From: a virus
Strand: one strand, 5' to 3'
DNA length: 64,000 nt
IMG/VR virus record: IMGVR_UViG_3300042453_001086
Coordinates: 96,001 to 160,000 of that record
In this document: positions 1-64,000 of the stretch, in pieces
Position numbering within the stretch: the stretch's first letter is position 1
Layout: every line of letters begins with the position of its first letter
Notes under the pieces: generated by a model
Databases searched by the model: none
The model's input: the letters and a program-made list of their open reading frames with translations, nothing else
Told to the model about the DNA's origin: nothing
Made by a program: the position numbers and the translations under genes

Positions 1-21
1 AATGTTTTCCATGAATCTAAA

Positions 22-3000
22 TCAGAACATTTGTGTTTTTATAACTTTAACCTTTAGATTTGCAGTTGTAAGTAGATTGTTTGCAGTAAACAGCAATCTA
101 ACTTCATTATTATTTATTTCAGCACTGAATGAACCGAGATAAACATCACTCACTAGAGTTGCATATTCAGTCATCAAAACATCTACATTATCATGGACTA
201 ACATGATTTCTGTGGAGTGAACTCTAAGACCTTCTTCATTTTCAGTAACTTGAATCAAATACTTGCATGTGTTAGTTTTATCTTTATTGAACGAATCAAT
301 AACATGTGGAGCATATGCAGTTATAAAATCAACACCTGGCTTTTCGTATGAACCAACAACAATAATACCATAGTTATCTTCAGTATTTCCAGACTGGTAA
401 TATAGAATGGTTGGAGAATCAAACGGAACAGTAAAATATAAAATACCAGATTCTCTGTTAGTTACTCTTACTCCGTCTGAATAGTTTGATGATGGCGTGG
501 TTTCTAGGGGTTCTAAAATATCTTTTGGTTCGGTTGTAATAAAGAATGGTTCACCTGCAACAGACAGATTGAACTTATAAGATTTTCCAGGAACTAAGTG
601 TAGTGTTGGTAATGCACCTAGATTTTTATCAATGATTCTATCAACTATTCTATACTGACCGTTTAATAAGGATACATTAAAAACTGTAACTTGTTCTACA
701 TCTTCGCCCAATCCAAGTTCAAGAACGTTTCCTTCGTCGTTTGATAAAGTTGGGAACTCGTTGTTTCCTAGTAATGTTCTTCTCTTGATATTTTCTAGTT
801 TTCCTAAAGTTACACCTTTTTCTCTTAGTGCTAAAACTGACGACGAATCAATCTCAAATGTTCTCCAATCATACTTAACTACGCCTACATCACTGCTTCC
901 AGATGTTTGACCACTGAAGAAACTAGCTCTTCTTATATCCAGTTCTGTGAATCCAGCATCATATCTAACACCAGATGTCACAAATCCTTCCGAAACATAT
1001 TCTCCTGGATCTGATGCCAAATCATATGTAAATGCAGTCGGTGATGTTACAGTAACTTGGAAAAATCCATTGTAACCATATGGGAAAATAGATTCCACTT
1101 CTACCCATTGATTATTTGTTAATCCATGTGCAGTTGTTGTGGTTAACGTTACTTTTAATGTGTTACCATCCCACACAGCAGAACTCACGTTTGTTGTGCT
1201 TCCTGTTTTTAGAACATTTAGTCTATTTCCACTTATAAGAACTGGGGAGTTTGTTGATGGAACAAGACCCTGTGTTACTGGAGAATACTTGCTAATTCCA
1301 GACAAAAATACTGATTCATTTGAAATACCAGTTCCCAATCTTGCTGGAGAAATGATACCAGAAACAATATTATTAGCATTGATGTTAGTACCACTAAACA
1401 CATTCCAGTTATCTGGATTGTTTACTGGTTCGTCGAGAAGAATATATGCTATTTCTGTGTCAGTCTGATACGCAACATCTCCAGGTATTGCGATAGTCAA
1501 TCCTAGTCTTTCTTCTTCATTTGCTACTGTAAAAACGTTTACTGGGTTTGCAGGTGGTAGCAACTCTGAGTTGATTCTTCCGTTGCTATCGAGAAGAACA
1601 AGTTGACCTGGAGCACGACTAGTTGTTTTATTTAATCCAATCAGATTTCCTAGTACTGAGGGTTTATTGATGTAATCTCTTACCGCTTTCTGTGTGGGTA
1701 GAGCAGTATTTTTTGAACCAGTGCCACCACCTAATGTGTCATCTGTAGAGAACTCATAGATTGGAACACCAGGAGATGCCTTTAACTGTAGTTCATCAAG
1801 AACGCCAAGAGCAACTGCTCCACTAAAAGTAGCTTTACCAGTTCTTAAATCTACTCGGAAGAAAGGACCAACAAAGAAGTTACCATCTTGATCGGTGGCA
1901 CTTACATATGATTTTCCACTGGAAGATTCTACTGATTGAAACTCTGCTCTAGATCTGCCACCATTTTGTGGTAAAGCAGTATAGTTAATACCAGCACCAA
2001 CATATTCAAAAGTGTGCCCTGAACTATTTACAGTAGATGGAGCTCGTAGTTGAATAGCAGTATTACTTACAATCAAACCTAAATCAGAATCTGGTATTTT
2101 AGGTTGTGTTGTGAGAACCGTAATATCTGTATCTTCTTCAAATCTACTAACAATATCCACAACATATTCAACACCACTTGGGTGTGGTGGTAGATTTATA
2201 GCAGGAAACTTAATAACATAGTTTGGAAGTGCTTTTGCATCAAACCCAGTTATCTCTATTTCAGTATAAGTTGCACCACCAGTAACTATTACTTCTCCTG
2301 TTTGACTTCCACTTAAAGTTTCATATACAGAGTTCCATGAAATATTTAATAATATTTCTACAATATTATCAGATAATACTATTCTGTTAACTTCTAAGGC
2401 AGTTCCATTAATATATGATTGTAATGCTGTTATAGCGGCACTGCTTGCTGGATTAGGAAGTATATGAGAATCAATGTTTAATGATTGATTGGGTTCAAAC
2501 TTACCAATATCTGTAGAAGAAACTTTCAAAAACATTCTAACTTTAGTGGCATCTTCTTCAAAAGATGTCATTATGATATTAGATGGAGAAGAGTTAAAGT
2601 TTGTCTTAGTGAGGTTATTGATCTCAGAAACGTTACCAATAAAGAATGGATATGGATTGTTGCTATATCCAATAGCTTTTAGACCTTCATTGCCAAAGTT
2701 GGTTGCTGAGTTTGTAATCGATGTGTATGCTCCACTTTCACATAATACACCAACATCTTCAAAAACTTCAAACACCGAAACCAACTGTGCATATCCATCA
2801 TTTTTTAAGTGGAAACCGATGCCACCAGAAACAACTTGTGTGAAAGCATCACACACCATAGATTTGATAGGAGTATTTGGTTCTAGTTGATCGCCATCAA
2901 CTAATATACCACCAGCTCTAGTTTTTCTAGCATCATAGGTTTCCACTCCATTGATAACTTCACTATAACTGTCTCCTAAAACAGAAATGGCAGAGCAGTT

Positions 3001-5103
3001 TTGTGTGTATGGAGATAAGAAAATTCTTTCTTTTGGTGGAATAAATCTAAACTTTCTGGCACTTAAGTTTGCTGTGGGTGTGGTTACTAATACTAGTTGA
3101 GTGTCGTTCGTTACCGATAAAATTTTATATGTAGTATCATTTGATGGATTAGAATCTAAATCATCAAATCTAATAAAACCACCAGCAAAACATTGTTCGG
3201 TAAACTTAGTATTTGTTCCTGTTACTGTGGGCGTGCTGGTTTGTAAAGAAACTCTGCCTTTACAAACAATACCATCTTGATCTGGATATGCTACAGCGTA
3301 TCTCCATGTTCTTGCGCCCTGTGTAACAACAGAACCACTAATATGTCTAGCAGGTTCTACAAGTGCTTGTTCACCTGTAAGAGGGTTGTTTATGTTTCTT
3401 GTTTTAATAGTAAGAACATTTCCATCGAGATCATCAACTTCCATCCATTCTTGATTCACCAGAACATATCCTGGACCAGGATTGATTCTGGGTGCATCAT
3501 TTCCATCAAGAATAGATATGACTATGGAAGTTAAGTTATCAATGTTAGTTACAACATTGGAGCAGTCTCCTTCAATAATAGTTCCATAATCTTCTACAAA
3601 CTCTGGATTATTGTTAACTGTTGCGGCGTCTTGAACATATGCTTTAGCAGCAAATGAAGCTCGGTTGAAAGCAAACTTAGTTTCTTCAAACTCGCCAACA
3701 ATGTGATCTAAATTTCCTAAAGCATCGAAATAAGACTGACCAACATCGATCGAATGCATGTTACCGCCATATTTTAGATCGTTGATCAATCCATCAATAA
3801 AATACCCAATATCTCTTTTACATGTTGCGTCTCCACCTTGATCTATGCCATCTGGAATAACTAGATCTGGATATTCCAGGACCATCTGATTAAAAGCATA
3901 ATCAATGATTTCTTGACGACGGAAAGTTAATATATTCGCTCCATCTTTAAATATCCCATCAACTCTTTTGAGTGTATGTCCAGGAAATAGATTGATTACT
4001 GTTTCTGAGGGACTTATTTCTCTATCTGCTCCAGTATTTAAAACACCAACCCCTCTAGATGCATCCGATGGGTTAGAAACATCACCATAGTTATCTCTAA
4101 AAACAAGATAGTTAATATAAGATCCACTAGTTACCCAAAGAAAATCTTTGCCGTCATTTAGAGGTCTAACGATAGTCTCTCTTAGGTTATCTCCAACTAT
4201 AGATGTACCTTTGGGAACATAGATAGGATTATCTTCATAATACTCTCCAGAGAACATTCTAATAGTAATGTTACCATTAGTATTTCTGGCAATCTCACAT
4301 GCTTTTTTGAGAGTTTTTACTGCATTTCGTACTGATAACCCACTTCTATCATCACTGCCATTTCCATTCACAAAAATAACAGTGCCAACTTCTTCTTCGC
4401 TGAGAGGAATGGGAATGCCCCACCCACCTGACGTTTTTGGTCCATAAAGATTTCTAGATGTAGTATCGATATAGAAATCGTTTATTTTTCCTAGAGTGCT
4501 AAGGGGAGCTCCTGATCCAGATAAGAACTGTTCCGACAATGAAATAGGTTCTGCCCAATCACCTTCTGTTTTTGGACCATATAAATCTCTTGAGGTTAAA
4601 TCAAGATAATAATCGTTATTTTTCCCTAAAGAAGAACTTGGTTCTCCTGACCCAGAAAGAAGTTGTGGAGATAATGAAGTGGCAGTTAAACTCCACCCAG
4701 ATTCTGTTTTTGGTCCAAATAGATCTTGTGTAGTCGTTTTAATGTAAAAACTACCAAGAACGCCATCAGAAGGAGATGGATTTGTTTCCCCAAATAAAAG
4801 ACCTTTGAAGTTTATTGGTTCAGTTGGCCAAACATTGTTTTCTTTGGGACCAAACAACTCTTCTGTAGTTGTGTTAATATAAAAATCACCATTGGTGCCA
4901 GTAGTATTTTCTGGGTCAGTTGTTCCATTTAGAAGCAATCCCGATGTTGGGTCGAGAGAGTTTCCAATGGCGTTGATAGCCGATACTATATCAGTTTGAG
5001 CAGTATTTAGTAAACTGAGATCACCAAGATCTTGACCAATATTGTTGATTACTTGACGTTGCTGCTCAAACGTATAGTTTTTTAAGACTTCTCTAAGTGC
5101 CAT
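22..5103 (-). CDS. Large virion fibre/structural protein (1693 aa)
   Basis: N-terminal TFEQQRQVIN fibre-type start, five GxGxP..GDFY..LYGPK..W repeats, pectin-lyase-like beta-helix region; lies downstream of VrlC-like gene. Confidence 0.8.
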   Translation of the reverse strand: MALREVLKNYTFEQQRQVINNIGQDLGDLSLLNTAQTDIVSAINAIGNSLDPTSGLLLNGTTDPENTTGTNGDFYINTTTEELFGPKENNVWPTEPINFKGLLFGETNPSPSDGVLGSFYIKTTTQDLFGPKTESGWSLTATSLSPQLLSGSGEPSSSLGKNNDYYLDLTSRDLYGPKTEGDWAEPISLSEQFLSGSGAPLSTLGKINDFYIDTTSRNLYGPKTSGGWGIPIPLSEEEVGTVIFVNGNGSDDRSGLSVRNAVKTLKKACEIARNTNGNITIRMFSGEYYEDNPIYVPKGTSIVGDNLRETIVRPLNDGKDFLWVTSGSYINYLVFRDNYGDVSNPSDASRGVGVLNTGADREISPSETVINLFPGHTLKRVDGIFKDGANILTFRRQEIIDYAFNQMVLEYPDLVIPDGIDQGGDATCKRDIGYFIDGLINDLKYGGNMHSIDVGQSYFDALGNLDHIVGEFEETKFAFNRASFAAKAYVQDAATVNNNPEFVEDYGTIIEGDCSNVVTNIDNLTSIVISILDGNDAPRINPGPGYVLVNQEWMEVDDLDGNVLTIKTRNINNPLTGEQALVEPARHISGSVVTQGARTWRYAVAYPDQDGIVCKGRVSLQTSTPTVTGTNTKFTEQCFAGGFIRFDDLDSNPSNDTTYKILSVTNDTQLVLVTTPTANLSARKFRFIPPKERIFLSPYTQNCSAISVLGDSYSEVINGVETYDARKTRAGGILVDGDQLEPNTPIKSMVCDAFTQVVSGGIGFHLKNDGYAQLVSVFEVFEDVGVLCESGAYTSITNSATNFGNEGLKAIGYSNNPYPFFIGNVSEINNLTKTNFNSSPSNIIMTSFEEDATKVRMFLKVSSTDIGKFEPNQSLNIDSHILPNPASSAAITALQSYINGTALEVNRIVLSDNIVEILLNISWNSVYETLSGSQTGEVIVTGGATYTEIEITGFDAKALPNYVIKFPAINLPPHPSGVEYVVDIVSRFEEDTDITVLTTQPKIPDSDLGLIVSNTAIQLRAPSTVNSSGHTFEYVGAGINYTALPQNGGRSRAEFQSVESSSGKSYVSATDQDGNFFVGPFFRVDLRTGKATFSGAVALGVLDELQLKASPGVPIYEFSTDDTLGGGTGSKNTALPTQKAVRDYINKPSVLGNLIGLNKTTSRAPGQLVLLDSNGRINSELLPPANPVNVFTVANEEERLGLTIAIPGDVAYQTDTEIAYILLDEPVNNPDNWNVFSGTNINANNIVSGIISPARLGTGISNESVFLSGISKYSPVTQGLVPSTNSPVLISGNRLNVLKTGSTTNVSSAVWDGNTLKVTLTTTTAHGLTNNQWVEVESIFPYGYNGFFQVTVTSPTAFTYDLASDPGEYVSEGFVTSGVRYDAGFTELDIRRASFFSGQTSGSSDVGVVKYDWRTFEIDSSSVLALREKGVTLGKLENIKRRTLLGNNEFPTLSNDEGNVLELGLGEDVEQVTVFNVSLLNGQYRIVDRIIDKNLGALPTLHLVPGKSYKFNLSVAGEPFFITTEPKDILEPLETTPSSNYSDGVRVTNRESGILYFTVPFDSPTILYYQSGNTEDNYGIIVVGSYEKPGVDFITAYAPHVIDSFNKDKTNTCKYLIQVTENEEGLRVHSTEIMLVHDNVDVLMTEYATLVSDVYLGSFSAEINNNEVRLLFTANNLLTTANLKVKVIKTQMF

Positions 5104-5314
5104 GTTCTTTTATAAACTCTCGTAGAAGGGATTTTAATTCTAGCATTTCATTTTTCAATACCTCGATATCAGAGTTCATCTGAGAAAGATTCAGATTATT
5201 TCTTCTGATACGTCTAGACTGTTCAAATACTTCTTTATCAGTATTTATAATCGCTCCTGTATGCCTGTCACGATAAAGGTTGTCGTAACCTTCTACTGGT
5301 ATATAATCTTTCAT
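5093..5314 (-). CDS. Conserved cyanophage-type hypothetical protein
   Basis: MKDYIPVEGYDNLYRD..GAIIN; ATG at 5314 abuts the upstream stop; C-terminal coiled coil. Confidence 0.75.
   Translation of the reverse strand: MKDYIPVEGYDNLYRDRHTGAIINTDKEVFEQSRRIRRNNLNLSQMNSDIEVLKNEMLELKSLLREFIKEHGT
5242..5249 (-). promoter_or_regulatory. T4-type late promoter TATAAATA (internal, may drive the 1693-aa gene)
   Basis: Exact TATAAATA about 140 nt upstream of ATG 5103. Confidence 0.5.
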
Positions 5315-5315
5315 T

Positions 5316-8300
5316 TTAGTATGAAGCAACGATTCTCACATCTTGAACCTTGGGCACAAAAACGGGTTGAGAACTTCTCATTACAATTTTTACTCCATAT
5401 GAAGAAAACTCATTTAGACCAGATACGCTATACTTATATTCTTTATAAGAAGATTGAGATTCTAGATACGCAGCAATAGTGTTATCCGAAGAAGGTAACA
5501 CTGGTACATCTGGTTCCCCAGATTGATTAAATGGGGTCCAATCTAAATCATCAAAGTTGTATTGTGATGATACATCTTTAGTTTTATAATACACTAAAAT
5601 ATCATCACTATTAAATACATTCGCGGTCAATCTTACATCTACTGATGTAGAACCATTTTCTATAACTATTTCTTTGGTGGTATATTCCGCTAAAGAAGAA
5701 GTGTTATTAGTAGAAGTGTCTGGCACATATAATACACCAGGAGTATAATCAATCTGTTTTATTTCGGTGAAAGATTCTGTTCCAGATACAATACCTTGAT
5801 AAGACAGTAAATCACCAACACGGAAAATATCTGCCTCCTGTGTAGCAACAGAAGTATCTTTTCTAGCGTAGATTGATCCAAATGTCGCTGCACTTGTGTA
5901 GTTATCATTCAATGGTTTTTTGTTATTAGAAACTGTTAACTCTCTTCTAGAAGAATCCCAGTTAATAATTTTTCCTTGAATGAGACCAGTGTATGTTTTT
6001 TCTACATCTGTTTTTTCTATTGCAACCACATCTGTACCAACTACAAATTCTGGAACAACTTCGATTGGTGATGCAGACCCAACAAAAACTGATGTATCAG
6101 TTGGGTTGTTTCTAAAGATAAGATTTTCAGAAGGTTGGAATAAAGTGTCGGTTGACATCTTCACATAAAGTTGACCAGAATCTAGTTTAACTATAGTTCC
6201 TACAGCTTTACTGGTAAACCCAGTTACTATAGCAGGCACCGATGGACTTCCAACATCAATATTTAAAGGATTTTGTGAAGTAATCTGGAATCTATATACT
6301 GGATAGAATTTCAGTACTTGATCTCGTCTCCCATATCTATTTTCATATCCAGAAGGTTTTTCGATAATATTATTGATTAGTTTCACTGAGCAAAGACGTA
6401 AATCAACAACTGGTGATAGGAATGATGATGTAGAAGACATCTCAATCTTATATGACAATGATTTTTCAGTTATTGTTTGGTTCTTTAACTCATTCAACCT
6501 AGACATTACAACCTTTTGGTTATCGAAGAAATGCTCTTCGTTTAAGAAAGTTCTCTCGTATCCATTATTATCTAGTGATTGTGAGTATGTCGAATAAGTT
6601 ACAGAACCAGAATCTACAGGAACAATATTTGTTGTCTTAATACTTGATAGAACAGTGGTATTGTCAAAAGATAAGAAACCTATTTGTGCATATGATTTTT
6701 CAAACTTCTTATTGTAAGATGCTTTAACAGTTGATCCACCACCAAATAACGTAGAAGTTGCTGGGATTTCTGATTTGATGTTATAGAAGTTAGATCCACT
6801 GTTATAAACTTTGAAGAAGCTATTATTCAAGTAATCATCCGATATTCCAGCAATAGTCTGTGCATTCTTGAACGAAACATATGATTTACCACTATCTTCA
6901 AATCCATTATGTCTATGATTTATTTTTACAATAGATTTGTTGTTCTTGAATAGCTCGGAAGTTGCATTTGTTGAAGCAGATGAATCCGTTTCGATTGGAT
7001 TTGGGTCTAATAACTCATACCCTAAATCTTCGTTAGTTAACTCAATAATAGCAGTTTTTGAAGTATCAAATTGAGCTCTGTAAATAGTAAACTTAATATC
7101 TTCAAAAATATCTTCTACCCAAGTATTGATATTTTGCGAACGGAATACAGATCCCAATAGTGGTTGTGAAGTTACCGCAGAGTTTGTTGAAACTTCGGTT
7201 TGCCCTAGTTCAGAAGTCCAAATACTATAATCAATAGAATCACTTTCTACTACGAAAGCATATTCTGTATTATTTTGCAAATAGACTGGATATTCAAACT
7301 TAAACTTGGTTGGGGTAGTAGAATCTGTAGCAATATCCGAACCAGGATCAACGGCAACACCCATTCTTATAGCAGGTGTATCGATAGTAAGGATAGATTC
7401 TATTACAGCCCCACTTGGAGCAGTGCCTGTGCCAGTGATGATAACTGATGGTGCTTCGGTGTATCCAGAACCATTGATTATCAAAGAACTTTCAAAAACG
7501 TTTCCGTCGTAGCATTTTCCAGATGCAGTTGCAACTGCTCCACCAGGAAGTTGTGGACTTTCTATAGTTAGATTGACAGTTTCATATCCAGATCCCATAT
7601 TTTTAATATACAATCCAGTTATTCTTCCAGAATCTTTTGCTGTAGTTACTTTCAAATCAGTATTTGAAGTAGCATTGAAACTAGTGAGAGATGTAAACAA
7701 TAGATTTTCATTCTGTTTAAAATCAACTCCATTGTGATTACTTAAAACTACAGTGTAAACCTGATCATTATTTAATGTAAATCTATTTTGAGTGTCTACG
7801 GGTAGTTCAGCACCATTTCTATCAATAACGGTCTTGAGTGGTCCAGAAGCTCCAGACACTTGACCAACTGCATTTTCTCCTTTTGTGATCTTGAGAACAC
7901 CGTTGGTGTAAACTTTAATATAGGTGTCTGGCAGTAAAACAGATTCCGAACCAGGAACAACATAGTTTCCAGGTTTCCCAGATTCAATGTTAGTTAGATA
8001 AACTTTTACTGGTATGCTACTACTTTTTTTGTTGAAGAACAGATCCATTCCAGTAACAAATACTCCACCAGGAGTATTCTCTATCTTAAATGATTGTGAG
8101 ATTGGATTTGGTTTTACAGAAGCTCCACCTACAGTCTGCACTCCTTCATCTGATCTAAACTTAGCTGGATATGTAGAAACTATTGAAGATGGTTGTTGTG
8201 GTAATGCACCAGTTGCATAATAGTTGACTTCGGTATAAGAATCAACACTACTATCATTTTTTCCATCTACACTAGTAGTAAATCTGATAGTTTTGATACC

Positions 8301-11300
8301 TGTAGTAAACTTCAGTGAGTTTGGCACTCCAGTTTGCTCTGAAGTATCATAAACAATACTATCTAATGAACCGCCCCATGAAGACAATGGTTGTGGGGGC
8401 AATCCATTTGGAATAATCAACAATCCACTAGCATTTCCATTTGCGTCTGTAGTAATACTGGGGAACGCAACATCTGTGAATGGACCTACAGAATTTCCTC
8501 CTATTCCAGTAAAATCATAATCTTGTGCTACCCATCTATCTATGTTTTTATTATCCATGAAAACATAGAACTGGGAGTTTGGCTTCATTCTTTGTAGAAC
8601 AAAGAATATTGCATTTGATCTACAAATAGGATTGATGTATGTACTTCCAGTGCCTCTGCCAGATTCATTATTCTGAGGACTAATATTAGAGGAAGTGGCA
8701 ACAGTTGCAGAAACTGTATTTGCTAAAGATGTTTCGCTGCTTAATGAAGATAAAGCGTTTGTGGTGAAAAATACTCTATTTGCTCCGATCCAGTTAACAA
8801 TAAAATTATTGTAAATACTTTCATAACCAAGTCTAGAATCATTCTTTGAATAGAAGACGGAGAATATTTTTGAATCATTATCCAAGATTATTGGTTGGGA
8901 TTTTTCATCATACCATTGATCTGCAGAAGGACTAATAAATGCATCACCAACATACTGAAGAACAACAAATGGATTAATATTTGTTGTTGTGGTTGCAAAA
9001 TTATTTCCGATGAAAGATGTATCTGAATATGGTAAAGTTAAAACATCTCCAGATTTTTTATAACCACTGAAGAATCTTTGATCTTCTCTGGTGTTGACTT
9101 CTTTCAATCGTAATGATGTTTCTCTGGACGTTGCTCTCAAAACAGATTGCTGAGTATCAATAGCACATTTATATGATAAAGAAGCAACATTTCCAAAAGC
9201 ATGGTTCTGGAAATTGTCAACTGCAAATCCACTCTTAAATCTATCGAGACCTAAATCATCCTTTATCTGCATATTTAATGCTTGCTGCTCAAGCATACTC
9301 AATAAAGTATACTCTTCTAGTCTTTCGATCCTCTTCTCTAGTTTGCCAATATCTCGCATAGTATAGCGACGATTATCAACAGGAATGATGCGAACATCTA
9401 CGGGTGATAATGTATAGGCTGGGATGTACGCATAATAAAGAGGTATAGAGTCTTCAATATCCGAAGGTTTTGTTGGGTTTAGTGATGAGTTTCCTTCTTT
9501 AACGAAAAAGTCTCCCTTCTTGTTTAAATAGATGCCATCGATTCTATCCAAATACTGATTCGTGTTAAAAGATATTGTATATTCAATATTGGAATCTACT
9601 GCAGGGGTGCTTGAAATAATACCACCAGAACGAATAAAACTAGTGGAGTCTTCAACGGAAAGAAGAGAAGTATCTTGATAACCAGAGATGATAGCAGTGC
9701 TATCTACTTTTGGTCTAAAATCAATAACATCTCTTAAAGCCACTCTTCCATAAACGGTGGAGTTGAAGTATGGGATTTCGTCAAGAGGTAACCCAGACTC
9801 GTGGGTATAAGAATCGATCGTACAGAAATCTCCTTGGGAATGCTCAAAATAATCAAATGTAACTAACAGTTGACCATTTGGGGGATCAAATCCTGGTTTT
9901 AAGACAATCCTAGAAACATCATATAATGTATCTCTTTGACCATCATCAAAAGTAAATCTATCTGTTATGTCGATACCTGATACTAGATTTCCAGCGGAAT
10001 CTACAGATGGAGGTGCAGTAATAGAACCCTCATAGATTTTTATCAAACGATATGCATCTGAGTATGTGAGAATGTCATTACTATCAGAATCATAATCATA
10101 TCCTCTTAAAGGAATAACTCTATCTCCTGGAGAAGCAATGACGATTCTTCTATTTTTTACAGCAGTTTTAAGTCTAGCTCTTGCCTTAGAAACTTCTACC
10201 GTTGCGGTGAGTTTTATCTTTGGGAAGTTTGTGCTAGTTCCAAAGAAGTTTAATGGAAGATTTACAGTAACGCTACCAGCAGTTAATCCTGTACTGTCAT
10301 CGGTTGAGTTAGCAATAACAACCTTGTCAGAAGTTAAGTAAATAATATCGCCAGTCTCGACTGTAGTTGCTCCTCTTTTGTCTAGGACTGTTAATAAGAA
10401 TGCTTCTTGTGAGAAAGAGACAAATCTCTGTGTTCCAAATGGGAGTTGAGCAGCAAATGTCAAACCACCACCTGAAGTGGAAGCGGTTGTTACAAAATCT
10501 CTTCTAAAGTAATATTTTATTTTAGAATCAGCCGAAGTTTCTTCTATTGATTTGAGGTTCTTTGCACCAGCTGGAATAATCAAGGAAGAGTTAGTAGCAT
10601 TATCAATTTTTGGTCGGATTCTAATAACGTTCGATGCGGTGACATTTTCTGTCAAAACTCCATCTAGATACACTCTCGAACGAATCAAACTTCCTGGTTT
10701 GGTGACGTATTGAACTACAGATCTTACTAGTTTGTTGTTTGAATCTGTAAACTGAATGATATCTCCTTGAATCAAATCATTTGATGGGTCGCCAGAAAAT
10801 CCAGAACACTCTATGTATTGAGATCCCTTTGAACCAAAAAATGTGAAATCAGTTAAAGTTTTTGGAACAAAATAACTTATATCTTGATTAACAACATCAC
10901 ATGTAAATGTATTACTGTTTCCTACACCAAATGTTGAATGTATTGATTTTACGTTTTCTGCAGAATAGTTGACAACAGTGTTTCTATATAATACTGGCGT
11001 CAACTTGGCATATGTAGTTGGTGTAGTAGAACTATTAATATTTAATATTGGTGGGGAAGTATAAGTTTCGGAAACTAGATTTCTATCTAAAACATTAATC
11101 TTATAAACACTACTTCCAAGTAAACTAATGCGAATAGCATTATCACTATACTGAACACCATTTAATAGAACTGTGGAATTTGAAGAATATCCACCTCCCC
11201 TCTCTTTAACGATAATATGAGAAAGTGTATTTTCTCTGGCAATTCTCCTGGAGTTACCAATCTCATCGGTAATAGTTTCTCCTGGTCTAAACTGTCCAGA

Positions 11301-13757
11301 TAAGGTTCTTACAAATAAAGTTTCCACAGAAGACATTCCATACGAAGAAGAACCCTCGATAATACCATAGGCTCCGCTGCTTAATCCAACTATATACTTG
11401 CCTGGTTCAAAAACATCCGCTGTGATAGGTTCATCAACAATAATCTTGGTGAAGAAAACTGGGTTGAAATAAGATAACTGAAATGTAGTATTGTAAGTTG
11501 GTTGTGATAACAGAGCGGTAGCAGTAGCTCCAGACCCAGTAGTTCCTGTAAATGCTATGGTTGGTGCGGTTATATATCCAGATCCAGGATTGGTTACTTT
11601 GATGGAGATTATTTTACCATCGGCAATAATCGCCTCTCCAGCGGCATTAGCACCACCTCCACCCGTGAACGTTATTCCTGGGGGATTCGATGATGAATAA
11701 CCATTGCCACCGTTAGTAACAACAATAGAAGTTAAACCAGCATTAGCAGAAGATCTTCCTTTTGATAAAATAATATCACTATCTGGATTAAATCCAACCC
11801 CAGATTTAACAAACTTAAAATCTTTTGGTTTTGCTATTCCTACTACTGGTGATATAACAGGATTATAATCTACCACATAACCATATGGGAAAATAGTTTG
11901 TGGCGTTGTGGTCTGGAAAGAATATTGTCTTGCATCAGACTCAGAAAGGAAAAATCTTCTTCTTTTCGTAACATCAGATTCATCATATTCTTTAATCAGT
12001 TGTTGCAAATCACTTTTATTTCCAGCAACAGTTAACTCCAAAAATAGTTGATTGTACTCACCATCTTCATCCACAGAATCTGCGATATCTGGTCTAGCAA
12101 CTATAGAATATGCTAATAACTGAACACTAGAAACTAATGTATCTACTGCTGTAGTTTGTTTTGATTGAATGTACCAAAACTTCTCAAAGTTTCCACCAAC
12201 CAAACCAAAGTCTCCATTATTAGGAAAACTCACTGAAGGATGTTCTTTTTTAAGATAAATGGTCATTACTCCAATATCAGGAGTAAAATATTTCCCTCTA
12301 CGGATTAATGTTTGCTTTTCTAGCGCACCATCAGTCAATGATTCTGTGGAGTTAAATCCTAAACTACCATCATTAAAAACAGAGTTTAGATAAATGGTTG
12401 GATATGCAGTTAGATCTTCTCCCTCTGAGTTTAAGGGAACACTGTTATAAACATTGGTAATCTTATAGGAAGACAATGGATTAATTTTTATTCTATTATC
12501 TTCTTTCTTTAACGTATCTCTTGCTTTACTTACTTCAATATATTTTGTGTTTTTATTTACTATCTCAAATCCCTTAACATATGCTTTTCCAGAACCAATG
12601 CCAGCAACCATCAATCTAGAAGCTTCATCGATCGTTCTAGATACAGTTTCGTTTGTTTCTGGATCTAATGGTCCAGAAACTAGGTTTGTTTCAGTGTTTA
12701 AAGGATAAATGCCGCCATTATCATTCTTTTTATAATACTCTCTCAAATCAACTGGGAAGTTTTCTACAACATAATCCCCAGATTCATCGAACGTTCTTCT
12801 TGCTAAAGTTTCTTCGATGATGCTATAATCATTAGCTTTAACTAATCTTTCAATATTACCATTTCTTAATGAAACTAACTGAATGAAGTTGGGATCTAAA
12901 GTATCATCGTATGAATAAACTTTTAGTTGTAAATCTATTTTTAGTCTATGAGCTCCTGGAGCAGATTCATTCGAGAATCCACGAGCATTATCATAAAGCG
13001 TCACATCTTCATTTGGAGTTATGATAGATTCTAATATTTCAAATCCCACCTTCACTGAAGGTGAGTTATAATACTTATCTACAATAACTAGTTGTTCTTG
13101 ATTTGTAACAAAAAATCCGTTTACGAAATAAACTCCCTGCTGTACTTGAACTGCAGAGGCAAATCCCATTGCAGGACTATCTATTTCCGTGATAGTTTTA
13201 GTATCATAATCTAAAACCCCAATACGATTAGGAAGAGCACTTCCATCCGTACCAACAACTAAAGTAGGAGTATCAGATACTCCTACCACTTCTAGGGTTT
13301 CTCCTTGTCTAAAAGTTTCCTCGTTATTACTATTTCCGCTAGTTAAATATTTTACATAAAGAATATCAGATTCTAACTCATTCCCATATTCAGTGGCAAT
13401 AACTGTTGCCTGAACGCCAGAAGTTAATCCTTGAATAGTAGCATTTCTTAGTAAAGAAATATCATATTTCTGAAATGTTATAACACCATTGATGTTAACA
13501 GCAACTTCAGAAACAGATGATAACTTTACATAGTTTAATCTATTATTGTAGGATACCTCTCCAGGTACTACAAGATCACCTTGTTTGAAAATATGTCTTC
13601 CAAAATTTTCAATCTGATTTTGTAGTATTGACTGTAGGTTATTTAACTCTCTTGTTTGTATAGAATATCCTGGTCGGAATAAGACTCTATAAAACCCTTT
13701 TTCTGACGCAAAATCATCATTATATACTTTATTGTTGAGATTAATATTCTGAGGCAT
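5316..13757 (-). CDS. vrlC: VrlC-like (DUF4815-type) structural/baseplate protein (2813 aa)
   Basis: YRVLFRPGYSIQTRELNNLQSILQNQIE, GAHRLKI, RYTMRDIGKLEKRIERLE motifs; follows gp8. Confidence 0.85.
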   Translation of the reverse strand: MPQNINLNNKVYNDDFASEKGFYRVLFRPGYSIQTRELNNLQSILQNQIENFGRHIFKQGDLVVPGEVSYNNRLNYVKLSSVSEVAVNINGVITFQKYDISLLRNATIQGLTSGVQATVIATEYGNELESDILYVKYLTSGNSNNEETFRQGETLEVVGVSDTPTLVVGTDGSALPNRIGVLDYDTKTITEIDSPAMGFASAVQVQQGVYFVNGFFVTNQEQLVIVDKYYNSPSVKVGFEILESIITPNEDVTLYDNARGFSNESAPGAHRLKIDLQLKVYSYDDTLDPNFIQLVSLRNGNIERLVKANDYSIIEETLARRTFDESGDYVVENFPVDLREYYKKNDNGGIYPLNTETNLVSGPLDPETNETVSRTIDEASRLMVAGIGSGKAYVKGFEIVNKNTKYIEVSKARDTLKKEDNRIKINPLSSYKITNVYNSVPLNSEGEDLTAYPTIYLNSVFNDGSLGFNSTESLTDGALEKQTLIRRGKYFTPDIGVMTIYLKKEHPSVSFPNNGDFGLVGGNFEKFWYIQSKQTTAVDTLVSSVQLLAYSIVARPDIADSVDEDGEYNQLFLELTVAGNKSDLQQLIKEYDESDVTKRRRFFLSESDARQYSFQTTTPQTIFPYGYVVDYNPVISPVVGIAKPKDFKFVKSGVGFNPDSDIILSKGRSSANAGLTSIVVTNGGNGYSSSNPPGITFTGGGGANAAGEAIIADGKIISIKVTNPGSGYITAPTIAFTGTTGSGATATALLSQPTYNTTFQLSYFNPVFFTKIIVDEPITADVFEPGKYIVGLSSGAYGIIEGSSSYGMSSVETLFVRTLSGQFRPGETITDEIGNSRRIARENTLSHIIVKERGGGYSSNSTVLLNGVQYSDNAIRISLLGSSVYKINVLDRNLVSETYTSPPILNINSSTTPTTYAKLTPVLYRNTVVNYSAENVKSIHSTFGVGNSNTFTCDVVNQDISYFVPKTLTDFTFFGSKGSQYIECSGFSGDPSNDLIQGDIIQFTDSNNKLVRSVVQYVTKPGSLIRSRVYLDGVLTENVTASNVIRIRPKIDNATNSSLIIPAGAKNLKSIEETSADSKIKYYFRRDFVTTASTSGGGLTFAAQLPFGTQRFVSFSQEAFLLTVLDKRGATTVETGDIIYLTSDKVVIANSTDDSTGLTAGSVTVNLPLNFFGTSTNFPKIKLTATVEVSKARARLKTAVKNRRIVIASPGDRVIPLRGYDYDSDSNDILTYSDAYRLIKIYEGSITAPPSVDSAGNLVSGIDITDRFTFDDGQRDTLYDVSRIVLKPGFDPPNGQLLVTFDYFEHSQGDFCTIDSYTHESGLPLDEIPYFNSTVYGRVALRDVIDFRPKVDSTAIISGYQDTSLLSVEDSTSFIRSGGIISSTPAVDSNIEYTISFNTNQYLDRIDGIYLNKKGDFFVKEGNSSLNPTKPSDIEDSIPLYYAYIPAYTLSPVDVRIIPVDNRRYTMRDIGKLEKRIERLEEYTLLSMLEQQALNMQIKDDLGLDRFKSGFAVDNFQNHAFGNVASLSYKCAIDTQQSVLRATSRETSLRLKEVNTREDQRFFSGYKKSGDVLTLPYSDTSFIGNNFATTTTNINPFVVLQYVGDAFISPSADQWYDEKSQPIILDNDSKIFSVFYSKNDSRLGYESIYNNFIVNWIGANRVFFTTNALSSLSSETSLANTVSATVATSSNISPQNNESGRGTGSTYINPICRSNAIFFVLQRMKPNSQFYVFMDNKNIDRWVAQDYDFTGIGGNSVGPFTDVAFPSITTDANGNASGLLIIPNGLPPQPLSSWGGSLDSIVYDTSEQTGVPNSLKFTTGIKTIRFTTSVDGKNDSSVDSYTEVNYYATGALPQQPSSIVSTYPAKFRSDEGVQTVGGASVKPNPISQSFKIENTPGGVFVTGMDLFFNKKSSSIPVKVYLTNIESGKPGNYVVPGSESVLLPDTYIKVYTNGVLKITKGENAVGQVSGASGPLKTVIDRNGAELPVDTQNRFTLNNDQVYTVVLSNHNGVDFKQNENLLFTSLTSFNATSNTDLKVTTAKDSGRITGLYIKNMGSGYETVNLTIESPQLPGGAVATASGKCYDGNVFESSLIINGSGYTEAPSVIITGTGTAPSGAVIESILTIDTPAIRMGVAVDPGSDIATDSTTPTKFKFEYPVYLQNNTEYAFVVESDSIDYSIWTSELGQTEVSTNSAVTSQPLLGSVFRSQNINTWVEDIFEDIKFTIYRAQFDTSKTAIIELTNEDLGYELLDPNPIETDSSASTNATSELFKNNKSIVKINHRHNGFEDSGKSYVSFKNAQTIAGISDDYLNNSFFKVYNSGSNFYNIKSEIPATSTLFGGGSTVKASYNKKFEKSYAQIGFLSFDNTTVLSSIKTTNIVPVDSGSVTYSTYSQSLDNNGYERTFLNEEHFFDNQKVVMSRLNELKNQTITEKSLSYKIEMSSTSSFLSPVVDLRLCSVKLINNIIEKPSGYENRYGRRDQVLKFYPVYRFQITSQNPLNIDVGSPSVPAIVTGFTSKAVGTIVKLDSGQLYVKMSTDTLFQPSENLIFRNNPTDTSVFVGSASPIEVVPEFVVGTDVVAIEKTDVEKTYTGLIQGKIINWDSSRRELTVSNNKKPLNDNYTSAATFGSIYARKDTSVATQEADIFRVGDLLSYQGIVSGTESFTEIKQIDYTPGVLYVPDTSTNNTSSLAEYTTKEIVIENGSTSVDVRLTANVFNSDDILVYYKTKDVSSQYNFDDLDWTPFNQSGEPDVPVLPSSDNTIAAYLESQSSYKEYKYSVSGLNEFSSYGVKIVMRSSQPVFVPKVQDVRIVASY

Positions 13758-13799
13758 TTTACAAACTTCTAACGGTTAATAGTATAGTTGAATAATATA

Positions 13800-15566
13800 T
13801 CAAAACTCAATAACTAGTTTAATATCTTCAATTTGGTCTGGAGCTCTTGAAATAGTTCTTCTGTTTTCTAAGTATAGAATCTCACCAGAACGAGGTTGAA
13901 CTTCTGGTAAAGCAATGCCATTCTCAAAGTTAACACCTAAAACATCAGTGTCATATGATGTATCTACTGTACCTGAAATACCCGAACCCCCCAGCTCAAC
14001 TGGAGCTGAAACGGCGTTTGCTCCGTTAGAAGCAAATCTTCTCACTACACCAGTAGAATCTCTGTGGAAATCGGAACTTTGGAAATATTTCAACACACCA
14101 GAAGTTGTACTATTTTCATCCAGAACCCATGAAACAACGGTTCCATAAGCAGTTCCACCAGTAACAGTTTGCTGGATAGTTTCATCTTGAATAAAATCAC
14201 CAGAAACATTAGTCAACTTAACTGCATATAGGCATTGAGCAGTATCTGCTAATAGTGTAGAAGATGATTGATAAACTTTAGGATCAGCAACAATACCAAT
14301 TCTTCTAAAATCATTATCGATTGGGAAATCGCCTTGCCCTTCAGCATAAGTCAAACGAACATTGAGCATAACTCTCTTCGAGTTCAACTCATTGATTAAA
14401 TCTGCTCCATGTCCACCCTGAGGAGGGATAATAACATCTAAATCGCCTTGAACGTTACTTACGCCAGTTGCGAGAGTCGATAAATCTTGGGAAGTGTAAA
14501 TAAATGCGGGATCAATAATAACGCTTGCATATGAATAGTCAGATCCAGATGCCACTACTTCTACCGATGAAATTGCGGCAGAAGCATTTGTCATTATCTT
14601 TACTTTTCCGCCAGTACCATCTCCGCGAACAGGGGAGTAGAAAGTGGAAGATTGTGGCCATCCAGACCCAGCATCTCTAACTAAAACAGTTGAAATACCG
14701 CCATCAACAACTGCTGGTCCATTATATGTACAGATAGGCATGAAATCTGTAGATAAGAAACGGATTACATCATCTGTTGGGATAGTATATAGATATTTCC
14801 AAGAATAGTTGCCATTTGGTTCGGTATAAACACCAGTAGTTCCATTATATGTACCTTCACCTTGTTGTAAGAATGCACTGGTTTTTGGTTCGTAGGTGAC
14901 ATTCGCGCCACTACCATTTGTTAGGCAAACAAAAACTTCATAGTGTCTATTTTTACAGAAATATTTTGCATCCTTGAGAGCAGTTGCGCCAGTAGCAGAT
15001 GGATTTTTTACGGAATAGTCAGGTCTCCAAATATCAAAAATTGGATTTACGATTGGATCATAATCATATCTTCTGATTACAGGTCTACCATATGAAGAGG
15101 TGATTCTCTTCATTGCAATCATATCATCATATACAGTATACTTATCTTCCTGGTTATCAAATGGAAGGATAGGAATCTCGTCAGTTGCAAAACGATAAAC
15201 ACCAGTTTTACACTGAGCTCCTGAAGTAGCACCTTTTAGTGTAGAAGCATTTACGGGAAGAGCATTGACAGTTGGACCAATATTATAAAGTAATAGACTG
15301 TTTTGATAAACTGCGGCTACTTTTGCTTTGAAGACGGCATTTGCTAATCCTGGAGTAACTCCATCTATATAAACAAACTCGTTTACTTCAAAACTGGAAG
15401 AATTTTGAGAATAAATCTCTAAGTATGAATACCATCTTTCTGGTCTGCCCAAAAAGAAGTACATTTTTGAGCGGTCTGAAGAAGAATCTGTAGTTCCCTC
15501 GGAAAGAGATTCTAAAAACTGCTTCGCGTTAAATATTCTAAACTTATCAGAAATAATTGGTGCCAT
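13800..15566 (-). CDS. gp8: Baseplate wedge subunit gp8
   Basis: MAPIISDKFRIFNA start, WKYLYTIP, C-terminal EILYLENR..QIEDIKLVIEF. Confidence 0.9.
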   Translation of the reverse strand: MAPIISDKFRIFNAKQFLESLSEGTTDSSSDRSKMYFFLGRPERWYSYLEIYSQNSSSFEVNEFVYIDGVTPGLANAVFKAKVAAVYQNSLLLYNIGPTVNALPVNASTLKGATSGAQCKTGVYRFATDEIPILPFDNQEDKYTVYDDMIAMKRITSSYGRPVIRRYDYDPIVNPIFDIWRPDYSVKNPSATGATALKDAKYFCKNRHYEVFVCLTNGSGANVTYEPKTSAFLQQGEGTYNGTTGVYTEPNGNYSWKYLYTIPTDDVIRFLSTDFMPICTYNGPAVVDGGISTVLVRDAGSGWPQSSTFYSPVRGDGTGGKVKIMTNASAAISSVEVVASGSDYSYASVIIDPAFIYTSQDLSTLATGVSNVQGDLDVIIPPQGGHGADLINELNSKRVMLNVRLTYAEGQGDFPIDNDFRRIGIVADPKVYQSSSTLLADTAQCLYAVKLTNVSGDFIQDETIQQTVTGGTAYGTVVSWVLDENSTTSGVLKYFQSSDFHRDSTGVVRRFASNGANAVSAPVELGGSGISGTVDTSYDTDVLGVNFENGIALPEVQPRSGEILYLENRRTISRAPDQIEDIKLVIEF

Positions 15567-15602
15567 TTCTTGCTAATCTCTCGTAAGTTGGTAGGTTCTG
15601 TT

Positions 15603-15610
15603 TATTTATA
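15603..15610 (-). promoter_or_regulatory. T4-type late promoter TATAAATA
   Basis: Exact motif between gp7 stop and gp8 start. Confidence 0.8.
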
Positions 15611-15619
15611 TTTATACTG

Positions 15620-18600
15620 CTATTCCACAACAAAACTGCCTGTTCTTGTTAAAACAAGGTTTGTTGTGATATCTGAATATGTGTTCTGGAAAGTGTAAAA
15701 ATAACCTGGAAGTGAATATGATACAGAATCAATAATAGTGGTGAAATAAAACTCCATGTCTTCTGTAAATGTCCTCAAATAATCTCCAGCAGTATGTTGT
15801 TGAGGCATAGTGCCATTCATACCTCTAGTAATATTTAAGAAACGATCTGATAACTTACTTGCATAAAATACAACTTCATCTCCTATCAACAATGCTCCGC
15901 TATCGGGAAATGGTGTGGTTGGATTATTTTCACCTGAAATATAAACTACAGAATCAGTTTCATTTATAGAGATGCCCAAAAATGCTCCATATTCAGTTAC
16001 ACTATCTCTACCAAACATCCAGTATTCTTTAGATTGTGAGTAGTTAGATTCTGAGTTGATTTCAAAATCTTCAATAGTTAAAGTTGGGTGAGCATTTTCC
16101 AGCATTTCCAAAGTCAATGCGGATGAAGTATTATACCCAACTGCAGCATTTTGCAAACCATTGAAATCATAATAACCCAATGGAGCGCCTAACTGATATT
16201 GAGTGTATTCTACAGAATAGTTTTCATCTCCATAAGAATCAACAGCTCCACTTATTATATTAGCGGTTTTTATGCAAGAAGTTTCGTAAGAAGAAATACT
16301 TGTAACGTCTTGCAATGGAGTTTCTAGATGTATTCTGATAATAGAATAGATATCACTATACGAAGAAATATCCGCACTGAGATTCATTATTACGTTTACT
16401 CTTGTCTCTTTCCACCCAAACTCATTTCCAGTATCGACCTTAGGTTGTATAATATTAGTTCCTAAGTGTGCAGTTGATAGTGGAGAAACAAAAGGTATTG
16501 ATGTATTGTAAATATTTGGTTTTAATGTTGGGATTATTACTGTTACAGTATTTGATAACTTGAGACCTGGAACTAGATAGGTTTCTAACCCCAGTTTGAA
16601 GTATGCTGTAGTTAGATTTTTTTCGGATTTAAGAATATCATATCCATAAGTAACATATACCTTTGGAGGCGTTAAGTATCCACTGCCACCAGAAAGAAGA
16701 ACTAAATCTATAACTTCTCCATTGTGAAGGATAGCAAAAGCTCTAGCACCACCACCTTGGGATGGGGATGTAATAGATCCACCTTCATCTAAAACTGGTT
16801 GAGGAACAAACATCAACTCAGGTAAATCCTCGTAACCATATGCATTTGGTTGTGGGAACACTTTAGTTTGAACATAATCATTGTAATCTTTTTTGTTCCA
16901 TGTCAAAGAAATAATTTGACCATATGTGGGGGATGTGGGATCTGTGTCAACTTCTGGTAGGATAGTTAAACCCTCACCTCGCTGTGGTTTATTGTAAGAT
17001 GATACCTCAATCTTTCCGTAATAACTAGTGTTTACATCATCATTATCTCTGTATTGTGTTTTATACGCTTCTGTTGGAGTAGATCTGACGGTTCTAAAGT
17101 CTTCTTCTCCATCAATTTTTATTAAATCATCTACTTCAATATTGTCATCATATATTGGTTTTAAGGAAGTACCTTGTAACCATCCTGGTTTAGATTTATC
17201 GATGATTTCTAAAGTTTGATCATTTTCTCTAAACTCATCTACAGATAAAACTTTAAAATCAGAAATATAAACATCAATATCACCATAGTTTCCTCTAATC
17301 TGTCTCACTATCAAGGCGTAACCAGATTCTATCTTTTTATTGATAGAAGATTCAACTGTTATTACATAGTTTGTATTTTCTTTGCTAATTTTAGCAACTC
17401 TTCCGCTAGATATCACATTAAACTGTTCGTCTACGGCATCTATGACAGCATTTACATATTGACCATAACCATAGTTCAAGTCAACTTGAAATGCGTTAAC
17501 TGTTATATTATATCGATTAAAAAATGGAGTATCTTCAAATCCGAAAGCTGTTGCAAACTTTTGAAAATCTCTGCCATATAAGTAAACTATGTCAATTTTG
17601 CTATCTGGTTTCAATGATTCTTTAAATGTGATTGTAGAACCATTAACGTCATAAGATTTTAATCTTCTCTGCAAGACATTATCCACAAAAACAAATAGAT
17701 TTCTATCATCATCAATAAAAACACTTTTTCTATCGACAACTGATCTTAAAATAAATGGACCCGTTTTTTTAGATTCGATTAAATATTGATCAATCCCAAG
17801 TGGTAGATAGTTACCAACTCTATACGCAAAGAATGATTGTGGAACACCTTCTTGTATTAATGGTGGTTCTGTAAATACAATAACATTTGGTGTGACTGTT
17901 TTTCTTATATAATAAGATCTCTTGAGTGGTATTAATGGAGTAACACCAGGAACCTGTAAGACACCATCTAAAGAAACGAAAAGATTGTCATTTGCATCTA
18001 AAACAACAGGAGTATTATCTTCATAATAGAGATCAAATTCTGTTTGCACTCCATTAAACTGAGTAGAAATACTCTTTATTTTCTTGAAATATTGTGTGTT
18101 TAGTTGCGAATCTTTAAATCCAACATATCTACCAATAAAAAACTGAGACTTAGTATCAACACCTTCTCGATACTGGGACAGAGAAATTGGATCTCCAAAA
18201 ACATCTCTATATCCCAGCGGTGCCTGACTAAATGTAATCTGAGTTCCAGAAACAGTATATGCTAATCCTGGCTCTTGTAAGATACCATCTAAAGTTACAA
18301 TCAAGTTGTGTACATTAGAAACATTCAATGGTAGATTAGAACTACGCAACTTCATTGTAAATGTTTTTGTTCCAGAACGATTACCGTTGGCATCAAAATA
18401 TCCGTTAAAATCTGGAGTTAAGTAAAAATCATACGATAAAGTTTCTGAAGAATCATATTGAAGAGGTACGATAGATCCTTTTCCACGGAACTGATTTATA
18501 TTTGTAGTTTGTGCGATAATCTCTGTAACTTTAGTTGTGCTACTTTGTAGAGTAACTCTGCGGTCTAAAGATTCGTCGTCCCATAACTGCAGTAATCTAA

Positions 18601-21600
18601 CCGAACTAATGGAAGTTGGATTTTGGATGAACGAAGCATTGCCAGTTGATATAATATTGAGTTCTCCAAAACTTATAAAACCAGCTGGATGTGTAGTTTC
18701 TTTGATGGTGTTACGCCAATCATTTATTTGACTATTCGATTCAATCACATACGAATAATCTTGATAGAAATATGAATCTGCCAATCTCTGAGACAAAGAT
18801 CCTAACTTAGACCTATCAGACGAATAATAACCAATATTATTATAATAAGACTTGATGTTTGGTTCTAATGTTCCTCTAAAAACTTTAGAAACTATAGCTT
18901 CAGATTTTCTAATGCTTCCAATGATAGACAATCCTGAAATAAATGTTCCATCTATGTTTTCTACCTTCAAAATATTTGATCCTGATTTCCAACCAAGTTT
19001 AGATACTAAACCTCTCGCAACTTCTATCTCACCATCATATTGAATGATAGTTTCGTTTTCTAAGAATCCTCCATCAAAATCTTTTAGAATCAAGAATGCT
19101 GGTGTATAGAATGATCTTTGAATGGATTTATCATTATTGAAAGATTTTCCATTATTTGATATTTTTAAACTCTTTATAGTACCAATATCATTACTATAGC
19201 AATACATTTCAACATCTGATTCAATAATTTTTACTTCTGGTTTAAAGGTATAATCAACACCTCTATTTTCAACAACAATCGAAGCAATAGATCCATTATT
19301 ATCTGTGGTTATTTTAAACGAAGCAAATCTACCATCACCATTCGTTACAACAGCAATCGGATTCACGTAACCTTTTCCAGGATTTGTTATTATCAATGAA
19401 GCGACGTTTTTAGAAACTGAACTCCAGTTCACATCAACAACACACTCATATGCAGAATTAGGTGCAACACCAACAACTGTTGGTAGTAAAGAAAATCCAG
19501 ATCCAGAGTTTGTAATATTTACAGATTTTATTTTTCCGACAGCAGTTCTAGAAGATGTTATGTATTTCATAAATCCAGAACCATCATATAATGGAACTGT
19601 ATTTAAATCATACACAAAACTTGTGTCTGTCACATATGTGACAACTTTAGATCCCTGTAAAGGATCTGGTACTAACTTGACAAACCCATTATCAGTAACT
19701 GTAAGTCCAGATTTATCAAAATAAAAATAATTTCCGTATTCTACTGGTTTTTTAGTTGAAGTATTGTTTGGATCTAACTGTTCACCATATCCAGTTTTTA
19801 TTATCAAATAAGAACCTGGATATCCAGGAAGGATATTATTTTTTGTTACATTATTTGCAATAATATTATAGTTTCCACTAGGAGAAAACTCCAACGAAGA
19901 CCCAATCATCGAAAAATGATCGGTTGTAAACTTGTAAGTATAATATGTCTGGGCATCTATAACAGGATTCTTTATCCAGTTGATCCCATCTAAAGAGAAC
20001 TCAAATCTATAAGATGGTTCTTCGATGATGTCCGATACTGTTACAATTTTTGCAGGAGAACTTTGGTCAAAAAATGTCATATCTGACATCAGTTTGTTGA
20101 TAGCAGATAATGGAATGTTTATATCAAAATATACTTCTAATGTTTGTGTTTTTTTATCATATACATTAACAAAAGGAGATCCTGTCTGAAATCCTACACG
20201 GTATCCTTGATTCAGAGTAAAAGCAGATTGATTTACAGTGACTACGGAAAGATCCGAATGATTTTGTAAAATAGTATCATCTACAGATCTTTCAACTGTT
20301 ACTGAGCTTTCATTGGCATTGATTGTCAACACTTTCATTAGTTCATCATTAATTTTTATCGTATCATTTACTGATAACGACTCTACATCAGTTAAAAATA
20401 CTTTTGTATTAGAAAGATGCAATCCAACATGATCCACTTCACCCAGAAATGATCTTGTATTAGAAGAATTTATAGGTCTGCCTATTGCGGACGCATTTAT
20501 GGTTAAAATATCTCCTTTTTTATAGTTTTTTCCTTTTGAAGTTATAACTACAGAAGTCACTATTCCATTTGTTATATTAACTGTCGCCTTTGCGTTATTT
20601 TCATTGTTTGGACTCCCCACCAATATTTTTCCTTCGAGTTGTCTACATAAGGATTGATCGGCAAATATTAACTCAACATTGTTGTATGACGCATTTCCTC
20701 CATTAGCATAATCTCCTTCTGGATTTGCATTTCCGTTCTGATCATAAACATAGTACCCACCGCCATTTAATAGTTTTAGCGAACCAACTCCACTATCTTT
20801 AATATTTTTGGTTATATTTAATGATGGTAACTTTACTTTTTGGTATATTCTTCTTCTTACTTGATACGTAGTTGTGGTCTGAGTGTCATTTGGATTTATA
20901 TCTACTATTACAGTATCTCCTTCCGTGAGAAGGTGATTTTCATCAGTTGTTACGATTGCGATCTTATCATTTATTTCTGATATCTCTATGTTATTATGTA
21001 AATATCTAATAACCGATATTTTTGAGTTAGAAGTGTCAAATACATTAGAACTTCTTATCAAATATTCCTGATCAACGATAAACTCTCCTCGCAAAACTTT
21101 AACTATTAAAGTATTCCCATCGATTAGTGATTGCAGAACTTCTCCTTTAGCTTGCTCACTTAAAATCAATGATCCAGGGGGAGTTAATACAGTAGATAAA
21201 GATACTGGTGTTCCATTTTCTGTTTGAGATACTTGGAATGTGGTTGCTTCTGCATTCACAACAAAATATGGCGTGTCTAATAAAATATTACTAAAAGATT
21301 TGGTGAAAATAACTCTTTCTCCATTTTCAAATGGATTTCTTGCCAATACTACTTTGTTATTCTCTACTTTTTCAACACCAGCCTGTTTACCATTGGATAA
21401 AGTTACAATAGATCCAGAAGCAAACGACGAAGATCTATCCAACAATAAAGATGCTACTACAATATTACTGAATAGTTTATCAGTAGAAGTAAATGTTCCG
21501 TTTACTTCTTTTAAAACAATATTAGTATCATTTATAACATTGCCAAGCACAGTACCATATGCATTTGTGTTTTCTTGGTATAAAGTAGAATCCGCAAACA

Positions 21601-24574
21601 AATATGCTGTGTTAATAGTTGAAATCTTTATTGCTTTATCTTGTTGTGATTGAATAGATGTAATAGATTTTCCTTCTACTTCTTTTACGACGGATGATAT
21701 TTCTTTCGTGAAATCTTGATCTGCGTAATCAAATACGATTTTATTTCCAGGACTAAAAATAGCATTTGAATCTACGCATTCAATTTCACTAATCGTACCA
21801 GTATTGATTTCTTCAATAACTGCTTCTATTGGTTCTCCATTCTGTGAAATGCCATCAGTTTTTATTCTTTTGATATTTCTTGGAATATCCAGTTGAGTTA
21901 TTTTTTTGTAGTTTGAATCTACAGGAACTCCATAAAACTTATCACCAAGTAGATATGGATATATTGGATTTTGATTTTCACCAATAGTGATGAAATATGC
22001 ATATGTTCCTTCTGGATATTCAGGAGTAACACAGTACCTTCCGTTATTTTCGTCCAAACTACCAGATCTATGAATATATTCATAGTCTTCTACGAAATAT
22101 CCCAATGGATATGTTAATGTCGATGGTCCAAATGGTCTAGAGCTTTTCAGTGAATATGAACTGGACATTCTAACAATAGAAGAACTCTTGTTCACTGGAT
22201 TTGAATATCCATATGCACCATAAATGGGGTATCCATCAAAAGCAAACCCAATAATAGGAGAATGTCTCAATACATTAGGTACAATATAATTTGAGTCTAT
22301 ATTATCATTCAGTTGAACTCTGAGACCCTTTGGATTTGCTAAGTAAGAATATCCATATCCAATACCCTCTTTTTTATTTAAAAAGTAATATCCATTGTGA
22401 TCATCAACAGATGACTGATATTTGTAGAAACGGTTTCTTGTCCAAGTTCTTACATTAGAAATAGCAGTAGCTCCGCTACCAACAGACTCTAACGTTACTG
22501 TAGTTTCTTCTGGATTATAATCTCTACCTTCATTTATTTTTTTAAACCCAACTATTTTGCCGTCATCAGATATTTGTGAAATGTACTCTGCATACTTTCC
22601 TTTTCCAGAAGCGTCCCTGATAAAAACTTTGGGTGGAGTTGAATAATACTCACCTGGATTATCAATCTGTATGGATGTTATTTTACCACTCGTGATAACA
22701 GGTGATGCAGATGCGTTTCTGCCAGAGGTAATAGTTACTACAGGAACAGGTGGGAAAAATCCTGCACCAGGATTTACAACTTCGATAGTTTCTACAACTT
22801 CTCCAGATAAAACAGCTCGTGCATCAGCTACACCTATACCAGTACTATCTTCTACTAAAACAAATGGTGGATCTAAGTAACCAGATCCTTGATTAGTTAC
22901 AAAAATTTCTTGTATTTCGCCAAAAACGATTTGTTCTTCATCTTTGTGACTCATGATAGTCACGCCATTGAGAAGAACTCCAGTTTCATGACTTCCGATA
23001 GTAGTTACATCAGTGCTTACGGAAGACTGTTTTTTGATTATCTTTAAATGTTTTTGATCATCTAACTCTACATTCCAAAAACTCTCTCCAATACTATGGG
23101 ATGGATATCCAGAAGATGTAATGTAAAAATACTGCGAATCTTCAAAAACAGCAGAAACATCAGATATTACTCTAGATAAATCATTTGCAATACTGGTATT
23201 TGACGAAGAAGGAGCAGCAAGAGACTCATTTATTCTCCACCTAATACTACCAGTATTTTTATCGATTACTTTAACATCAGATACAATACTACCAGAAGAA
23301 GTTACTTGTATTCTGTCATTTTCAGATAAATAAGGAACATTTTCTTTAATATCTAAGTTATAAACTACACCAAGAGGAACGGCGGAAAATGTTTGAATAT
23401 TTCCAGAAATATCTTCGTAATCAGCAGTAATCAAAGTTTCATCATATACTAAGCTTTTTTCTGTATGGTAAACTGGAGAAAGTCTTGTGAGAGATTGAAA
23501 CTGATTTACATTTTTGTTTTCAAAAGTTATCTTTTCGTTATCAATGAAAAAACTACCAAAATTTTCCCAACCAAGAGTAGAGAACACATTAATGATATTA
23601 GTTTCTGTGCTCAGCACTTCATCAGTTAAGTAAGTTTGTGACGCAATCTCAAACTCACCGACTATAGTATTTGTTGCTAGTACAATCTCATAAAATCCTT
23701 CACCAATATCAATGATATTATCAATCACACCAAATGATTGTACTTCGTCAGAAAAACGTTTTTTCTGAATCAACTTTGTTCCAACGATACGATTTGTATC
23801 ACCAGATAAAACTCTAACTTTTAGACCGTATTTTGAGATCCAAGTACCATTAGATGATTTAAATGTGAAATCTTTTGGATAATATACAGAAGGAACATCA
23901 TTAGGCTCCTTTGCAACAATTGCATTAAAAATAAACTGTACTGATTTTTCTGTTCCTTTTACTTTATAAAAATCTTTGATGTTTTTTATAATCAGATTTT
24001 TATTTACAGAAGATTTCAGACTTGATTCGGGGAAAGATCCCAAATATTCTTTTTCAAAATTTTTGACTAATGCGTATAAAAATAGGTTACTGATGTTTTT
24101 TACAATAGAACCAAAAGAAATAGCATCAGTGCTATTTCCAGAATCTTTATAATCTACATCTGTGTTTGTACTCTCGGCATACAAATCGCCAAGATTAGTA
24201 GTTGCGTTGATATTTCTATAGCAATCTAGAAATACATTTCCTTGTTTTTCTTTATAGAAGATTGCTTCGTCATTGATTAAAATATACCCATTGGCATCTG
24301 GAAACGAAGAAGCATCTTCAACCGTAATGCTAATACTGTTGTTCTGCTGAGATAATGAAACAAAAACCGTAGATTCTGTTAGACTCTCTTTATCATACGA
24401 GTCTACATCACGATATTTGTCTAAGTTATTAATAATATGTATGGGGTTGCCTGGCAACTCAAGATACTCATAGTATTTCTGCAAAAAAGCAGAAAATCTA
24501 GGATATTCTGTGTTGATAAATGCTGGTAGCTGATGATCTATCAGGTATGAAAGATTGCGTATCTTTGATGCCAT
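15620..24574 (-). CDS. gp7: Baseplate wedge initiator gp7 (2984 aa)
   Basis: QLPAFI..FLQKYYEYLE, HSPIIGFAFDGYPIYG, DSYFYQDYSYVI, HPAGF motifs; lies between gp6 and gp8. Confidence 0.88.
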   Translation of the reverse strand: MASKIRNLSYLIDHQLPAFINTEYPRFSAFLQKYYEYLELPGNPIHIINNLDKYRDVDSYDKESLTESTVFVSLSQQNNSISITVEDASSFPDANGYILINDEAIFYKEKQGNVFLDCYRNINATTNLGDLYAESTNTDVDYKDSGNSTDAISFGSIVKNISNLFLYALVKNFEKEYLGSFPESSLKSSVNKNLIIKNIKDFYKVKGTEKSVQFIFNAIVAKEPNDVPSVYYPKDFTFKSSNGTWISKYGLKVRVLSGDTNRIVGTKLIQKKRFSDEVQSFGVIDNIIDIGEGFYEIVLATNTIVGEFEIASQTYLTDEVLSTETNIINVFSTLGWENFGSFFIDNEKITFENKNVNQFQSLTRLSPVYHTEKSLVYDETLITADYEDISGNIQTFSAVPLGVVYNLDIKENVPYLSENDRIQVTSSGSIVSDVKVIDKNTGSIRWRINESLAAPSSSNTSIANDLSRVISDVSAVFEDSQYFYITSSGYPSHSIGESFWNVELDDQKHLKIIKKQSSVSTDVTTIGSHETGVLLNGVTIMSHKDEEQIVFGEIQEIFVTNQGSGYLDPPFVLVEDSTGIGVADARAVLSGEVVETIEVVNPGAGFFPPVPVVTITSGRNASASPVITSGKITSIQIDNPGEYYSTPPKVFIRDASGKGKYAEYISQISDDGKIVGFKKINEGRDYNPEETTVTLESVGSGATAISNVRTWTRNRFYKYQSSVDDHNGYYFLNKKEGIGYGYSYLANPKGLRVQLNDNIDSNYIVPNVLRHSPIIGFAFDGYPIYGAYGYSNPVNKSSSIVRMSSSYSLKSSRPFGPSTLTYPLGYFVEDYEYIHRSGSLDENNGRYCVTPEYPEGTYAYFITIGENQNPIYPYLLGDKFYGVPVDSNYKKITQLDIPRNIKRIKTDGISQNGEPIEAVIEEINTGTISEIECVDSNAIFSPGNKIVFDYADQDFTKEISSVVKEVEGKSITSIQSQQDKAIKISTINTAYLFADSTLYQENTNAYGTVLGNVINDTNIVLKEVNGTFTSTDKLFSNIVVASLLLDRSSSFASGSIVTLSNGKQAGVEKVENNKVVLARNPFENGERVIFTKSFSNILLDTPYFVVNAEATTFQVSQTENGTPVSLSTVLTPPGSLILSEQAKGEVLQSLIDGNTLIVKVLRGEFIVDQEYLIRSSNVFDTSNSKISVIRYLHNNIEISEINDKIAIVTTDENHLLTEGDTVIVDINPNDTQTTTTYQVRRRIYQKVKLPSLNITKNIKDSGVGSLKLLNGGGYYVYDQNGNANPEGDYANGGNASYNNVELIFADQSLCRQLEGKILVGSPNNENNAKATVNITNGIVTSVVITSKGKNYKKGDILTINASAIGRPINSSNTRSFLGEVDHVGLHLSNTKVFLTDVESLSVNDTIKINDELMKVLTINANESSVTVERSVDDTILQNHSDLSVVTVNQSAFTLNQGYRVGFQTGSPFVNVYDKKTQTLEVYFDINIPLSAINKLMSDMTFFDQSSPAKIVTVSDIIEEPSYRFEFSLDGINWIKNPVIDAQTYYTYKFTTDHFSMIGSSLEFSPSGNYNIIANNVTKNNILPGYPGSYLIIKTGYGEQLDPNNTSTKKPVEYGNYFYFDKSGLTVTDNGFVKLVPDPLQGSKVVTYVTDTSFVYDLNTVPLYDGSGFMKYITSSRTAVGKIKSVNITNSGSGFSLLPTVVGVAPNSAYECVVDVNWSSVSKNVASLIITNPGKGYVNPIAVVTNGDGRFASFKITTDNNGSIASIVVENRGVDYTFKPEVKIIESDVEMYCYSNDIGTIKSLKISNNGKSFNNDKSIQRSFYTPAFLILKDFDGGFLENETIIQYDGEIEVARGLVSKLGWKSGSNILKVENIDGTFISGLSIIGSIRKSEAIVSKVFRGTLEPNIKSYYNNIGYYSSDRSKLGSLSQRLADSYFYQDYSYVIESNSQINDWRNTIKETTHPAGFISFGELNIISTGNASFIQNPTSISSVRLLQLWDDESLDRRVTLQSSTTKVTEIIAQTTNINQFRGKGSIVPLQYDSSETLSYDFYLTPDFNGYFDANGNRSGTKTFTMKLRSSNLPLNVSNVHNLIVTLDGILQEPGLAYTVSGTQITFSQAPLGYRDVFGDPISLSQYREGVDTKSQFFIGRYVGFKDSQLNTQYFKKIKSISTQFNGVQTEFDLYYEDNTPVVLDANDNLFVSLDGVLQVPGVTPLIPLKRSYYIRKTVTPNVIVFTEPPLIQEGVPQSFFAYRVGNYLPLGIDQYLIESKKTGPFILRSVVDRKSVFIDDDRNLFVFVDNVLQRRLKSYDVNGSTITFKESLKPDSKIDIVYLYGRDFQKFATAFGFEDTPFFNRYNITVNAFQVDLNYGYGQYVNAVIDAVDEQFNVISSGRVAKISKENTNYVITVESSINKKIESGYALIVRQIRGNYGDIDVYISDFKVLSVDEFRENDQTLEIIDKSKPGWLQGTSLKPIYDDNIEVDDLIKIDGEEDFRTVRSTPTEAYKTQYRDNDDVNTSYYGKIEVSSYNKPQRGEGLTILPEVDTDPTSPTYGQIISLTWNKKDYNDYVQTKVFPQPNAYGYEDLPELMFVPQPVLDEGGSITSPSQGGGARAFAILHNGEVIDLVLLSGGSGYLTPPKVYVTYGYDILKSEKNLTTAYFKLGLETYLVPGLKLSNTVTVIIPTLKPNIYNTSIPFVSPLSTAHLGTNIIQPKVDTGNEFGWKETRVNVIMNLSADISSYSDIYSIIRIHLETPLQDVTSISSYETSCIKTANIISGAVDSYGDENYSVEYTQYQLGAPLGYYDFNGLQNAAVGYNTSSALTLEMLENAHPTLTIEDFEINSESNYSQSKEYWMFGRDSVTEYGAFLGISINETDSVVYISGENNPTTPFPDSGALLIGDEVVFYASKLSDRFLNITRGMNGTMPQQHTAGDYLRTFTEDMEFYFTTIIDSVSYSLPGYFYTFQNTYSDITTNLVLTRTGSFVVE

Positions 24575-24579
24575 TTAAC

Positions 24580-26382
24580 TTACTCTTGGATAGCAGTAAT
24601 AGTACTCTTGTCAATATCAACATCTAAGAAGATTTCTCTCTTAGCAATAATATCATTGAATCTTGGTTTTACTCGTATTTCTATCTTGTTATCTGAAAAT
24701 GATCCTTGTATGATAGTAAGATCATTGATTTTTATTTCACCTTTCAAATAATCAACACTTCCTTGATTGCTATTCAAAACTATTTTATCGTTAGTTTGTG
24801 AATCAAGTCGGTATAAAACAATAACACCATTTCTATCTTCAAGATAACAAATATATGAAGGATATTTTTGAACAACAAACCCAGTAGAAACAATAGAAGG
24901 TGTTTCTGCATCATATTCAAACTGATTACTAAAACACAACTCATAATATGTTGAGTTATTTAATGAAGGATAAAAATCCTTTCTCATCTTAACGGAAGTT
25001 AGGTTAGATTTTATGGATCTATCAGAGTTATCTATTACGGAAGTGAACTTACTATATCTAAACTTTCCCCCAAACTTTTCGGTATCACTAGATAAACTGT
25101 AACTAGTGATATTGTTTATCACTTTAGTTTTAATATCATCTGGAGTTAATGTAGTTGCATTTAGAGAATAAAACACTCTACTATTTAACTCTATAAAAAT
25201 TATTGATGGATCTACAATCTCTGGAGTAACTGATCCGACAGAATATTTTTTAAGTTCTTCAATGATTAATCTTTTTGAATAAGAAGACAGGAAAGAGAGA
25301 TTTCTTGGTTTAATCGCTATCTTTACTTTTCCATATTCTGGGGGATCTGCTTCTTCTCCTCCGTATGTTATGACATCTGCCGCAGCTGGATAAACTCTTC
25401 TTATTATAGATGTGTAATCTGATGATGTCACCGCTCTATTTTGAGTGCCATACATCGCAGGAGCATTGACTTTAATACTATCAATACTTTCGATATCACT
25501 GCCACCAAAAGATTTGACTAATAAAGTAATATTTTCAACTCCCGTTAAAAATGTACTAGAACCGTTAGAAGTATCAACTAATACTCCATTAAAAGTAAAG
25601 TTTGATGCATTATTTGTAGATGGACCATTGCAGACCAGATAAGAAACTTCGACAACTTGCCCAACCTGTAGTTTTTTACCAAATATACCATCCCCAAATA
25701 CAATTTTGTAGTTCTCGTCTTCTATCTCATTAACATAAAAAACGGCAGATGTCGGAGAAACATTTAATATATTATCAGTTAAAACGTATTTTTCAAAAGT
25801 ACTTGAACTTCCGCTTTCAAATACTTTGATAGTAAGGTTGCTAATATCTATTCCTGGGTTAGATAAAACTATGGAAGTATTTTCTTGAGTTACTGGATAT
25901 CTATCAGTTACTAAAGAACCTTCATATATTTTAACATTTGAGAAAGTTACCTGATTTTCACTGTTTACTGGAGCAGTGATATCTTCTAAAACGTTATATT
26001 GATATAAAGAATCATTTACTATAGTTAAAAACGCCAATCCTTTCTTCAGCGTTATACTATTGGGAGTATTAGCTCCATTAACAGAAAATGTTATGTTTAA
26101 AGCGGCAGACGAAGCAACAGCAGATCTAGGAGTATATCCTAGTTGCTTTGCCAAAGAAACAACGTTATCACGAAGAGTAGCGGAATCGAGAAACATCTCG
26201 TTCGCAATCATGTTGGCATTAAATGCCGTGTAATAGGTATTATACGCCAATAAATCAATAATATGACCTAAAGCGGAACCTTCGAAGTCATAATCAGTAA
26301 AATCCGAGTTAGCCCTCAGATAATCTCTGAGGGCAGCTTTTATATCAAAGTAATCTAGATTTGTAAGTTGATTGTATGGCAT
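24580..26382 (-). CDS. gp6: Baseplate wedge subunit gp6
   Basis: LDYFDIK..DYDFEGS..LAYNTYY, QNRAVTSSDY, FGGKFRYSKF. Confidence 0.93.
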   Translation of the reverse strand: MPYNQLTNLDYFDIKAALRDYLRANSDFTDYDFEGSALGHIIDLLAYNTYYTAFNANMIANEMFLDSATLRDNVVSLAKQLGYTPRSAVASSAALNITFSVNGANTPNSITLKKGLAFLTIVNDSLYQYNVLEDITAPVNSENQVTFSNVKIYEGSLVTDRYPVTQENTSIVLSNPGIDISNLTIKVFESGSSSTFEKYVLTDNILNVSPTSAVFYVNEIEDENYKIVFGDGIFGKKLQVGQVVEVSYLVCNGPSTNNASNFTFNGVLVDTSNGSSTFLTGVENITLLVKSFGGSDIESIDSIKVNAPAMYGTQNRAVTSSDYTSIIRRVYPAAADVITYGGEEADPPEYGKVKIAIKPRNLSFLSSYSKRLIIEELKKYSVGSVTPEIVDPSIIFIELNSRVFYSLNATTLTPDDIKTKVINNITSYSLSSDTEKFGGKFRYSKFTSVIDNSDRSIKSNLTSVKMRKDFYPSLNNSTYYELCFSNQFEYDAETPSIVSTGFVVQKYPSYICYLEDRNGVIVLYRLDSQTNDKIVLNSNQGSVDYLKGEIKINDLTIIQGSFSDNKIEIRVKPRFNDIIAKREIFLDVDIDKSTITAIQE

Positions 26383-26383
26383 T

Positions 26384-26779
26384 TTATGCTCTTGTTCTCT
26401 CTAGAGTAAGCTGAATAGTATCAAGTTTTTCAGGTAATCCAATAACAGAGTACTCAATCTCTATATCGTAAGCATTATTATCGTAATCTTCATTCACTAA
26501 AACATTCTTTAAGTCAACTCTAGGCTCAAAAGCACGAATAGTATATTCAATTTCGGATTTGATACTTGATGATGTAATGAAATCCATTGGTTCAAAGAGT
26601 AAAGTGTAGATTTTACTCCCGATATTTGGATTGAAAAATCTTTCGCCAGGGACTGTAAGGATTAAACTCATGACAGAATTTTTAATCGCATTAAAATCCT
26701 TCACTATAAGTAGATCATCAGTAACAGGATGCTTACCGAAAGTAATATTAATATCTCGGAATGCTCTGCTGACTGGCAT
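26384..26779 (-). CDS. gp25: Baseplate wedge subunit gp25
   Basis: AIKNSVMSLILTVPGERFFNPNIGS, FEPRV motifs. Confidence 0.93.
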   Translation of the reverse strand: MPVSRAFRDINITFGKHPVTDDLLIVKDFNAIKNSVMSLILTVPGERFFNPNIGSKIYTLLFEPMDFITSSSIKSEIEYTIRAFEPRVDLKNVLVNEDYDNNAYDIEIEYSVIGLPEKLDTIQLTLERTRA

Positions 26780-26789
26780 AAAAAGACCG

Positions 26790-26809
26790 TATTTATAGTA
26801 TTATTTATA
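26790..26809 (-). promoter_or_regulatory. Two tandem T4-type late promoters TATAAATA
   Basis: Exact motifs at 26790-26797 and 26802-26809 directly upstream of gp25. Confidence 0.8.
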
Positions 26810-26993
26810 CCCACCACTCCACATAATCATCAAATCCTTCTTTACCACCGCAGTGTTTTTCCAGTCTATTCTTTGGGGGTTCGTTTTTCTTTAATTTTGT
26901 CGGAGACAACGCACCATAATCGGTGATTAGGCGAGTTGTGCCCCAATTTTTCTGCATGTAATCCGTATCTCGGTCTACTTGGTACTTAGCCAT
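26805..26993 (-). CDS. Conserved hypothetical protein
   Basis: 62-aa ORF (WGTTRLITDY..FDDYVEWW) in the operon upstream of gp25. Confidence 0.75.
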   Translation of the reverse strand: MAKYQVDRDTDYMQKNWGTTRLITDYGALSPTKLKKNEPPKNRLEKHCGGKEGFDDYVEWWV

Positions 26994-27029
26994 CTGTTTT
27001 TCTCCTAAAATGAGTGAAAACAGAACTTT

Positions 27030-27254
27030 TTACGGGGTTGCTATCCCGAATTTTTCAATATTTTCGCGCCTAAATGTGATATTTTTCTGTATTCTAACAT
27101 CAGAGTTGCGAAAGGTCCAGCAATATCCTCCCTCATCCAAGAAAACTACCCATTCTAGGTCATGTTCTTGACTTCTATCGATTAAAAAAAATGCCCATCC
27201 AGACCCCTTGGGAGTCAGGACGGGTATTTGGGGGTCAAGTTGGAGCATTGACAT
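27030..27254 (-). CDS. Conserved phage hypothetical protein
   Basis: MLQLDPQIPVLTPKG..LIDRSQEHDLEWVVFLD pattern. Confidence 0.75.
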   Translation of the reverse strand: MSMLQLDPQIPVLTPKGSGWAFFLIDRSQEHDLEWVVFLDEGGYCWTFRNSDVRIQKNITFRRENIEKFGIATP

Positions 27255-27263
27255 GTACTCAGA

Positions 27264-27449
27264 TCATGCTGGGACTTCTGGATTGGTGTCTGGGTGAATC
27301 TGACGGTTTGCATTTCTGCCTGCAACCCATCCAAACACTCTAGGAGTTACCTCGTTTTCGGGTACTTCTTCCCATGCTTCGTTTTCTGGGGTATTTGGAT
27401 CGTCAGCAACGAATGTTCCATCTTCGTTCCTTGCGCGTCTTTTAGCCAT
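27264..27449 (-). CDS. Small phage protein
   Basis: RARNEDGTFVADDPNTPENEAW motif; start overlaps the upstream stop. Confidence 0.75.
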   Translation of the reverse strand: MAKRRARNEDGTFVADDPNTPENEAWEEVPENEVTPRVFGWVAGRNANRQIHPDTNPEVPA

Positions 27450-27588
27450 TTCCTTGTCCTCTGTAACGTTTTTTACGACCGTTGCGACTAGATGCCGCTA
27501 GGTTTGTGTTTTTTGAGCGACCCTGGCGAGTACACTTGGGTTTGCCAGGAACATAACTAGACTTATTAAAACTAGGTGCTTTTGCCAT
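27442..27588 (-). CDS. Small basic protein (48 aa, not in ORF track)
   Basis: Translated by hand: MAKAPSFNKSSYVPGKPKCTRQGRSKNTNLAASSRNGRKKRYRGQGNG; ATAAATA upstream. Confidence 0.75.
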   Translation of the reverse strand: MAKAPSFNKSSYVPGKPKCTRQGRSKNTNLAASSRNGRKKRYRGQGNG

Positions 27589-27593
27589 AATCT

Positions 27594-27600
27594 TATTTAT
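27594..27600 (-). promoter_or_regulatory. Late promoter core ATAAATA
   Basis: Located between PAAR stop and the 27588 start. Confidence 0.6.
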
Positions 27601-27605
27601 GAAAA

Positions 27606-27995
27606 TTAAATGGATACAAGAGGTATTGCTGGTAAATCAGAGACATTGACGGTGAACGCTCCTGCTCTTAGCGTCCCAGCAGGCGCTAGAGGTGCGGGGT
27701 AAAACGTTTTAGGAGCACGTATTGCATCGCCAACTCTACCCATGGGTTGACCATTACACCAAACATTTGGGCAACCTTCCGCAACTTCATCATTATGGGG
27801 AGGTCTAATCGCCAAACTTACCACATCAGTGGGAATGTCATGAACGATAAACTTACTTCCTGCTGGTATAGCAGGTCTACCCTCAATAAAGACGTTGAGA
27901 GAAAAACCAACGCCAGGAATAGGCACTGATCCTGTTGGTGTAAACATAGTGTGATTACACATGTTTGATGGGTGGAGAACCGCTGGTTTTGCCAT
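27606..27995 (-). CDS. PAAR spike-tip protein (gp5.4-like)
   Basis: NVFIEGRPA, NVWCNGQPMGRVGD repeats; Cys/His metal ligands. Confidence 0.88.
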   Translation of the reverse strand: MAKPAVLHPSNMCNHTMFTPTGSVPIPGVGFSLNVFIEGRPAIPAGSKFIVHDIPTDVVSLAIRPPHNDEVAEGCPNVWCNGQPMGRVGDAIRAPKTFYPAPLAPAGTLRAGAFTVNVSDLPAIPLVSI

Positions 27996-28002
27996 TATAG
28001 TA

Positions 28003-29103
28003 CTATTCTAGTTGAAAGTCAACACTGTCCTCATCTAAGAAGGGGCAAGTGTCTTGTTTGGGATTCTGAAATCTTTGAGCCCACTTAAGACGTTCTGTTC
28101 CAACGTCCTGATTATATTTAACAGTCATTGTACCAAAAAAGTTATTAGTTGTTATCGGACTAATATCAACGTTTGTTGTGGTCTGAAAGTAGAAATAGTA
28201 TCTCAAACTACCTATCTCAGAAGGTTTATACTGTAAAATACTTGTAGCACCTTTGATAAACTGTTCTATTATAGGAGCATCAATCTTACTCGCTAACCCA
28301 ATATTTGGTTGGTAGAATAAATCAGGAGTCCAATTTCTAAATGGAATCCAGTTAAATGGAGTTAACTCTAAAGGAGGAATAGCATATGTTAATGGATTCT
28401 GAAAATATGCACCAAAAGCATCAAGCTTGATTCTAAATGGGCCCCATTGAGTAATCCACTCACGATCAAAGAAGTTTCTCTCCGTAAAGTAACCTTGTAC
28501 TTTATAAGTAAAACTTTCTCCAGCAGTATCTTCTGGAGTTGAAAAACTAGGTTGACTGATAGATGTATAATCACCCAAAGGATTTGATGCAGTTAATGAT
28601 ACTATAGGACTGGCACCATATACATGTGGTTCTTGTAATGCACCAATCCTCCAAATAGGTAATCCCAACGGATTTAACTTCAATCCTTTTAGTTTAGGAT
28701 TGCCTGCTTGCCAATCTACTTGCAACTTACCATCTGTAGGTAACGGAGATTCAAACTCACAACATAACAAACGACACCGTACCCCAGTTATAACTGGTAC
28801 TCCATTGGGTCCGTATAACTGCGCCGCCGCTAACCAATCCAGCTCATCAACTTCAAATGTAATCGGCACAGTAAATATATCGTAGGTACTGACATACGGT
28901 TGAATAGGATTGTCGGAGTACTTCCTGTTTTCAATCAACTTCCTAGGATTCAGAAGGTTCGGACGCATCTGAAACTGCGGAACATTAAAAAATGGCAGAG
29001 GAAAGTCAGGTGGTTGATAACCAGGAGGGATTCTACCTGCTAACGAAAAATCGGCAAATGGATACGCTGTATTGTAGTTAGTTATTGGACTGACTGTTAC
29101 CAT
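28003..29103 (-). CDS. Hypothetical (probably virion) protein, 366 aa
   Basis: Long ORF directly upstream of PAAR; no family recognised. Confidence 0.7.
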   Translation of the reverse strand: MVTVSPITNYNTAYPFADFSLAGRIPPGYQPPDFPLPFFNVPQFQMRPNLLNPRKLIENRKYSDNPIQPYVSTYDIFTVPITFEVDELDWLAAAQLYGPNGVPVITGVRCRLLCCEFESPLPTDGKLQVDWQAGNPKLKGLKLNPLGLPIWRIGALQEPHVYGASPIVSLTASNPLGDYTSISQPSFSTPEDTAGESFTYKVQGYFTERNFFDREWITQWGPFRIKLDAFGAYFQNPLTYAIPPLELTPFNWIPFRNWTPDLFYQPNIGLASKIDAPIIEQFIKGATSILQYKPSEIGSLRYYFYFQTTTNVDISPITTNNFFGTMTVKYNQDVGTERLKWAQRFQNPKQDTCPFLDEDSVDFQLE

Positions 29104-29338
29104 CTTTGAGTTTCTCTACTTCGTGATACAGATTATCCAAAGCCTCGTTAAGCTTAGAATACTCCTCTTTGCCTGGTTCTTTATAGTAAATCACGAAAGG
29201 ATCTGGAATCTTGCTGATTCGATTCTCCAAAACTCTCAAACGAGTTTTGATATCCTCGATATCATTCATTACCATCTGAATCTTCTGATCCGTCGTCAAC
29301 CAACTCTGTGAGAAGGGTTTCAAGTTCTGTGTTGTCAT
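29078..29338 (-). CDS. Hypothetical coiled-coil protein
   Basis: Start reassigned to MTTQNLK. Confidence 0.6.
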   Translation of the reverse strand: MTTQNLKPFSQSWLTTDQKIQMVMNDIEDIKTRLRVLENRISKIPDPFVIYYKEPGKEEYSKLNEALDNLYHEVEKLKDGNSQSNN

Positions 29339-29558
29339 CTTGCTTAAAACTCGCTTGATCTTGATAAAGAATCTTACCTGTATTATCAAAAGTCGTCATT
29401 TCAACAGTAGTGTCTGGATCGACTAATCCTTGATAATATTTGTCGGCTTGCTCCATCATGAAGTCTGCGAGGGAATCAAAGTCATCAAACATTTTATTGT
29501 CAATGACTTGACCATCTTTACCAATCAAACGGTATCCGAGTACACTATCTTCACTCAT
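29262..29558 (-). CDS. Hypothetical acidic protein
   Basis: Start MSEDSVLG overlaps the stop of the AbrB-like gene. Confidence 0.65.
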   Translation of the reverse strand: MSEDSVLGYRLIGKDGQVIDNKMFDDFDSLADFMMEQADKYYQGLVDPDTTVEMTTFDNTGKILYQDQASFKQDDNTELETLLTELVDDGSEDSDGNE

Positions 29559-29745
29559 TTTCTTCTCCATCAAAAAACTCATCGACACGCTCAAGTAAGA
29601 CCGTGCCATCTTTGTTCATGTGCCATTCTATCACATCACCCTCTTCCCAACCAACATGCCCTAAAAGCTCGTCAGGAATGGTGAGGTAGTATTCACCAAA
29701 ATCTTCGTTATATTCTACGGTAGATTCGTATACGTTTGCAGTCAT
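29551..29745 (-). CDS. AbrB/MazE/SpoVT-like DNA-binding protein
   Basis: YYLTIPDELLGHVGWEEGDVIEW swapped-hairpin pattern. Confidence 0.75.
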   Translation of the reverse strand: MTANVYESTVEYNEDFGEYYLTIPDELLGHVGWEEGDVIEWHMNKDGTVLLERVDEFFDGEENE

Positions 29746-29775
29746 TGTTATATAATCAGTTTACATTATATATCA

Positions 29776-29943
29776 CTATTGAACCCAGTAAATGTCTTGG
29801 GGCAAAACTCTATTGCTTATGTGATGCATCACTGATGGAAAAACGGTGGAGCTGAACGATATCGTTACAACTCTACCGTGAGTGCTGTGGCATTCTATCT
29901 TTCCTTCGTGTCTGTATATTACCACAGCTCTAAGTCCTTCCAT
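29776..29943 (-). CDS. Hypothetical protein (55 aa, not in track)
   Basis: TGATG overlap with the upstream stop; MEGLRAVVIYRHEGKIECH... Confidence 0.55.
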   Translation of the reverse strand: MEGLRAVVIYRHEGKIECHSTHGRVVTISFSSTVFPSVMHHISNRVLPQDIYWVQ

Positions 29944-30380
29944 CAACAGTCTTCACTACGAACGTCAAAGAAGATAAACAAACTAACGCTCTTCTTGCGA
30001 CATTCACGAGGAATAGCACCAGGAGTATTAATCACAGTCGGTGGAACGACCACAGGAGCGCCGCTGGCACCCTGAAAGAACGAGGGGGGTTGATATTGTA
30101 CAGTACTCTGATATTGTGCAACTTTCTGTTCTTTTTTGTATACACCAATCGAAGACTGCTCAATCCAACTCAGACTAGTCGCTTTACCTGCAGATACTTC
30201 GGCATTATAAAGATTACGAAGATATCCTTCACCAGGAGAGATTTTGTATGTACCACCGTTCTTATCGGTGACTACACCTCCTCTCGGTCTGGAGGCTACT
30301 TCGTATCCAGGATAGAGACCTGCAGCAAAACTTGCAGATGGCAGAAGCGCCAAACTCAAAAGTACTGGGAGTGTTTTCAT
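29943..30380 (-). CDS. Putative exported protein
   Basis: Signal-peptide-like MKTLPVLLSLALLPSASFA; own sigma70-type promoter. Confidence 0.7.
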   Translation of the reverse strand: MKTLPVLLSLALLPSASFAAGLYPGYEVASRPRGGVVTDKNGGTYKISPGEGYLRNLYNAEVSAGKATSLSWIEQSSIGVYKKEQKVAQYQSTVQYQPPSFFQGASGAPVVVPPTVINTPGAIPRECRKKSVSLFIFFDVRSEDC

Positions 30381-30382
30381 GA

Positions 30383-30535
30383 TTAAATCGGGTTGTCGTT
30401 TTCTGGTTGAATCTTAGCACGGGACGTGCGGGTTGTCAAGATCTTAACGAGTTCTTTCAAAGTCATCCAAATGTATGAGAGTTCCTCTGCTTTTGTCGTT
30501 TGAGTCGTTAGAGTCCTGTGAGGTTTTTTGAGCAT
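30383..30535 (-). CDS. Hypothetical protein (50 aa, not in track)
   Basis: MLKKPHRTLTTQTTKAEELSYIWMTLKELVKIL...; stops 2 nt before the next start. Confidence 0.5.
   Translation of the reverse strand: MLKKPHRTLTTQTTKAEELSYIWMTLKELVKILTTRTSRAKIQPENDNPI
30411..30439 (-). promoter_or_regulatory. Sigma70-type promoter TTGACA-17-TAAGAT
   Basis: Near-consensus hexamers, 17-nt spacer. Confidence 0.75.
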
Positions 30536-30631
30536 TTTTGTTGGAGAAAAAATTTTAAAATGAAAGCGTAATCACTCTCGCGTTTTCAAAGTTTTGTAGG
30601 TTTATAGTATCTATGGGTTTTCGCTCGGCCG

Positions 30632-30648
30632 CGCCCGTCGCACGGGCG
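30632..30648 (-). terminator. GC hairpin closing the early island
   Basis: CGCCCGT-cgc-ACGGGCG downstream of hicA at the GC/AT boundary; no clear U tract. Confidence 0.4.
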
Positions 30649-30679
30649 TCGCACCGTTGGACTGTCCTCAGGTGCGACT

Positions 30680-30927
30680 GTGCTAGGATGGTGGGTCATG
30701 CAGTCGCCGCGGCCAGTGCCTTGCGAACCACGGCGGACATGCCAGGGCTGATGGTGCTGCGCCCCTTGCTGCCATGGGTCGGCAAGATCACATCAGTCTG
30801 CCAGGCGGGGTGATTCCAGATCTGATGCGATGCTGTCGTGCGCTTGAGCACAGCGCCGCTCGCTCTCAGATCTCGCTCTGCTTGCTTCCACTTGAGGGGT
30901 GATGGCATGGTGCTAGGATGATGGGTC
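30680..30927. repeat. 18-bp direct repeats flanking hicA
   Basis: GTGCTAGGATG(G/A)TGGGTC at 30680-30697 and 30910-30927, one mismatch. Confidence 0.8.
30696..30908 (-). CDS. hicA: HicA-family mRNA interferase (solo, 70 aa)
   Basis: LKRTTASHQIWNHP..VILPTH..TISPGM..VRK matches the HicA dsRBD-fold pattern; start reassigned to MPSPLK. Confidence 0.75.
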   Translation of the reverse strand: MPSPLKWKQAERDLRASGAVLKRTTASHQIWNHPAWQTDVILPTHGSKGRSTISPGMSAVVRKALAAATA

Positions 30928-30960
30928 GTCTGCAGGGGGTGCCCCCGTAGGGGGGGGGGG

Positions 30961-31158
30961 TCAGTGCTCAAACGTGGGGATCTTGGCGATTGCCTCATCA
31001 TGATGGGTCTCGGCGTACTGGGCGGCGAGCACAGAGGCGGGCAGTCCCCAGTGGATGAACTGAGAGGGGCGGCTGCCGTTCTTCAGTTGATCCGCCCTGC
31101 TGATCCATTTGATCTGGCGGGTCTCAAGGTCAGAGCACTGGGCGAGGGGGAAGCGCAT
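30961..31158 (-). CDS. Early-island hypothetical protein
   Basis: Preceded by a cassette promoter. Confidence 0.7.
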   Translation of the reverse strand: MRFPLAQCSDLETRQIKWISRADQLKNGSRPSQFIHWGLPASVLAAQYAETHHDEAIAKIPTFEH

Positions 31159-31204
31159 GGTAGGGGGGGGGTGTTGATTGATCTTAGTCTACAGGGTCAG
31201 CGCC

Positions 31205-31357
31205 TCAGCGCCCATCCCAGCAGACAGTCGCCCAACCGTCCCGCTCCATACGGCGGCGGTCGAAGTCGTCGGCATCCCAGCGGTCGTCGAAGTCCATGTC
31301 GAAGATCTCGCCAGGGGCGTCTTGAATCTCGGTGAAGCAGGTGTCGAAGTCGGTCAT
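31205..31357 (-). CDS. Small Asp-rich protein (50 aa, not in track)
   Basis: MTDFDTCFTEIQDAPGEIFDMDFDDRWDADDFDRRRMERDGWATVCWDGR after a cassette promoter. Confidence 0.65.
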   Translation of the reverse strand: MTDFDTCFTEIQDAPGEIFDMDFDDRWDADDFDRRRMERDGWATVCWDGR

Positions 31358-31400
31358 GGGTCGTTTCGTTTGATTGATCTTAGTCTACAGGGTCAGGGGG

Positions 31401-31550
31401 TCAGCGGCAGTCAGTCTCGGACACTTGGCACATTGTCACAGCGAGGCGGTCGGCGTGTGCCTTGGTGATCTGCAGACCAGCAGAGAGGGCGTTGCCACCA
31501 ACCCAGAGGCAGAGGGCGAGAGTGCCGAGGGGGAAGATCAGGCGGGTCAT
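31401..31550 (-). CDS. Small membrane/exported protein (49 aa, not in track)
   Basis: MTRLIFPLGTLALCLWVGGNAL... after a cassette promoter. Confidence 0.65.
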   Translation of the reverse strand: MTRLIFPLGTLALCLWVGGNALSAGLQITKAHADRLAVTMCQVSETDCR

Positions 31551-31627
31551 GGTCGGTTCGTTTCGATGCTGTTAGTCTACAGGGTCAGGGGTGGCGTTGA
31601 CGGTCGCCGCGGCCACCCTGCTGACTG

Positions 31628-31819
31628 TCACATCACATAGAGACCGTGGGCAGCATAGAGAGCGGGATAGTTGGTGCGCCAGTTGGCGAGGCGAGCCACC
31701 AGGGTCTCATCATCGGCACGGTGGTGAAGATCGATCAACCACTGGGGGGTGCTACCATGCTCTGCCTTGAACATGGCGAGCAGGGAAGCGATGGCACGGA
31801 TGCGAGCGGTAGCGGTCAT
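31628..31819 (-). CDS. Early-island hypothetical protein
   Basis: Cassette promoter and AAACGAAACGACCC leader upstream. Confidence 0.7.
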   Translation of the reverse strand: MTATARIRAIASLLAMFKAEHGSTPQWLIDLHHRADDETLVARLANWRTNYPALYAAHGLYVM

Positions 31820-31860
31820 GGGTCGTTTCGTTTGGTTGATGCTGTTAGTCTACAGGGTGC

Positions 31861-32055
31861 TCAGTTGCACCAGGCGGCAAGGTGTGCCACTTCGCCAGCC
31901 GTCTCCTCTAAGGTCGCCTCGGTCAGACCAGCCAGGCAGGCTTCCAGATCATCGGGGTCGATGCGGTCGATGTCACCATTGATCTCCCATGCCTGTGCCT
32001 CAGCGAGGGCGAGGCAGCGATCACGAAGCGAGAGGGTGAAGGTTTTGTTTTTCAT
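31861..32055 (-). CDS. Early-island hypothetical protein (probably leaderless)
   Basis: ATG 6 nt after TAGACT. Confidence 0.7.
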   Translation of the reverse strand: MKNKTFTLSLRDRCLALAEAQAWEINGDIDRIDPDDLEACLAGLTEATLEETAGEVAHLAAWCN

Positions 32056-32064
32056 GCTGTTAGT

Positions 32065-32289
32065 CTACAGGCAGACGGTCTCGTGGCGCTGCAGGCAGTG
32101 ACAGTTCACCCACTGTCCCAGCGAGCGGTCGCTGTTCCACATCAGCGACAGGATGGCACGACGGGACGCCTTGAGGCGATAGCGCACCCCATAGTAGCGT
32201 TGGAAGGTCACCCGAACAGTGCCCGTGATAGGATTGACGCTCATCTCATCGATAGCGGTGCTGCCGAAGGTGTTGATGGGGTAGCGCAT
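32065..32289 (-). CDS. KTSC-like small protein
   Basis: STAIDEMSVNP..VRVTF..RY..SLGQWVN pattern resembles the KTSC fold. Confidence 0.55.
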   Translation of the reverse strand: MRYPINTFGSTAIDEMSVNPITGTVRVTFQRYYGVRYRLKASRRAILSLMWNSDRSLGQWVNCHCLQRHETVCL

Positions 32290-32370
32290 TGCTTGTCTGT
32301 GGTTGATGCTGTTAGTCTACAGGGTCGGGATGGGGGATCGGGGGCAGCGTGTGCCACCCCCTCAACTGTC

Positions 32371-32799
32371 CTAGTAGTCGCTGAAGATGTAGACGTTACG
32401 GTAACCCTTCTCACAGGCAGTGAAATCGTAACGCAGGGAAGAATCGTAAGTTGCCTCCCAATCTACAACCAAAGCAGAGGGCACATCGTACAGTTCATCA
32501 TAATACTGCTCAGCGAAGTCTGCAGTCGAATCGTAGTTGCCACGGTAGCGTTCTTCGCAACCCTCAACATAGCAAACGTCGCCCATCTCTTCGATCAGGG
32601 CATCAACGGCATCGTAACCGATTGCCTCACCAGCGGTGCAATAGTCTTCATAATGTGCAACGAAATCGCTCTCGTTGTGGTTGTCGATGAACTCCAGCAT
32701 GTCATCCAGAGCATAGTTCTCATCGAGCAATTCGTCGATCTTCTCAACAGTAGCAGCAGCGAGAACTTCTTTGTAGTTGGCAGTCAAGGTGACGGACAT
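32371..32799 (-). CDS. ardA: ArdA-like antirestriction (DNA-mimic) protein
   Basis: Very acidic; C-terminal YRGNYDSTADFAEQYYDELYDVPSALVVDWEA matches the ArdA pattern. Confidence 0.7.
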   Translation of the reverse strand: MSVTLTANYKEVLAAATVEKIDELLDENYALDDMLEFIDNHNESDFVAHYEDYCTAGEAIGYDAVDALIEEMGDVCYVEGCEERYRGNYDSTADFAEQYYDELYDVPSALVVDWEATYDSSLRYDFTACEKGYRNVYIFSDY

Positions 32800-32878
32800 T
32801 TGCTTTGTTTGGTTGATGGAATCAGTCTACAGGGTCAGGGTGGGGTCTGTGGCGACCCCTGTGCCACTTGTCAGAGTG

Positions 32879-33043
32879 TCACATGCCGTTCATGAAATCG
32901 GCAAGGGCTTCGAGATACTGGGCTTTGGTCTCAAAGGTCCGACCGTAGATAGTACGGGGGTACTCTGCCTCAGGGGCGGGAGCGTTGCTGGGCTCCTTGC
33001 CCTGGGAGAGGATCTGTTGCACGTAGGGGTTGTTTTTGTTCAT
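32879..33043 (-). CDS. Hypothetical protein (54 aa, probably leaderless, not in track)
   Basis: MNKNNPYVQQILSQGKEPSNAP...; ATG 6 nt after TAGACT. Confidence 0.7.
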   Translation of the reverse strand: MNKNNPYVQQILSQGKEPSNAPAPEAEYPRTIYGRTFETKAQYLEALADFMNGM

Positions 33044-33105
33044 GCTGTTAGTCTACAGGGTCAGGGGTCAGGGTGCGAGGCGGTGTGTGCCACCTTGCCA
33101 ACTGG

Positions 33106-33342
33106 TCAGGGCAGCATCGCCAGACGCTCAGCGAGTCGCGCCTTCGCTTGGATCTCCTCAAGTGCAGGGATCTGTTCAATCCAGCGCATCTCACACTTAG
33201 AGTAATCGTAACCCTGAGATTCCAATTCTTTCATGTATGCCACAGCAGCGGAGTGATAATCGAACAGGCGCAGGGAATCGAAATCCTCACCTTCATAATC
33301 CCATCCGCCGATGACAGCGTAGGCGCGGGGAGTGTCGGTCAT
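33106..33342 (-). CDS. Early-island hypothetical protein
   Basis: YAVIGGWDYEGEDFDSLRLFD; cassette promoter upstream. Confidence 0.72.
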   Translation of the reverse strand: MTDTPRAYAVIGGWDYEGEDFDSLRLFDYHSAAVAYMKELESQGYDYSKCEMRWIEQIPALEEIQAKARLAERLAMLP

Positions 33343-33409
33343 GTCGTTTCGTTTGAACTGAGATCAGTATAGGGTGGAGAGGGGGCCGCGGCGACCCCCA
33401 GTGGACAGT

Positions 33410-33598
33410 TCAGAGATTGCCCATCAGAGCGGATGCTACGATCTCGCCAGCACCTGCCAGGTCATCCCGAACGATCAGGCGGAGCATCTCAGCACCCTCG
33501 GTGGACTGGTGGAGCATACGGACGTGCCCATCAGCAGCGTTTGGGCAGTTGCCGTGAACGATGGCGATAGCGAGGGCGGTTGCTTCGGTCTTGGTCAT
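33410..33598 (-). CDS. Early-island hypothetical protein
   Basis: Cassette promoter upstream. Confidence 0.65.
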   Translation of the reverse strand: MTKTEATALAIAIVHGNCPNAADGHVRMLHQSTEGAEMLRLIVRDDLAGAGEIVASALMGNL

Positions 33599-33695
33599 GT
33601 GGTTGTCTGAACTGAGATCAGTCTACAGGCAGGGGGTGGCCGCGGCGGGTGCTAGTGTGCCACCTTGGGTACTGGCCGCGGCCACCTAGACAAAC

Positions 33696-33722
33696 GCCCC
33701 CTAGGCGATTAACCTAGAGGGC
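33696..33722. terminator. Possible intrinsic terminator hairpin
   Basis: GCCCCCTAGG-cgattaa-CCTAGAGGGC downstream of the endonuclease gene. Confidence 0.4.
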
Positions 33723-33794
33723 GGGAGGGGAGGGAAGCACAGGCAGACAGCGAGTAGTATGGGTGAACTACTCGCGGCCGCCGAGTTTGTGTTA

Positions 33795-34331
33795 CTAACC
33801 CTCGATGATGTTAGTGATAGTTTCGATCATAATGTCGCTCATCTCGTCAACACTGAAACCGTCAACTTTACAATGCAGGTTGTTAACGCCCACCTGAACT
33901 TCACCCATCACACCAAACAGTCCCTGGTGTGCAATGTGCAAGATACGATGAATCGGATTGCCAGCAGTTACACCAGTGCCAGATGCAAACGTAACGTAAG
34001 TTGCAGTGGGATTGATAGCACGAACGATGAAATTGTTTTTGTACCAGCGTTCGATTGCGTTGCCTTTATCGTTTTGTTTCTTACTCTCAAAGCAGGCAAT
34101 CAGTTCACCTTTGTAGAACCAAACCCCACCATCAGGGGCACACGATCCGATGCCACCAGGGATCTGAGATTGATCGAGTTTGGATTGTACAATCAGATCA
34201 GGATAGGTGCTGCTGAGAATGTTTGCCACATGAAACATTGCCGATTTGGCGTTATCATCCATCGCCTTAGACTGCTCATCAAATGCAGTCGTGCCAGGTT
34301 GAATGCCGCCTTTGAATGTAGTGTGGTGCAT
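33795..34331 (-). CDS. EcoRI/MunI-fold type II restriction endonuclease-like protein (178 aa)
   Basis: PDGG...ESKKQ..GNAIERWYKN...TYVTFASG mirrors EcoRI PDGG...EAKHQ..GNAIERSHKN...PYVLFLEG; start reassigned to MHHTTF after the cassette promoter. Confidence 0.8.
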   Translation of the reverse strand: MHHTTFKGGIQPGTTAFDEQSKAMDDNAKSAMFHVANILSSTYPDLIVQSKLDQSQIPGGIGSCAPDGGVWFYKGELIACFESKKQNDKGNAIERWYKNNFIVRAINPTATYVTFASGTGVTAGNPIHRILHIAHQGLFGVMGEVQVGVNNLHCKVDGFSVDEMSDIMIETITNIIEG

Positions 34332-34400
34332 GTGATTTGTTTGATCTGAGAGTAATGTATCAGGGGTGGGGGAGCATTGCAACCCCCCTTGTGCCACTTC

Positions 34401-34586
34401 CTAAACTGTCACATCCTCCAGCAGTTCAGGATAGTATTGTGCTACCTCTTCATTTAGCTCTTCATCATTATACTTATCGTATCCCTCCATGAGATAATCG
34501 TAGCACAAACATGTCATGGTCTTAAGATCCATGTCATCCAACATTTGCTGGACAAGTTGATCCTGAAGAGTTTTGCGATCCATCAT
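34401..34586 (-). CDS. Hypothetical acidic protein
   Basis: ATGA-coupled to the upstream gene. Confidence 0.7.
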   Translation of the reverse strand: MMDRKTLQDQLVQQMLDDMDLKTMTCLCYDYLMEGYDKYNDEELNEEVAQYYPELLEDVTV

Positions 34587-34708
34587 TTGCGAAGGGGAGA
34601 GTTGTAGTAGGAACGAAACACCGAAATCACAATGATAGCGGTGGAGATGACACCAACCAAACCGAGGTAGGTTACAGCGTCACCAGTGAAAGTGTAGGAA
34701 TCAGGCAT
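34583..34708 (-). CDS. Small single-pass membrane protein (41 aa, not in track)
   Basis: MPDSYTFTGDAVTYLGLVGVISTAIIVISVFRSYYNSPLRK; coupled at both ends. Confidence 0.65.
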   Translation of the reverse strand: MPDSYTFTGDAVTYLGLVGVISTAIIVISVFRSYYNSPLRK

Positions 34709-34844
34709 CATCACGCATCTCAGTTAGGATTTCATGTAGCAGTTCAACATCGGTGCCCATCAGTTCACTCACCTCATCCCAATCATCATGGAACTCGATG
34801 AGAGAAATCAGACAATCAATTTGCTCGAAAGTGAGAGTTTGCAT
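34701..34844 (-). CDS. Small acidic protein
   Basis: Start reassigned to MQTLTFEQ. Confidence 0.65.
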   Translation of the reverse strand: MQTLTFEQIDCLISLIEFHDDWDEVSELMGTDVELLHEILTEMRDDA

Positions 34845-34851
34845 GTCAGAT

Positions 34852-35013
34852 TCAGGCAGCGACGACATCAGCAGGGGTGAGATCAATGTATGCTTCAACG
34901 CCAGCAATGTGCATAGATTGAACCATAATCCATGCCAGATTCTCGGGCACTTGAATCATACGCTCTTTACCATCTTTGGCGTCAGTGTAATACAAATCGC
35001 GGGTGTCAGTCAT
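34852..35013 (-). CDS. Hypothetical protein
   Basis: Start reassigned to MTDTRDLY after a cassette promoter. Confidence 0.65.
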   Translation of the reverse strand: MTDTRDLYYTDAKDGKERMIQVPENLAWIMVQSMHIAGVEAYIDLTPADVVAA

Positions 35014-35115
35014 TTGCTTTGTTTGTTTGACTCTGTTAGTATTGCACCAAATCAGGGGCAATGGGAGAACACTGTGCCAGTTCTCAAAGTGGCACAGGGT
35101 CACTTGACATCGATA

Positions 35116-35280
35116 TCAGAATGCGATAGCTTCAAGGGTAGGTACATTCTGATCAAGAATCGGCATGTAGTTAGTGTCACTTTCGACCACAACATCGTCG
35201 GTCAAAGTGTCAAGAACTGCCAGCAGTTCGCTACCATTAGCGGCACGATTGAGCAGGGAAAGCATCACAGTTTTGGTCAT
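35116..35280 (-). CDS. Hypothetical protein (54 aa, not in track)
   Basis: MTKTVMLSLLNRAANGSELLAVLDTL... Confidence 0.65.
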   Translation of the reverse strand: MTKTVMLSLLNRAANGSELLAVLDTLTDDVVVESDTNYMPILDQNVPTLEAIAF

Positions 35281-35314
35281 GATTAGAGTGTGGTAGGGTA
35301 TACTTAGGAGTTAG

Positions 35315-35615
35315 TATTGAATATGATTAGATATCATATTCAATATTCATTACATCTTCGATAACATAATCATCGATGATATAAGCATCTTCATCTAGGA
35401 AGATATCAGCCATTTCTTGTTCAACGATTTCAGTATACATTTCAGAAACAGTCATTAGTTAACTCCTTTGATTGTTAGTAGTTATAACTTTAATTTATAT
35501 CTTAAAGTTATAAATGTTAAACTTTTTAAACTTTTGAGGTTTCTAAGTTTTTCAAGTTTTCAAAGTTTTCATGTTTTCTGAAACTCTACAAAACTTGAAA
35601 AACTTAGAAACCTCA
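35315..35615. repeat. Three perfect inverted repeats (13, 12 and 26 bp arms)
   Basis: 35315-35327/35333-35345; 35482-35493/35502-35513; 35535-35560/35590-35615. Confidence 0.9.
35327..35455 (-). CDS. Very acidic peptide (42 aa, not in track)
   Basis: MTVSEMYTEIVEQEMADIFLDEDAYIIDDYVIEDVMNIEYDI. Confidence 0.55.
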   Translation of the reverse strand: MTVSEMYTEIVEQEMADIFLDEDAYIIDDYVIEDVMNIEYDI

Positions 35616-35622
35616 GGAATCT

Positions 35623-35937
35623 TCAGTTCAGGCGCATTCCAGAAAAGAAAGGAATCGCGCCACCTTCCTGATTCACAAACCACTGAAACTTGTGCTGAAA
35701 CACACTCTCACCAGGCACACCATGCTCACGCAGGATAGCATTCAGGCGAGACTTGGTGGTGTTAGTTTGCCAACCACCATCAAAGAGAGTAACAAAGCAC
35801 TCGCCAATCTCAGCGATCTTGTTACCATGCAGGAACACTTCGCTCACACCATCGTTAGTAACAACTTTGGTGTTGTCTTTCTGCCAGTTGGTGCCAGCGG
35901 TGATGGCGGCGTTCATTTGGCGTTCGATGAGGCGCAT
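35623..35937 (-). CDS. Conserved phage hypothetical protein
   Basis: VFLHGNKIAEI..DGGWQTNTTKSRLNAIL. Confidence 0.78.
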   Translation of the reverse strand: MRLIERQMNAAITAGTNWQKDNTKVVTNDGVSEVFLHGNKIAEIGECFVTLFDGGWQTNTTKSRLNAILREHGVPGESVFQHKFQWFVNQEGGAIPFFSGMRLN

Positions 35938-35961
35938 GGGTCGTTTGCTGTTGACTTAGGT

Positions 35962-35990
35962 AGTATGGACGATATCAGGGGGAATGTCAA
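35962..35990 (-). promoter_or_regulatory. Sigma70-type promoter TTGACA-17-CATACT
   Basis: 17-nt spacer; -35 sits in the loop of a CAGGGGG/CCCCCTG hairpin. Confidence 0.7.
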
Positions 35991-36015
35991 CCCCCTGAGT
36001 GATTAGTGTTGCTTA

Positions 36016-36186
36016 TCAGACGGTGGCAGGTGCCAAAGAAACTTCAATACGTCTCAGGTTCAGCCCAGCCAGTTGCGAGTTTACACGCTTGCTGATAAAC
36101 TCAGTCGGTTCTTTGAGGCGAGAGACTTCATACCAGATAGTACGGCAACCGTCCCAAGTCTCAACCTGAATCCGAACAGTTTTCAT
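36016..36186 (-). CDS. Hypothetical protein
   Basis: Start reassigned to MKTVRIQV, downstream of the promoter. Confidence 0.65.
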   Translation of the reverse strand: MKTVRIQVETWDGCRTIWYEVSRLKEPTEFISKRVNSQLAGLNLRRIEVSLAPATV

Positions 36187-36209
36187 GGGGAATTCCCGAC
36201 GACTCATGT

Positions 36210-36238
36210 AGTATGGATCAGATCGGGGCAAAAGTCAA
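36210..36238 (-). promoter_or_regulatory. Sigma70-type promoter TTGACT-17-CATACT
   Basis: 17-nt spacer. Confidence 0.65.
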
Positions 36239-36291
36239 CCCCCCTAACCATTACCCTTGCTTATGAGTCTGATTAGGGGGGCTTATGAGAG

Positions 36292-36355
36292 TTTTCCACA
36301 ACCCTGTGGAAAACTATTGAGAGTTTTCCACAGGTTTTAGTATATCTGTGGAAAA
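36292..36355. promoter_or_regulatory. Cluster of four DnaA-box-like 9-mers TTTTCCACA in two inverted pairs
   Basis: 36292-36300 (+), 36305-36313 (-), 36324-36332 (+), 36347-36355 (-); intergenic. Confidence 0.7.
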
Positions 36356-36364
36356 CTATTTACT

Positions 36365-36529
36365 TCACCATTCTATAGTATCACCGTCAAACTTAATCTT
36401 TTTCTGTTTCTTCGGCGTTCGACCCTTGTTTTGTACCTTCACACCATATTGCATTTCCAACTCTTGTTCATCGAAGTTATCGTAGTCGTTATAGAACTGA
36501 TCTTTGTAGTTGCTTTTCTGCTTAGCCAT
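36365..36529 (-). CDS. Hypothetical protein (54 aa, not in track)
   Basis: MAKQKSNYKDQFYNDYDNFDEQELEMQYG...; ATAAATA at 36617-36623 upstream. Confidence 0.65.
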   Translation of the reverse strand: MAKQKSNYKDQFYNDYDNFDEQELEMQYGVKVQNKGRTPKKQKKIKFDGDTIEW

Positions 36530-36606
36530 TGATTTGAAATGTTCTCTGAGAGGTGTCTAGAATCGTCTGTGAGGGATGTTGATATCAAGTTAGGTATCTT
36601 CACCCC

Positions 36607-36635
36607 TTGACAAGACTATTTATCTGTGGTAGGGT
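36607..36635 (+). promoter_or_regulatory. Plus-strand (antisense) sigma70-type promoter TTGACA-17-TAGGGT with extended TG
   Basis: Perfect -35, 17-nt spacer, TGnTAnnnT. Confidence 0.55.
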
Positions 36636-36883
36636 CAGTCAACAAGCAGTTGCAGAGTGCCATTGTTGACACTTTGATTGATGAATCGACCAACAGAAGC
36701 TTCTTCGTTGTTCTCATCAAACTCTGCCATAAACTGCTGTTGGAATACAGCAGCATCTTCAGTAGAATAAGTATAGTTCTTCTCAGAAGACTTATACTGA
36801 ATCACTACTTTATTCTCCTGAGAATCAATAGTAATAGATTCTACAGCAGAACTAGGAAGATTTTGGAAGGTTTCTACAGCCAT
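36635..36883 (-). CDS. KTSC-like small protein
   Basis: PSSAVESITID..VVIQYKS..YTY..SVGRFIN pattern. Confidence 0.6.
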   Translation of the reverse strand: MAVETFQNLPSSAVESITIDSQENKVVIQYKSSEKNYTYSTEDAAVFQQQFMAEFDENNEEASVGRFINQSVNNGTLQLLVD

Positions 36884-36911
36884 TTCAGTTGTTTTGGTTG
36901 TTTACTTAGTA

Positions 36912-36940
36912 ATAATACCAGTGTTTTCCTGGTTTGTCAA
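36912..36940 (-). promoter_or_regulatory. Sigma70-type promoter TTGACA-17-TATTAT
   Basis: Near-consensus hexamers. Confidence 0.75.
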
Positions 36941-36968
36941 GGGTTTTGAGATAAGAGATCCTTATAAT

Positions 36969-37213
36969 AGATAAGTTATAAGATAAGTTATAATCATAAA
37001 TCTCAAAAAACATCAGAAATCTCAAAAAGTACAAGTTTTAAGATTTCAAAAAACTCAAAAACCTCGAAAACCCTTGGAATCACAGGATTCTCGGATTTGG
37101 CGTTTTTGAGATTTTTGAGATTTCTGAGATTTTTGGGTTTCGTGACAAAGGCTTGACAAACGGTACGTCGCGGGCTAAGACTACAACAACCTCACACATT
37201 CTCACACATTCTC
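36969..37213. repeat. Non-coding AT-rich repeat zone
   Basis: Tandem AGATAAGTTATA x2 (36969-36992); perfect 16-bp inverted repeat 37013-37028/37112-37127; repeated CTCAAAAA/TTTTTGAG; tandem CTCACACATT x2 (37191-37210). Confidence 0.8.
37153..37182 (+). promoter_or_regulatory. Possible plus-strand promoter TTGACA-17-TAAGAC(T)
   Basis: Perfect -35, imperfect -10; no ORF downstream. Confidence 0.4.
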
Positions 37214-37285
37214 AAGCGTTCGCAACCCTTACAGGGTATTCTGTGAACTATTTGTGTGACCCTTATAAATCACCCAAACCTATTT

Positions 37286-37343
37286 TTTTACACATTTAAA
37301 TCTGTGGAAAAACTATACAAGTTTTCCGCAACCCTGTGGAAAA
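37286..37343. promoter_or_regulatory. Second DnaA-box-like cluster
   Basis: TTTTACACA 37286-37294, TGTGGAAAA 37303-37311, TTTTCCGCA 37322-37330, TGTGGAAAA 37335-37343. Confidence 0.65.
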
Positions 37344-37346
37344 CTC

Positions 37347-38012
37347 TTATTTCCATCTTGGACCCATTACCCAACCTACTAATGATTTACGTTTACCAGA
37401 CTTAACCTTTCTTACTCTATGTGCTATTCTACTATCAAATACAGTCAGTAATCCTAGTTCTTTTGGTACAGTAAACATAGAAGAACATTTGCCTGCTTGT
37501 AATGATGATCCTTGTCTTAGTAGTTGTAGTTCTCCACCTTCATAATCATCTGGTGATGACAGTTGTAATGTAAATGATAGTTTCCTTACTACCTCTCCAT
37601 TGATTATTGCTTTTTCGTGAGCGAGATTAGTATTCCTATTGTGTTTTACATTGAAACCTAACATACAGTTGATGTCATGATCCATGTGCCAAGTGTAGAA
37701 GTTTCCTTGTGTATATTCAATATAGGATACTGCTTCATTCTCAATGCATGTAATATCATACAGAAAGCTTTCTCTATTGGCTCTTGCGATATAATGCCAC
37801 AAGAAACCAGAGAACCAATGAAATGTAGGAAAGGTAGTCAGTTGACAGTTTCTCACTCTAGTATCTTCCCTACCATCAGATAGCACAGCCTTTTCGAGAT
37901 CGTGGTATGGGAAAGATTGTGTATCAACCTCTTCCACGAACTGCTGTACGATATTTTCTGGTAAATGTGTCCTATAGTGAATAGCTGGACTAAGGGTTCC
38001 CAGGTCTTGCAT
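37347..38012 (-). CDS. 2OG-Fe(II) oxygenase (prolyl-4-hydroxylase-like)
   Basis: FYTWHMD, RKLSFTLQLS..YEGGEL, HRVRKV..RKSLVGW; start reassigned to MQDLG. Confidence 0.88.
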   Translation of the reverse strand: MQDLGTLSPAIHYRTHLPENIVQQFVEEVDTQSFPYHDLEKAVLSDGREDTRVRNCQLTTFPTFHWFSGFLWHYIARANRESFLYDITCIENEAVSYIEYTQGNFYTWHMDHDINCMLGFNVKHNRNTNLAHEKAIINGEVVRKLSFTLQLSSPDDYEGGELQLLRQGSSLQAGKCSSMFTVPKELGLLTVFDSRIAHRVRKVKSGKRKSLVGWVMGPRWK

Positions 38013-38223
38013 CTTTATGATATGGAATGAATAATACGTTGGAGAGTGTGTGTGAATGTCTGGCATGAAACCAGTCAAAGTATTCTTCTTCTAGTGCTTG
38101 TGCGTTACGTCTATGCCTTGCTTTTAATGCTTTGTTTTTACATGCACGAGAACGACTGAGCAGGTAATCAATACGAGTACCCGCCCAATCGATTAATGTG
38201 TTATACTGTTCTTCATTTGACAT
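37990..38223 (-). CDS. Hypothetical protein
   Basis: Coupled minus-strand ORF. Confidence 0.65.
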   Translation of the reverse strand: MSNEEQYNTLIDWAGTRIDYLLSRSRACKNKALKARHRRNAQALEEEYFDWFHARHSHTLSNVLFIPYHKDARPGNP

Positions 38224-38416
38224 ATAGGGTCATGTTATAGTGATCGTAGGTGTCAAATGATTGATCAGGAGGAAGAAGATCAATGAGCATGTGAACAAAC
38301 TCAGCAGGGAATAGATCACGCTTTCTGAGAAGCTTTGTGCGCTCTTCATCAGTCAGATCTTCGGTTTGAAGAATGACTTTATAGGTGGTGGGAGTGATGG
38401 GATTAAGTGTAATCAT
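38213..38416 (-). CDS. Hypothetical protein
   Basis: Start reassigned to MITLNPIT. Confidence 0.65.
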   Translation of the reverse strand: MITLNPITPTTYKVILQTEDLTDEERTKLLRKRDLFPAEFVHMLIDLLPPDQSFDTYDHYNMTLYVK

Positions 38417-38573
38417 CTTTGGTAAAGAAGCGAACGCAGGAGAGAAACTTTTGATATTCTGCATCAGTGAAGTTATCCGATGCATAGGGTATATTATTTA
38501 CCTCAGCACAGAAACGATTGATTTGTTCTGTTGGTGTGACGCTGAGAGCAGTAGCGAGGAGAATACTAATCAT
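38403..38573 (-). CDS. Small exported-type protein (56 aa, not in track)
   Basis: MISILLATALS..FCAEVNNIPYASDNFTD..C. Confidence 0.65.
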   Translation of the reverse strand: MISILLATALSVTPTEQINRFCAEVNNIPYASDNFTDAEYQKFLSCVRFFTKDDYT

Positions 38574-38694
38574 CTTTGTTGCATTCGTTCAGACCTTGCA
38601 CAAACTCTTCAATACGTTTGTTTGCACGATAGTTTTGAATGATGTCAACAACACAATAACCAAAGGCGAAGCCCGCCATAATCGTAGTAATCAT
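38566..38694 (-). CDS. Small membrane protein (42 aa, not in track)
   Basis: MITTIMAGFAFGYCVVDIIQNYR...; ATGA coupling. Confidence 0.6.
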   Translation of the reverse strand: MITTIMAGFAFGYCVVDIIQNYRANKRIEEFVQGLNECNKDD

Positions 38695-38891
38695 TTGAGT
38701 GTACCGTCGAGATTAAAGATTGCACCACAGTCAGGGCAGTGGTAAGAATGAGTTTTGTCCGCCTCCCAGGATTGTAGAGCGATGACTCTAGAATAGAAAT
38801 AGGGAGGAGAATACTGATCGTGAAGATGCTCAGGAATAGGAATGGTGTGCCACAGAGCGTTGCAAGCAGGGCAGTGAGATACTTTTTCCAT
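38691..38891 (-). CDS. Zinc-ribbon protein
   Basis: CPAC...CPDC. Confidence 0.7.
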   Translation of the reverse strand: MEKVSHCPACNALWHTIPIPEHLHDQYSPPYFYSRVIALQSWEADKTHSYHCPDCGAIFNLDGTLK

Positions 38892-39049
38892 TAGGATTGC
38901 ATTACCTTGTCATACAGATCATTATAGATCTCACGCTCGGTTTCGTCAAGATTGTCTGCAAAGTGTGACTTATCGAGCATCAACATGATGTCCTGTAGCA
39001 TGATTAGCTCTTCATACAGAAGATGCGGAATGGTGAGTGTAGGTGTCAT
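38891..39049 (-). CDS. Hypothetical protein (52 aa, not in track)
   Basis: MTPTLTIPHLLYEELIML...; coupled at both ends. Confidence 0.6.
   Translation of the reverse strand: MTPTLTIPHLLYEELIMLQDIMLMLDKSHFADNLDETEREIYNDLYDKVMQS
38921..38949 (-). promoter_or_regulatory. Sigma70-type promoter TTGACG-17-TATAAT inside a CDS
   Basis: Consensus -10, 17-nt spacer. Confidence 0.65.
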
Positions 39050-39192
39050 GTAAACTCCGCAATGTAATAATCAACCGTGACTTCATTCTCTGCAGCAAGA
39101 CGCTCAAGGTCTTCTACATAATAGTCAATCAGTTCCTTTTCACGATACTCATCAATGTCGAGCAGAATGTCATCCATGTTATCGTTTTGCAT
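39046..39192 (-). CDS. Small acidic protein
   Basis: Start reassigned to MQNDNMDD. Confidence 0.62.
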   Translation of the reverse strand: MQNDNMDDILLDIDEYREKELIDYYVEDLERLAAENEVTVDYYIAEFT

Positions 39193-39331
39193 AGCGGCAA
39201 TCGGGGTGAGGTTGAGGAAGTTCAGCACATGCTTTATCATATGCTTTAAAGAGTTCATGATCACGTTGAATCAGAAAGACATTATACATCAAAATGCCAA
39301 TAAAGGCAAGAAAGACGTAGGTAGTTTTCAT
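39179..39331 (-). CDS. Small membrane protein (50 aa, not in track)
   Basis: MKTTYVFLAFIGILMYNVFLIQRD...PHPDC. Confidence 0.65.
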   Translation of the reverse strand: MKTTYVFLAFIGILMYNVFLIQRDHELFKAYDKACAELPQPHPDCRYAKR

Positions 39332-39465
39332 CTCGTAGACTCCAGCACATTAGATACAAAAGAAACTGCTTGCGTTGCTCCTTGATGTGCAGTATTATAG
39401 GTTAAATCCCTGAACGAGGGATTGATAAAGCAACCAAACAGAATAATGAAAAGTACCAACTTCAT
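39328..39465 (-). CDS. Small membrane protein (45 aa, not in track)
   Basis: MKLVLFIILFGCFINPSFR...; TGATG and ATGA coupling. Confidence 0.6.
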   Translation of the reverse strand: MKLVLFIILFGCFINPSFRDLTYNTAHQGATQAVSFVSNVLESTR

Positions 39466-39734
39466 CAGCAAGCACCATGAAAAGGATTACCAATCTGAGG
39501 CAGGTTAGAGTTATCACGAGTCTCGGTGTATCCGTAAGCAATACGCTCACGAATATCAAGCATCATCTCCACACGATTCAGAAACTTTTTAGACACTTGA
39601 CCATGAGGAGCAAAGGTAACAGCACGAAGATACCACTCTTTAGAAATATCACCGTAAGGAGTCTTCACAGGATAGAAGTCAACAATCATGTTGCCATCCT
39701 TGCTGGTCAGTTGAGGAGTCTGCAGGGTCTGCAT
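39465..39734 (-). CDS. Conserved phage hypothetical protein
   Basis: LTSKDGNMIVDFYP pattern; promoter upstream. Confidence 0.72.
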   Translation of the reverse strand: MQTLQTPQLTSKDGNMIVDFYPVKTPYGDISKEWYLRAVTFAPHGQVSKKFLNRVEMMLDIRERIAYGYTETRDNSNLPQIGNPFHGAC

Positions 39735-39757
39735 CGGTGTGTCTCGATTACCTTAGT

Positions 39758-39786
39758 AGTATAGGGGTTTATGGGGCATCCGTCAA
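39758..39786 (-). promoter_or_regulatory. Sigma70-type promoter TTGACG-17-TATACT
   Basis: 17-nt spacer. Confidence 0.7.
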
Positions 39787-39984
39787 GGGGAGCTTTGATT
39801 TGCTTTGCTTATGGGTCCGTGGGGTGGTCGATTTGATCTGCTTTTGTTTTGCGATTTTTTGCTGTTTTCGGATGTATTCTACCGCCTTGGCGGCGGTCGC
39901 AACGTCCGTAATCTGCTCTCCATTGTAAAGTATAACATATCTGGTGCCCCATGGCACTGCTGCGTATCCATCTTTAGTGATCAT
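39769..39984 (-). CDS. Hypothetical protein
   Basis: MITKDGYAAVPWG; AGGAG-like SD upstream. Confidence 0.68.
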   Translation of the reverse strand: MITKDGYAAVPWGTRYVILYNGEQITDVATAAKAVEYIRKQQKIAKQKQIKSTTPRTHKQSKSKLPLTDAP

Positions 39985-40070
39985 TTGGTCTCCTATGTTA
40001 TACTTTGGTATTTTTCGGTGATTTGGCTGCGAGGAGAGGGCAACAGGTCATGCTGCTGCCCCCTTGACAC

Positions 40071-41321
40071 TCATGCAATAATGCTCGTGGGGGGCACACC
40101 CTTCACAAAGATAGCATCAACAACGTTCTGCAGGCGTTTCTGAATCTGTGCGCCATAGTTACCGTAGATAGGCACAGTCACGAAACCAAACGGTTTGCGA
40201 TAGTTACCGATGTCACCAGCAGTGAGTTTGCCTTCCGCAATGTCACGCGCATCATCCACATTCATGCGGATTACACGACCAATGGTTTGTGCCATCTCCA
40301 CAATGTTGAGGTTACGAAGCAGGACACAATGCGTCAGACCAGGAACATTGATACCCTCAGACAGAATGCTGTAGTGAAACACCACAAACTTACGCGCAGG
40401 ATCTTTACCCCATGCGGTGAGAGTATCAAAGAATACCTCACGGTTGACCTTCTGTTTGTTGACATAGGCACCGTGCTTAGCAGTAATGTGCAGCACATCA
40501 TATCCACGCTCAGACAGTTCCTGAAGCATGGAAGTAGCAGCAACCATATTCCAAATGATTTTGCTGCTGGGTGCTGCTACCAGCACTTTCTGACCAGACT
40601 CAGCATCAAGATTGTCTACAATCTCCAGCACAGTGTTAGCGTCACAGTCAGCAGCGTTAGACTTGGTGCGAGCAACTGCGGGCTGTTCGTGAATCTGAAT
40701 CGAAGGAGGAATGATACTACCAGACTCAATCAGTTCCTGTGCAGGAGTGATCTCAATCACATCACCAAACACCAGTTTGTTATTCATGCCACGCCCCTTG
40801 GGATTCTTGGAGTGACGAGGAGTTGCAGTAAAGAAATAGCAGTTGTTTGCCATCTCAGATACCATAGCAGTCTTAGGAAAGAACTGCTTGCTGGTAGCAT
40901 TATGTGCCTCATCGAAGTAAGCTACATCGATGTCAATACCAGCATCAACAATACGATGCAGAGAATGATAGGTGGTGAAGATAAAGCAGGACTCACCAGC
41001 AGCACGAGCGGTGTTGTTGAACAGCGCAATCGTATCAGATTTGGTGGTGCTGAAGTGATGAGTTTCACCACTGTGAACGTGCATGATGTGAACGTTCTTG
41101 GTATCAATAATCTGCAGATATTCGTCACTCAGTTGGTTGCACAAAAGCAACCTAGGTGCTACCACAACAGCAGTCAAACCACGCTCAGAGGCATTCAGAA
41201 GACCCAGCAGGTGCAGGATTTGCTCAAGAGTCTTGCCAGCACCCGTAGGTTGAATCACAATGCCCTTACAGGCGTTCTGCATGGCAGCGATGGTACGCGG
41301 TTGGTGGGAGCGAAGTTTCAT
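40071..41321 (-). CDS. Superfamily 2 (DEAH, Res-subunit-like) helicase
   Basis: PTGAGKT, DEAH, TATP, LSEGINVP, QTIGRVIR; start reassigned to MKLRSHQ. Confidence 0.9.
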   Translation of the reverse strand: MKLRSHQPRTIAAMQNACKGIVIQPTGAGKTLEQILHLLGLLNASERGLTAVVVAPRLLLCNQLSDEYLQIIDTKNVHIMHVHSGETHHFSTTKSDTIALFNNTARAAGESCFIFTTYHSLHRIVDAGIDIDVAYFDEAHNATSKQFFPKTAMVSEMANNCYFFTATPRHSKNPKGRGMNNKLVFGDVIEITPAQELIESGSIIPPSIQIHEQPAVARTKSNAADCDANTVLEIVDNLDAESGQKVLVAAPSSKIIWNMVAATSMLQELSERGYDVLHITAKHGAYVNKQKVNREVFFDTLTAWGKDPARKFVVFHYSILSEGINVPGLTHCVLLRNLNIVEMAQTIGRVIRMNVDDARDIAEGKLTAGDIGNYRKPFGFVTVPIYGNYGAQIQKRLQNVVDAIFVKGVPPTSIIA

Positions 41322-41343
41322 GTCGTGTCGTTTCAACAAATAT

Positions 41344-41372
41344 AATATACAGCAAAAGGCGGGAGCCGTCAA
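41344..41372 (-). promoter_or_regulatory. Sigma70-type promoter TTGACG-17-TATATT within a terminator-like hairpin
   Basis: GGCGGG/CCCGCC stem followed by TTTT on the minus strand; -35 in the loop. Confidence 0.7.
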
Positions 41373-41402
41373 GACCCCCGCCCATTAGCGTTGCTTATGG
41401 AA

Positions 41403-42458
41403 TCATTTCATAAGAATAAACTCACCTTCTTGCACACCTTCTTGGTGATGATCTTGTGCAAGGAAAGCATGTTGACACTTAGGATTTTTCCAAGGATAGC
41501 AACCATTAGTAACCTTGTAGATAAACACTTTATCAAGTGCAGCCTCAAGATTAGCAAGTGCTACGGTGTGAACTTTCTCGCGTTTGACATCAAGAGATTC
41601 AATACGAGAGGGGAGAGCAACAGATGCTTGAATGTTCATGTAAGAATCGAGAGGAGTTTTTGCTGCCTCAGTAATCAACGGATTAGTACGAGAACCCCAG
41701 TTATCCATGTTGATGTAGTAGTTACGCACATCAGGATTGTTGAGTACGTTCTTCACATACTTATCAGTAGAGCGATTTACAAACTCTTCATACGTTTTCT
41801 CATTATGTGCAGTAAAGCGTTCCAGTTTCACAGTGGTATTACCACTAGTGTGAATGAAACTAATCATTTCTTTCACTAAACGACCCTGAACAGTCTTGCT
41901 GAGAGAGTTGTTAGCAATCAGACGAATCTCGTCTTCGATTTGCTGCTGGCAGGTGATTTCACCAGCGGAAACACCAAACTTGATGTGCTCAATCACTTCA
42001 TCTTCGTTGTTAAGAGTAGCGTGAAACACACGCTCATTATTCAATGCTTTAGCAAAACGTTTGCGAGCCCATTCGTTTTCACAACGAACAAAAACAAACA
42101 TATAACCAGAGATGCCAAGATAAGAACAAGCATCGTGGCGGTGTCCACCAGTAATGATGTCACCAGTATCAATATCAATATAAACAGGCGGTTGAGTGCA
42201 GTCAATACCGTTTTGTTCGATATCTTCTTTAATCAAACGCACTTTCTCGTGGTCGGTGCCAAGATAACGACCAATGTTGTTTTGTTTTACAACATCCTTC
42301 CAGAGACCAAACTTTTTCTCGATAATCTCAATACCAGGAATACCCTTGTCAGTTACAGGGAATGTCCAGTTTGCAGGATCCATCAACTTTTCATCAAAGT
42401 ATTGACAAACATATTGCAGTGCATCATGAATGTCTTGAATGTCAAAGATTGTTGCCAT
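41403..42458 (-). CDS. ParB/Sulfiredoxin-like N-terminal domain protein (351 aa)
   Basis: IEQNGI..PPVYID..IITGGHRHDA resembles the ParB-N GxxR motif. Confidence 0.6.
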   Translation of the reverse strand: MATIFDIQDIHDALQYVCQYFDEKLMDPANWTFPVTDKGIPGIEIIEKKFGLWKDVVKQNNIGRYLGTDHEKVRLIKEDIEQNGIDCTQPPVYIDIDTGDIITGGHRHDACSYLGISGYMFVFVRCENEWARKRFAKALNNERVFHATLNNEDEVIEHIKFGVSAGEITCQQQIEDEIRLIANNSLSKTVQGRLVKEMISFIHTSGNTTVKLERFTAHNEKTYEEFVNRSTDKYVKNVLNNPDVRNYYINMDNWGSRTNPLITEAAKTPLDSYMNIQASVALPSRIESLDVKREKVHTVALANLEAALDKVFIYKVTNGCYPWKNPKCQHAFLAQDHHQEGVQEGEFILMK

Positions 42459-42482
42459 GTGTCAAATAGATTGAATGAAGTT

Positions 42483-42511
42483 ATTGTGCCAGTTTTGAGG
42501 GGATCTGGCAA
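42483..42511 (-). promoter_or_regulatory. Possible sigma70-type promoter TTGCCA-17-CACAAT
   Basis: 17-nt spacer; both hexamers imperfect. Confidence 0.4.
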
Positions 42512-42536
42512 CCCCATGTTAACAATCAGTAATATA

Positions 42537-42941
42537 TTACTTATTCATCTGAAGTGTAGGAACAGGCATTCCACCTTCAGTGGGCACATAGATGGTTACG
42601 TTACCATTCTTGCTGCCATCTTCAAGACCAGTGATATACAGATACTGAAGATACTCACGGTTATCTTTGAGACTATTACCGATGATTTGGTTTGCTTTAG
42701 CAACACCAGTAGCACGAATCACTTCAGCATCAGCCAGTTGCTGTGCAGAATCTTTCTTTGCTTGTGCTTCCAGAACTGCTACCTGACGAGTATATTCTGC
42801 CTTCTGCAGTTCTGCTTTACCTTGCAGCGATTGTGCCCACACATTGTAGAGCGGACCAACCACAGCATTGATAATCATCAGCGACAAAAGAAAAGAGACG
42901 CCAATGATACTAGCATTGCGAATAGTGTGATCAGGTTTCAT
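42537..42941 (-). CDS. Membrane protein with SPFH/band-7-like C-terminal coiled coil
   Basis: One TM helix, then AEVIRATGVAKANQII..YLQYLYI pattern. Confidence 0.6.
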   Translation of the reverse strand: MKPDHTIRNASIIGVSFLLSLMIINAVVGPLYNVWAQSLQGKAELQKAEYTRQVAVLEAQAKKDSAQQLADAEVIRATGVAKANQIIGNSLKDNREYLQYLYITGLEDGSKNGNVTIYVPTEGGMPVPTLQMNK

Positions 42942-43149
42942 AGGTAATCTCCTTGTGGGTGTAACCAAAACCACGTTGGGCTTTGATATTGTTTTGAACT
43001 TGATCTTTCAGTTTCTTCAGTTTATATTTCGTTTGTTTGTATTGCTTGTATGCATCAATATATGTCTCAGCAAATACAGGTTGTTCATCGACAACCTCTT
43101 CAACAACCTCTTCAGAGGTTACATCGATTACTTGTTCTTCATTCAACAT
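42931..43149 (-). CDS. Hypothetical protein
   Basis: Coupled ORF. Confidence 0.6.
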   Translation of the reverse strand: MLNEEQVIDVTSEEVVEEVVDEQPVFAETYIDAYKQYKQTKYKLKKLKDQVQNNIKAQRGFGYTHKEITYET

Positions 43150-43532
43150 GCGAGTGCTCCAGAGGGGATTTCAACAACTTCAGGCATAGTATTTTCTTCA
43201 TACTTGTGAAGATTATAGCACACCCATTTGCCATAACGGGTGTAAAAATATGCAAACTCTTCGTTATTTTCATTAAGAAGATAATCAAAGAGATGATCAT
43301 CAAGGCGAGGAGGGCAATCTTCACCGCGAGCAGAATAATACTCGGGTTCGTTATTATCATTCCAGCAGGTGCTCATATCACCGCCATCAATCAGTTCAAT
43401 AGCTTTTTCTTTGGTGTTGTAATGAGTATTCAGAATGCGACCGAGCCACTCAGGATAACCATCCCAGTGGTGATATACAGAGAGCACAGATTCATCAGAG
43501 AGTTCAATGCCGATGCGAGCGCGAGTTGCCAT
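43143..43532 (-). CDS. Conserved phage protein (YxHWDGYP family)
   Basis: MATRARIGI..SVYHHWDGYPEWLG. Confidence 0.8.
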   Translation of the reverse strand: MATRARIGIELSDESVLSVYHHWDGYPEWLGRILNTHYNTKEKAIELIDGGDMSTCWNDNNEPEYYSARGEDCPPRLDDHLFDYLLNENNEEFAYFYTRYGKWVCYNLHKYEENTMPEVVEIPSGALAC

Positions 43533-43537
43533 GATTT

Positions 43538-43624
43538 TCAGCGGTAGATTGCTTTGAAAAAGAATACGATGCCACCAGTCAAAAGAATGAAGGTGGCGAG
43601 GAGAGAAAGGTCAACGATGTTCAT
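43538..43624 (-). CDS. Small membrane peptide (28 aa, not in track)
   Basis: MNIVDLSLLATFILLTGGIVFFFKAIYR; TAATG coupling. Confidence 0.5.
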   Translation of the reverse strand: MNIVDLSLLATFILLTGGIVFFFKAIYR

Positions 43625-43764
43625 TAGAATCTTACATTCACCCCAACAACCTTTGCCTTAGGATTACGAGCGAGAGCAGTTTCTCTAGCGTCTTGGGGAT
43701 TCACTGCTTGAACTTCTTCTTCAAACACTTTACCACCAACGTAGAGTTTAACAACGTAAGTCAT
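43624..43764 (-). CDS. Conserved hypothetical protein
   Basis: MTYVVKLYVGGKVFEEEVQA..ARNPKAKV. Confidence 0.7.
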   Translation of the reverse strand: MTYVVKLYVGGKVFEEEVQAVNPQDARETALARNPKAKVVGVNVRF

Positions 43765-43765
43765 T

Positions 43766-43975
43766 TCAGTTACCTTCAGCGATTTGGTTGAGAATGTTGC
43801 GAGCAAACTTCATGAAATCATAGGCAGTCACACCGCCCTTGTGATTGTCAACAGCATAACCATCAAGCATATCAGACTGATTGTAAGTATTCACAATCAG
43901 CAGACAAGCATCATACAATGCTGCGCGATGTGCTGCTTCAGCGTTAAACTGCATGGCGCTGTAAGAAGGAAGCAT
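43766..43975 (-). CDS. Hypothetical protein
   Basis: Start reassigned to MLPSYSA after a cassette promoter. Confidence 0.62.
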   Translation of the reverse strand: MLPSYSAMQFNAEAAHRAALYDACLLIVNTYNQSDMLDGYAVDNHKGGVTAYDFMKFARNILNQIAEGN

Positions 43976-43997
43976 CGGGTTGGTTGCGTATGAAAGT

Positions 43998-44056
43998 ATT
44001 ATAGGGCATTCAGAGGGGTCTGTGCGACCCCCTGTGCCACTTTGCAAACTGGTCAG
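43998..44056 (-). promoter_or_regulatory. Thirteenth, isolated cassette promoter (TGTGCCAC-N8-CTGGTCAG, 29 bp spacer, TATAAT)
   Basis: Same geometry and GGGGTC/GACCCC hairpin as the copy at 32824-32883. Confidence 0.7.
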
Positions 44057-44442
44057 CGAGCGTACAGATAAGAACCAGCCCAGTCTGCATTAGCAAACAA
44101 CCATTCACGATCTTTGATCAGACGCAGATCATAACGCACACCTTTAGCGGGTGCTTTGAGACTAGCAGGCTTGTAGACTTCACCAGTCTTCTTGTCAATG
44201 AAAGCATGAATGCTATCACGCTTGCCATTGATGCACATGAAGATTTTGTGATACTTACGACCAGAACTATCAAGTTCGTAAGAATAGTTAGAGTGAGGAA
44301 GACCAGCACGGTAAGCATAGTTACGCTTCTGGAAATCCTGCTGGAGAGCATCACACAGCATCATACCATACTTTACAACATTCAAATACAGAGTGTTGCG
44401 AGCATCTTGCTCTGCTTGAAAGTCAGCGAAGGTGGCAGTCAC
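44053..44442 (-). CDS. Conserved phage hypothetical protein
   Basis: RKYHKI..SIHAFIDKKTGEVYKPAS.KAPAKGVRY; GTG start. Confidence 0.78.
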   Translation of the reverse strand: MTATFADFQAEQDARNTLYLNVVKYGMMLCDALQQDFQKRNYAYRAGLPHSNYSYELDSSGRKYHKIFMCINGKRDSIHAFIDKKTGEVYKPASLKAPAKGVRYDLRLIKDREWLFANADWAGSYLYAR

Positions 44443-44467
44443 TTGGCGTTCCGTCGATTACCTATGT

Positions 44468-44496
44468 AATATACACGGGATCTGGTGCCGCGTCAA
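44468..44496 (-). promoter_or_regulatory. Sigma70-type promoter TTGACG-17-TATATT
   Basis: 17-nt spacer. Confidence 0.7.
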
Positions 44497-44500
44497 CCCC

Positions 44501-44791
44501 TCAACGATAAGTGTCTCTAATACGTGCCTCAAGCACTGATATGCGAGCCTTAACTTCCTCCATATCATTCTTCAGATAGTTATGTTGCAGTGATTCATCA
44601 ACAAACTTATCCCTGTAATAGTTGAGTTCATCATCTGTCTCTACAAATATATTCTGTAGTTCTTCGTATTTGATTTTGAGTTCTTCAAAGTTATGACGCC
44701 ATGAATCACGTTCGATACGATATGTGTCACGCTCTTTCTTCATGGCGTCATATTCCATTTTCATCAGAACTTCATCACTGTACTGATCCAT
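44501..44791 (-). CDS. Coiled-coil hypothetical protein
   Basis: Start reassigned to MDQYSDE. Confidence 0.65.
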   Translation of the reverse strand: MDQYSDEVLMKMEYDAMKKERDTYRIERDSWRHNFEELKIKYEELQNIFVETDDELNYYRDKFVDESLQHNYLKNDMEEVKARISVLEARIRDTYR

Positions 44792-44966
44792 TTTTCTCAT
44801 GCTGTTTAATGAACTCTTCCAATGCTTTAGTGAGATAATCTTGCAACTCATCTTGACTCATTTCATTGAAAATGGCATAACGAGGATCATTTGGATCCCA
44901 TTCAATCTCAAGTGTGCCATCAGCATTTTCAGATACTTTTAGCGAATCTTCATTAGTATACGTCAT
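44775..44966 (-). CDS. Hypothetical protein
   Basis: ENADGTLEIEWDPNDP. Confidence 0.68.
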   Translation of the reverse strand: MTYTNEDSLKVSENADGTLEIEWDPNDPRYAIFNEMSQDELQDYLTKALEEFIKQHEKNGSVQ

Positions 44967-45165
44967 TTGGTTCTGCCCAGTTTCTTAAGGTGTCCTCGTA
45001 TTGTTTTATTTTATCACTTTGTTGCATTGTGTAGTTGATTAGAGAATCAATCTGAGATTGCAGACGATTCTCTATCTCATACAATGCATTTGTTGTCTCT
45101 ATGTTTTCTTCCTCAAGTATCTTAACACGATCCTCAAGATATGTCAACAGATCATCCATTTTCAT
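44953..45165 (-). CDS. Coiled-coil hypothetical protein
   Basis: LEDRVKILEEENIETTNALYE. Confidence 0.68.
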   Translation of the reverse strand: MKMDDLLTYLEDRVKILEEENIETTNALYEIENRLQSQIDSLINYTMQQSDKIKQYEDTLRNWAEPNDVY

Positions 45166-45316
45166 CGAAAACTACTCCATTACCTTTACCCTGTAGAGAT
45201 TTAGCCAACAACTGAGCATAAGAATCCATGTATTCAGAATCAAATGCTAGCATACCACTACTTGTTCTGAGACATTCTCTCATTTCTACTAGTTGTTTCC
45301 ATTCTTGGTCGGTCAT
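45152..45316 (-). CDS. Hypothetical protein
   Basis: Start reassigned to MTDQEW (uncertain). Confidence 0.6.
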   Translation of the reverse strand: MTDQEWKQLVEMRECLRTSSGMLAFDSEYMDSYAQLLAKSLQGKGNGVVFDENG

Positions 45317-45413
45317 GGGGTTTTGGCGAATACCACAGTAATTTATCAGCAAATCCACACAAATGGGGATTTCTTAATATTCTCTTTTTCTTTGAGAAAC
45401 AAAACTTTACAGT

Positions 45414-45581
45414 TTAGATGATTCCCATATATTTTAGATACCTACGATATGCGTGATATCTACCAACTGAAGGTTGCCCAGGAACATCCAACTGATGACA
45501 GATTTCACAATACATCAAAAACTCATACCATGGCGTAGTTTCATCTAGCACATGGTATGGGTATTCTTTAGAGTTTTCCAC
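45414..45581 (-). CDS. Hypothetical protein (55 aa, GTG start, not in track)
   Basis: ..TPWYEFLMYCEICHQLDVP..YRRYLK. Confidence 0.55.
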   Translation of the reverse strand: MENSKEYPYHVLDETTPWYEFLMYCEICHQLDVPGQPSVGRYHAYRRYLKYMGII

Positions 45582-45804
45582 CTACTGTTCCCTCGTATGT
45601 TGTGGTAGCAGTCCAGCCTTCTTGGCATCCTTTAAGGTAAAATCTGGTTGCATTAATACAAGTGTCTCGCTGTAATGAGGTGATGAGTTCTTTACCCTCT
45701 TTGGAAAAACTTCTGAAAGTTTTCCAACGAGTTTCTTCCACACGGAATGCATCATCAATCCATTCATGCTCAGCTATTTCGGGGTGCTCGTTTGGGTGGT
45801 TCAT
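45568..45804 (-). CDS. Conserved hypothetical protein
   Basis: WIDDAFRVEETRWK..YEGTVGGKL. Confidence 0.72.
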   Translation of the reverse strand: MNHPNEHPEIAEHEWIDDAFRVEETRWKTFRSFSKEGKELITSLQRDTCINATRFYLKGCQEGWTATTTYEGTVGGKL

Positions 45805-46130
45805 TCAAACTCTCCAGTGCGGTTTTTGATTGTGCCTGAGTAATATACTCCCGTAAGGTTGGTGTCTCCAACCATTCCCAGATTGTGCCGTCTTTCTGGG
45901 TATAGGATTTCGGAACTGTTTGGATTTTCATAGATTTCTACCTCAACGTTAATGTCTCTGTCATTCCAGTGTCTCACCACACCCGCTACAATAAAAGCAT
46001 TGGTGATGAGATATGTAGCGAAGATAAAGGTGCGAATGACTGCAACTTTATCTGCTTCGTTATCGCAGTCGCTTGCCTTTTGCCCCAGTGACTTCGCCCA
46101 CCAGCGCCACATCATTCGTAGTTGCTTCAT
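45801..46130 (-). CDS. Membrane hypothetical protein
   Basis: WWAKSLGQKA..DKVAVIRT, TM helix. Confidence 0.68.
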   Translation of the reverse strand: MKQLRMMWRWWAKSLGQKASDCDNEADKVAVIRTFIFATYLITNAFIVAGVVRHWNDRDINVEVEIYENPNSSEILYPERRHNLGMVGDTNLTGVYYSGTIKNRTGEFE

Positions 46131-46428
46131 ACTGTGTTACTTTGTATCGTGTGATATGTTTGTGAAAGTGGTCGTAGCATTGAAACCAACAAGTTTTCTT
46201 GTCGTTACCGTCTTTGTATTCTAGGCGAATAGGGAATCCAGTGTGAGGAAACTTATCAGGGTCATTGCTAAGTTTAAGACTACATCCCTGTTGGGTAACG
46301 GTAGGGGTCTTTGTATCCTTCTTCTGTTTTGTTAGTTTCCCCCAGTTTTGATCCGTTTCCGCTTTGACGGTAGAGCGGGTACTCTTGGCAGGCTTCGTAG
46401 CAGGCGTCATAGAAACTTTTTTCGGCAT
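46060..46428 (-). CDS. Hypothetical protein with Lys/Thr-rich N-terminus
   Basis: FPIRLEYKDG..CWFQCYDH; overlaps both neighbours. Confidence 0.55.
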   Translation of the reverse strand: MPKKVSMTPATKPAKSTRSTVKAETDQNWGKLTKQKKDTKTPTVTQQGCSLKLSNDPDKFPHTGFPIRLEYKDGNDKKTCWFQCYDHFHKHITRYKVTQYEATTNDVALVGEVTGAKGKRLR

Positions 46429-46582
46429 AACCACATCCTAACATGAAAGATTTAAAAATGTCAAGCAACTCGTGTGCATCAAGGTCTGAGCAATCAGTTT
46501 TGATTGTCAGTGTCTTGGATGGGTAGCGTTCACCCATGCACACCAGTTCATCGCTTTTGTAAGTGAAAGTCGTTGTGCTCAT
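46280..46582 (-). CDS. Hypothetical protein
   Basis: ATGA-coupled to the upstream gene. Confidence 0.6.
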   Translation of the reverse strand: MSTTTFTYKSDELVCMGERYPSKTLTIKTDCSDLDAHELLDIFKSFMLGCGYAEKSFYDACYEACQEYPLYRQSGNGSKLGETNKTEEGYKDPYRYPTGM

Positions 46583-46974
46583 CGCCCTGTCACATCCTCA
46601 TAATCTTGTAGTTTACCATACTTGAAGTGCAAACGCAAGCGCGGCCAGTCTTCCCACGCTCCCTTCCATCCTTCGGGATGGATTTCAATATACTTTGTCA
46701 GATAGTGTGGTTGATACCTACCATGCTCACCAGTTGGCATCCATTCGTGGTTTCCCCATTTAATGTTAGGGTCATATCGTGGGTCATCCTCTTCAAATAC
46801 TTCAAATGTATGTGTGCCAACGTAACTTGGATACCACAAAAGACCATTGGGGTCTAACCAATAGTCAGTCATTGTGCCACCAATACCATCTTCAATATCT
46901 TTGGTTTGGCACACCACATTTGTAAACTGCTCACCCAAATCATACGATGAGCGAAAGTAATCAAACATTCCCAT
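46579..46974 (-). CDS. Conserved phage hypothetical protein
   Basis: MGMFDY..QTKDIE pattern. Confidence 0.75.
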   Translation of the reverse strand: MGMFDYFRSSYDLGEQFTNVVCQTKDIEDGIGGTMTDYWLDPNGLLWYPSYVGTHTFEVFEEDDPRYDPNIKWGNHEWMPTGEHGRYQPHYLTKYIEIHPEGWKGAWEDWPRLRLHFKYGKLQDYEDVTGR

Positions 46975-47236
46975 GTTTCTCTACCGTAGCCCTCCAGAAA
47001 TCAGATGTCATGTTATTCGACCCAGTTACTTTAGCAACGATGATGCCATCAATCAACGCCACAAGCGTTGGTGTAGCTTCAACACCACAATCAGTAGCAA
47101 ATTGTGTCCACTGTTTGCCCTCTTTAGCATTGGTGATGGTGACAACATTCTCCCATCCTTCTACCTTATTCAGTTGTGTTTCGGCATACATGCAAGGTCT
47201 ACAACCTTCCTGCACGAATAAATGAATCTCGGTCAT
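46961..47236 (-). CDS. Thioredoxin/glutaredoxin-like protein
   Basis: CRPC active site, cis-Pro-type VEATPTL. Confidence 0.8.
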   Translation of the reverse strand: MTEIHLFVQEGCRPCMYAETQLNKVEGWENVVTITNAKEGKQWTQFATDCGVEATPTLVALIDGIIVAKVTGSNNMTSDFWRATVEKHGNV

Positions 47237-47403
47237 GTCGTTGTCATCCTAAGTTTGTTGAAACTATCTATAAAGGTTTCCCAACCTTCATCCAGTTGTT
47301 TCTCCGCCCAACCCCATGCACCGTGCTCCATACCATCAATCTGAGCACAATCAATCTCACTTTTGATTAGATCGCGCAACATTTCTACTTGCTCTTTAGT
47401 CAT
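47233..47403 (-). CDS. Hypothetical protein
   Basis: Start MTKEQVE, ATGA coupling. Confidence 0.62.
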   Translation of the reverse strand: MTKEQVEMLRDLIKSEIDCAQIDGMEHGAWGWAEKQLDEGWETFIDSFNKLRMTTT

Positions 47404-47711
47404 TCTGTTTGCTCCCAAAGTTTTTCACGCATCATTCTAACACATTTATCCCACTGCATCGTAGAATATGAAGGTCGTGGGTCTTCCTTCGGCAACCATC
47501 GCTCCACTGCCTCTACAATCTCATCACACATATCAATAGAGAATCCTAGCTCATGTCGCATGACATTCCACAGCGATGGTGGGCGCTTGAAATGTTTATC
47601 AAGTAGTTTATCAAGGTCAAATACACCATCTTCCTTTGCTTGTTTCATAGCATTACGCAGACCTTCATCTACTTGCTCTGGTGTTTGTGGTGTTGGTTGA
47701 TATTCAGTCAT
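47400..47711 (-). CDS. Hypothetical protein
   Basis: Coupled ORF. Confidence 0.65.
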   Translation of the reverse strand: MTEYQPTPQTPEQVDEGLRNAMKQAKEDGVFDLDKLLDKHFKRPPSLWNVMRHELGFSIDMCDEIVEAVERWLPKEDPRPSYSTMQWDKCVRMMREKLWEQTE

Positions 47712-47875
47712 CGGATTCCAGTGTCAAAGAGTTTTTTAAGTTCGTGGTAGACAAGCACTAAATCTCGGTCGGTAGATAGGTGACCGCAATCCTTTGCTCC
47801 TCGTAAAAACTCATAGAGCTCTTTTGCTTGTTGCTCTGTGAGTGTGAGTTTGTAGTTTTTTTGGATTTCAATCAT
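47708..47875 (-). CDS. Hypothetical protein (55 aa, not in track)
   Basis: MIEIQKNYKLTLTEQQAKELYEFL...; ATGA coupling at both ends. Confidence 0.62.
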   Translation of the reverse strand: MIEIQKNYKLTLTEQQAKELYEFLRGAKDCGHLSTDRDLVLVYHELKKLFDTGIR

Positions 47876-48099
47876 TTTCTATCACCCCATAGTTGTTCAA
47901 AATACTTACCATCTCTACCACAATACATCTCAAAATGTCTGGCATCTTTACAACTTTCACTTTTTTTGTCTCCCGTCACCAAATCACCAGTTATGATTGG
48001 ATTATAACATCTATCAAGTGAGTTGTTCCCAAAAAGATGACCCAACCAACTTTTCTTATAATAGAGACAATCTTTACATAGTTTGCGTTTTTCAGTCAT
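47872..48099 (-). CDS. Cys-rich hypothetical protein
   Basis: CKDC..C..C..C. Confidence 0.68.
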   Translation of the reverse strand: MTEKRKLCKDCLYYKKSWLGHLFGNNSLDRCYNPIITGDLVTGDKKSESCKDARHFEMYCGRDGKYFEQLWGDRK

Positions 48100-48278
48100 A
48101 AAATGTAAGGTTGCTGGGGGTCTTCATACCATGTTTCATTATAGCACAACCACGGCTCTTCTTTGTGCGTCATTTGTGCCATCCAATGCTGCCCGTTTTC
48201 ATCAATCGCATCCAAGTAATGAATGCGCGTCTTAGGGTCAATCGTGCGAGTGATTGAAACAAACTTTACTTTACTCAT
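48096..48278 (-). CDS. Hypothetical protein
   Basis: IHYLDAIDENGQHW. Confidence 0.68.
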   Translation of the reverse strand: MSKVKFVSITRTIDPKTRIHYLDAIDENGQHWMAQMTHKEEPWLCYNETWYEDPQQPYIL

Positions 48279-48498
48279 GTCTCACAAACTCCTTGTATTC
48301 AGGGATTTTACCACAAATGTTGTCGGCATAGCTGGGAGAGTCGCCTTTCATCATCATCCGACACTCCATGTTTTTAGCATATGCTTCTTGGAATACTTGG
48401 TTTTGTTTGAGACCAAACAATCCAATCCCACCAAAGAAAAGCAGTGGGAAAACAACAATGGCAATCAGAAAAATCAAACCTTCTTCACTAAAACGCAT
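48271..48498 (-). CDS. Membrane hypothetical protein
   Basis: N-terminal TM helix, two Cys. Confidence 0.65.
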   Translation of the reverse strand: MRFSEEGLIFLIAIVVFPLLFFGGIGLFGLKQNQVFQEAYAKNMECRMMMKGDSPSYADNICGKIPEYKEFVRHE

Positions 48499-48787
48499 AC
48501 TTAGCCTCCGTTTCTTTCATACGCAGCAGGAATCCATCATCACCAATGTCACCACTGTAGAGATAGTCAATGTGCTTCATAATCTCTGCCATCTTACGCA
48601 GTTTGGGAATCTGCTCCTGTAAAACATCAATCACATCAGGGTCATGGTTGGGATACCATTCATAACCATATGTGCGGTCTTCATCCCTAGCCTTACCATT
48701 ATTCTCAATCTCTACTTCCAACTCATCAGCAAACTGTGATACCTTGTAGTAATCGTAACCACAATCTCCAAAGTGTCCACCGCTCAT
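48488..48787 (-). CDS. Conserved phage hypothetical protein
   Basis: MSGGHF..IDYLYSGDIGDDGF. Confidence 0.75.
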   Translation of the reverse strand: MSGGHFGDCGYDYYKVSQFADELEVEIENNGKARDEDRTYGYEWYPNHDPDVIDVLQEQIPKLRKMAEIMKHIDYLYSGDIGDDGFLLRMKETEAKYAF

Positions 48788-48996
48788 TTTACTGCCTCCA
48801 GTTCATCAAGTTTTTCATTTACAAAACCAGTCATATCAATCGTGCGAGGATCTACACCTTCATCAAGGCAATCAAGGTGAAACTCCATCACAGCACCAAG
48901 GATCAGACAAGCACGGCGTTTGTCATGCTCAGTGATAGTTGTGTGTGGCATCGCAACATAGTTGACAATGTGCTCGTAGAGTTGGTCGTAAGTCAT
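48784..48996 (-). CDS. Hypothetical protein
   Basis: Coupled ORF. Confidence 0.68.
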   Translation of the reverse strand: MTYDQLYEHIVNYVAMPHTTITEHDKRRACLILGAVMEFHLDCLDEGVDPRTIDMTGFVNEKLDELEAVK

Positions 48997-49277
48997 TATT
49001 CTTGGGGAGTTTGATTAGGAACTGGAGGTGGTGGTGCTACAGGTGGTAGTGTAACAGGTTGCGGTTGGGGAGCGGGGATTGTTACAGGAGTTGTAGCCTT
49101 CTGCTCCAACTCAGAAATCTTTTTCTGTAAATCAGTGATATGCTGCTCGTATGTATTATTAACTTCTTCTGCTGGTTTTGTTTGGTTTTCATTTGCCAGT
49201 TTCCAACCAGCAGCACCAGCAGCAAAGATACTTGCGAGAGCAGCAAATACAGAAACAGTCTTAGAAAAACTCATCAA
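48996..49277 (-). CDS. Membrane-anchored coiled-coil, Pro-rich protein
   Basis: N-terminal hydrophobic helix; C-terminal PAPQPQPVTLPPVAPPPP. Confidence 0.68.
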   Translation of the reverse strand: MMSFSKTVSVFAALASIFAAGAAGWKLANENQTKPAEEVNNTYEQHITDLQKKISELEQKATTPVTIPAPQPQPVTLPPVAPPPPVPNQTPQE

Positions 49278-49453
49278 TAATCTTCCTCGTCAAAGGTAAA
49301 GTATTCGTAGATTTGAGACATTACGGCGTCTTCAATCCGCTCTATAATAGCACCTTCACAAGGATTCTCAACGTGTTTGTGTGCTAATGCATACCCACGA
49401 CGCACACCTTCTTCGATTGCCATTTCAAGAATCACACGGGTTTTAGGTTTCAT
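49274..49453 (-). CDS. Conserved hypothetical protein (59 aa, not in track)
   Basis: MKPKTRVILEMAIEEGVRRGY..AHKHVENP. Confidence 0.7.
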   Translation of the reverse strand: MKPKTRVILEMAIEEGVRRGYALAHKHVENPCEGAIIERIEDAVMSQIYEYFTFDEEDY

Positions 49454-49635
49454 TCTTCATCCTCCACAGGAAACATTGTAGCATACTCTTCATCAGTGAC
49501 AGTGAGAATCTCTAAGGTGCCATTCTCAGTTGCCTCCGTGATTTCTTCATCATACATCACAAAGTAGCGAGCAAACTCGTGTAAACTGGTGCTGCCAAAC
49601 TCAACAACACCATCAATCAGACAAAGGTAGTTCAT
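49450..49635 (-). CDS. Acidic hypothetical protein
   Basis: Start reassigned to MNYLCLIDG. Confidence 0.65.
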   Translation of the reverse strand: MNYLCLIDGVVEFGSTSLHEFARYFVMYDEEITEATENGTLEILTVTDEEYATMFPVEDEE

Positions 49636-49636
49636 T

Positions 49637-49810
49637 TCAGTTCTGGTGTTGTTTAAGGTGAAGTTGGATACATTCCATAACATCATCAAGTGTAGAAGCA
49701 CTACCATCATAGTAGTAATCCATATTGATTACATCTGTGACTTTGAGTTTGTAATAAAAATCTCCATCAGATGAATACTGATGAATGATGATGTCAGTTT
49801 CGTAGCTCAC
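49637..49810 (-). CDS. Hypothetical protein (57 aa, GTG start, not in track)
   Basis: MSYETDIIIHQYSSDGDFYYKL...; GTGA coupling. Confidence 0.58.
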   Translation of the reverse strand: MSYETDIIIHQYSSDGDFYYKLKVTDVINMDYYYDGSASTLDDVMECIQLHLKQHQN

Positions 49811-50043
49811 AAGATTACATCCTTGATTTCAGTGATAACTTCCCAGTGTGCGTCAGCTTTGTCACCGAAGCGATTGCTACCAGTGCGAGTGCTGACCCAG
49901 AAGAAGTATTTGCGGTTTTCGGCAGCAAGGAATAACTCACCGCCAGTATCCTGCTCTACAACACAAACAGGATTGCCTTCCATTGTGTTAGCAAGACGAT
50001 TCTTTGCCTTGCTACTTTTAGGTTTTACAATAACCTTCCTCAT
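49807..50043 (-). CDS. Conserved hypothetical protein
   Basis: VKPKSSKAKNRLANTMEGNP. Confidence 0.72.
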   Translation of the reverse strand: MRKVIVKPKSSKAKNRLANTMEGNPVCVVEQDTGGELFLAAENRKYFFWVSTRTGSNRFGDKADAHWEVITEIKDVIL

Positions 50044-50234
50044 TTACCAGCGATGAGAGCGAGAATGACAAAGATAACAAGGAAAGCGAGAGCAATCAGG
50101 GCACTAATCCACAGCGGCGACAGCACCCACACCCACGTCCAAGTAATATGACCCGTGAGTTTCAGACCGACAAACAGGACGGTCAGAAGACCAGGAAAAC
50201 CGATACCGCTGGAGGAAGAAGAGGAGCTAGACAT
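50040..50234 (-). CDS. Small phage membrane protein (LKL..W.W.WVLSPLW family)
   Basis: Start reassigned to MSSSSSSSSG after the promoter. Confidence 0.72.
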   Translation of the reverse strand: MSSSSSSSSGIGFPGLLTVLFVGLKLTGHITWTWVWVLSPLWISALIALAFLVIFVILALIAGK

Positions 50235-50258
50235 GGCGTGTCTTTCGTTGATGTATGT

Positions 50259-50287
50259 AATATAACACCCCTCAACGGCGCTGTCAA
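50259..50287 (-). promoter_or_regulatory. Sigma70-type promoter TTGACA-17-TATATT
   Basis: 17-nt spacer; flanked by a CACCCC/GGGGTG stem. Confidence 0.75.
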
Positions 50288-50304
50288 GGGGTGATTGATA
50301 AGTG

Positions 50305-50853
50305 TTACGGATACTTGCCGACGATACCAATAGTATATCTTATCTGTCCACCAAATCCCGTGAATGATGTGTCAACGTCTGCTCGAATGTCAGATACTAC
50401 TGCTCTTCCATTAGCAATATCTTCCAATACTTTGAGGAAATGTTTCTCCATTTCTGTTGTTGGTTTAGGAAAAGCAAAACATGTTGATACTGAAGTTTTG
50501 TTGATTACTTTATCTGCACTGATGTAGTCGCCATTGATAATCATTTTACCATTCTCTACCTTGCCAGTAGGAATGACAACATCATCTATACCATTAGAAA
50601 TAGAAAGCTCATTGGTAGCAGCATTGAATGTTAGTTGCCCTTGAGGTTGAGCAGCAATAGATGTATAACTAGGTGATAATGTAATCCCATTGTGGGGATT
50701 CATTGTGATAATATCATCTGCCATACCTCCACGCAGACCAGATAAAAAACTATCTCTAAACTCATCAATGGTTGGTTTTTTTTCTTCTACGACTTCCTCT
50801 TCTTTCTTCTCACCGTAGATTTCTTCGTATTTGTCAAGTAATGGATTACTCAT
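50305..50853 (-). CDS. Hypothetical protein
   Basis: 182-aa coupled ORF. Confidence 0.68.
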   Translation of the reverse strand: MSNPLLDKYEEIYGEKKEEEVVEEKKPTIDEFRDSFLSGLRGGMADDIITMNPHNGITLSPSYTSIAAQPQGQLTFNAATNELSISNGIDDVVIPTGKVENGKMIINGDYISADKVINKTSVSTCFAFPKPTTEMEKHFLKVLEDIANGRAVVSDIRADVDTSFTGFGGQIRYTIGIVGKYP

Positions 50854-51056
50854 TTCTTTTTCTTCCTGTCAATAACTTCTACATGGGTAACATATCCTGC
50901 TGGAACTTGCATCCAACGTGCTGTAACTTCATCATACCATTCGTATGTTTCTACTTTACCACTGGCATAGAATAGTTTGTATTTGTGTCTGTCGTATGGT
51001 TTATAACAGCTCTGTGAAAAGTATTCTGGTGATGATTTAGGAATCAGTTGTGTCAT
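50850..51056 (-). CDS. Conserved hypothetical protein
   Basis: KPYDRHKYKL..W..VEVID. Confidence 0.7.
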   Translation of the reverse strand: MTQLIPKSSPEYFSQSCYKPYDRHKYKLFYASGKVETYEWYDEVTARWMQVPAGYVTHVEVIDRKKKK

Positions 51057-51328
51057 AGATATGAATCTCCACGATGGTATCTATCAAAGTTGCGTGGCGA
51101 GAATGTTAGAAAATCACAGCGAATCTCAAACCACTTCCAGCGGAATGAGAATCCTGTGAGTGAGCGACTACCGAAGCTAATCAGTAGCATTGGGAATATT
51201 TCTGTGGCAGGGTATTCATCCCACTGAATAGTCATATCCAACAGTGCAAAGTGTGGATATGCTGAGAGCAGTTGGAAATACCATTCATGCCCGTAATCTT
51301 CGTAGTGTGCTGCGTCAAATAGTTTCAT
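51053..51328 (-). CDS. Hypothetical protein
   Basis: HYEDYGHEWYFQ. Confidence 0.7.
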   Translation of the reverse strand: MKLFDAAHYEDYGHEWYFQLLSAYPHFALLDMTIQWDEYPATEIFPMLLISFGSRSLTGFSFRWKWFEIRCDFLTFSPRNFDRYHRGDSYL

Positions 51329-51540
51329 TCTGCTAACCTCAGTTTACGCTCTGGTGAAGGAATGTGTATACGATATGCGTCATCGTATGGGTAGACGTAT
51401 TCATAATACCAACCAACATTAATGGTTTCCCAAAACTCTCCATAACCCCATTCATCGCCAGCATTGTAGGCATCAACGGCAGAGCAGATATAGTGGAATC
51501 CTTCGAGGAAGTCATCCCACTTAGATTCTTTAAACCTCAT
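51325..51540 (-). CDS. Hypothetical protein
   Basis: Start reassigned to MRFKES. Confidence 0.62.
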   Translation of the reverse strand: MRFKESKWDDFLEGFHYICSAVDAYNAGDEWGYGEFWETINVGWYYEYVYPYDDAYRIHIPSPERKLRLAE

Positions 51541-51724
51541 CCCATTCCTCGTATCTGGTATTGATTTTACCACAGTTGTTGAAGATATTCAAGTGCCCTG
51601 TGCGACCATCCTCAAAATAGAATGCCATCCACACATGCTCGCCTTCATCCATCACCTCATAGTGGTAGGATTTGATATTATCAAGCAGAAACTCGTCTGG
51701 GTTGAATAGTGTTTTGTCGTCCAT
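51530..51724 (-). CDS. Hypothetical protein
   Basis: Start reassigned to MDDKTLFNPDEF. Confidence 0.65.
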   Translation of the reverse strand: MDDKTLFNPDEFLLDNIKSYHYEVMDEGEHVWMAFYFEDGRTGHLNIFNNCGKINTRYEEWDEV

Positions 51725-52134
51725 TATGAATAGTTGAAGTAAAAGTGTGTTTCCCAATCAAGTGCTGGTTGGTCTCTACGCTCAATCATCTTTACAATAT
51801 ATGATGGAATCAGATTAGCATACTGAGTCATAAATTCTTCTTGTGTAGGCTGTGTTAGACCATAAATGTAATGGTCGGCACCCTCACCAATAAACTTAAC
51901 AAACCTCTCAAGGTCGTAATCTTTACCATTATGTAAATCGTAGTTACGACATACTTTCAACCAGAAAGACATACCCTCTCCAGTGGCAAAGTATTCAATC
52001 GCAAAGAAACGATAGAATGGTCGCTCAGTTTTAGCGAGCTTTTCTAGTGCTGGTTTATACTCTTCGATTGCTTCTTTAGCAATGTTGATTGCTTCGCGTT
52101 TTGCTGCTTCTTCAAGCATTTCTTCGTGTGTCAT
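51724..52134 (-). CDS. Hypothetical protein
   Basis: Coupled ORF. Confidence 0.68.
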   Translation of the reverse strand: MTHEEMLEEAAKREAINIAKEAIEEYKPALEKLAKTERPFYRFFAIEYFATGEGMSFWLKVCRNYDLHNGKDYDLERFVKFIGEGADHYIYGLTQPTQEEFMTQYANLIPSYIVKMIERRDQPALDWETHFYFNYS

Positions 52135-52411
52135 GTGTCACCTCAAAACATACTGAGTTAAACTTACCTTTGACTCCTCTGAGTTCTATTTTAGTGTGTT
52201 GAGAATGAACGTAAACATGCTCAACGTAGTATTTGTCGCCTACTATTAGGATACCAGTGGGGTCATCGTTAGACCCCCATCTTACCTGCTCTATAGTGCA
52301 TCCGAGATACTTTACTGTATTTCCTACTTTGATTCTATCCATTGCTGCCCACCCTAGATTAGGCCAAGTATCTCTATATATTTGATTGAGACGCTCGTTG
52401 TCATAATACAT
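52112..52411 (-). CDS. Hypothetical protein
   Basis: Start uncertain (an internal M is possible); HTKIELRGVKGKFNSVCF. Confidence 0.6.
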   Translation of the reverse strand: MYYDNERLNQIYRDTWPNLGWAAMDRIKVGNTVKYLGCTIEQVRWGSNDDPTGILIVGDKYYVEHVYVHSQHTKIELRGVKGKFNSVCFEVTHDTRRNA

Positions 52412-52412
52412 G

Positions 52413-53252
52413 TTAGGAATACAACAAAATCTCGGTAGCGGGTTTAGCAGCGTATCCAGTACTGGTTTTCTTACGACGACCAGCAGTATATGTCACAGGA
52501 AATCTAGTAATGTTTAGGTCACCTTTCCTATCATCAAAAAATGTAGATCCATCACAACGGTTGCATAGAAGAACATGACCATCAATGCTTTTGGCATGTT
52601 CTATCAGTTCTTCAGTCTCTGTATCACCCCAGCTCGTACCATACTTAGTAAAACTATCACGATATGGTGGGTCAAAATAGTTTAAATCTCCAGTGGGGCA
52701 GTCTTTGTAATCACCACAATAGATCTCTACATTTTGCAACAACTCATGCCAAGCATATACCATTGCTTTATCATAGACTACATCTTTTTGATTCAATAGT
52801 CCTGCAGGAGTACCATATCTACCGTTAGTATTTTTATTGATCTGCCAGATGCCATTGAAACCTGTTTTCATCAGGAAATACAGTACTCCCGCTTCAAACT
52901 CTTTAGACCAAAACTTGTAATCATATGCATGAGTTTGACGAACTTCAAAAAAGTATTTCTTTCTATCTTCTTTAGACATAGGAATATACTTGCTCTGAAA
53001 AACATCTACAACATTGCAAAACTCATCTGGAGATTGTTTTACCGTTCGGTAAATATTTACAACACTTTCGTTGATATCATTGATATATGCCCGTTCGGGA
53101 TTATACTTCTGCATAACGTGCAGAAACATAGCACCACCACCAAAGAACGGTTCAGAATAACTGTTGACCGTTGATGGTAAATGTGGTGCATGGTATTTGA
53201 GCATTTTGGTTTTGCCACCTGCCCATATGAAAAGTGGTTTTAGTTTAGGCAT
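52413..53252 (-). CDS. Dam-family (D12 class, alpha group) N6-adenine DNA methyltransferase; target unknown
   Basis: WAGGK, EPFFGGGA (motif I), DIN, YFDPPY (motif IV); start MPKLKP overlaps the upstream stop. Confidence 0.9.
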   Translation of the reverse strand: MPKLKPLFIWAGGKTKMLKYHAPHLPSTVNSYSEPFFGGGAMFLHVMQKYNPERAYINDINESVVNIYRTVKQSPDEFCNVVDVFQSKYIPMSKEDRKKYFFEVRQTHAYDYKFWSKEFEAGVLYFLMKTGFNGIWQINKNTNGRYGTPAGLLNQKDVVYDKAMVYAWHELLQNVEIYCGDYKDCPTGDLNYFDPPYRDSFTKYGTSWGDTETEELIEHAKSIDGHVLLCNRCDGSTFFDDRKGDLNITRFPVTYTAGRRKKTSTGYAAKPATEILLYS

Positions 53253-53463
53253 CTTGACTGTCGCCATAAGTAGGTGGATGATACTTCAAATACTCAAAGA
53301 ATGTCAACTTCATTTCTTTTTGTGTCATACCGCAATGTTTAGCAGCTGCAGGAAGTGTCATTTTAGACTGAAACAGTCCTTCGTTTGCTTCTTTTACATT
53401 CTCTGGTGTAGTCTTTACAGGGATTTCGTATAAATCTACTTTATTGATTTTTAGAAGACTCAT
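53245..53463 (-). CDS. Conserved hypothetical protein
   Basis: KTTPENVKEANEGLF..MTLPAAAKHCGMT. Confidence 0.72.
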   Translation of the reverse strand: MSLLKINKVDLYEIPVKTTPENVKEANEGLFQSKMTLPAAAKHCGMTQKEMKLTFFEYLKYHPPTYGDSQDA

Positions 53464-53647
53464 CTTTCCACTTATCAAGGGTATCAAAGAGTTGGTCAAC
53501 AGATTTGAGTTTGTCAATACTACACATTAAATCTGCAATACCTTGGTTTACCATAGGGCGTTCATTTCGCGCTGCATATGCAAGTGCATTACGCAACGCT
53601 GCTTGAGCTTCATCAAGCGATTCTTCTACTTGTTTAGATAATGTCAT
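53441..53647 (-). CDS. Conserved hypothetical protein
   Basis: SLDEAQAALRNALAYAARNERP. Confidence 0.72.
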   Translation of the reverse strand: MTLSKQVEESLDEAQAALRNALAYAARNERPMVNQGIADLMCSIDKLKSVDQLFDTLDKWKDESSKNQ

Positions 53648-53832
53648 TAGTCAGTTGCTCTCCATTGTGATACTTTGGTGCGAACAGTTTGAAACTCTTC
53701 TACATGCTGCAGAATACGATGTGCCGCTTCCTTTGCAGTCTCTTGGTCGTCTTCATTCCAACTGGAAACTTCAGTCCACACATAGTAGATTTCATCAACG
53801 ATAGAATCAATCAGTTTGTCATAGTGGGTCAT
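53647..53832 (-). CDS. Hypothetical protein
   Basis: Coupled ORF. Confidence 0.68.
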   Translation of the reverse strand: MTHYDKLIDSIVDEIYYVWTEVSSWNEDDQETAKEAAHRILQHVEEFQTVRTKVSQWRATD

Positions 53833-53954
53833 TTGATTACCTCCAGTTGACGCTTGAGCGCCTGCTTACGAGCTTTTGCCTGACGCAACATCTGAGGTTT
53901 CAGAGTGCGTTTGGCATCCTTCTTAGAGTGGTGCTGCCAGTTGGGCGTGGTCAT
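53829..53954 (-). CDS. Small basic protein
   Basis: Start reassigned to MTTPNWQHHSKK. Confidence 0.65.
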   Translation of the reverse strand: MTTPNWQHHSKKDAKRTLKPQMLRQAKARKQALKRQLEVIK

Positions 53955-53958
53955 TGTT

Positions 53959-54192
53959 CTACTCGAAAGTGGGGCAAGTGAAATAAGAAAGATCATCGCC
54001 TTGCTCTGCAGTTCCCCATTCTTGGAACTCTTGAACCAGGGCAAAAATATCAGCATCACGACCTCCTTCTTTGTCAAGGATTTCGAAGCGATTCTCAATA
54101 TATTCAAGAATGTTTTCGACAACAGTTTCAACGTCATCCGATTCAATCATCGGAACAACGCCGTCGTCGCCGTAGTCTTGGATGCCGAGCAT
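53959..54192 (-). CDS. Acidic hypothetical protein
   Basis: Start reassigned to MLGIQD after the promoter. Confidence 0.65.
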   Translation of the reverse strand: MLGIQDYGDDGVVPMIESDDVETVVENILEYIENRFEILDKEGGRDADIFALVQEFQEWGTAEQGDDLSYFTCPTFE

Positions 54193-54217
54193 GGGGGGTC
54201 TTTTCGAGTACAGAGTC

Positions 54218-54246
54218 ACTGTAGCATCCCCAGCACCCGTTGTCAA
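54218..54246 (-). promoter_or_regulatory. Sigma70-type promoter TTGACA-17-TACAGT
   Basis: First promoter of the accessory region, at the compositional boundary. Confidence 0.72.
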
Positions 54247-54255
54247 GCCCCTATG

Positions 54256-54600
54256 TCAAAGTTCGTTTGTCCAGGCAAGTTTTCCTTCTTCATCATAAAT
54301 CATGCAATCAATAATAAATTTTGGATTTATTTCTTTTATTTGCGAATAATAAGGAAAATACATTTCTGCGTGTGCCAGGGCAAGATCAAAGTTAGGAAAC
54401 TTCAAAAATCCCCAATCCGAATTTTTTATTAGAGTAAATATTTCTAATGGCATTTTATCTTTATAAAAATCCCAAGCAGCATTTATAGTATTTACATCGT
54501 TACTATACTTCCAAGTAGGAGTAAACACTAAAATGCATTGTTTAATAGAAGATGCATACTCTTCTAAAACTTCTGCTAAAGTGAAACAATCATTTTCCAT
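54256..54600 (-). CDS. Hypothetical protein
   Basis: Start MENDCF overlaps the upstream stop. Confidence 0.65.
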   Translation of the reverse strand: MENDCFTLAEVLEEYASSIKQCILVFTPTWKYSNDVNTINAAWDFYKDKMPLEIFTLIKNSDWGFLKFPNFDLALAHAEMYFPYYSQIKEINPKFIIDCMIYDEEGKLAWTNEL

Positions 54601-55276
54601 AATCGACTCCCGTAAAATTTCCAAACTTTCTCATTAATCGCATTTTAATATTCAAAATATCATTATAAGCATCCGAACCAATCTTTTCTAAGATATCTAA
54701 AGAATATTTAGACCACATAAAATAATAATCAGCCATCATATTTCGAATATCAATATCAGAAATACAAGATTCCACCCACAAAACACAAACTTTTCTAATA
54801 CCAGATTTAACTGGATTAATTTTGTGCTTGACACCAGTTGGATATATTAAACATTGTCCAGATTTTAACTTGTACGAATATTCTTGATTTCCTATAGTAA
54901 GTTGAAGTTCTCCACCTTCATATTCTTCTGGATCATTTAAAAATATAGTTACACTACAATCGGTTCTACCTCCGTTTTCCATACTATAGTCATCAACATG
55001 AGAGTTATAGTACATTCCAGATTCATATTTTGCAAATAAAACACCAGAATATTGTTTTGCTGTTGTAATATTTAAAAATGTTTCTGATTTATTTAACTTT
55101 TTTACTACATACTGCTGAAGTTTAGACCATTCATATCCTTTGGATATTTCTAGATTATTTTTTAGGTCTTTTACAATACCACCAGATGTTTTTCCTTCAC
55201 GAAAATCAGCAGAATCAAATAAATCATTTACATATTTCAAATCTTCACCATCCAAAAGATCAATAACATAAATCAT
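54590..55276 (-). CDS. Fe(II)/2OG-dependent dioxygenase (PiuC/YbiX PKHD-type)
   Basis: YNSHVDD, RTDCSVTIFLNDPEEYEGGEL, HKINPVKSGIRKVCVLWVES. Confidence 0.88.
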   Translation of the reverse strand: MIYVIDLLDGEDLKYVNDLFDSADFREGKTSGGIVKDLKNNLEISKGYEWSKLQQYVVKKLNKSETFLNITTAKQYSGVLFAKYESGMYYNSHVDDYSMENGGRTDCSVTIFLNDPEEYEGGELQLTIGNQEYSYKLKSGQCLIYPTGVKHKINPVKSGIRKVCVLWVESCISDIDIRNMMADYYFMWSKYSLDILEKIGSDAYNDILNIKMRLMRKFGNFTGVDYGK

Positions 55277-55284
55277 AATATTTT

Positions 55285-56208
55285 CTATCCCATTTCTGCT
55301 TTTTGTATCATTTCGTCCAAACTAGACACTGGTTCTTTATTGACAACGTTTATTTCTATAGATAATGAAGGATCTATTCTTTCTAATCTACTATTAATAT
55401 CATCCAATATTGTTTGATATTGATCAAAAGTCATTTGAGTTACATCAATATCTTTAAGTATTTCAGAATCAATACTGATTGATGGCATCTTTAAAGTAGA
55501 TATTAACGCATTTACTCGGGTATTTATCTCAAGGGTAACATAATAGATAAAGTGTGATGAATCAGTTAAATATTCATCGATTGTTATTTGTGGTGATTTT
55601 TCCAAAACTATTTTTGGATCTGCAGGAAAAAATACTTTAGAAAAGTTAGATTCTTGCCATTCTTTAGTTTCTGGCATATCTCTCAAATATTGTCTATATT
55701 TGATCCACATCATCCTCTCTCTTTCATCCATATTCAAAGAAACATCAGATAGCTGCGTCCAATCTGAATCTATTAAAGCAACTCTTCTCTTAGAAAGAAA
55801 ATCTACAGTTATGTAATCGAACTGATTTTTTATTTGTTGTCTTAAAATATCTTTTTGCTGCCTTAGTTGTTGTATTCTAACTTCTTCAAAATATTTGGCA
55901 ATAATTTCATATAGTTCTTTTGCCTGAAGTTTACTTAAAACATTAAACTCATAAACATATTTCATATTTTGTTTATGAGTATAACTATAAATATCTTTTT
56001 CGCGCTCACAAAAATACGATCCATCCTCAAAGAAGGTAAAGTACACCAATCTATCCTTTTCATTCCACCACACAGAAGGTAGTGTGGTTGTCAAGTTATT
56101 AATGTCTTCTTCAGTTAAGGTTACTATTTGTGTTCTATAGTAAATTTGCGACGAAGACAAAATAAACTGAAGTATTGGTTCTGGAGCAATGATTTCTGAT
56201 ATTGTCAT
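55285..56208 (-). CDS. Phage tail/fibre assembly chaperone-like protein
   Basis: RR..LIDSDWTQLSDV..WIKYRQYLRDMP motif. Confidence 0.75.
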   Translation of the reverse strand: MTISEIIAPEPILQFILSSSQIYYRTQIVTLTEEDINNLTTTLPSVWWNEKDRLVYFTFFEDGSYFCEREKDIYSYTHKQNMKYVYEFNVLSKLQAKELYEIIAKYFEEVRIQQLRQQKDILRQQIKNQFDYITVDFLSKRRVALIDSDWTQLSDVSLNMDERERMMWIKYRQYLRDMPETKEWQESNFSKVFFPADPKIVLEKSPQITIDEYLTDSSHFIYYVTLEINTRVNALISTLKMPSISIDSEILKDIDVTQMTFDQYQTILDDINSRLERIDPSLSIEINVVNKEPVSSLDEMIQKAEMG

Positions 56209-56212
56209 TGTA

Positions 56213-56878
56213 TTAAAAGATATTTGAATGAATATACCAACCTGTTAAAATATATTTATTTTGACTATATACTGTCAATCCTCTATGGACATGGGTAAAT
56301 GACGCTGGCCAGATTATACAAGTACCTACACTAGGTTTGATCCTTAACTTTTGGTGAAAAAACTCTGTTTCTCCTTCGCCATCTGGCATATCATTTAGAT
56401 ATATCATCCACGTTAAAACTCTCGAACAATGCATCCACCCAGAATCTTCACTATGCCAAATATGATATCCACCCAAGGGTTCTGTTTTTTGCATTTTAAC
56501 ATCAGTAGAAATCATTTTATATTGAGTCTTTAACTGCCCATAATGATTTATATAATCTAAAAAACAAGATTGTAAATATTGATTACATGTATATGTAAGT
56601 TGTCTATCGGAATAGTTTAATAAAATACTGGTATCACTCCTACCCAGGTTACCAAGTGTATTGAACTGCTCGTCCCCTTTCATTATAGATGGTTGATCTG
56701 TATCAGAAGATTCTCCTTTTATAGAAAAACTATTAGTAGAAGTTTCTAAAATATTTTCAAAATAATCAATGTATTTTTTACACAAAGATTTTGGCATATG
56801 GTTTTTCCAAACACCAATAAAATCGGTAAACTCACCATTCATTAATTCTAATGGTTTTATGGGTACGATTCCACTCAT
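56213..56878 (-). CDS. 2OG-Fe(II) oxygenase
   Basis: GGYHIWHSED, RVLTWMIYLND..GETEF, WPASFTHVHRG, KYILTGW. Confidence 0.9.
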   Translation of the reverse strand: MSGIVPIKPLELMNGEFTDFIGVWKNHMPKSLCKKYIDYFENILETSTNSFSIKGESSDTDQPSIMKGDEQFNTLGNLGRSDTSILLNYSDRQLTYTCNQYLQSCFLDYINHYGQLKTQYKMISTDVKMQKTEPLGGYHIWHSEDSGWMHCSRVLTWMIYLNDMPDGEGETEFFHQKLRIKPSVGTCIIWPASFTHVHRGLTVYSQNKYILTGWYIHSNIF

Positions 56879-56884
56879 AATGTT

Positions 56885-58765
56885 TCAAAATGCTTTAATA
56901 AGGTATTTAGCTCTAAAATATGGAGTAAGTAATGTTATAGGTTCAGCAGCTTGCAATCTAACATCAATGGAGTTATCAAAAACTGTTCTGGAAGAATCTG
57001 ATAAAGTTACAATAGAAGGATTCACATTATTTCCTATGTCAGTAACAACATTTATAGTCTTTGATATTGAGTCACCCACACTATTATTTGTAGTAACAGA
57101 TTCTGTGGCAGCTGCCCCTCTACGCAATCCGTCACCTGTTGCTTGAGTTATGGTTAACGGATTTGTTGTCCAGTTTACATTTAATCTATTATTTGATCCA
57201 TTTCCTGTTCCATAAGTAGATAATCCTTCTGGAACAACTTCTCCTATGTTAGGCGTATTCCAGTATACCATATGAGAATGCCTTTGTAAAGGTACTGCTG
57301 AAGTTGCACTGGTATAATCAAAACTATCACCACCACTACCCAATAGACCAACTTTGGCGATTCCAAAACTATCATATACGTTTTGTGGTGGATTTTGATC
57401 ACCATCTGTGCCAGCGCCAGAAAGTTCCTGTGCTGGACTTCCATCCCAAAACCCTGTTCCAGTAGAAGGATTCACATTTTGTGTTAAAGTAACCTGCAAG
57501 TTATTTACTCTATTCGCAGCAGGAATCGTAAATGTAAACTCTTTCCATGCAGCAATATATGCATCATAAGATTCAAATCCATCATTATTATTAGAAGTTC
57601 CAGATTCAGATTTAGTTGGATTATAAAAAACCCAAGAAGATTCTAAAAGAATGGAACTAGCACCACCACCAAATGATATTTTTAAACTATCGAACTGACT
57701 ATTTACTCTTTCCCCACCATTTGCATCATTACCTCCTATAGCCAATATAACAAAAGTATCTGCATTTGCAGCATTTAATCTAAAAGTTGCCGATCTGTTC
57801 TGAACAAAAGGTCCAGTATCTCCACCAAATGCCAAATAACTACTTCCAGCATTTCCACCTGGATTCGAAAATCCATTTGTTTCGCTTGTTCCTGGTCCGT
57901 AAGATCTCACAACAGTTCCTGGTCCTAAAGTGAGTGTATTTCCACCCGAAGGCAAAGCATCAACTGGTTGGTAAAAGAAGAAATCGCCAAACCCATCTGC
58001 ATTTCCTGGCCATGGCCTCCTAGTTCTATTGAAACTCAAAACCGATCCTTGCGCTTCTTGCACAAATGGATCTTTAGGATCTTGAGGAGCTCCGTGAGCT
58101 GTGCGATTTCCAACGTCAACGGTTGTAGTATCATGTGTATGTAAAGGAACACCAGATACAGAAGCATCTCTAACAGGACCAACACCAAAGCTAACAGTTC
58201 CTGTTAATACTGGTTCCGCTACCACAACAACACTAGAAAATCCCTGAGATCTGAATGTACCCAAACTAAATGTATCAACTGCATTACCACCAATACTCAC
58301 TGGACTACTAGGAGTTCCTGAAGTTATTTCACTTCCTTCAGGCAGTTGTCTTACTGTCGAAAGAGTATATAATCCACCAGTAGATCCAGCTTCATCTGAA
58401 GTTCCATTCCCAGTAAGACCTAAAGCATTTCTAGTTGGAGTTAGAGTTAAACTTCCTCCTCTATTTCCATCTAACGCACCAGTTCCACATACTTTTTTAG
58501 ATCTATAATCAGGAAGCCTAAACGTAGTAACACCATCCCCACCATAGGTAGTTCCTATAACAGAATATAAAGCTCTATACTCAGAAATATTTAAAGTTCT
58601 TCCGTCACATTCCAACCACCCAGGATAATCTCTAGAGATTTGCCAATTTGATGCTTCTATTGATTCGGTATTGGATGAAGTATAATCATCTGGACGAACA
58701 ACCGTCATTACAGATCCAATGGCGGCTCCATTTTTTGATAGCTGTTTGTTATATTTTACTGGCAT
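56885..58765 (-). CDS. Tail-collar-domain fibre protein
   Basis: GWLECDGRTL..LYSVIGTTYGG..FRLPDYR. Confidence 0.85.
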   Translation of the reverse strand: MPVKYNKQLSKNGAAIGSVMTVVRPDDYTSSNTESIEASNWQISRDYPGWLECDGRTLNISEYRALYSVIGTTYGGDGVTTFRLPDYRSKKVCGTGALDGNRGGSLTLTPTRNALGLTGNGTSDEAGSTGGLYTLSTVRQLPEGSEITSGTPSSPVSIGGNAVDTFSLGTFRSQGFSSVVVVAEPVLTGTVSFGVGPVRDASVSGVPLHTHDTTTVDVGNRTAHGAPQDPKDPFVQEAQGSVLSFNRTRRPWPGNADGFGDFFFYQPVDALPSGGNTLTLGPGTVVRSYGPGTSETNGFSNPGGNAGSSYLAFGGDTGPFVQNRSATFRLNAANADTFVILAIGGNDANGGERVNSQFDSLKISFGGGASSILLESSWVFYNPTKSESGTSNNNDGFESYDAYIAAWKEFTFTIPAANRVNNLQVTLTQNVNPSTGTGFWDGSPAQELSGAGTDGDQNPPQNVYDSFGIAKVGLLGSGGDSFDYTSATSAVPLQRHSHMVYWNTPNIGEVVPEGLSTYGTGNGSNNRLNVNWTTNPLTITQATGDGLRRGAAATESVTTNNSVGDSISKTINVVTDIGNNVNPSIVTLSDSSRTVFDNSIDVRLQAAEPITLLTPYFRAKYLIKAF

Positions 58766-58767
58766 GA

Positions 58768-59673
58768 TTAATACTTTATTAAATATTCTACTAAAATAAA
58801 GGCATGATTTATATCATTAAATGCCGTAGTATTTTCAGAAGCTAAATTTACTGTTGTTGTTATTGGTTCTATCGAAATATTATTTACTACAGGAATATTC
58901 ACAGAAATGTCTTTAGTTGGGTTTGTTCTAGACAACGAATGAAAATGTTGAGTACTGGAGACACTGCCCGCAACACCAACATTTACAGTCTCAAACTCAA
59001 CAACATTAACCCATTCTTCTTGTGGTTCAATATCTCCACCTCTCCTACGATTTCCAACTGCTAGATTTTCAAATCTTGGTGTTTCTTCTTTCAATCTAGC
59101 TGCATTCACATAATGTCCGTGAGCTAATATTTGTTCATCAGTAAAAGTTCCTGGAGCACTTATAGACTCCATAGACATTGCATAGTTACCAGAAATAGGA
59201 ATATTTGTCAGTGGTAAAGTAAAATTTCCACTATATGCAACAGAAATAGAGTTACCCTGATTTAAGTTTAAAGATACTCCAATACCTACTTTTTCGGTTT
59301 CTGTGCCAGGACTATTTGGATTTGCGGATGTTGCGTCTAAAAATAATCCAGTATTCGAAGAAAATGCTGTTATATATTTACTACCCAAATCAGGAAGTTG
59401 TATTTCTCCACCATTTCCTTGTTCATCTGCTTCATCTAATGTAGTATTAGGTTTTCTGTAAATACAATCACTGCCAACACCAATAACTTCCGCTAATCTT
59501 CTATATCTATCAGCAGGAAGAATTGAACCATCGCATCTGAGGTATCCAGCTGGAACGAATGTAGTCCAATCTGTTCCCGAAGGATCTTTCCCAGATAAAG
59601 TTCGAGGAAAAGGAAAAATAGTTCCCGTTGCCCCACCATATTTTCCTTTTTCAAAACTGTAATATTTTGGCAT
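58768..59673 (-). CDS. Tail-collar-domain protein
   Basis: GTIFPF..PAGYLRCDG..LAEVIG..LPDL. Confidence 0.85.
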   Translation of the reverse strand: MPKYYSFEKGKYGGATGTIFPFPRTLSGKDPSGTDWTTFVPAGYLRCDGSILPADRYRRLAEVIGVGSDCIYRKPNTTLDEADEQGNGGEIQLPDLGSKYITAFSSNTGLFLDATSANPNSPGTETEKVGIGVSLNLNQGNSISVAYSGNFTLPLTNIPISGNYAMSMESISAPGTFTDEQILAHGHYVNAARLKEETPRFENLAVGNRRRGGDIEPQEEWVNVVEFETVNVGVAGSVSSTQHFHSLSRTNPTKDISVNIPVVNNISIEPITTTVNLASENTTAFNDINHAFILVEYLIKY

Positions 59674-59681
59674 TTTTAGTA

Positions 59682-60794
59682 TTAATATGCTTTTATAATG
59701 TACATCATTTGAATAGAAGGAGTAGAAACATTTGCTTCTATTGTCATAACTTCAGTGGTATCAGTATTTATAGGTGTTATAGTAGTCGAAATATTATTTA
59801 TTGTGACAACCTGTTTTGTAGCTACATTTCCAGTATTTATAGAATATTGCACATCTATATGACCATGACCAGACATAGATCCGTTGGCAAAATTAGCAAT
59901 ATTTGTAGAGAGAGTAGTGCCATATATTCCCTGAAAACTATTGCCGCATTCATTGGTATTTCTGCAACCAGTACCATTAACATTATACAAAACAGTATCA
60001 TCACTTTCCAACAAGTAGTTTCTGGTTGGAGTATCTACTCTACGCATATTATAACCATTAGTTCCATATGGAACTCTACCAGCTCCAACATGCGCTCCGC
60101 CATCATAACTAGGCACACAAAAATCATCTTCACTATTATCTGCGTTACTTGTACGCCAATATTCAAAATCGGCACATTCATCACTACAAAATCCAGGACA
60201 TTGAAAAAGAGGAGTTCCATTAGTAAGTTCATTCCCCTGGCAATCTTCTTGCCTCATATTTCTAGGTTTAACACTAGTAAGCACCGCAGAGTGAGTATGC
60301 GATGCTAAATGAGCATCCCCCAATCTTCTTTCAACAAACCCAAAGCTATCGGCATAAGAAGATTGATTAATATTATGTCCAGTTGCAGTAGCTCTCAATG
60401 TAGTAGCATTTGCATTGTTAAATGTAACAAACAAATCAATATTTGATGATTGAGTTACAATATTTTGGTTTGCGATGTCATTATTAGTGCCCAAAAAAGA
60501 GGAAAAATTACCAGTATATCCCAGTTCTGTAGAATGCGAGGGGTGATAATCTGTTAATGATCTTCCCGTTATAGAAGGCAGAGTAAAATTTCCATCTGCT
60601 TGACTACCACCATATCTATTTCCTATCACATCATATAAATCTGGATATTCTGATATTCTATAAGTTCTTCCTCCCACACAAGGCAACCATCCCTTTGGTA
60701 TACCTCCAGAACCACTTATCTGTCCTGACCATGGGATGATAGTTCCCACAGCCATACCTTTCATAGTTCGTAAGGCGTTATAGTTAACTGTCAT
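59682..60794 (-). CDS. Tail-collar-domain protein
   Basis: GTIIPWSG..PKGWLPC..YPDLYDVIGNRYGG..FTLP. Confidence 0.85.
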   Translation of the reverse strand: MTVNYNALRTMKGMAVGTIIPWSGQISGSGGIPKGWLPCVGGRTYRISEYPDLYDVIGNRYGGSQADGNFTLPSITGRSLTDYHPSHSTELGYTGNFSSFLGTNNDIANQNIVTQSSNIDLFVTFNNANATTLRATATGHNINQSSYADSFGFVERRLGDAHLASHTHSAVLTSVKPRNMRQEDCQGNELTNGTPLFQCPGFCSDECADFEYWRTSNADNSEDDFCVPSYDGGAHVGAGRVPYGTNGYNMRRVDTPTRNYLLESDDTVLYNVNGTGCRNTNECGNSFQGIYGTTLSTNIANFANGSMSGHGHIDVQYSINTGNVATKQVVTINNISTTITPINTDTTEVMTIEANVSTPSIQMMYIIKAY

Positions 60795-60795
60795 T

Positions 60796-63700
60796 TTAGA
60801 TCTCCATTAACCACCATCCTTGGAATGTGGTGCTAGCACCAGAATCTGGTCCACAATATATTAACCCAAACCCAGCATTTGGAGTATTAATGATAAGTTC
60901 TCCTCCAGATGAATATACCTGGCCAGAAGGCATACCTATATTTGATCCAGTAGAATCACCCATTATTTTAATACTATTTCTAGCTCTTATAACCAGTTGA
61001 CAAGTATTACTTATTTTTCCACCTGTATCGACTATTCTAATCATATCACCACTCTTAGCTGCTGGGATACTACCAACCGCAGAAGTTCCAGGAAGCATCA
61101 AAATAAGTTGAGTATTTGGAGAACCAGACGTTTGTACAAAATAATTGCAGTTTGATCTGAGATTTTCCTCTGAAGTGTTATTAATAGCATTTTGTGTGTT
61201 ACTATCATTTTGTATAAAGATCCATTTTCTACCACCAGTAGAAGTAAAGTATTCATCAATTCCACCAAGATCAATAGATCCCGAATCATTTACAGCAAAT
61301 CGTTTTGTTCCATTAAAATTAACAACAAAATCACCACCATTAACAGTTAAATCACCAGTTACAGTTAAGTTATCAGCAAAAGTAGCATCATTATTATTTA
61401 ATGTAAGAACTGTCGTTCCTCCACTTGATTTAATATCATTACCAGTAACTGTTAAATCTCCCTTAACTTCTACATTCGCTCCACTTAACTCTAACGCATC
61501 TGCAGAACTAGACTTAATAGTATTACCATTAACAGTTAAATCTCCAAAAATATATGTATCACCTGTCGATGCCTTGACATCGAATCTAGTAGTTCCACCT
61601 ACTTGCAGATCAATCAGATCAGAAGAAGCGTTGGAAGAAGTATTAGTTACATTTAACTTAATGCCAGTGAAAGTAGTTGCAGAACTATTCCAAGTAGCAG
61701 TAGCACTTAAAGCGGAAACATTAGTTGTTAGGGTTCCTTGTGTAATAGTGGTAGCACCATTACACATATCTACACTGAATGTTTCTCCAGTGGTGTTGCT
61801 TAACTTAAACTTCCTAGCATCTCCAGTGGAAACACATGATCCAACAAAGTTTAATGGACCATAAACTGTCAATCCACCAAGAGATGTAGCATCGCTAACT
61901 ACCGTAGCACCAGTCGTGGAATCAACCTCAAACTTGGTAGAACCAGCACCATTGGTAATGATAAGTTTTTGTGCGGTGGCACCCGTTGATGTTCCGATCT
62001 TAACAGCCTCACCAGAAGTTCCAGTACTGTTTCTATCAACAAAGATATAATCGCCAGATGCTAATGATCCACCAAACTCAGCGAGACTGAATACATCAGT
62101 GGTTCCAGCGCCGTCTGTATTTGCTGTCAACCAAGTTGCATCTAGAGCTACGTTAACTTTTCTGGTAGTTGTATTATCAGGATGATTTGTTTTCTGTGGT
62201 AAGAAAGTACCATATGGTTGTCTCTCAACAATAATATAATATGGAGCAGTCGTTGTTCTTCTTAATCCACCAACAGCAACCTTAACGATTTCTGGGTGTA
62301 CACCAGAAGCAACTGTACTATCAATAAGAATATCATCTCCTTCAGCATATGTTGGAGCAGATACAAGTGGTAAATAATACTCATTTCCAGTTAATGCGAC
62401 CAGGGCACTTCCATCATTTGCGGTGTATGTACCAATGGCATTTTGAAAGAACGTGCCTCCCCATGGACCAGCACCTGCCGTATCGACAGTATTATTAAAT
62501 CCACTTAGAACAGTGACTAGATCAATATTTTTATCTAAAGGAGCGCCAGTTGGGAATCCAGTGTGAGAAGCGATAGTAGAACCAAGAGATGCTCTGGTTC
62601 CATTGAATGAGAATGCAGCGGTTCCACCGTCTAATGTAATATTGCCTTTACTTAAAATGGACGCATCAACTGTTAAACTATTTCTAATAGTTGTAGTTCC
62701 GCCCTGTCCGCCGATATTAAGTTCAGAAGCATTTAATCCGAAAGAAATAGTGGAAGCGGATCCAGAGGTCGAGAAGAAGTTTACAGATCCAGCATTGGTT
62801 CCAAGAGTTACGGTATCAGTGATAAGTTTATTAACACCAATCTGCATATCACCCCAGAACTTAGCAGACTTAGTTTTAACTTCTAAGAAACTGTTGGATT
62901 CATTGGCATTGTAAGCACCACCAAGAGTAATCTTGGACGATGTTGCAGAAGCAGATGGATTACCAACGTCAAATGTTAGATTTGCAGCACCAGCAGCGAT
63001 GTTAATATCGTGAGTGCCAGTTCCAACATTTCCGATATTGATAGTTTGTGTTACTGCAGCATTACCAATATTGATTGTCTGAGTAGATGTTGTTGTATTT
63101 GCAATATTGAGAGTAGTTGCTCTCGCTGCAAAGTTTACAGTTGAAGCATAACTACCAATATTAAGAGTACCTGTGAAAGTAGTATCCTCAACAAAGTTGA
63201 AAGATCCAGTAGTTACAGTAGTAGTAATATCACCACCATTAACCTCAATATCTGCTTGGAATCTGAAGTTTCCAGTAACTCTACCATCACCATCAATAAC
63301 GAGGGATCTATCAAGTTCTGCATTGGTTACATTGATACCAACTCTATTTGTAGCAGTCGATAATCTAAATGTTGCTTCATTACTTGGATTAGCACTATCG
63401 CCACCGATTAAGAATGCATTAGAAACACCATTAAATGTTCTGTTTGTTGGATTAGAGTTTGCAAGGAAGTTATTTGGTGTTACAGATAAAGTTTTACCAC
63501 TGAAGAATGCAGTACCAACAAGATCTAGGTTTGCTCTTGGTGTTGTTTCATCAGAAATAAACGCATTATCATATGCAGAATGATTAGCTCTTGCAATCGT
63601 GTTTACACCTAACTTGTAATCACCTATATTTGAAGTTTCTGTTCTGATTGCTTCAGTTCCAATAATACCCCATTCTTTCCATAATGTATTACTTCTAGAA

Positions 63701-64000
63701 ACTTTAATATTTGGTTGAGTTGTAGTGTTGATAGAGTATGTTTGACTCTCTACGGTGATCTGCTGCCCTTCAGATGGGGTTACATCAAGATAAGTAGCAG
63801 AAGAACTAAATGGATTTCCAACCGTATTCGCAACTCTCCAAATGCCATTAAGTGCTGCGATTGGAGCTTGAGCACCAGTAATCTTGACCTGAGTAGATTC
63901 ATTAATATTGAGTAAAGTATTTGTCCAAGCTGGAGATCCAGTTGTATTCCAGTTCAATCGAATAACATTGCCTGTGCCAAATCCTTGAATACTTGCAATC
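60796..64000 (-). CDS. Long tail fibre protein, C-terminal part (5' end beyond the window)
   Basis: Frame is open to 64000 (IASIQGFGTGNVIRLNWNTT..); Gly/Thr-rich fibre repeats DLTVTGNDIK; LMLP..GDMIRIVD..GWWLMEI C-terminus. Confidence 0.85.
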   Translation of the reverse strand, partial: IASIQGFGTGNVIRLNWNTTGSPAWTNTLLNINESTQVKITGAQAPIAALNGIWRVANTVGNPFSSSATYLDVTPSEGQQITVESQTYSINTTTQPNIKVSRSNTLWKEWGIIGTEAIRTETSNIGDYKLGVNTIARANHSAYDNAFISDETTPRANLDLVGTAFFSGKTLSVTPNNFLANSNPTNRTFNGVSNAFLIGGDSANPSNEATFRLSTATNRVGINVTNAELDRSLVIDGDGRVTGNFRFQADIEVNGGDITTTVTTGSFNFVEDTTFTGTLNIGSYASTVNFAARATTLNIANTTTSTQTINIGNAAVTQTINIGNVGTGTHDINIAAGAANLTFDVGNPSASATSSKITLGGAYNANESNSFLEVKTKSAKFWGDMQIGVNKLITDTVTLGTNAGSVNFFSTSGSASTISFGLNASELNIGGQGGTTTIRNSLTVDASILSKGNITLDGGTAAFSFNGTRASLGSTIASHTGFPTGAPLDKNIDLVTVLSGFNNTVDTAGAGPWGGTFFQNAIGTYTANDGSALVALTGNEYYLPLVSAPTYAEGDDILIDSTVASGVHPEIVKVAVGGLRRTTTAPYYIIVERQPYGTFLPQKTNHPDNTTTRKVNVALDATWLTANTDGAGTTDVFSLAEFGGSLASGDYIFVDRNSTGTSGEAVKIGTSTGATAQKLIITNGAGSTKFEVDSTTGATVVSDATSLGGLTVYGPLNFVGSCVSTGDARKFKLSNTTGETFSVDMCNGATTITQGTLTTNVSALSATATWNSSATTFTGIKLNVTNTSSNASSDLIDLQVGGTTRFDVKASTGDTYIFGDLTVNGNTIKSSSADALELSGANVEVKGDLTVTGNDIKSSGGTTVLTLNNNDATFADNLTVTGDLTVNGGDFVVNFNGTKRFAVNDSGSIDLGGIDEYFTSTGGRKWIFIQNDSNTQNAINNTSEENLRSNCNYFVQTSGSPNTQLILMLPGTSAVGSIPAAKSGDMIRIVDTGGKISNTCQLVIRARNSIKIMGDSTGSNIGMPSGQVYSSGGELIINTPNAGFGLIYCGPDSGASTTFQGWWLMEI

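What the first reader, a model, noticed from the sequence alone, without database searches (positions are those of the whole stretch)
1..64000. Strong avoidance of the tetramer AATT, near-absent in the early region
Manual counts: about 6 AATT in 19021-21000 and about 6 in 54301-56220, where AT content of roughly 68-70% predicts about 25 each under base independence. I counted 0 in 41401-42480 and 0 in 47701-48780, and found only a handful in 37-54 kb (45340, 47100, 51833). Glu-Phe, Lys-Phe and Glu-Leu pairs are repeatedly coded GAG-TTT, AAG-TTT, GAG-TTG rather than xAA-TTx. I found only one GAATTC (36190-36195, in a leader). Inference: selection against an AATT-targeting nuclease, either the phage's own EcoRI-like enzyme or a host R-M system, strongest in first-expressed DNA.
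Basis: partly seen in the sequence, partly recalled or inferred. Interest (0 to 1): 0.75.

Follow-up and report, generated by a model that had tools for sequence, protein, structure and literature searches.

The report
Cyanophage purges its own nuclease's AATT
This T4-like virus of cyanobacteria has removed about five in six AATT words from its DNA by silent codon changes, most likely because it carries its own small EcoRI-like enzyme that cuts AATT, which may be one of the unexplained ways these viruses destroy host or rival DNA.

Summary
Confirmed. The window lies in an apparently complete 189.9-kb T4-like cyanophage genome. AATT is at 0.16 of Markov expectation genome-wide and 0.13 of codon-shuffled expectation (z -48, all three frames). 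The likely cause is in the window: a 178-aa EcoRI-fold nuclease (33795-34331) and, 18 kb away, a Dam-like methylase with changed base-reading residues (52413-53267). These genes are adjacent in 63 of 80 viral loci carrying the nuclease. A sister phage has empty sites at both genes and normal AATT (0.94). Phages grown on the same host strain differ with the gene, and the trait follows the nuclease in 11 independent pairs (p about 0.004). Two lineages with the nuclease but no methylase in the sequenced part have 0 AATT in 112 and 74 kb. 'Strongest in early DNA' is not supported: a structural region is as empty, and the array holding the nuclease is not. Specificity and function are inferred, not assayed. 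I found no paper describing this; the scan has reported the same system on other genomes (e1-5779303, e1-5725689, e1-5779293, e1-5725708).

The parts
1..64000 (.). AATT depletion by synonymous recoding; extends over the whole 189.9-kb genome (window = G000 96001-160000)
   Evidence: of 376 aligned AATT in the nuclease-free sister only 19 (5%) are kept here, against 23-39% for other A/T words
33795..34331 (-). R gene: 178-aa EcoRI-fold PD-(D/E)xK endonuclease (D67, E82, K84; GNAIER at 90-95), predicted AATT cutter
   Evidence: profile finds EcoRI chains as the only notable PDB hits (E 0.0013); model pLDDT 89; Foldseek EcoRI E 2e-6; VIA Z 14.4, rmsd 2.4 over 151 residues; catalytic and GNA-ER residues invariant in 57 homologues
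34354..34382 (-). sigma70-like promoter of the R gene (TTGCAA, 17 nt, TACATT)
   Evidence: read directly from the sequence; consensus match only, and not listed by the scan
33695..33723 (-). terminator-like hairpin after R (12 bp stem, T tail)
33797..34416 (-). 620-bp promoter+R cassette, a clean indel relative to sister phage G009
   Evidence: flanks align at 88% and join directly in the sister
52413..53267 (-). M gene: D12-class (Dam-like) N6-adenine methyltransferase; I14 and Q142 stand where EcoDam has K9 and R124; predicted cognate AATT methylase
   Evidence: PF02086 E 3e-29; alignment to EcoDam/DpnM; Q142 invariant in 48 homologues; replaced by about 160 unrelated bases in the sister; adjacent to R in 63 of 80 viral loci
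54218..54246 (-). sigma70-like promoter (TTGACA, 17 nt, TG-extended TACAGT) heading the small-ORF run that contains M
   Evidence: consensus match only
40071..41321 (-). SF2 helicase (T4-GC36 type) that lies between M and R here; in relatives R, M and many other nuclease/methylase cassettes sit right beside it
36200..54300 (.). local trough: 3 AATT in 18 kb
   Evidence: real, but not unique in the genome

Best explanation
The phage carries its own split type II restriction-modification system for AATT. SHOWN: the depletion; an EcoRI-fold nuclease with intact catalytic and inner-AATT-reading motifs; a Dam-like methylase that travels with it; the co-variation of depletion with the nuclease. INFERRED: the nuclease is made from its own host-type promoter and cuts unmethylated AATT in the infected cell; the methylase marks AATT in phage DNA; protection is incomplete (probably newly replicated, not yet methylated DNA), so every AATT costs a little and synonymous changes that remove it are selected. 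With the methylase the purge is partial (0.16 here); without it, total. Most likely purpose: cutting up the host chromosome for nucleotides and shut-off (about 50%), cutting co-infecting or superinfecting phage DNA (about 35%), or mainly selfish persistence of the cassette (about 15%); these can coexist.
For: Depletion survives Markov and codon controls. R fold and motifs. R and M overlap in S-BM1, are one gene apart in S-RIM2 and within 2.5 kb in 63 of 80 viral R loci. Named phages: AATT O/E 0.25 in S-BM1 and 0.31 in S-RIM2 (R+M) against 0.57-0.98 in 20 R-free cyanophage records. 80 R loci median 0.40; 80 helicase-anchored R-free loci median 0.88, none under 0.5. On a helicase tree R needs 13 changes; in 11 independent pairs low AATT goes with R in about 9 and never against (sign test median p 0.004). 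Sister G009 has empty R and M sites and O/E 0.94. R-only contigs G031/G032 and G033: no PF02086 gene, AATT 0/340, 0/282, 0/233, with TTAA, ATAT, TATA near normal.
Against: No biochemistry: neither cleavage nor methylation specificity was measured. S-CREM2 carries a 45%-identical R with intact motifs and no close M, yet AATT is only 0.64, like its other palindromes. Several R+M loci are barely depleted (0.8-0.95; L250, L253, L256, L258, L269), and two R fragments without M nearby have 0.75-0.81 with GAATTC in excess (L214, L232). The R-only contigs are 41-63% complete and lack even the core Dam region, so a distant M is not excluded. One R+M locus also shows 0 (L212, 0/23), so zero is not exclusive to M-less loci at small scale. 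No expression data could be obtained.
Confidence: 0.87

Rival explanations
1. A host AATT restriction system drives the depletion, and the phage methylase is an anti-restriction gene (the standard reading of cyanophage methylases).
For: Cyanophage Dam genes are usually read this way (PMC12801897). CCGG and RGCY are depleted in most cyanophages regardless of R, which may well be host-driven. The natural host of this phage is unknown.
Against: S-BM1 and S-RIM2 (0.25, 0.31) and S-IOM18 and S-P4 (0.86, 0.85) all list WH7803 as host. Depletion switches with the phage R gene in independent pairs. Pattern scans of 185,579 prokaryote genomes found no R relative and M only on two 3-kb MAG contigs, one with R beside it. 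[quoted passage not shown] A host system does not explain why the phage keeps a nuclease.
Confidence: 0.05
2. The methylase, not the nuclease, is the cause: m6A at AATT is costly or mutagenic, so sites are lost; the nuclease is a passenger.
For: Some loci with M and no R within the fetched DNA are strongly depleted (L290/L291 0.16-0.18, L299-L301 0.14-0.17, L315 0.01).
Against: These are fragments, and the pair can be split by 18 kb as here (G020 is such a case: its gap covers the R site). The deepest purge (zero in 112 kb) is in contigs with R and no M.
Confidence: 0.04
3. R is a GAATTC (EcoRI-isoschizomer) or degenerate 6-cutter with strong star activity; AATT loss is a side effect.
For: GAATTC is 0 in coding DNA against 51 expected and 3/25 in G003, where AATT is only 0.66. 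Residual sites depend on flanks: O/E 0.07 with no A-tract flank, 0.22 with one, 0.35 with two.
Against: CAATTG (3/69), TAATTA (1/52) and CAATTA (6/120) are as low as GAATTC (3/65); R-only genomes lack every NAATTN. A flank preference within an AATT specificity fits better.
Confidence: 0.03
4. Compositional, codon or mutational bias.
For: The phage under-uses most palindromic 4-mers (0.5-0.8).
Against: Codon-shuffle z -48 in all three frames and in non-coding DNA (29/120); other all-A/T palindromes near normal; relatives at 65-68% gp6 identity have O/E 0.86-1.03.
Confidence: 0.01

Closest known systems
EcoRI restriction endonuclease (type IIP, GAATTC; PDB 1ERI, 1CKQ, 2OXV; Pfam PF02963)
   Same: Same fold (VIA Z 14.4, rmsd 2.4, 151 residues; Foldseek E 2e-6), PD...ExK catalytic core and GNAIER motif in the same order. 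In EcoRI that motif reads the inner AATT (own knowledge).
   Different: 178 against 277 aa; only 5 residues between the catalytic Lys and GNAIER, so most of EcoRI's intervening segment is missing; about 20% identity; no Pfam hit for this protein itself; predicted 4-bp target; partner is a Dam-like D12 methylase; found only in viral contigs.
AATT cutters MluCI, Tsp509I, Sse9I, TasI; related MunI (CAATTG) and ApoI (RAATTY)
   Same: Predicted recognition word AATT (MluCI = AATT, PMC8919816 legend; the others from own knowledge). MunI appears in the fold search at Z 7.9, which is not above background.
   Different: Homology to MluCI/Tsp509I was not tested: no sequences were available through the tools. 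Those are cellular defence systems.
EcoDam / T4Dam / M.DpnII (DpnM) D12-class GATC methylases
   Same: Same family (PF02086, TIGR00571 above cut-off), FxGxG and DPPY motifs intact.
   Different: K9 and R124 of EcoDam, which read the outer G:C pairs of GATC (own knowledge), are I14 and Q142 here, so GATC is unlikely; AATT is inferred. The phage has a separate core D12 methylase (genome 40543-41433).
Virus-encoded R-M systems of chloroviruses and haloarchaeal tailed viruses
   Same: A lytic virus carrying nuclease plus methylase, proposed to degrade host chromosomes or competing elements (haloarchaeal viruses: PMC8651126; chloroviruses: own knowledge, paper not held).
   Different: Here in a T4-like bacteriophage; the genes are split by 18 kb; the virus removes its own enzyme's sites, partly with M and apparently completely without it. 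PMC8651126 attributes motif purging to escape from host R-M.
T4 EndoII/EndoIV (denA/denB) host-DNA degradation
   Same: Possible same job: selective breakdown of host DNA by a phage nuclease that spares phage DNA.
   Different: T4 tells self from non-self by modified cytosine (own knowledge); cyanomyoviruses lack denA, denB and ndd (PMC2984593). Here self is marked by methylation plus absence of the site.

Membership tests
EcoRI-like type IIP endonuclease | EcoRI-type alpha/beta PD-(D/E)xK fold | tested here: met
   EcoRI is top hit, well above the next rows (Z 14.4 vs 9.9)
EcoRI-like type IIP endonuclease | catalytic PD...(D/E)xK residues intact | tested here: met
   P66 D67, E82, K84 invariant in 57 homologues; PD aligned to EcoRI
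EcoRI-like type IIP endonuclease | GNAxER recognition motif | tested here: met
   G90 N91 A92 E94 R95 invariant, aligned to EcoRI GNAIER
EcoRI proper (PF02963, GAATTC) | Pfam family match above cut-off | tested here: not met
   no hit for this protein; 1 of 57 homologues at E 1.6e-4; a few carry precomputed PF02963
EcoRI proper (PF02963, GAATTC) | genomic footprint limited to GAATTC | tested here: not met
   all NAATTN depleted; zero AATT in R-only contigs
Type II R-M system | separate nuclease and methylase that co-occur | tested here: met
   within 2.5 kb in 63 of 80 viral loci; both missing at empty sites in the sister
Type II R-M system | nuclease and methylase act on the same site | not testable with these tools
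   inferred from linkage, residue changes and the zero-versus-partial purge
Type II R-M system | homodimeric nuclease making double-strand cuts | not tested
   Complex prediction could not be reached
Dam (GATC) methylase | D12-class motifs | tested here: met
Dam (GATC) methylase | Lys9 and Arg124 GATC-reading residues | tested here: not met
   I14 and Q142; Q142 invariant in the family
MluCI/Tsp509I-type AATT systems | sequence homology to these enzymes | not tested
   no reference sequences available through the tools

The most novel reading that the evidence does not exclude
T4-like cyanophages routinely carry exchangeable 4-base restriction nucleases beside one helicase gene and use them, in place of T4's denA/denB, to destroy host and rival DNA. 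Self-protection runs along a path from methylation with partial site loss to complete site loss with the methylase discarded, so each phage's missing tetramers read out its nuclease arsenal. The AATT system here is one case; TTAA, GATC, TGCA, CATG, ACGT and GTAC cases were seen in relatives.
Probability: 0.5. Interest if true: 0.85.

Novelty: new variant of a known kind. Interest (0 to 1): 0.72.

Why it matters
Cyanophage infection degrades the host genome (PMC6708340), yet cyanomyoviruses lack T4's genes for this, and a review concluded that they are either less efficient at it or use an undescribed method (PMC2984593). Their methylases are read as shields against host R-M (PMC12801897), although host R-M is uncommon in marine picocyanobacteria and a methylome survey found that explanation wanting (PMC8919816). 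A phage-owned nuclease whose site is purged from the phage genome would answer both puzzles. It is directly testable, because cultured S-RIM2 and S-BM1 carry the same pair and grow on WH7803 beside phages that lack it. It also reverses the usual inference that site avoidance in a phage reports host enzymes, and it offers a minimal EcoRI-fold enzyme for studying 6-bp versus 4-bp recognition.

Tried and rejected
Early-region gradient: tested with a scan statistic; the trough is real but matched by a structural region, and the array holding R is not low. Recent-acquisition effect (lead from e1-5779293): DNA unshared with G020 has O/E 0.18 against 0.16 for shared DNA, so not seen here at this resolution; weak correlation with A+T content only (rho 0.32, p 0.049). 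RATY specificity: AATC and GATT are over-represented and GATC only mildly low, rejected. G020 (M 95% identical, no R found) looked like an M-only case, but its gap covers the R site, so it is uninformative. Single-sequence PDB, Pfam and NCBIfam searches with R found nothing. AATT could not be counted through the genome search (pattern too short); regions were fetched instead, 40-60 kb for each control phage rather than whole genomes. Ten literature searches found no description of this system; the S-CREM2 record labels its homologue 'restriction endonuclease EcoRI' but the paper does not discuss it. The chlorovirus paper was not held. The library lacks most subscription papers and REBASE was not available, so absence from the literature is not proven.

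Full report
Context. The window is bases 96001-160000 of a 189,882-bp viral contig whose ends overlap by about 145 nt, so it is apparently complete. Baseplate, tail-fibre, psbA-like and T4-type replication genes mark it as a T4-like cyanomyovirus; its gp6 is about 55% identical to the best sampled cultured relatives.

The observation. AATT occurs 79 times in the window against 447 expected from its 3-mers, and 186 against 1156 in the genome. Shuffling synonymous codons within each gene gives 1206 +/- 22 against 155 observed, with loss in all three frames; non-coding DNA has 29 against 120. All hand counts are exact. The 37-54 kb trough (3 against 88) survives a scan correction (p 0.018), but genome 75-92 kb, which encodes large virion proteins, is as low (p 0.001), and 29-37 kb, which holds the nuclease gene and its promoter, sits at 0.30. 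Heterogeneity over 10-kb bins is marginal (p 0.07). The depletion is genome-wide, and an early-gene gradient is not supported.

The nuclease. ORF 33795-34331 (178 aa) has its own sigma70-like promoter and a terminator. A profile of 57 homologues finds EcoRI in the PDB, and the model (pLDDT 89) matches EcoRI by Foldseek and VIA-align. PD67, E82-x-K84 and GNAIER are conserved. From established knowledge, these are EcoRI's catalytic residues and the motif that reads its inner AATT. The protein is 100 residues shorter than EcoRI. No relative was found in a pattern scan of 185,579 prokaryote genomes.

The methylase. ORF 52413-53267 is a D12-class adenine methylase. Against EcoDam it has Ile for Lys9 and Gln for Arg124, the residues that read the outer G:C pairs of GATC (own knowledge); AATT specificity is an inference. 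Its orthologue overlaps the nuclease gene in S-BM1, is one gene away in S-RIM2 and lies within 2.5 kb in 63 of 80 viral loci. Here, and apparently in close relatives, the pair is split by 18 kb with the helicase between.

Depletion follows the nuclease. S-BM1 and S-RIM2 have O/E 0.25 and 0.31; twenty cyanophage records without R have 0.57-0.98, including S-IOM18 and S-P4 on the same host strain. Among 80 gp6-anchored loci only the two closest relatives are depleted. Eighty helicase-anchored loci without R have median 0.88 and none under 0.5; eighty R loci have median 0.40. On a helicase tree the gene needs 13 gains or losses, and in 11 independent pairs low AATT goes with R about 9 times and never against; R-free labels rest on up to 10 kb each side, so errors would weaken the link rather than create it. 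The sister contig G009 (73% nucleotide identity over 45 kb) has clean empty sites at R and at M and O/E 0.94; only 5% of its aligned AATT are kept in this phage, against 23-39% for other A/T words.

The natural experiment. Three contigs of two lineages (87% identical) carry R directly after the helicase and no D12 methylase in 112, 90 and 74 kb; they contain no AATT against 340, 282 and 233 expected, while TTAA, ATAT and TATA are near normal. This points to AATT, not GAATTC, as the target, and suggests why the purge here is partial: the methylase covers the remaining sites. These contigs are 41-63% complete, so a distant methylase is not excluded. The sites that remain in this genome favour A-tract flanks (0.07, 0.22, 0.35 for zero, one, two), which may reflect slower cutting or faster re-creation by mutation.

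Exceptions. S-CREM2 has an intact-looking R, a different methylase and only 0.64. Some R+M loci are at 0.8-0.95 and two R fragments at 0.75-0.81. Recent gain, changed specificity or better protection could explain them; none was tested.

Mechanism. Most likely the nuclease cuts unmethylated AATT in the infected cell, the methylase marks phage DNA, and leakage selects against each site (0.87). What the cutting is for is inferred: host chromosome breakdown (about 50%), exclusion of rival phages (35%), selfish persistence (15%). Host R-M (0.05), a methylase-driven loss (0.04), a star-prone 6-cutter (0.03) and composition (0.01) fit worse.

Wider pattern. The same helicase locus holds other cassettes whose apparent sites are depleted. 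S-RIM8 and S-IOM18 have a GATC-type Dam plus a nuclease-like gene (GATC 0.11, 0.33), and three further loci with that gene have 0.11, 0 and 0.33. S-RIM14 and L391 share a nuclease-like gene and have no TTAA. HNH-like or PD-(D/E)xK-like genes with methylases go with low TGCA; lone nuclease-like genes go with zero CATG or ACGT. Most of these nuclease calls rest on motifs and weak family hits and were not followed up.

Comparison and novelty. It works like the virus-borne R-M systems of chloroviruses (own knowledge) and haloarchaeal viruses (PMC8651126), but is not EcoRI and not Dam. I found no paper on this enzyme pair or on self-site purging in cyanophages. Cyanomyoviruses lack denA, denB and ndd, and their way of degrading host DNA was called undescribed (PMC2984593); their methylases are read as anti-host shields (PMC12801897), a view questioned in PMC8919816. 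Verdict: new variant of a known kind, interest 0.72. My reading was formed before I consulted the scan's notes; those notes report the same system on other genomes and in overlapping windows of this one and are not counted as evidence. This report adds the empty-site sister, the same-host contrast, the independent-pairs test and the negative result on the early region.

Noticed in passing
whole genome; window 1-64000: CCGG is absent (0 against 145); GGCC 0.21, AGCC/GGCT 0.36, AGCT 0.52; GGTACC, AGCGCT, GCATGC, GGCGCC, GTGCAC and TCGCGA are 0. CCGG and RGCY loss is shared by most cyanomyoviruses sampled but not ACG-2014e (CCGG 23/24); cause (host or a core phage nuclease) unknown.
   Followed up: partly
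S-RIM14 record 47029-47535 (L337:7029-7535); L391 near 4055: 168-aa PD-(D/E)xK-like gene directly after the helicase, no methylase beside it; TTAA 0/204 and 0/31.
   Followed up: partly
L163 (S-RIM8), L157 (S-IOM18), L385, L386, L419: GATC-type Dam plus a 200-aa nuclease-like gene (weak MvaI/BcnI hit) before the helicase; GATC O/E 0.11, 0.33, 0.11, 0, 0.33.
   Followed up: partly
L155 (S-RIM12), L159 (ACG-2014b): Dam plus 144-aa PDDEXK_11 nuclease; GATC 0.55-0.56.
   Followed up: partly
L359, L384, L387-L390, L345, L383: Two different nuclease+methylase cassettes after the helicase (HNH-like + D12; PD-(D/E)xK-like + N6/N4), both with TGCA at about 0.07-0.2.
   Followed up: partly
L392 (12566-13066), L395 (7208-7912), L371 (11449-12895), L350 (7526-9091): Further candidates: lone nuclease-like genes with CATG 0/77 and ACGT 0/19; nuclease-like + methylase with GTAC 1/54; Bsp6I-family nuclease + C5 methylase.
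   Followed up: partly
S-RIM44 (W05), L363: GTAC absent (0/244 in 80 kb; 0/41); no nuclease seen at the helicase locus.
   Followed up: partly
L342:11317-12799 (sister G009): The sister that lacks the AATT genes carries its own GIY-YIG-like gene plus D12 methylase after the helicase, where this phage has none.
   Followed up: no
window 32371-32799 (-): ArdA-like antirestriction protein (PF07275, E 5e-5, below cut-off) 1 kb downstream of the nuclease gene.
   Followed up: no
genome 40543-41942 (outside window): Core D12 methylase preceded by an overlapping 170-aa ORF of unknown function; could be a second R-M pair.
   Followed up: no
window 30000-34000: G+C jumps to 55-56% in an array of very short genes, against 32-36% in the structural region.
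   Followed up: no
S-CREM2, S-H34, ACG-2014f (L126, L146, L148): A second D12 methylase type (Lys kept at the K9 position, Gln or Lys at R124); beside R in S-CREM2 and beside another nuclease-like gene in ACG-2014f, which has the lowest AATT of the R-free set (0.57).
   Followed up: no

Follow-up and report, generated by a model that had tools for sequence, protein, structure and literature searches.

The window, the whole stretch of DNA analysed here (64,000 nucleotides), covers positions 96,001-160,000 of a 189,882-bp viral genome of 40% GC, which we take to be that of a T4-like cyanophage because matches to Kyanoviridae are seen for its helicase and Kyano_Gp96, among other genes. The features of interest are:

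33695-33723, minus strand: intrinsic terminator-like hairpin (12-bp stem and T tail), 70 nt past the nuclease stop
33795-34331, minus strand: predicted EcoRI-fold PD-(D/E)xK endonuclease, 178 aa, ATG at 34331, PHROG 2400
34332-34414, minus strand: upstream cassette, putative early promoter, with a layout repeated before neighbouring small genes
52413-53267, minus strand: D12-class N6-adenine methyltransferase of predicted AATT specificity, motifs EPFFGGG and DPPY intact

The 178-aa protein contains, in order, PDGG (residues 66-69), ESKKQ (82-86), GNAIERWYKN (90-99) and YVTFASG (112-118). The original prediction, made from the sequence alone, had read these as collinear with PDGG, EAKHQ, GNAIERSHKN and YVLFLEG of EcoRI, and a profile alignment agrees (hhalign E 9.7e-6; the EcoRI reference for the alignment and residue map was taken from a plasmid record). 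EcoRI is reached only via a family profile and fold search: queried singly, the sequence gave nothing useful in Pfam (no match at E up to 1), NCBIfam, PADLOC or PDB, and PHROG 2400 is annotated as 'unknown' function. With a profile of 63 relatives, EcoRI was the only sensible match in PDB (E 0.0013), while the EcoRI family PF02963 matches 10 of the 63 weakly (best E 1.6e-4). An overlapping 196-aa frame on the plus strand (33759-34349) was dismissed as the antisense shadow of the nuclease gene.

An EcoRI/MunI fold had also been claimed, and the AlphaFold model of the protein (pLDDT 88.7) recovers EcoRI as the sole clear Foldseek match (E 8e-7) and, with VIA-align, at Z 14.3 (rmsd 2.4, 151 residues aligned), compared with 9.7 for the next match and 7.9 for MunI; the MunI family (PF11407) has an Atlas feature score of 0.90 with 134 shared features, which we treat as a lead only. 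EcoRI cleaves with D91, E111 and K113 and reads the inner AATT with Q115, N141, A142, E144 and R145. The profile alignment places D67, E82 and K84 on the catalytic residues and Q86, N91, A92, E94 and R95 on the recognition residues, so that the PD..ExK core and AATT-reading motif are complete, as had been proposed. All eight are conserved at 92-100% over 144 family sequences (98-100% for D67, E82, K84, Q86, N91 and R95; 92% for E94). The role of EcoRI A142 in reading the inner AATT has been described (PMC4081073). Most of the EcoRI insert between ExK and GNAIER was rightly thought to be missing: of 125 members scored, 124 have a 3-residue spacer between the glutamine and GNAIER, where EcoRI has 24, so the 21-residue deletion in the arm is real and family-wide. 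No conserved arginine was found in the family at the positions of R200 and R203, the guanine-reading arginines of EcoRI, where the alignment is unsure.

By fold and residues, the phage nuclease is related to EcoRI (type IIP, G^AATTC; PF02963; PDB 1ERI, 1CKQ, 2OXV), sharing the D/E/K triad, the Q115 equivalent, the GNAIER segment and the strand order up to YVxF, but it fails strict PF02963 membership by profile and arm. It is also shorter (178 versus 277 aa), is carried by lytic phages, appears to recognize a 4-bp site, and is accompanied by a D12 (Dam-like) methylase unlike the M.EcoRI family.

Searches found ~215 close and ~325 distant relatives, and all those with known context are viral; neither a search of 401 cyanobacterial genomes nor a GTDB pattern scan yielded a member. 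The gene is under purifying selection, with dN/dS of 0.10-0.16 against relatives at 75-85% identity. Cultured members, 45-50% identical, are S-RIM2 SWTG_00030 and S-BM1 SBM1_00185, both labeled 'hypothetical' in GenBank, and S-CREM2 gp11 (OR473000.1), labeled 'restriction endonuclease EcoRI'. The S-CREM2 paper is silent on this gene and proposes no target or partner (PMC10665884).

As the original prediction had noted, a cassette precedes the nuclease, made up of a pseudo-palindrome (34414-34390), a GC hairpin (34388-34368), a -10-like TACATT (34359-34354) and an A/C-rich leader, with the layout of about ten cassettes across 30.9-35.1 kb. We infer that it is an early promoter, and the terminator-like hairpin behind the gene suggests a monocistronic unit. 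The wider array comprises about ten to twelve copies (window 30900-35100 and 43998-44056) of a pseudo-palindrome, GC-rich spacer, TAGACT -10 and short leader, with a copy before each gene in a run of short genes that includes the nuclease, and lies in a region of 52% GC within the 40% GC genome. It also contains an ORF with a HicA-like toxin domain (30696-31001, minus strand; Pfam E 3.5e-5, below cut-off) and, 1 kb downstream of the nuclease, a gene for an ArdA-like antirestriction protein (32371-32799, minus strand; PHROG 36653 E 4e-38, Pfam ArdA E 5e-5).

No methylase adjoins the nuclease in the window, in line with the earlier claim. The methylase it had named at 52413-53252 lies 18 kb from the nuclease and belongs to a clade found directly behind the nuclease in relatives. 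Its frame is open and encodes 279 aa if translated from ATG 53252, or 284 aa with the start at 53267, with matches to PF02086 (E 3e-29) and TIGR00571 (above cut-off). Among 81 nuclease loci, 64 contain a D12 adenine methylase, directly downstream in 47, with about one gene between in 15 and upstream in two. Searching 50,697 phage records, we found the nuclease in 65 (S-RIM2 isolates, S-BM1 and S-CREM2); the methylase clade occurs in the same records apart from S-CREM2, 64 in all, while the neighbouring helicase is present in 419. On sequence grounds the nuclease is thus not an orphan, and its dedicated methylase partner is predicted to be the 52413-53267 product. Since the window's copy nests in the methylase tree with those of L298 and L025, where the nuclease adjoins the methylase, the 18-kb split appears to be derived. 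The other D12 methylase of the genome (genome positions 40543-41433) was rejected as partner: it is a core Dam-like enzyme, present in non-carriers too, only 27% identical to the 52413-53267 product and far outside the linked clade.

Some further observations concern the methylase and its surroundings. The gene between nuclease and methylase in 15 loci encodes 330-350 aa (PHROG 2558, with a weak ParB-like match; L081:20620-21675, which is S-RIM2 SWTG_00031, and equivalents) and is absent from some S-RIM2 isolates. Bacterial homologues that would name the methylase target were not found, the best genome matches being mostly at 35% identity or lower. The closest non-viral homologues lie on 30-55-kb Klebsiella and Citrobacter plasmids (41-43% identity; L209:7974-8891), and the one Klebsiella plasmid inspected has no annotated nuclease next to the methylase homologue.

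The AATT tetramer occurs 186 times in the genome compared with 1,156 expected (ratio 0.16), so that five in six expected sites are gone; 79 sites are in the window. It is the second most avoided 4-mer, behind CCGG. Synonymous codon shuffling gave 1,131 sites compared with 139 observed, ruling out codon or amino-acid bias as the source. The original prediction had proposed protection by site avoidance and possibly methylation. AATT is indeed depleted, and methylation now seems to be probably required in this phage beyond avoidance, because avoidance alone could not protect a genome that still has 186 sites (one per 1,021 bp); pure avoidance occurs only in other lineages. Other palindromes are also scarce genome-wide: CCGG is at 0 versus 145 expected, GGCC at a ratio of 0.21, and about twenty 6-bp palindromes, such as GGTACC, GCATGC and AGCGCT, are at zero. 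CCGG is near zero in most control cyanophages as well. With so many palindromes avoided, it is the controls that decide the AATT question.

These controls uphold the claimed AATT target, as genome-wide avoidance follows the nuclease gene across phages. The complete 193-kb relative G006, ~80% identical in nucleotide sequence over 104 kb, has neither gene and an AATT ratio of 0.86, compared with 0.16 here. Similarly, 18 cultured Kyanoviridae without the pair have ratios of 0.77-1.02 (40 kb each), compared with 0.27 and 0.24 in the pair carriers S-RIM2 and S-BM1. Carriers (n=80) have a median ratio of 0.40 and non-carriers (n=28) one of 0.90, with a p value of 2e-13 that is overstated because the sets are not independent. 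On a quick helicase tree the nuclease needs at least eight gains or losses, and carriers differ from neighbouring non-carriers at 0.16 versus 0.63-0.75, 0.00 versus 0.83, 0.52 versus 0.92, 0.27 versus 1.00, 0.13 versus 0.82 and 0.65 versus 0.88.

Not every carrier has lost its sites: 17 of the 80 carrier loci have ratios of at least 0.63, within the non-carrier range (for example, L065 at 0.95 and L059 at 0.86), which could reflect a gene acquired only recently, methylation that works efficiently or a change in the site recognized. S-CREM2, with the nuclease and a different methylase, has a ratio of 0.65 against a background in which palindromes are generally avoided; the absence of AAATTT there (0 versus 4.8) is uninformative, as nine other 6-mers are equally absent. 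Two apparent counter-examples were set aside: G012 (methylase, AATT 0.14, no nuclease found) has contig ends flanking the missing nuclease region, and the contig of L088 (AATT 0.09) stops before the nuclease gene.

Avoidance and methylase might instead answer a host-encoded AATT enzyme, with the EcoRI-like gene as a passenger, a nickase or a non-cutting AATT binder. Host-driven avoidance does seem strong in these phages, given the many palindromes avoided without obvious targeting by the phage itself (the CCGG, GGCC and 6-mer losses above), and the ArdA-like gene would suit such a history. However, S-RIM2, S-BM1 and eight of the 18 control phages are recorded on the same host, WH7803, and differ exactly by gene content. 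Six sampled cyanobacterial genomes, not known hosts, do not avoid AATT (0.88-1.12, one per 120-400 bp), and no member of the nuclease family turned up in the 401 cyanobacterial genomes or the GTDB scan. The 98-100% conservation of the catalytic residues also argues against a passenger, as does absolute AATT avoidance where the nuclease is present and the methylase missing. We therefore consider a host enzyme very unlikely. The case indicates that a phage's own enzyme, rather than its host's, can cause site avoidance in the phage genome.

This absolute avoidance is seen in G001 and G003, contigs of one lineage (63% and 41% complete) that carry the nuclease and in which no D12 methylase was detected: of 303 AATT sites expected in 100.5 kb and 194 in 60.5 kb, none is present. 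Phages with neither gene show no avoidance, those with both show partial avoidance, and those with the nuclease and no methylase found show total avoidance, the pattern that cleavage at AATT by the nuclease and protection by the methylase would produce. All 16 flanking contexts of AATT are empty in G001 and G003, pointing to a 4-bp site. In the genome studied here, all 16 are depleted, at ratios from 0.02 (TAATTA), 0.04 (CAATTG) and 0.05 (GAATTC) to 0.35 (AAATTT). Such variation by flank might suggest an enzyme that has a 6-bp or degenerate site (GAATTC, CAATTG or RAATTY) and shows star activity, and EcoRI itself relaxes to NAATTN (PMC4081073). We find this improbable: every context is depleted here and empty in the other lineage, GAATTC and CAATTG cannot both be the sole site, and RAATTY conflicts with AAATTT, the least depleted context of all. 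The enzyme appears to recognize the bare tetramer AATT and not a longer sequence built around it.

Methylases of the clade that includes the 52413-53267 product are also found behind a divergent EcoRI-like subgroup of ~170 aa and paired with an unrelated, unannotated ~288-aa family. In the latter, invariant E, D, E and K stand in a PD-(D/E)xK-like arrangement and the gene lies upstream of the methylase, as in:

L346:5634-6509, plus strand: member of the ~288-aa family, upstream of a methylase of the clade

Other such loci are L309, L310, L311, L317-L319, L322, L323, L328, L329, L341 and L344; the family was sought in the present genome and is absent. AATT ratios are 0.01 for L346, 0.14-0.18 for L318, L319, L328 and L329, and up to 0.83 in others, and the ~288-aa protein is probably an unrelated AATT nuclease. 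Near-identical methylases pair with either nuclease (L029 versus L309, L039 versus L322); this exchange beside an unchanged methylase suggests a common site, and both families would then target it.

We therefore think it likely that this phage carries a type II restriction-modification pair, made up of a predicted AATT-cutting nuclease and its cognate methylase. Expressed from the cassette promoter early in infection, the nuclease would dimerize like EcoRI, read the four inner A:T pairs with Q86 and N91/A92/E94/R95, and cut unmethylated AATT, probably as ^AATT; it would ignore the outer base pair, as we propose, because it lacks the EcoRI arm and conserved equivalents of the guanine-reading arginines. 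The 52413-53267 methylase would add m6A to the 186 sites that remain. New replicas would be protected incompletely, which would select for loss of AATT, and lineages without the methylase would survive only by removing every site. The substrate would be any unmethylated DNA in the infected cell, from the host chromosome, co-infecting phages or both.

The AATT specificity itself is familiar from bacteria, where MluCI, Tsp509I and Sse9I cut this site; we compare them with the phage nuclease by its inferred target only, and unlike them the phage family was not found in the bacterial genomes searched. Phage-borne type II restriction nucleases are described as rare (PMC4081073), and literature searches found no paper assigning an AATT target or a nuclease-methylase pair in cyanophages. 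Virus-borne restriction-modification is already known from giant viruses, and the cyanophage pair would work like a type II system; new here is the pairing of one methylase clade with the unrelated ~288-aa nuclease as well. Chloroviruses and marseilleviruses likewise encode short-site nucleases with methylases directed at non-self DNA (PMC7019647; 10.1101/2019.12.21.884833), but in eukaryotic hosts and with other enzyme families. In chloroviruses the nuclease is packaged and always lies next to the methylase, whereas the two cyanophage genes are 18 kb apart and site avoidance backs them up. T4 endonucleases II and IV (denA, denB) similarly degrade host DNA and spare phage DNA; T4 discriminates by hydroxymethylcytosine, while the cyanophage would do so by site methylation and site loss.

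As to purpose, we lean towards the host chromosome as the main target of the predicted nuclease, for nucleotide salvage and shut-off in place of denA/denB. Cyanomyoviruses lack denA, denB and ndd, an undescribed route of host-DNA degradation has been suggested, and the question has been posed as open since 2010 (PMC2984593). Cyanophage infection does degrade host DNA, including infection by the non-carrier S-TIM4 (PMC6708340). Because S-TIM4 degrades it without the gene, and most cultured cyanomyoviruses lack the gene (present in 65 of ~419 records, three named phages), the nuclease is not a general host-degradation enzyme and would be only one of several solutions.

Co-infecting phages as the main target seem to us less probable, if a serious possibility. 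With the same pair and site, the value could be purely anti-phage, through exclusion of unmethylated co-infecting phages, or the genes could be a selfish cassette that spreads when rival genomes are cut and have to be repaired from the carrier, with host cutting incidental; we give either version the same limited credence. The patchy, mobile distribution on the helicase tree would fit, as would nucleases swapped beside near-identical methylases, as in an arms race, the purging of other 4-mers by other cyanophages, and the abundance of targets in non-carrier cyanophages (one AATT every 130-290 bp). There is also a precedent in the marseillevirus system, which spares host DNA and is proposed to act on competitors (10.1101/2019.12.21.884833). 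Against this, cyanobacterial DNA like that of the host is AATT-rich and occupies the same compartment as phage DNA, and so would also be cut, and in chloroviruses, where the enzymes are believed to break down host chromatin, exclusion has been put to the test and degradation of the host is the role favoured (PMC7019647). This alternative differs from our preferred explanation in purpose only.

Returning to the host chromosome as the favoured target, S-RIM2 and S-BM1 on Synechococcus WH7803, compared with the non-carriers S-RIM8 or S-P4, offer a cultured test case. Avoidance caused by a phage's own enzyme would change how site avoidance in phages is read, and a natural minimal EcoRI of 178 aa offers a way to tell which parts of EcoRI are needed to read the outer pair.

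More tentatively, and short of calling it probable, we suggest that T4-like cyanophages have an exchangeable slot near the helicase for four-base restriction enzymes, with at least two unrelated AATT families and probably TTAA, GATC, GTAC or TGCA enzymes elsewhere, in which self is told from non-self along a continuum from methylation to site erasure, and which may provide an undescribed route of host-DNA degradation. If so, it would be a driver of cyanophage genome composition. Lineage-specific losses of other 4-mers hint at such interchangeable systems (loci L127-L176 and L205-L206). Ratios are 0.00 for TTAA in S-RIM14, 0.00 for GTAC in S-RIM44, 0.15 and 0.34 for GATC in S-RIM8 and S-IOM18, and 0.00 for GGCC and 0.17 for CATG in S-CAM7; GTAC is at 0.04 in G006, TGCA at 0.08 in G008 and GATC at 0.00 in L099. 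S-RIM8 also has a second D12 methylase and a 198-aa gene of unknown function just before the helicase.
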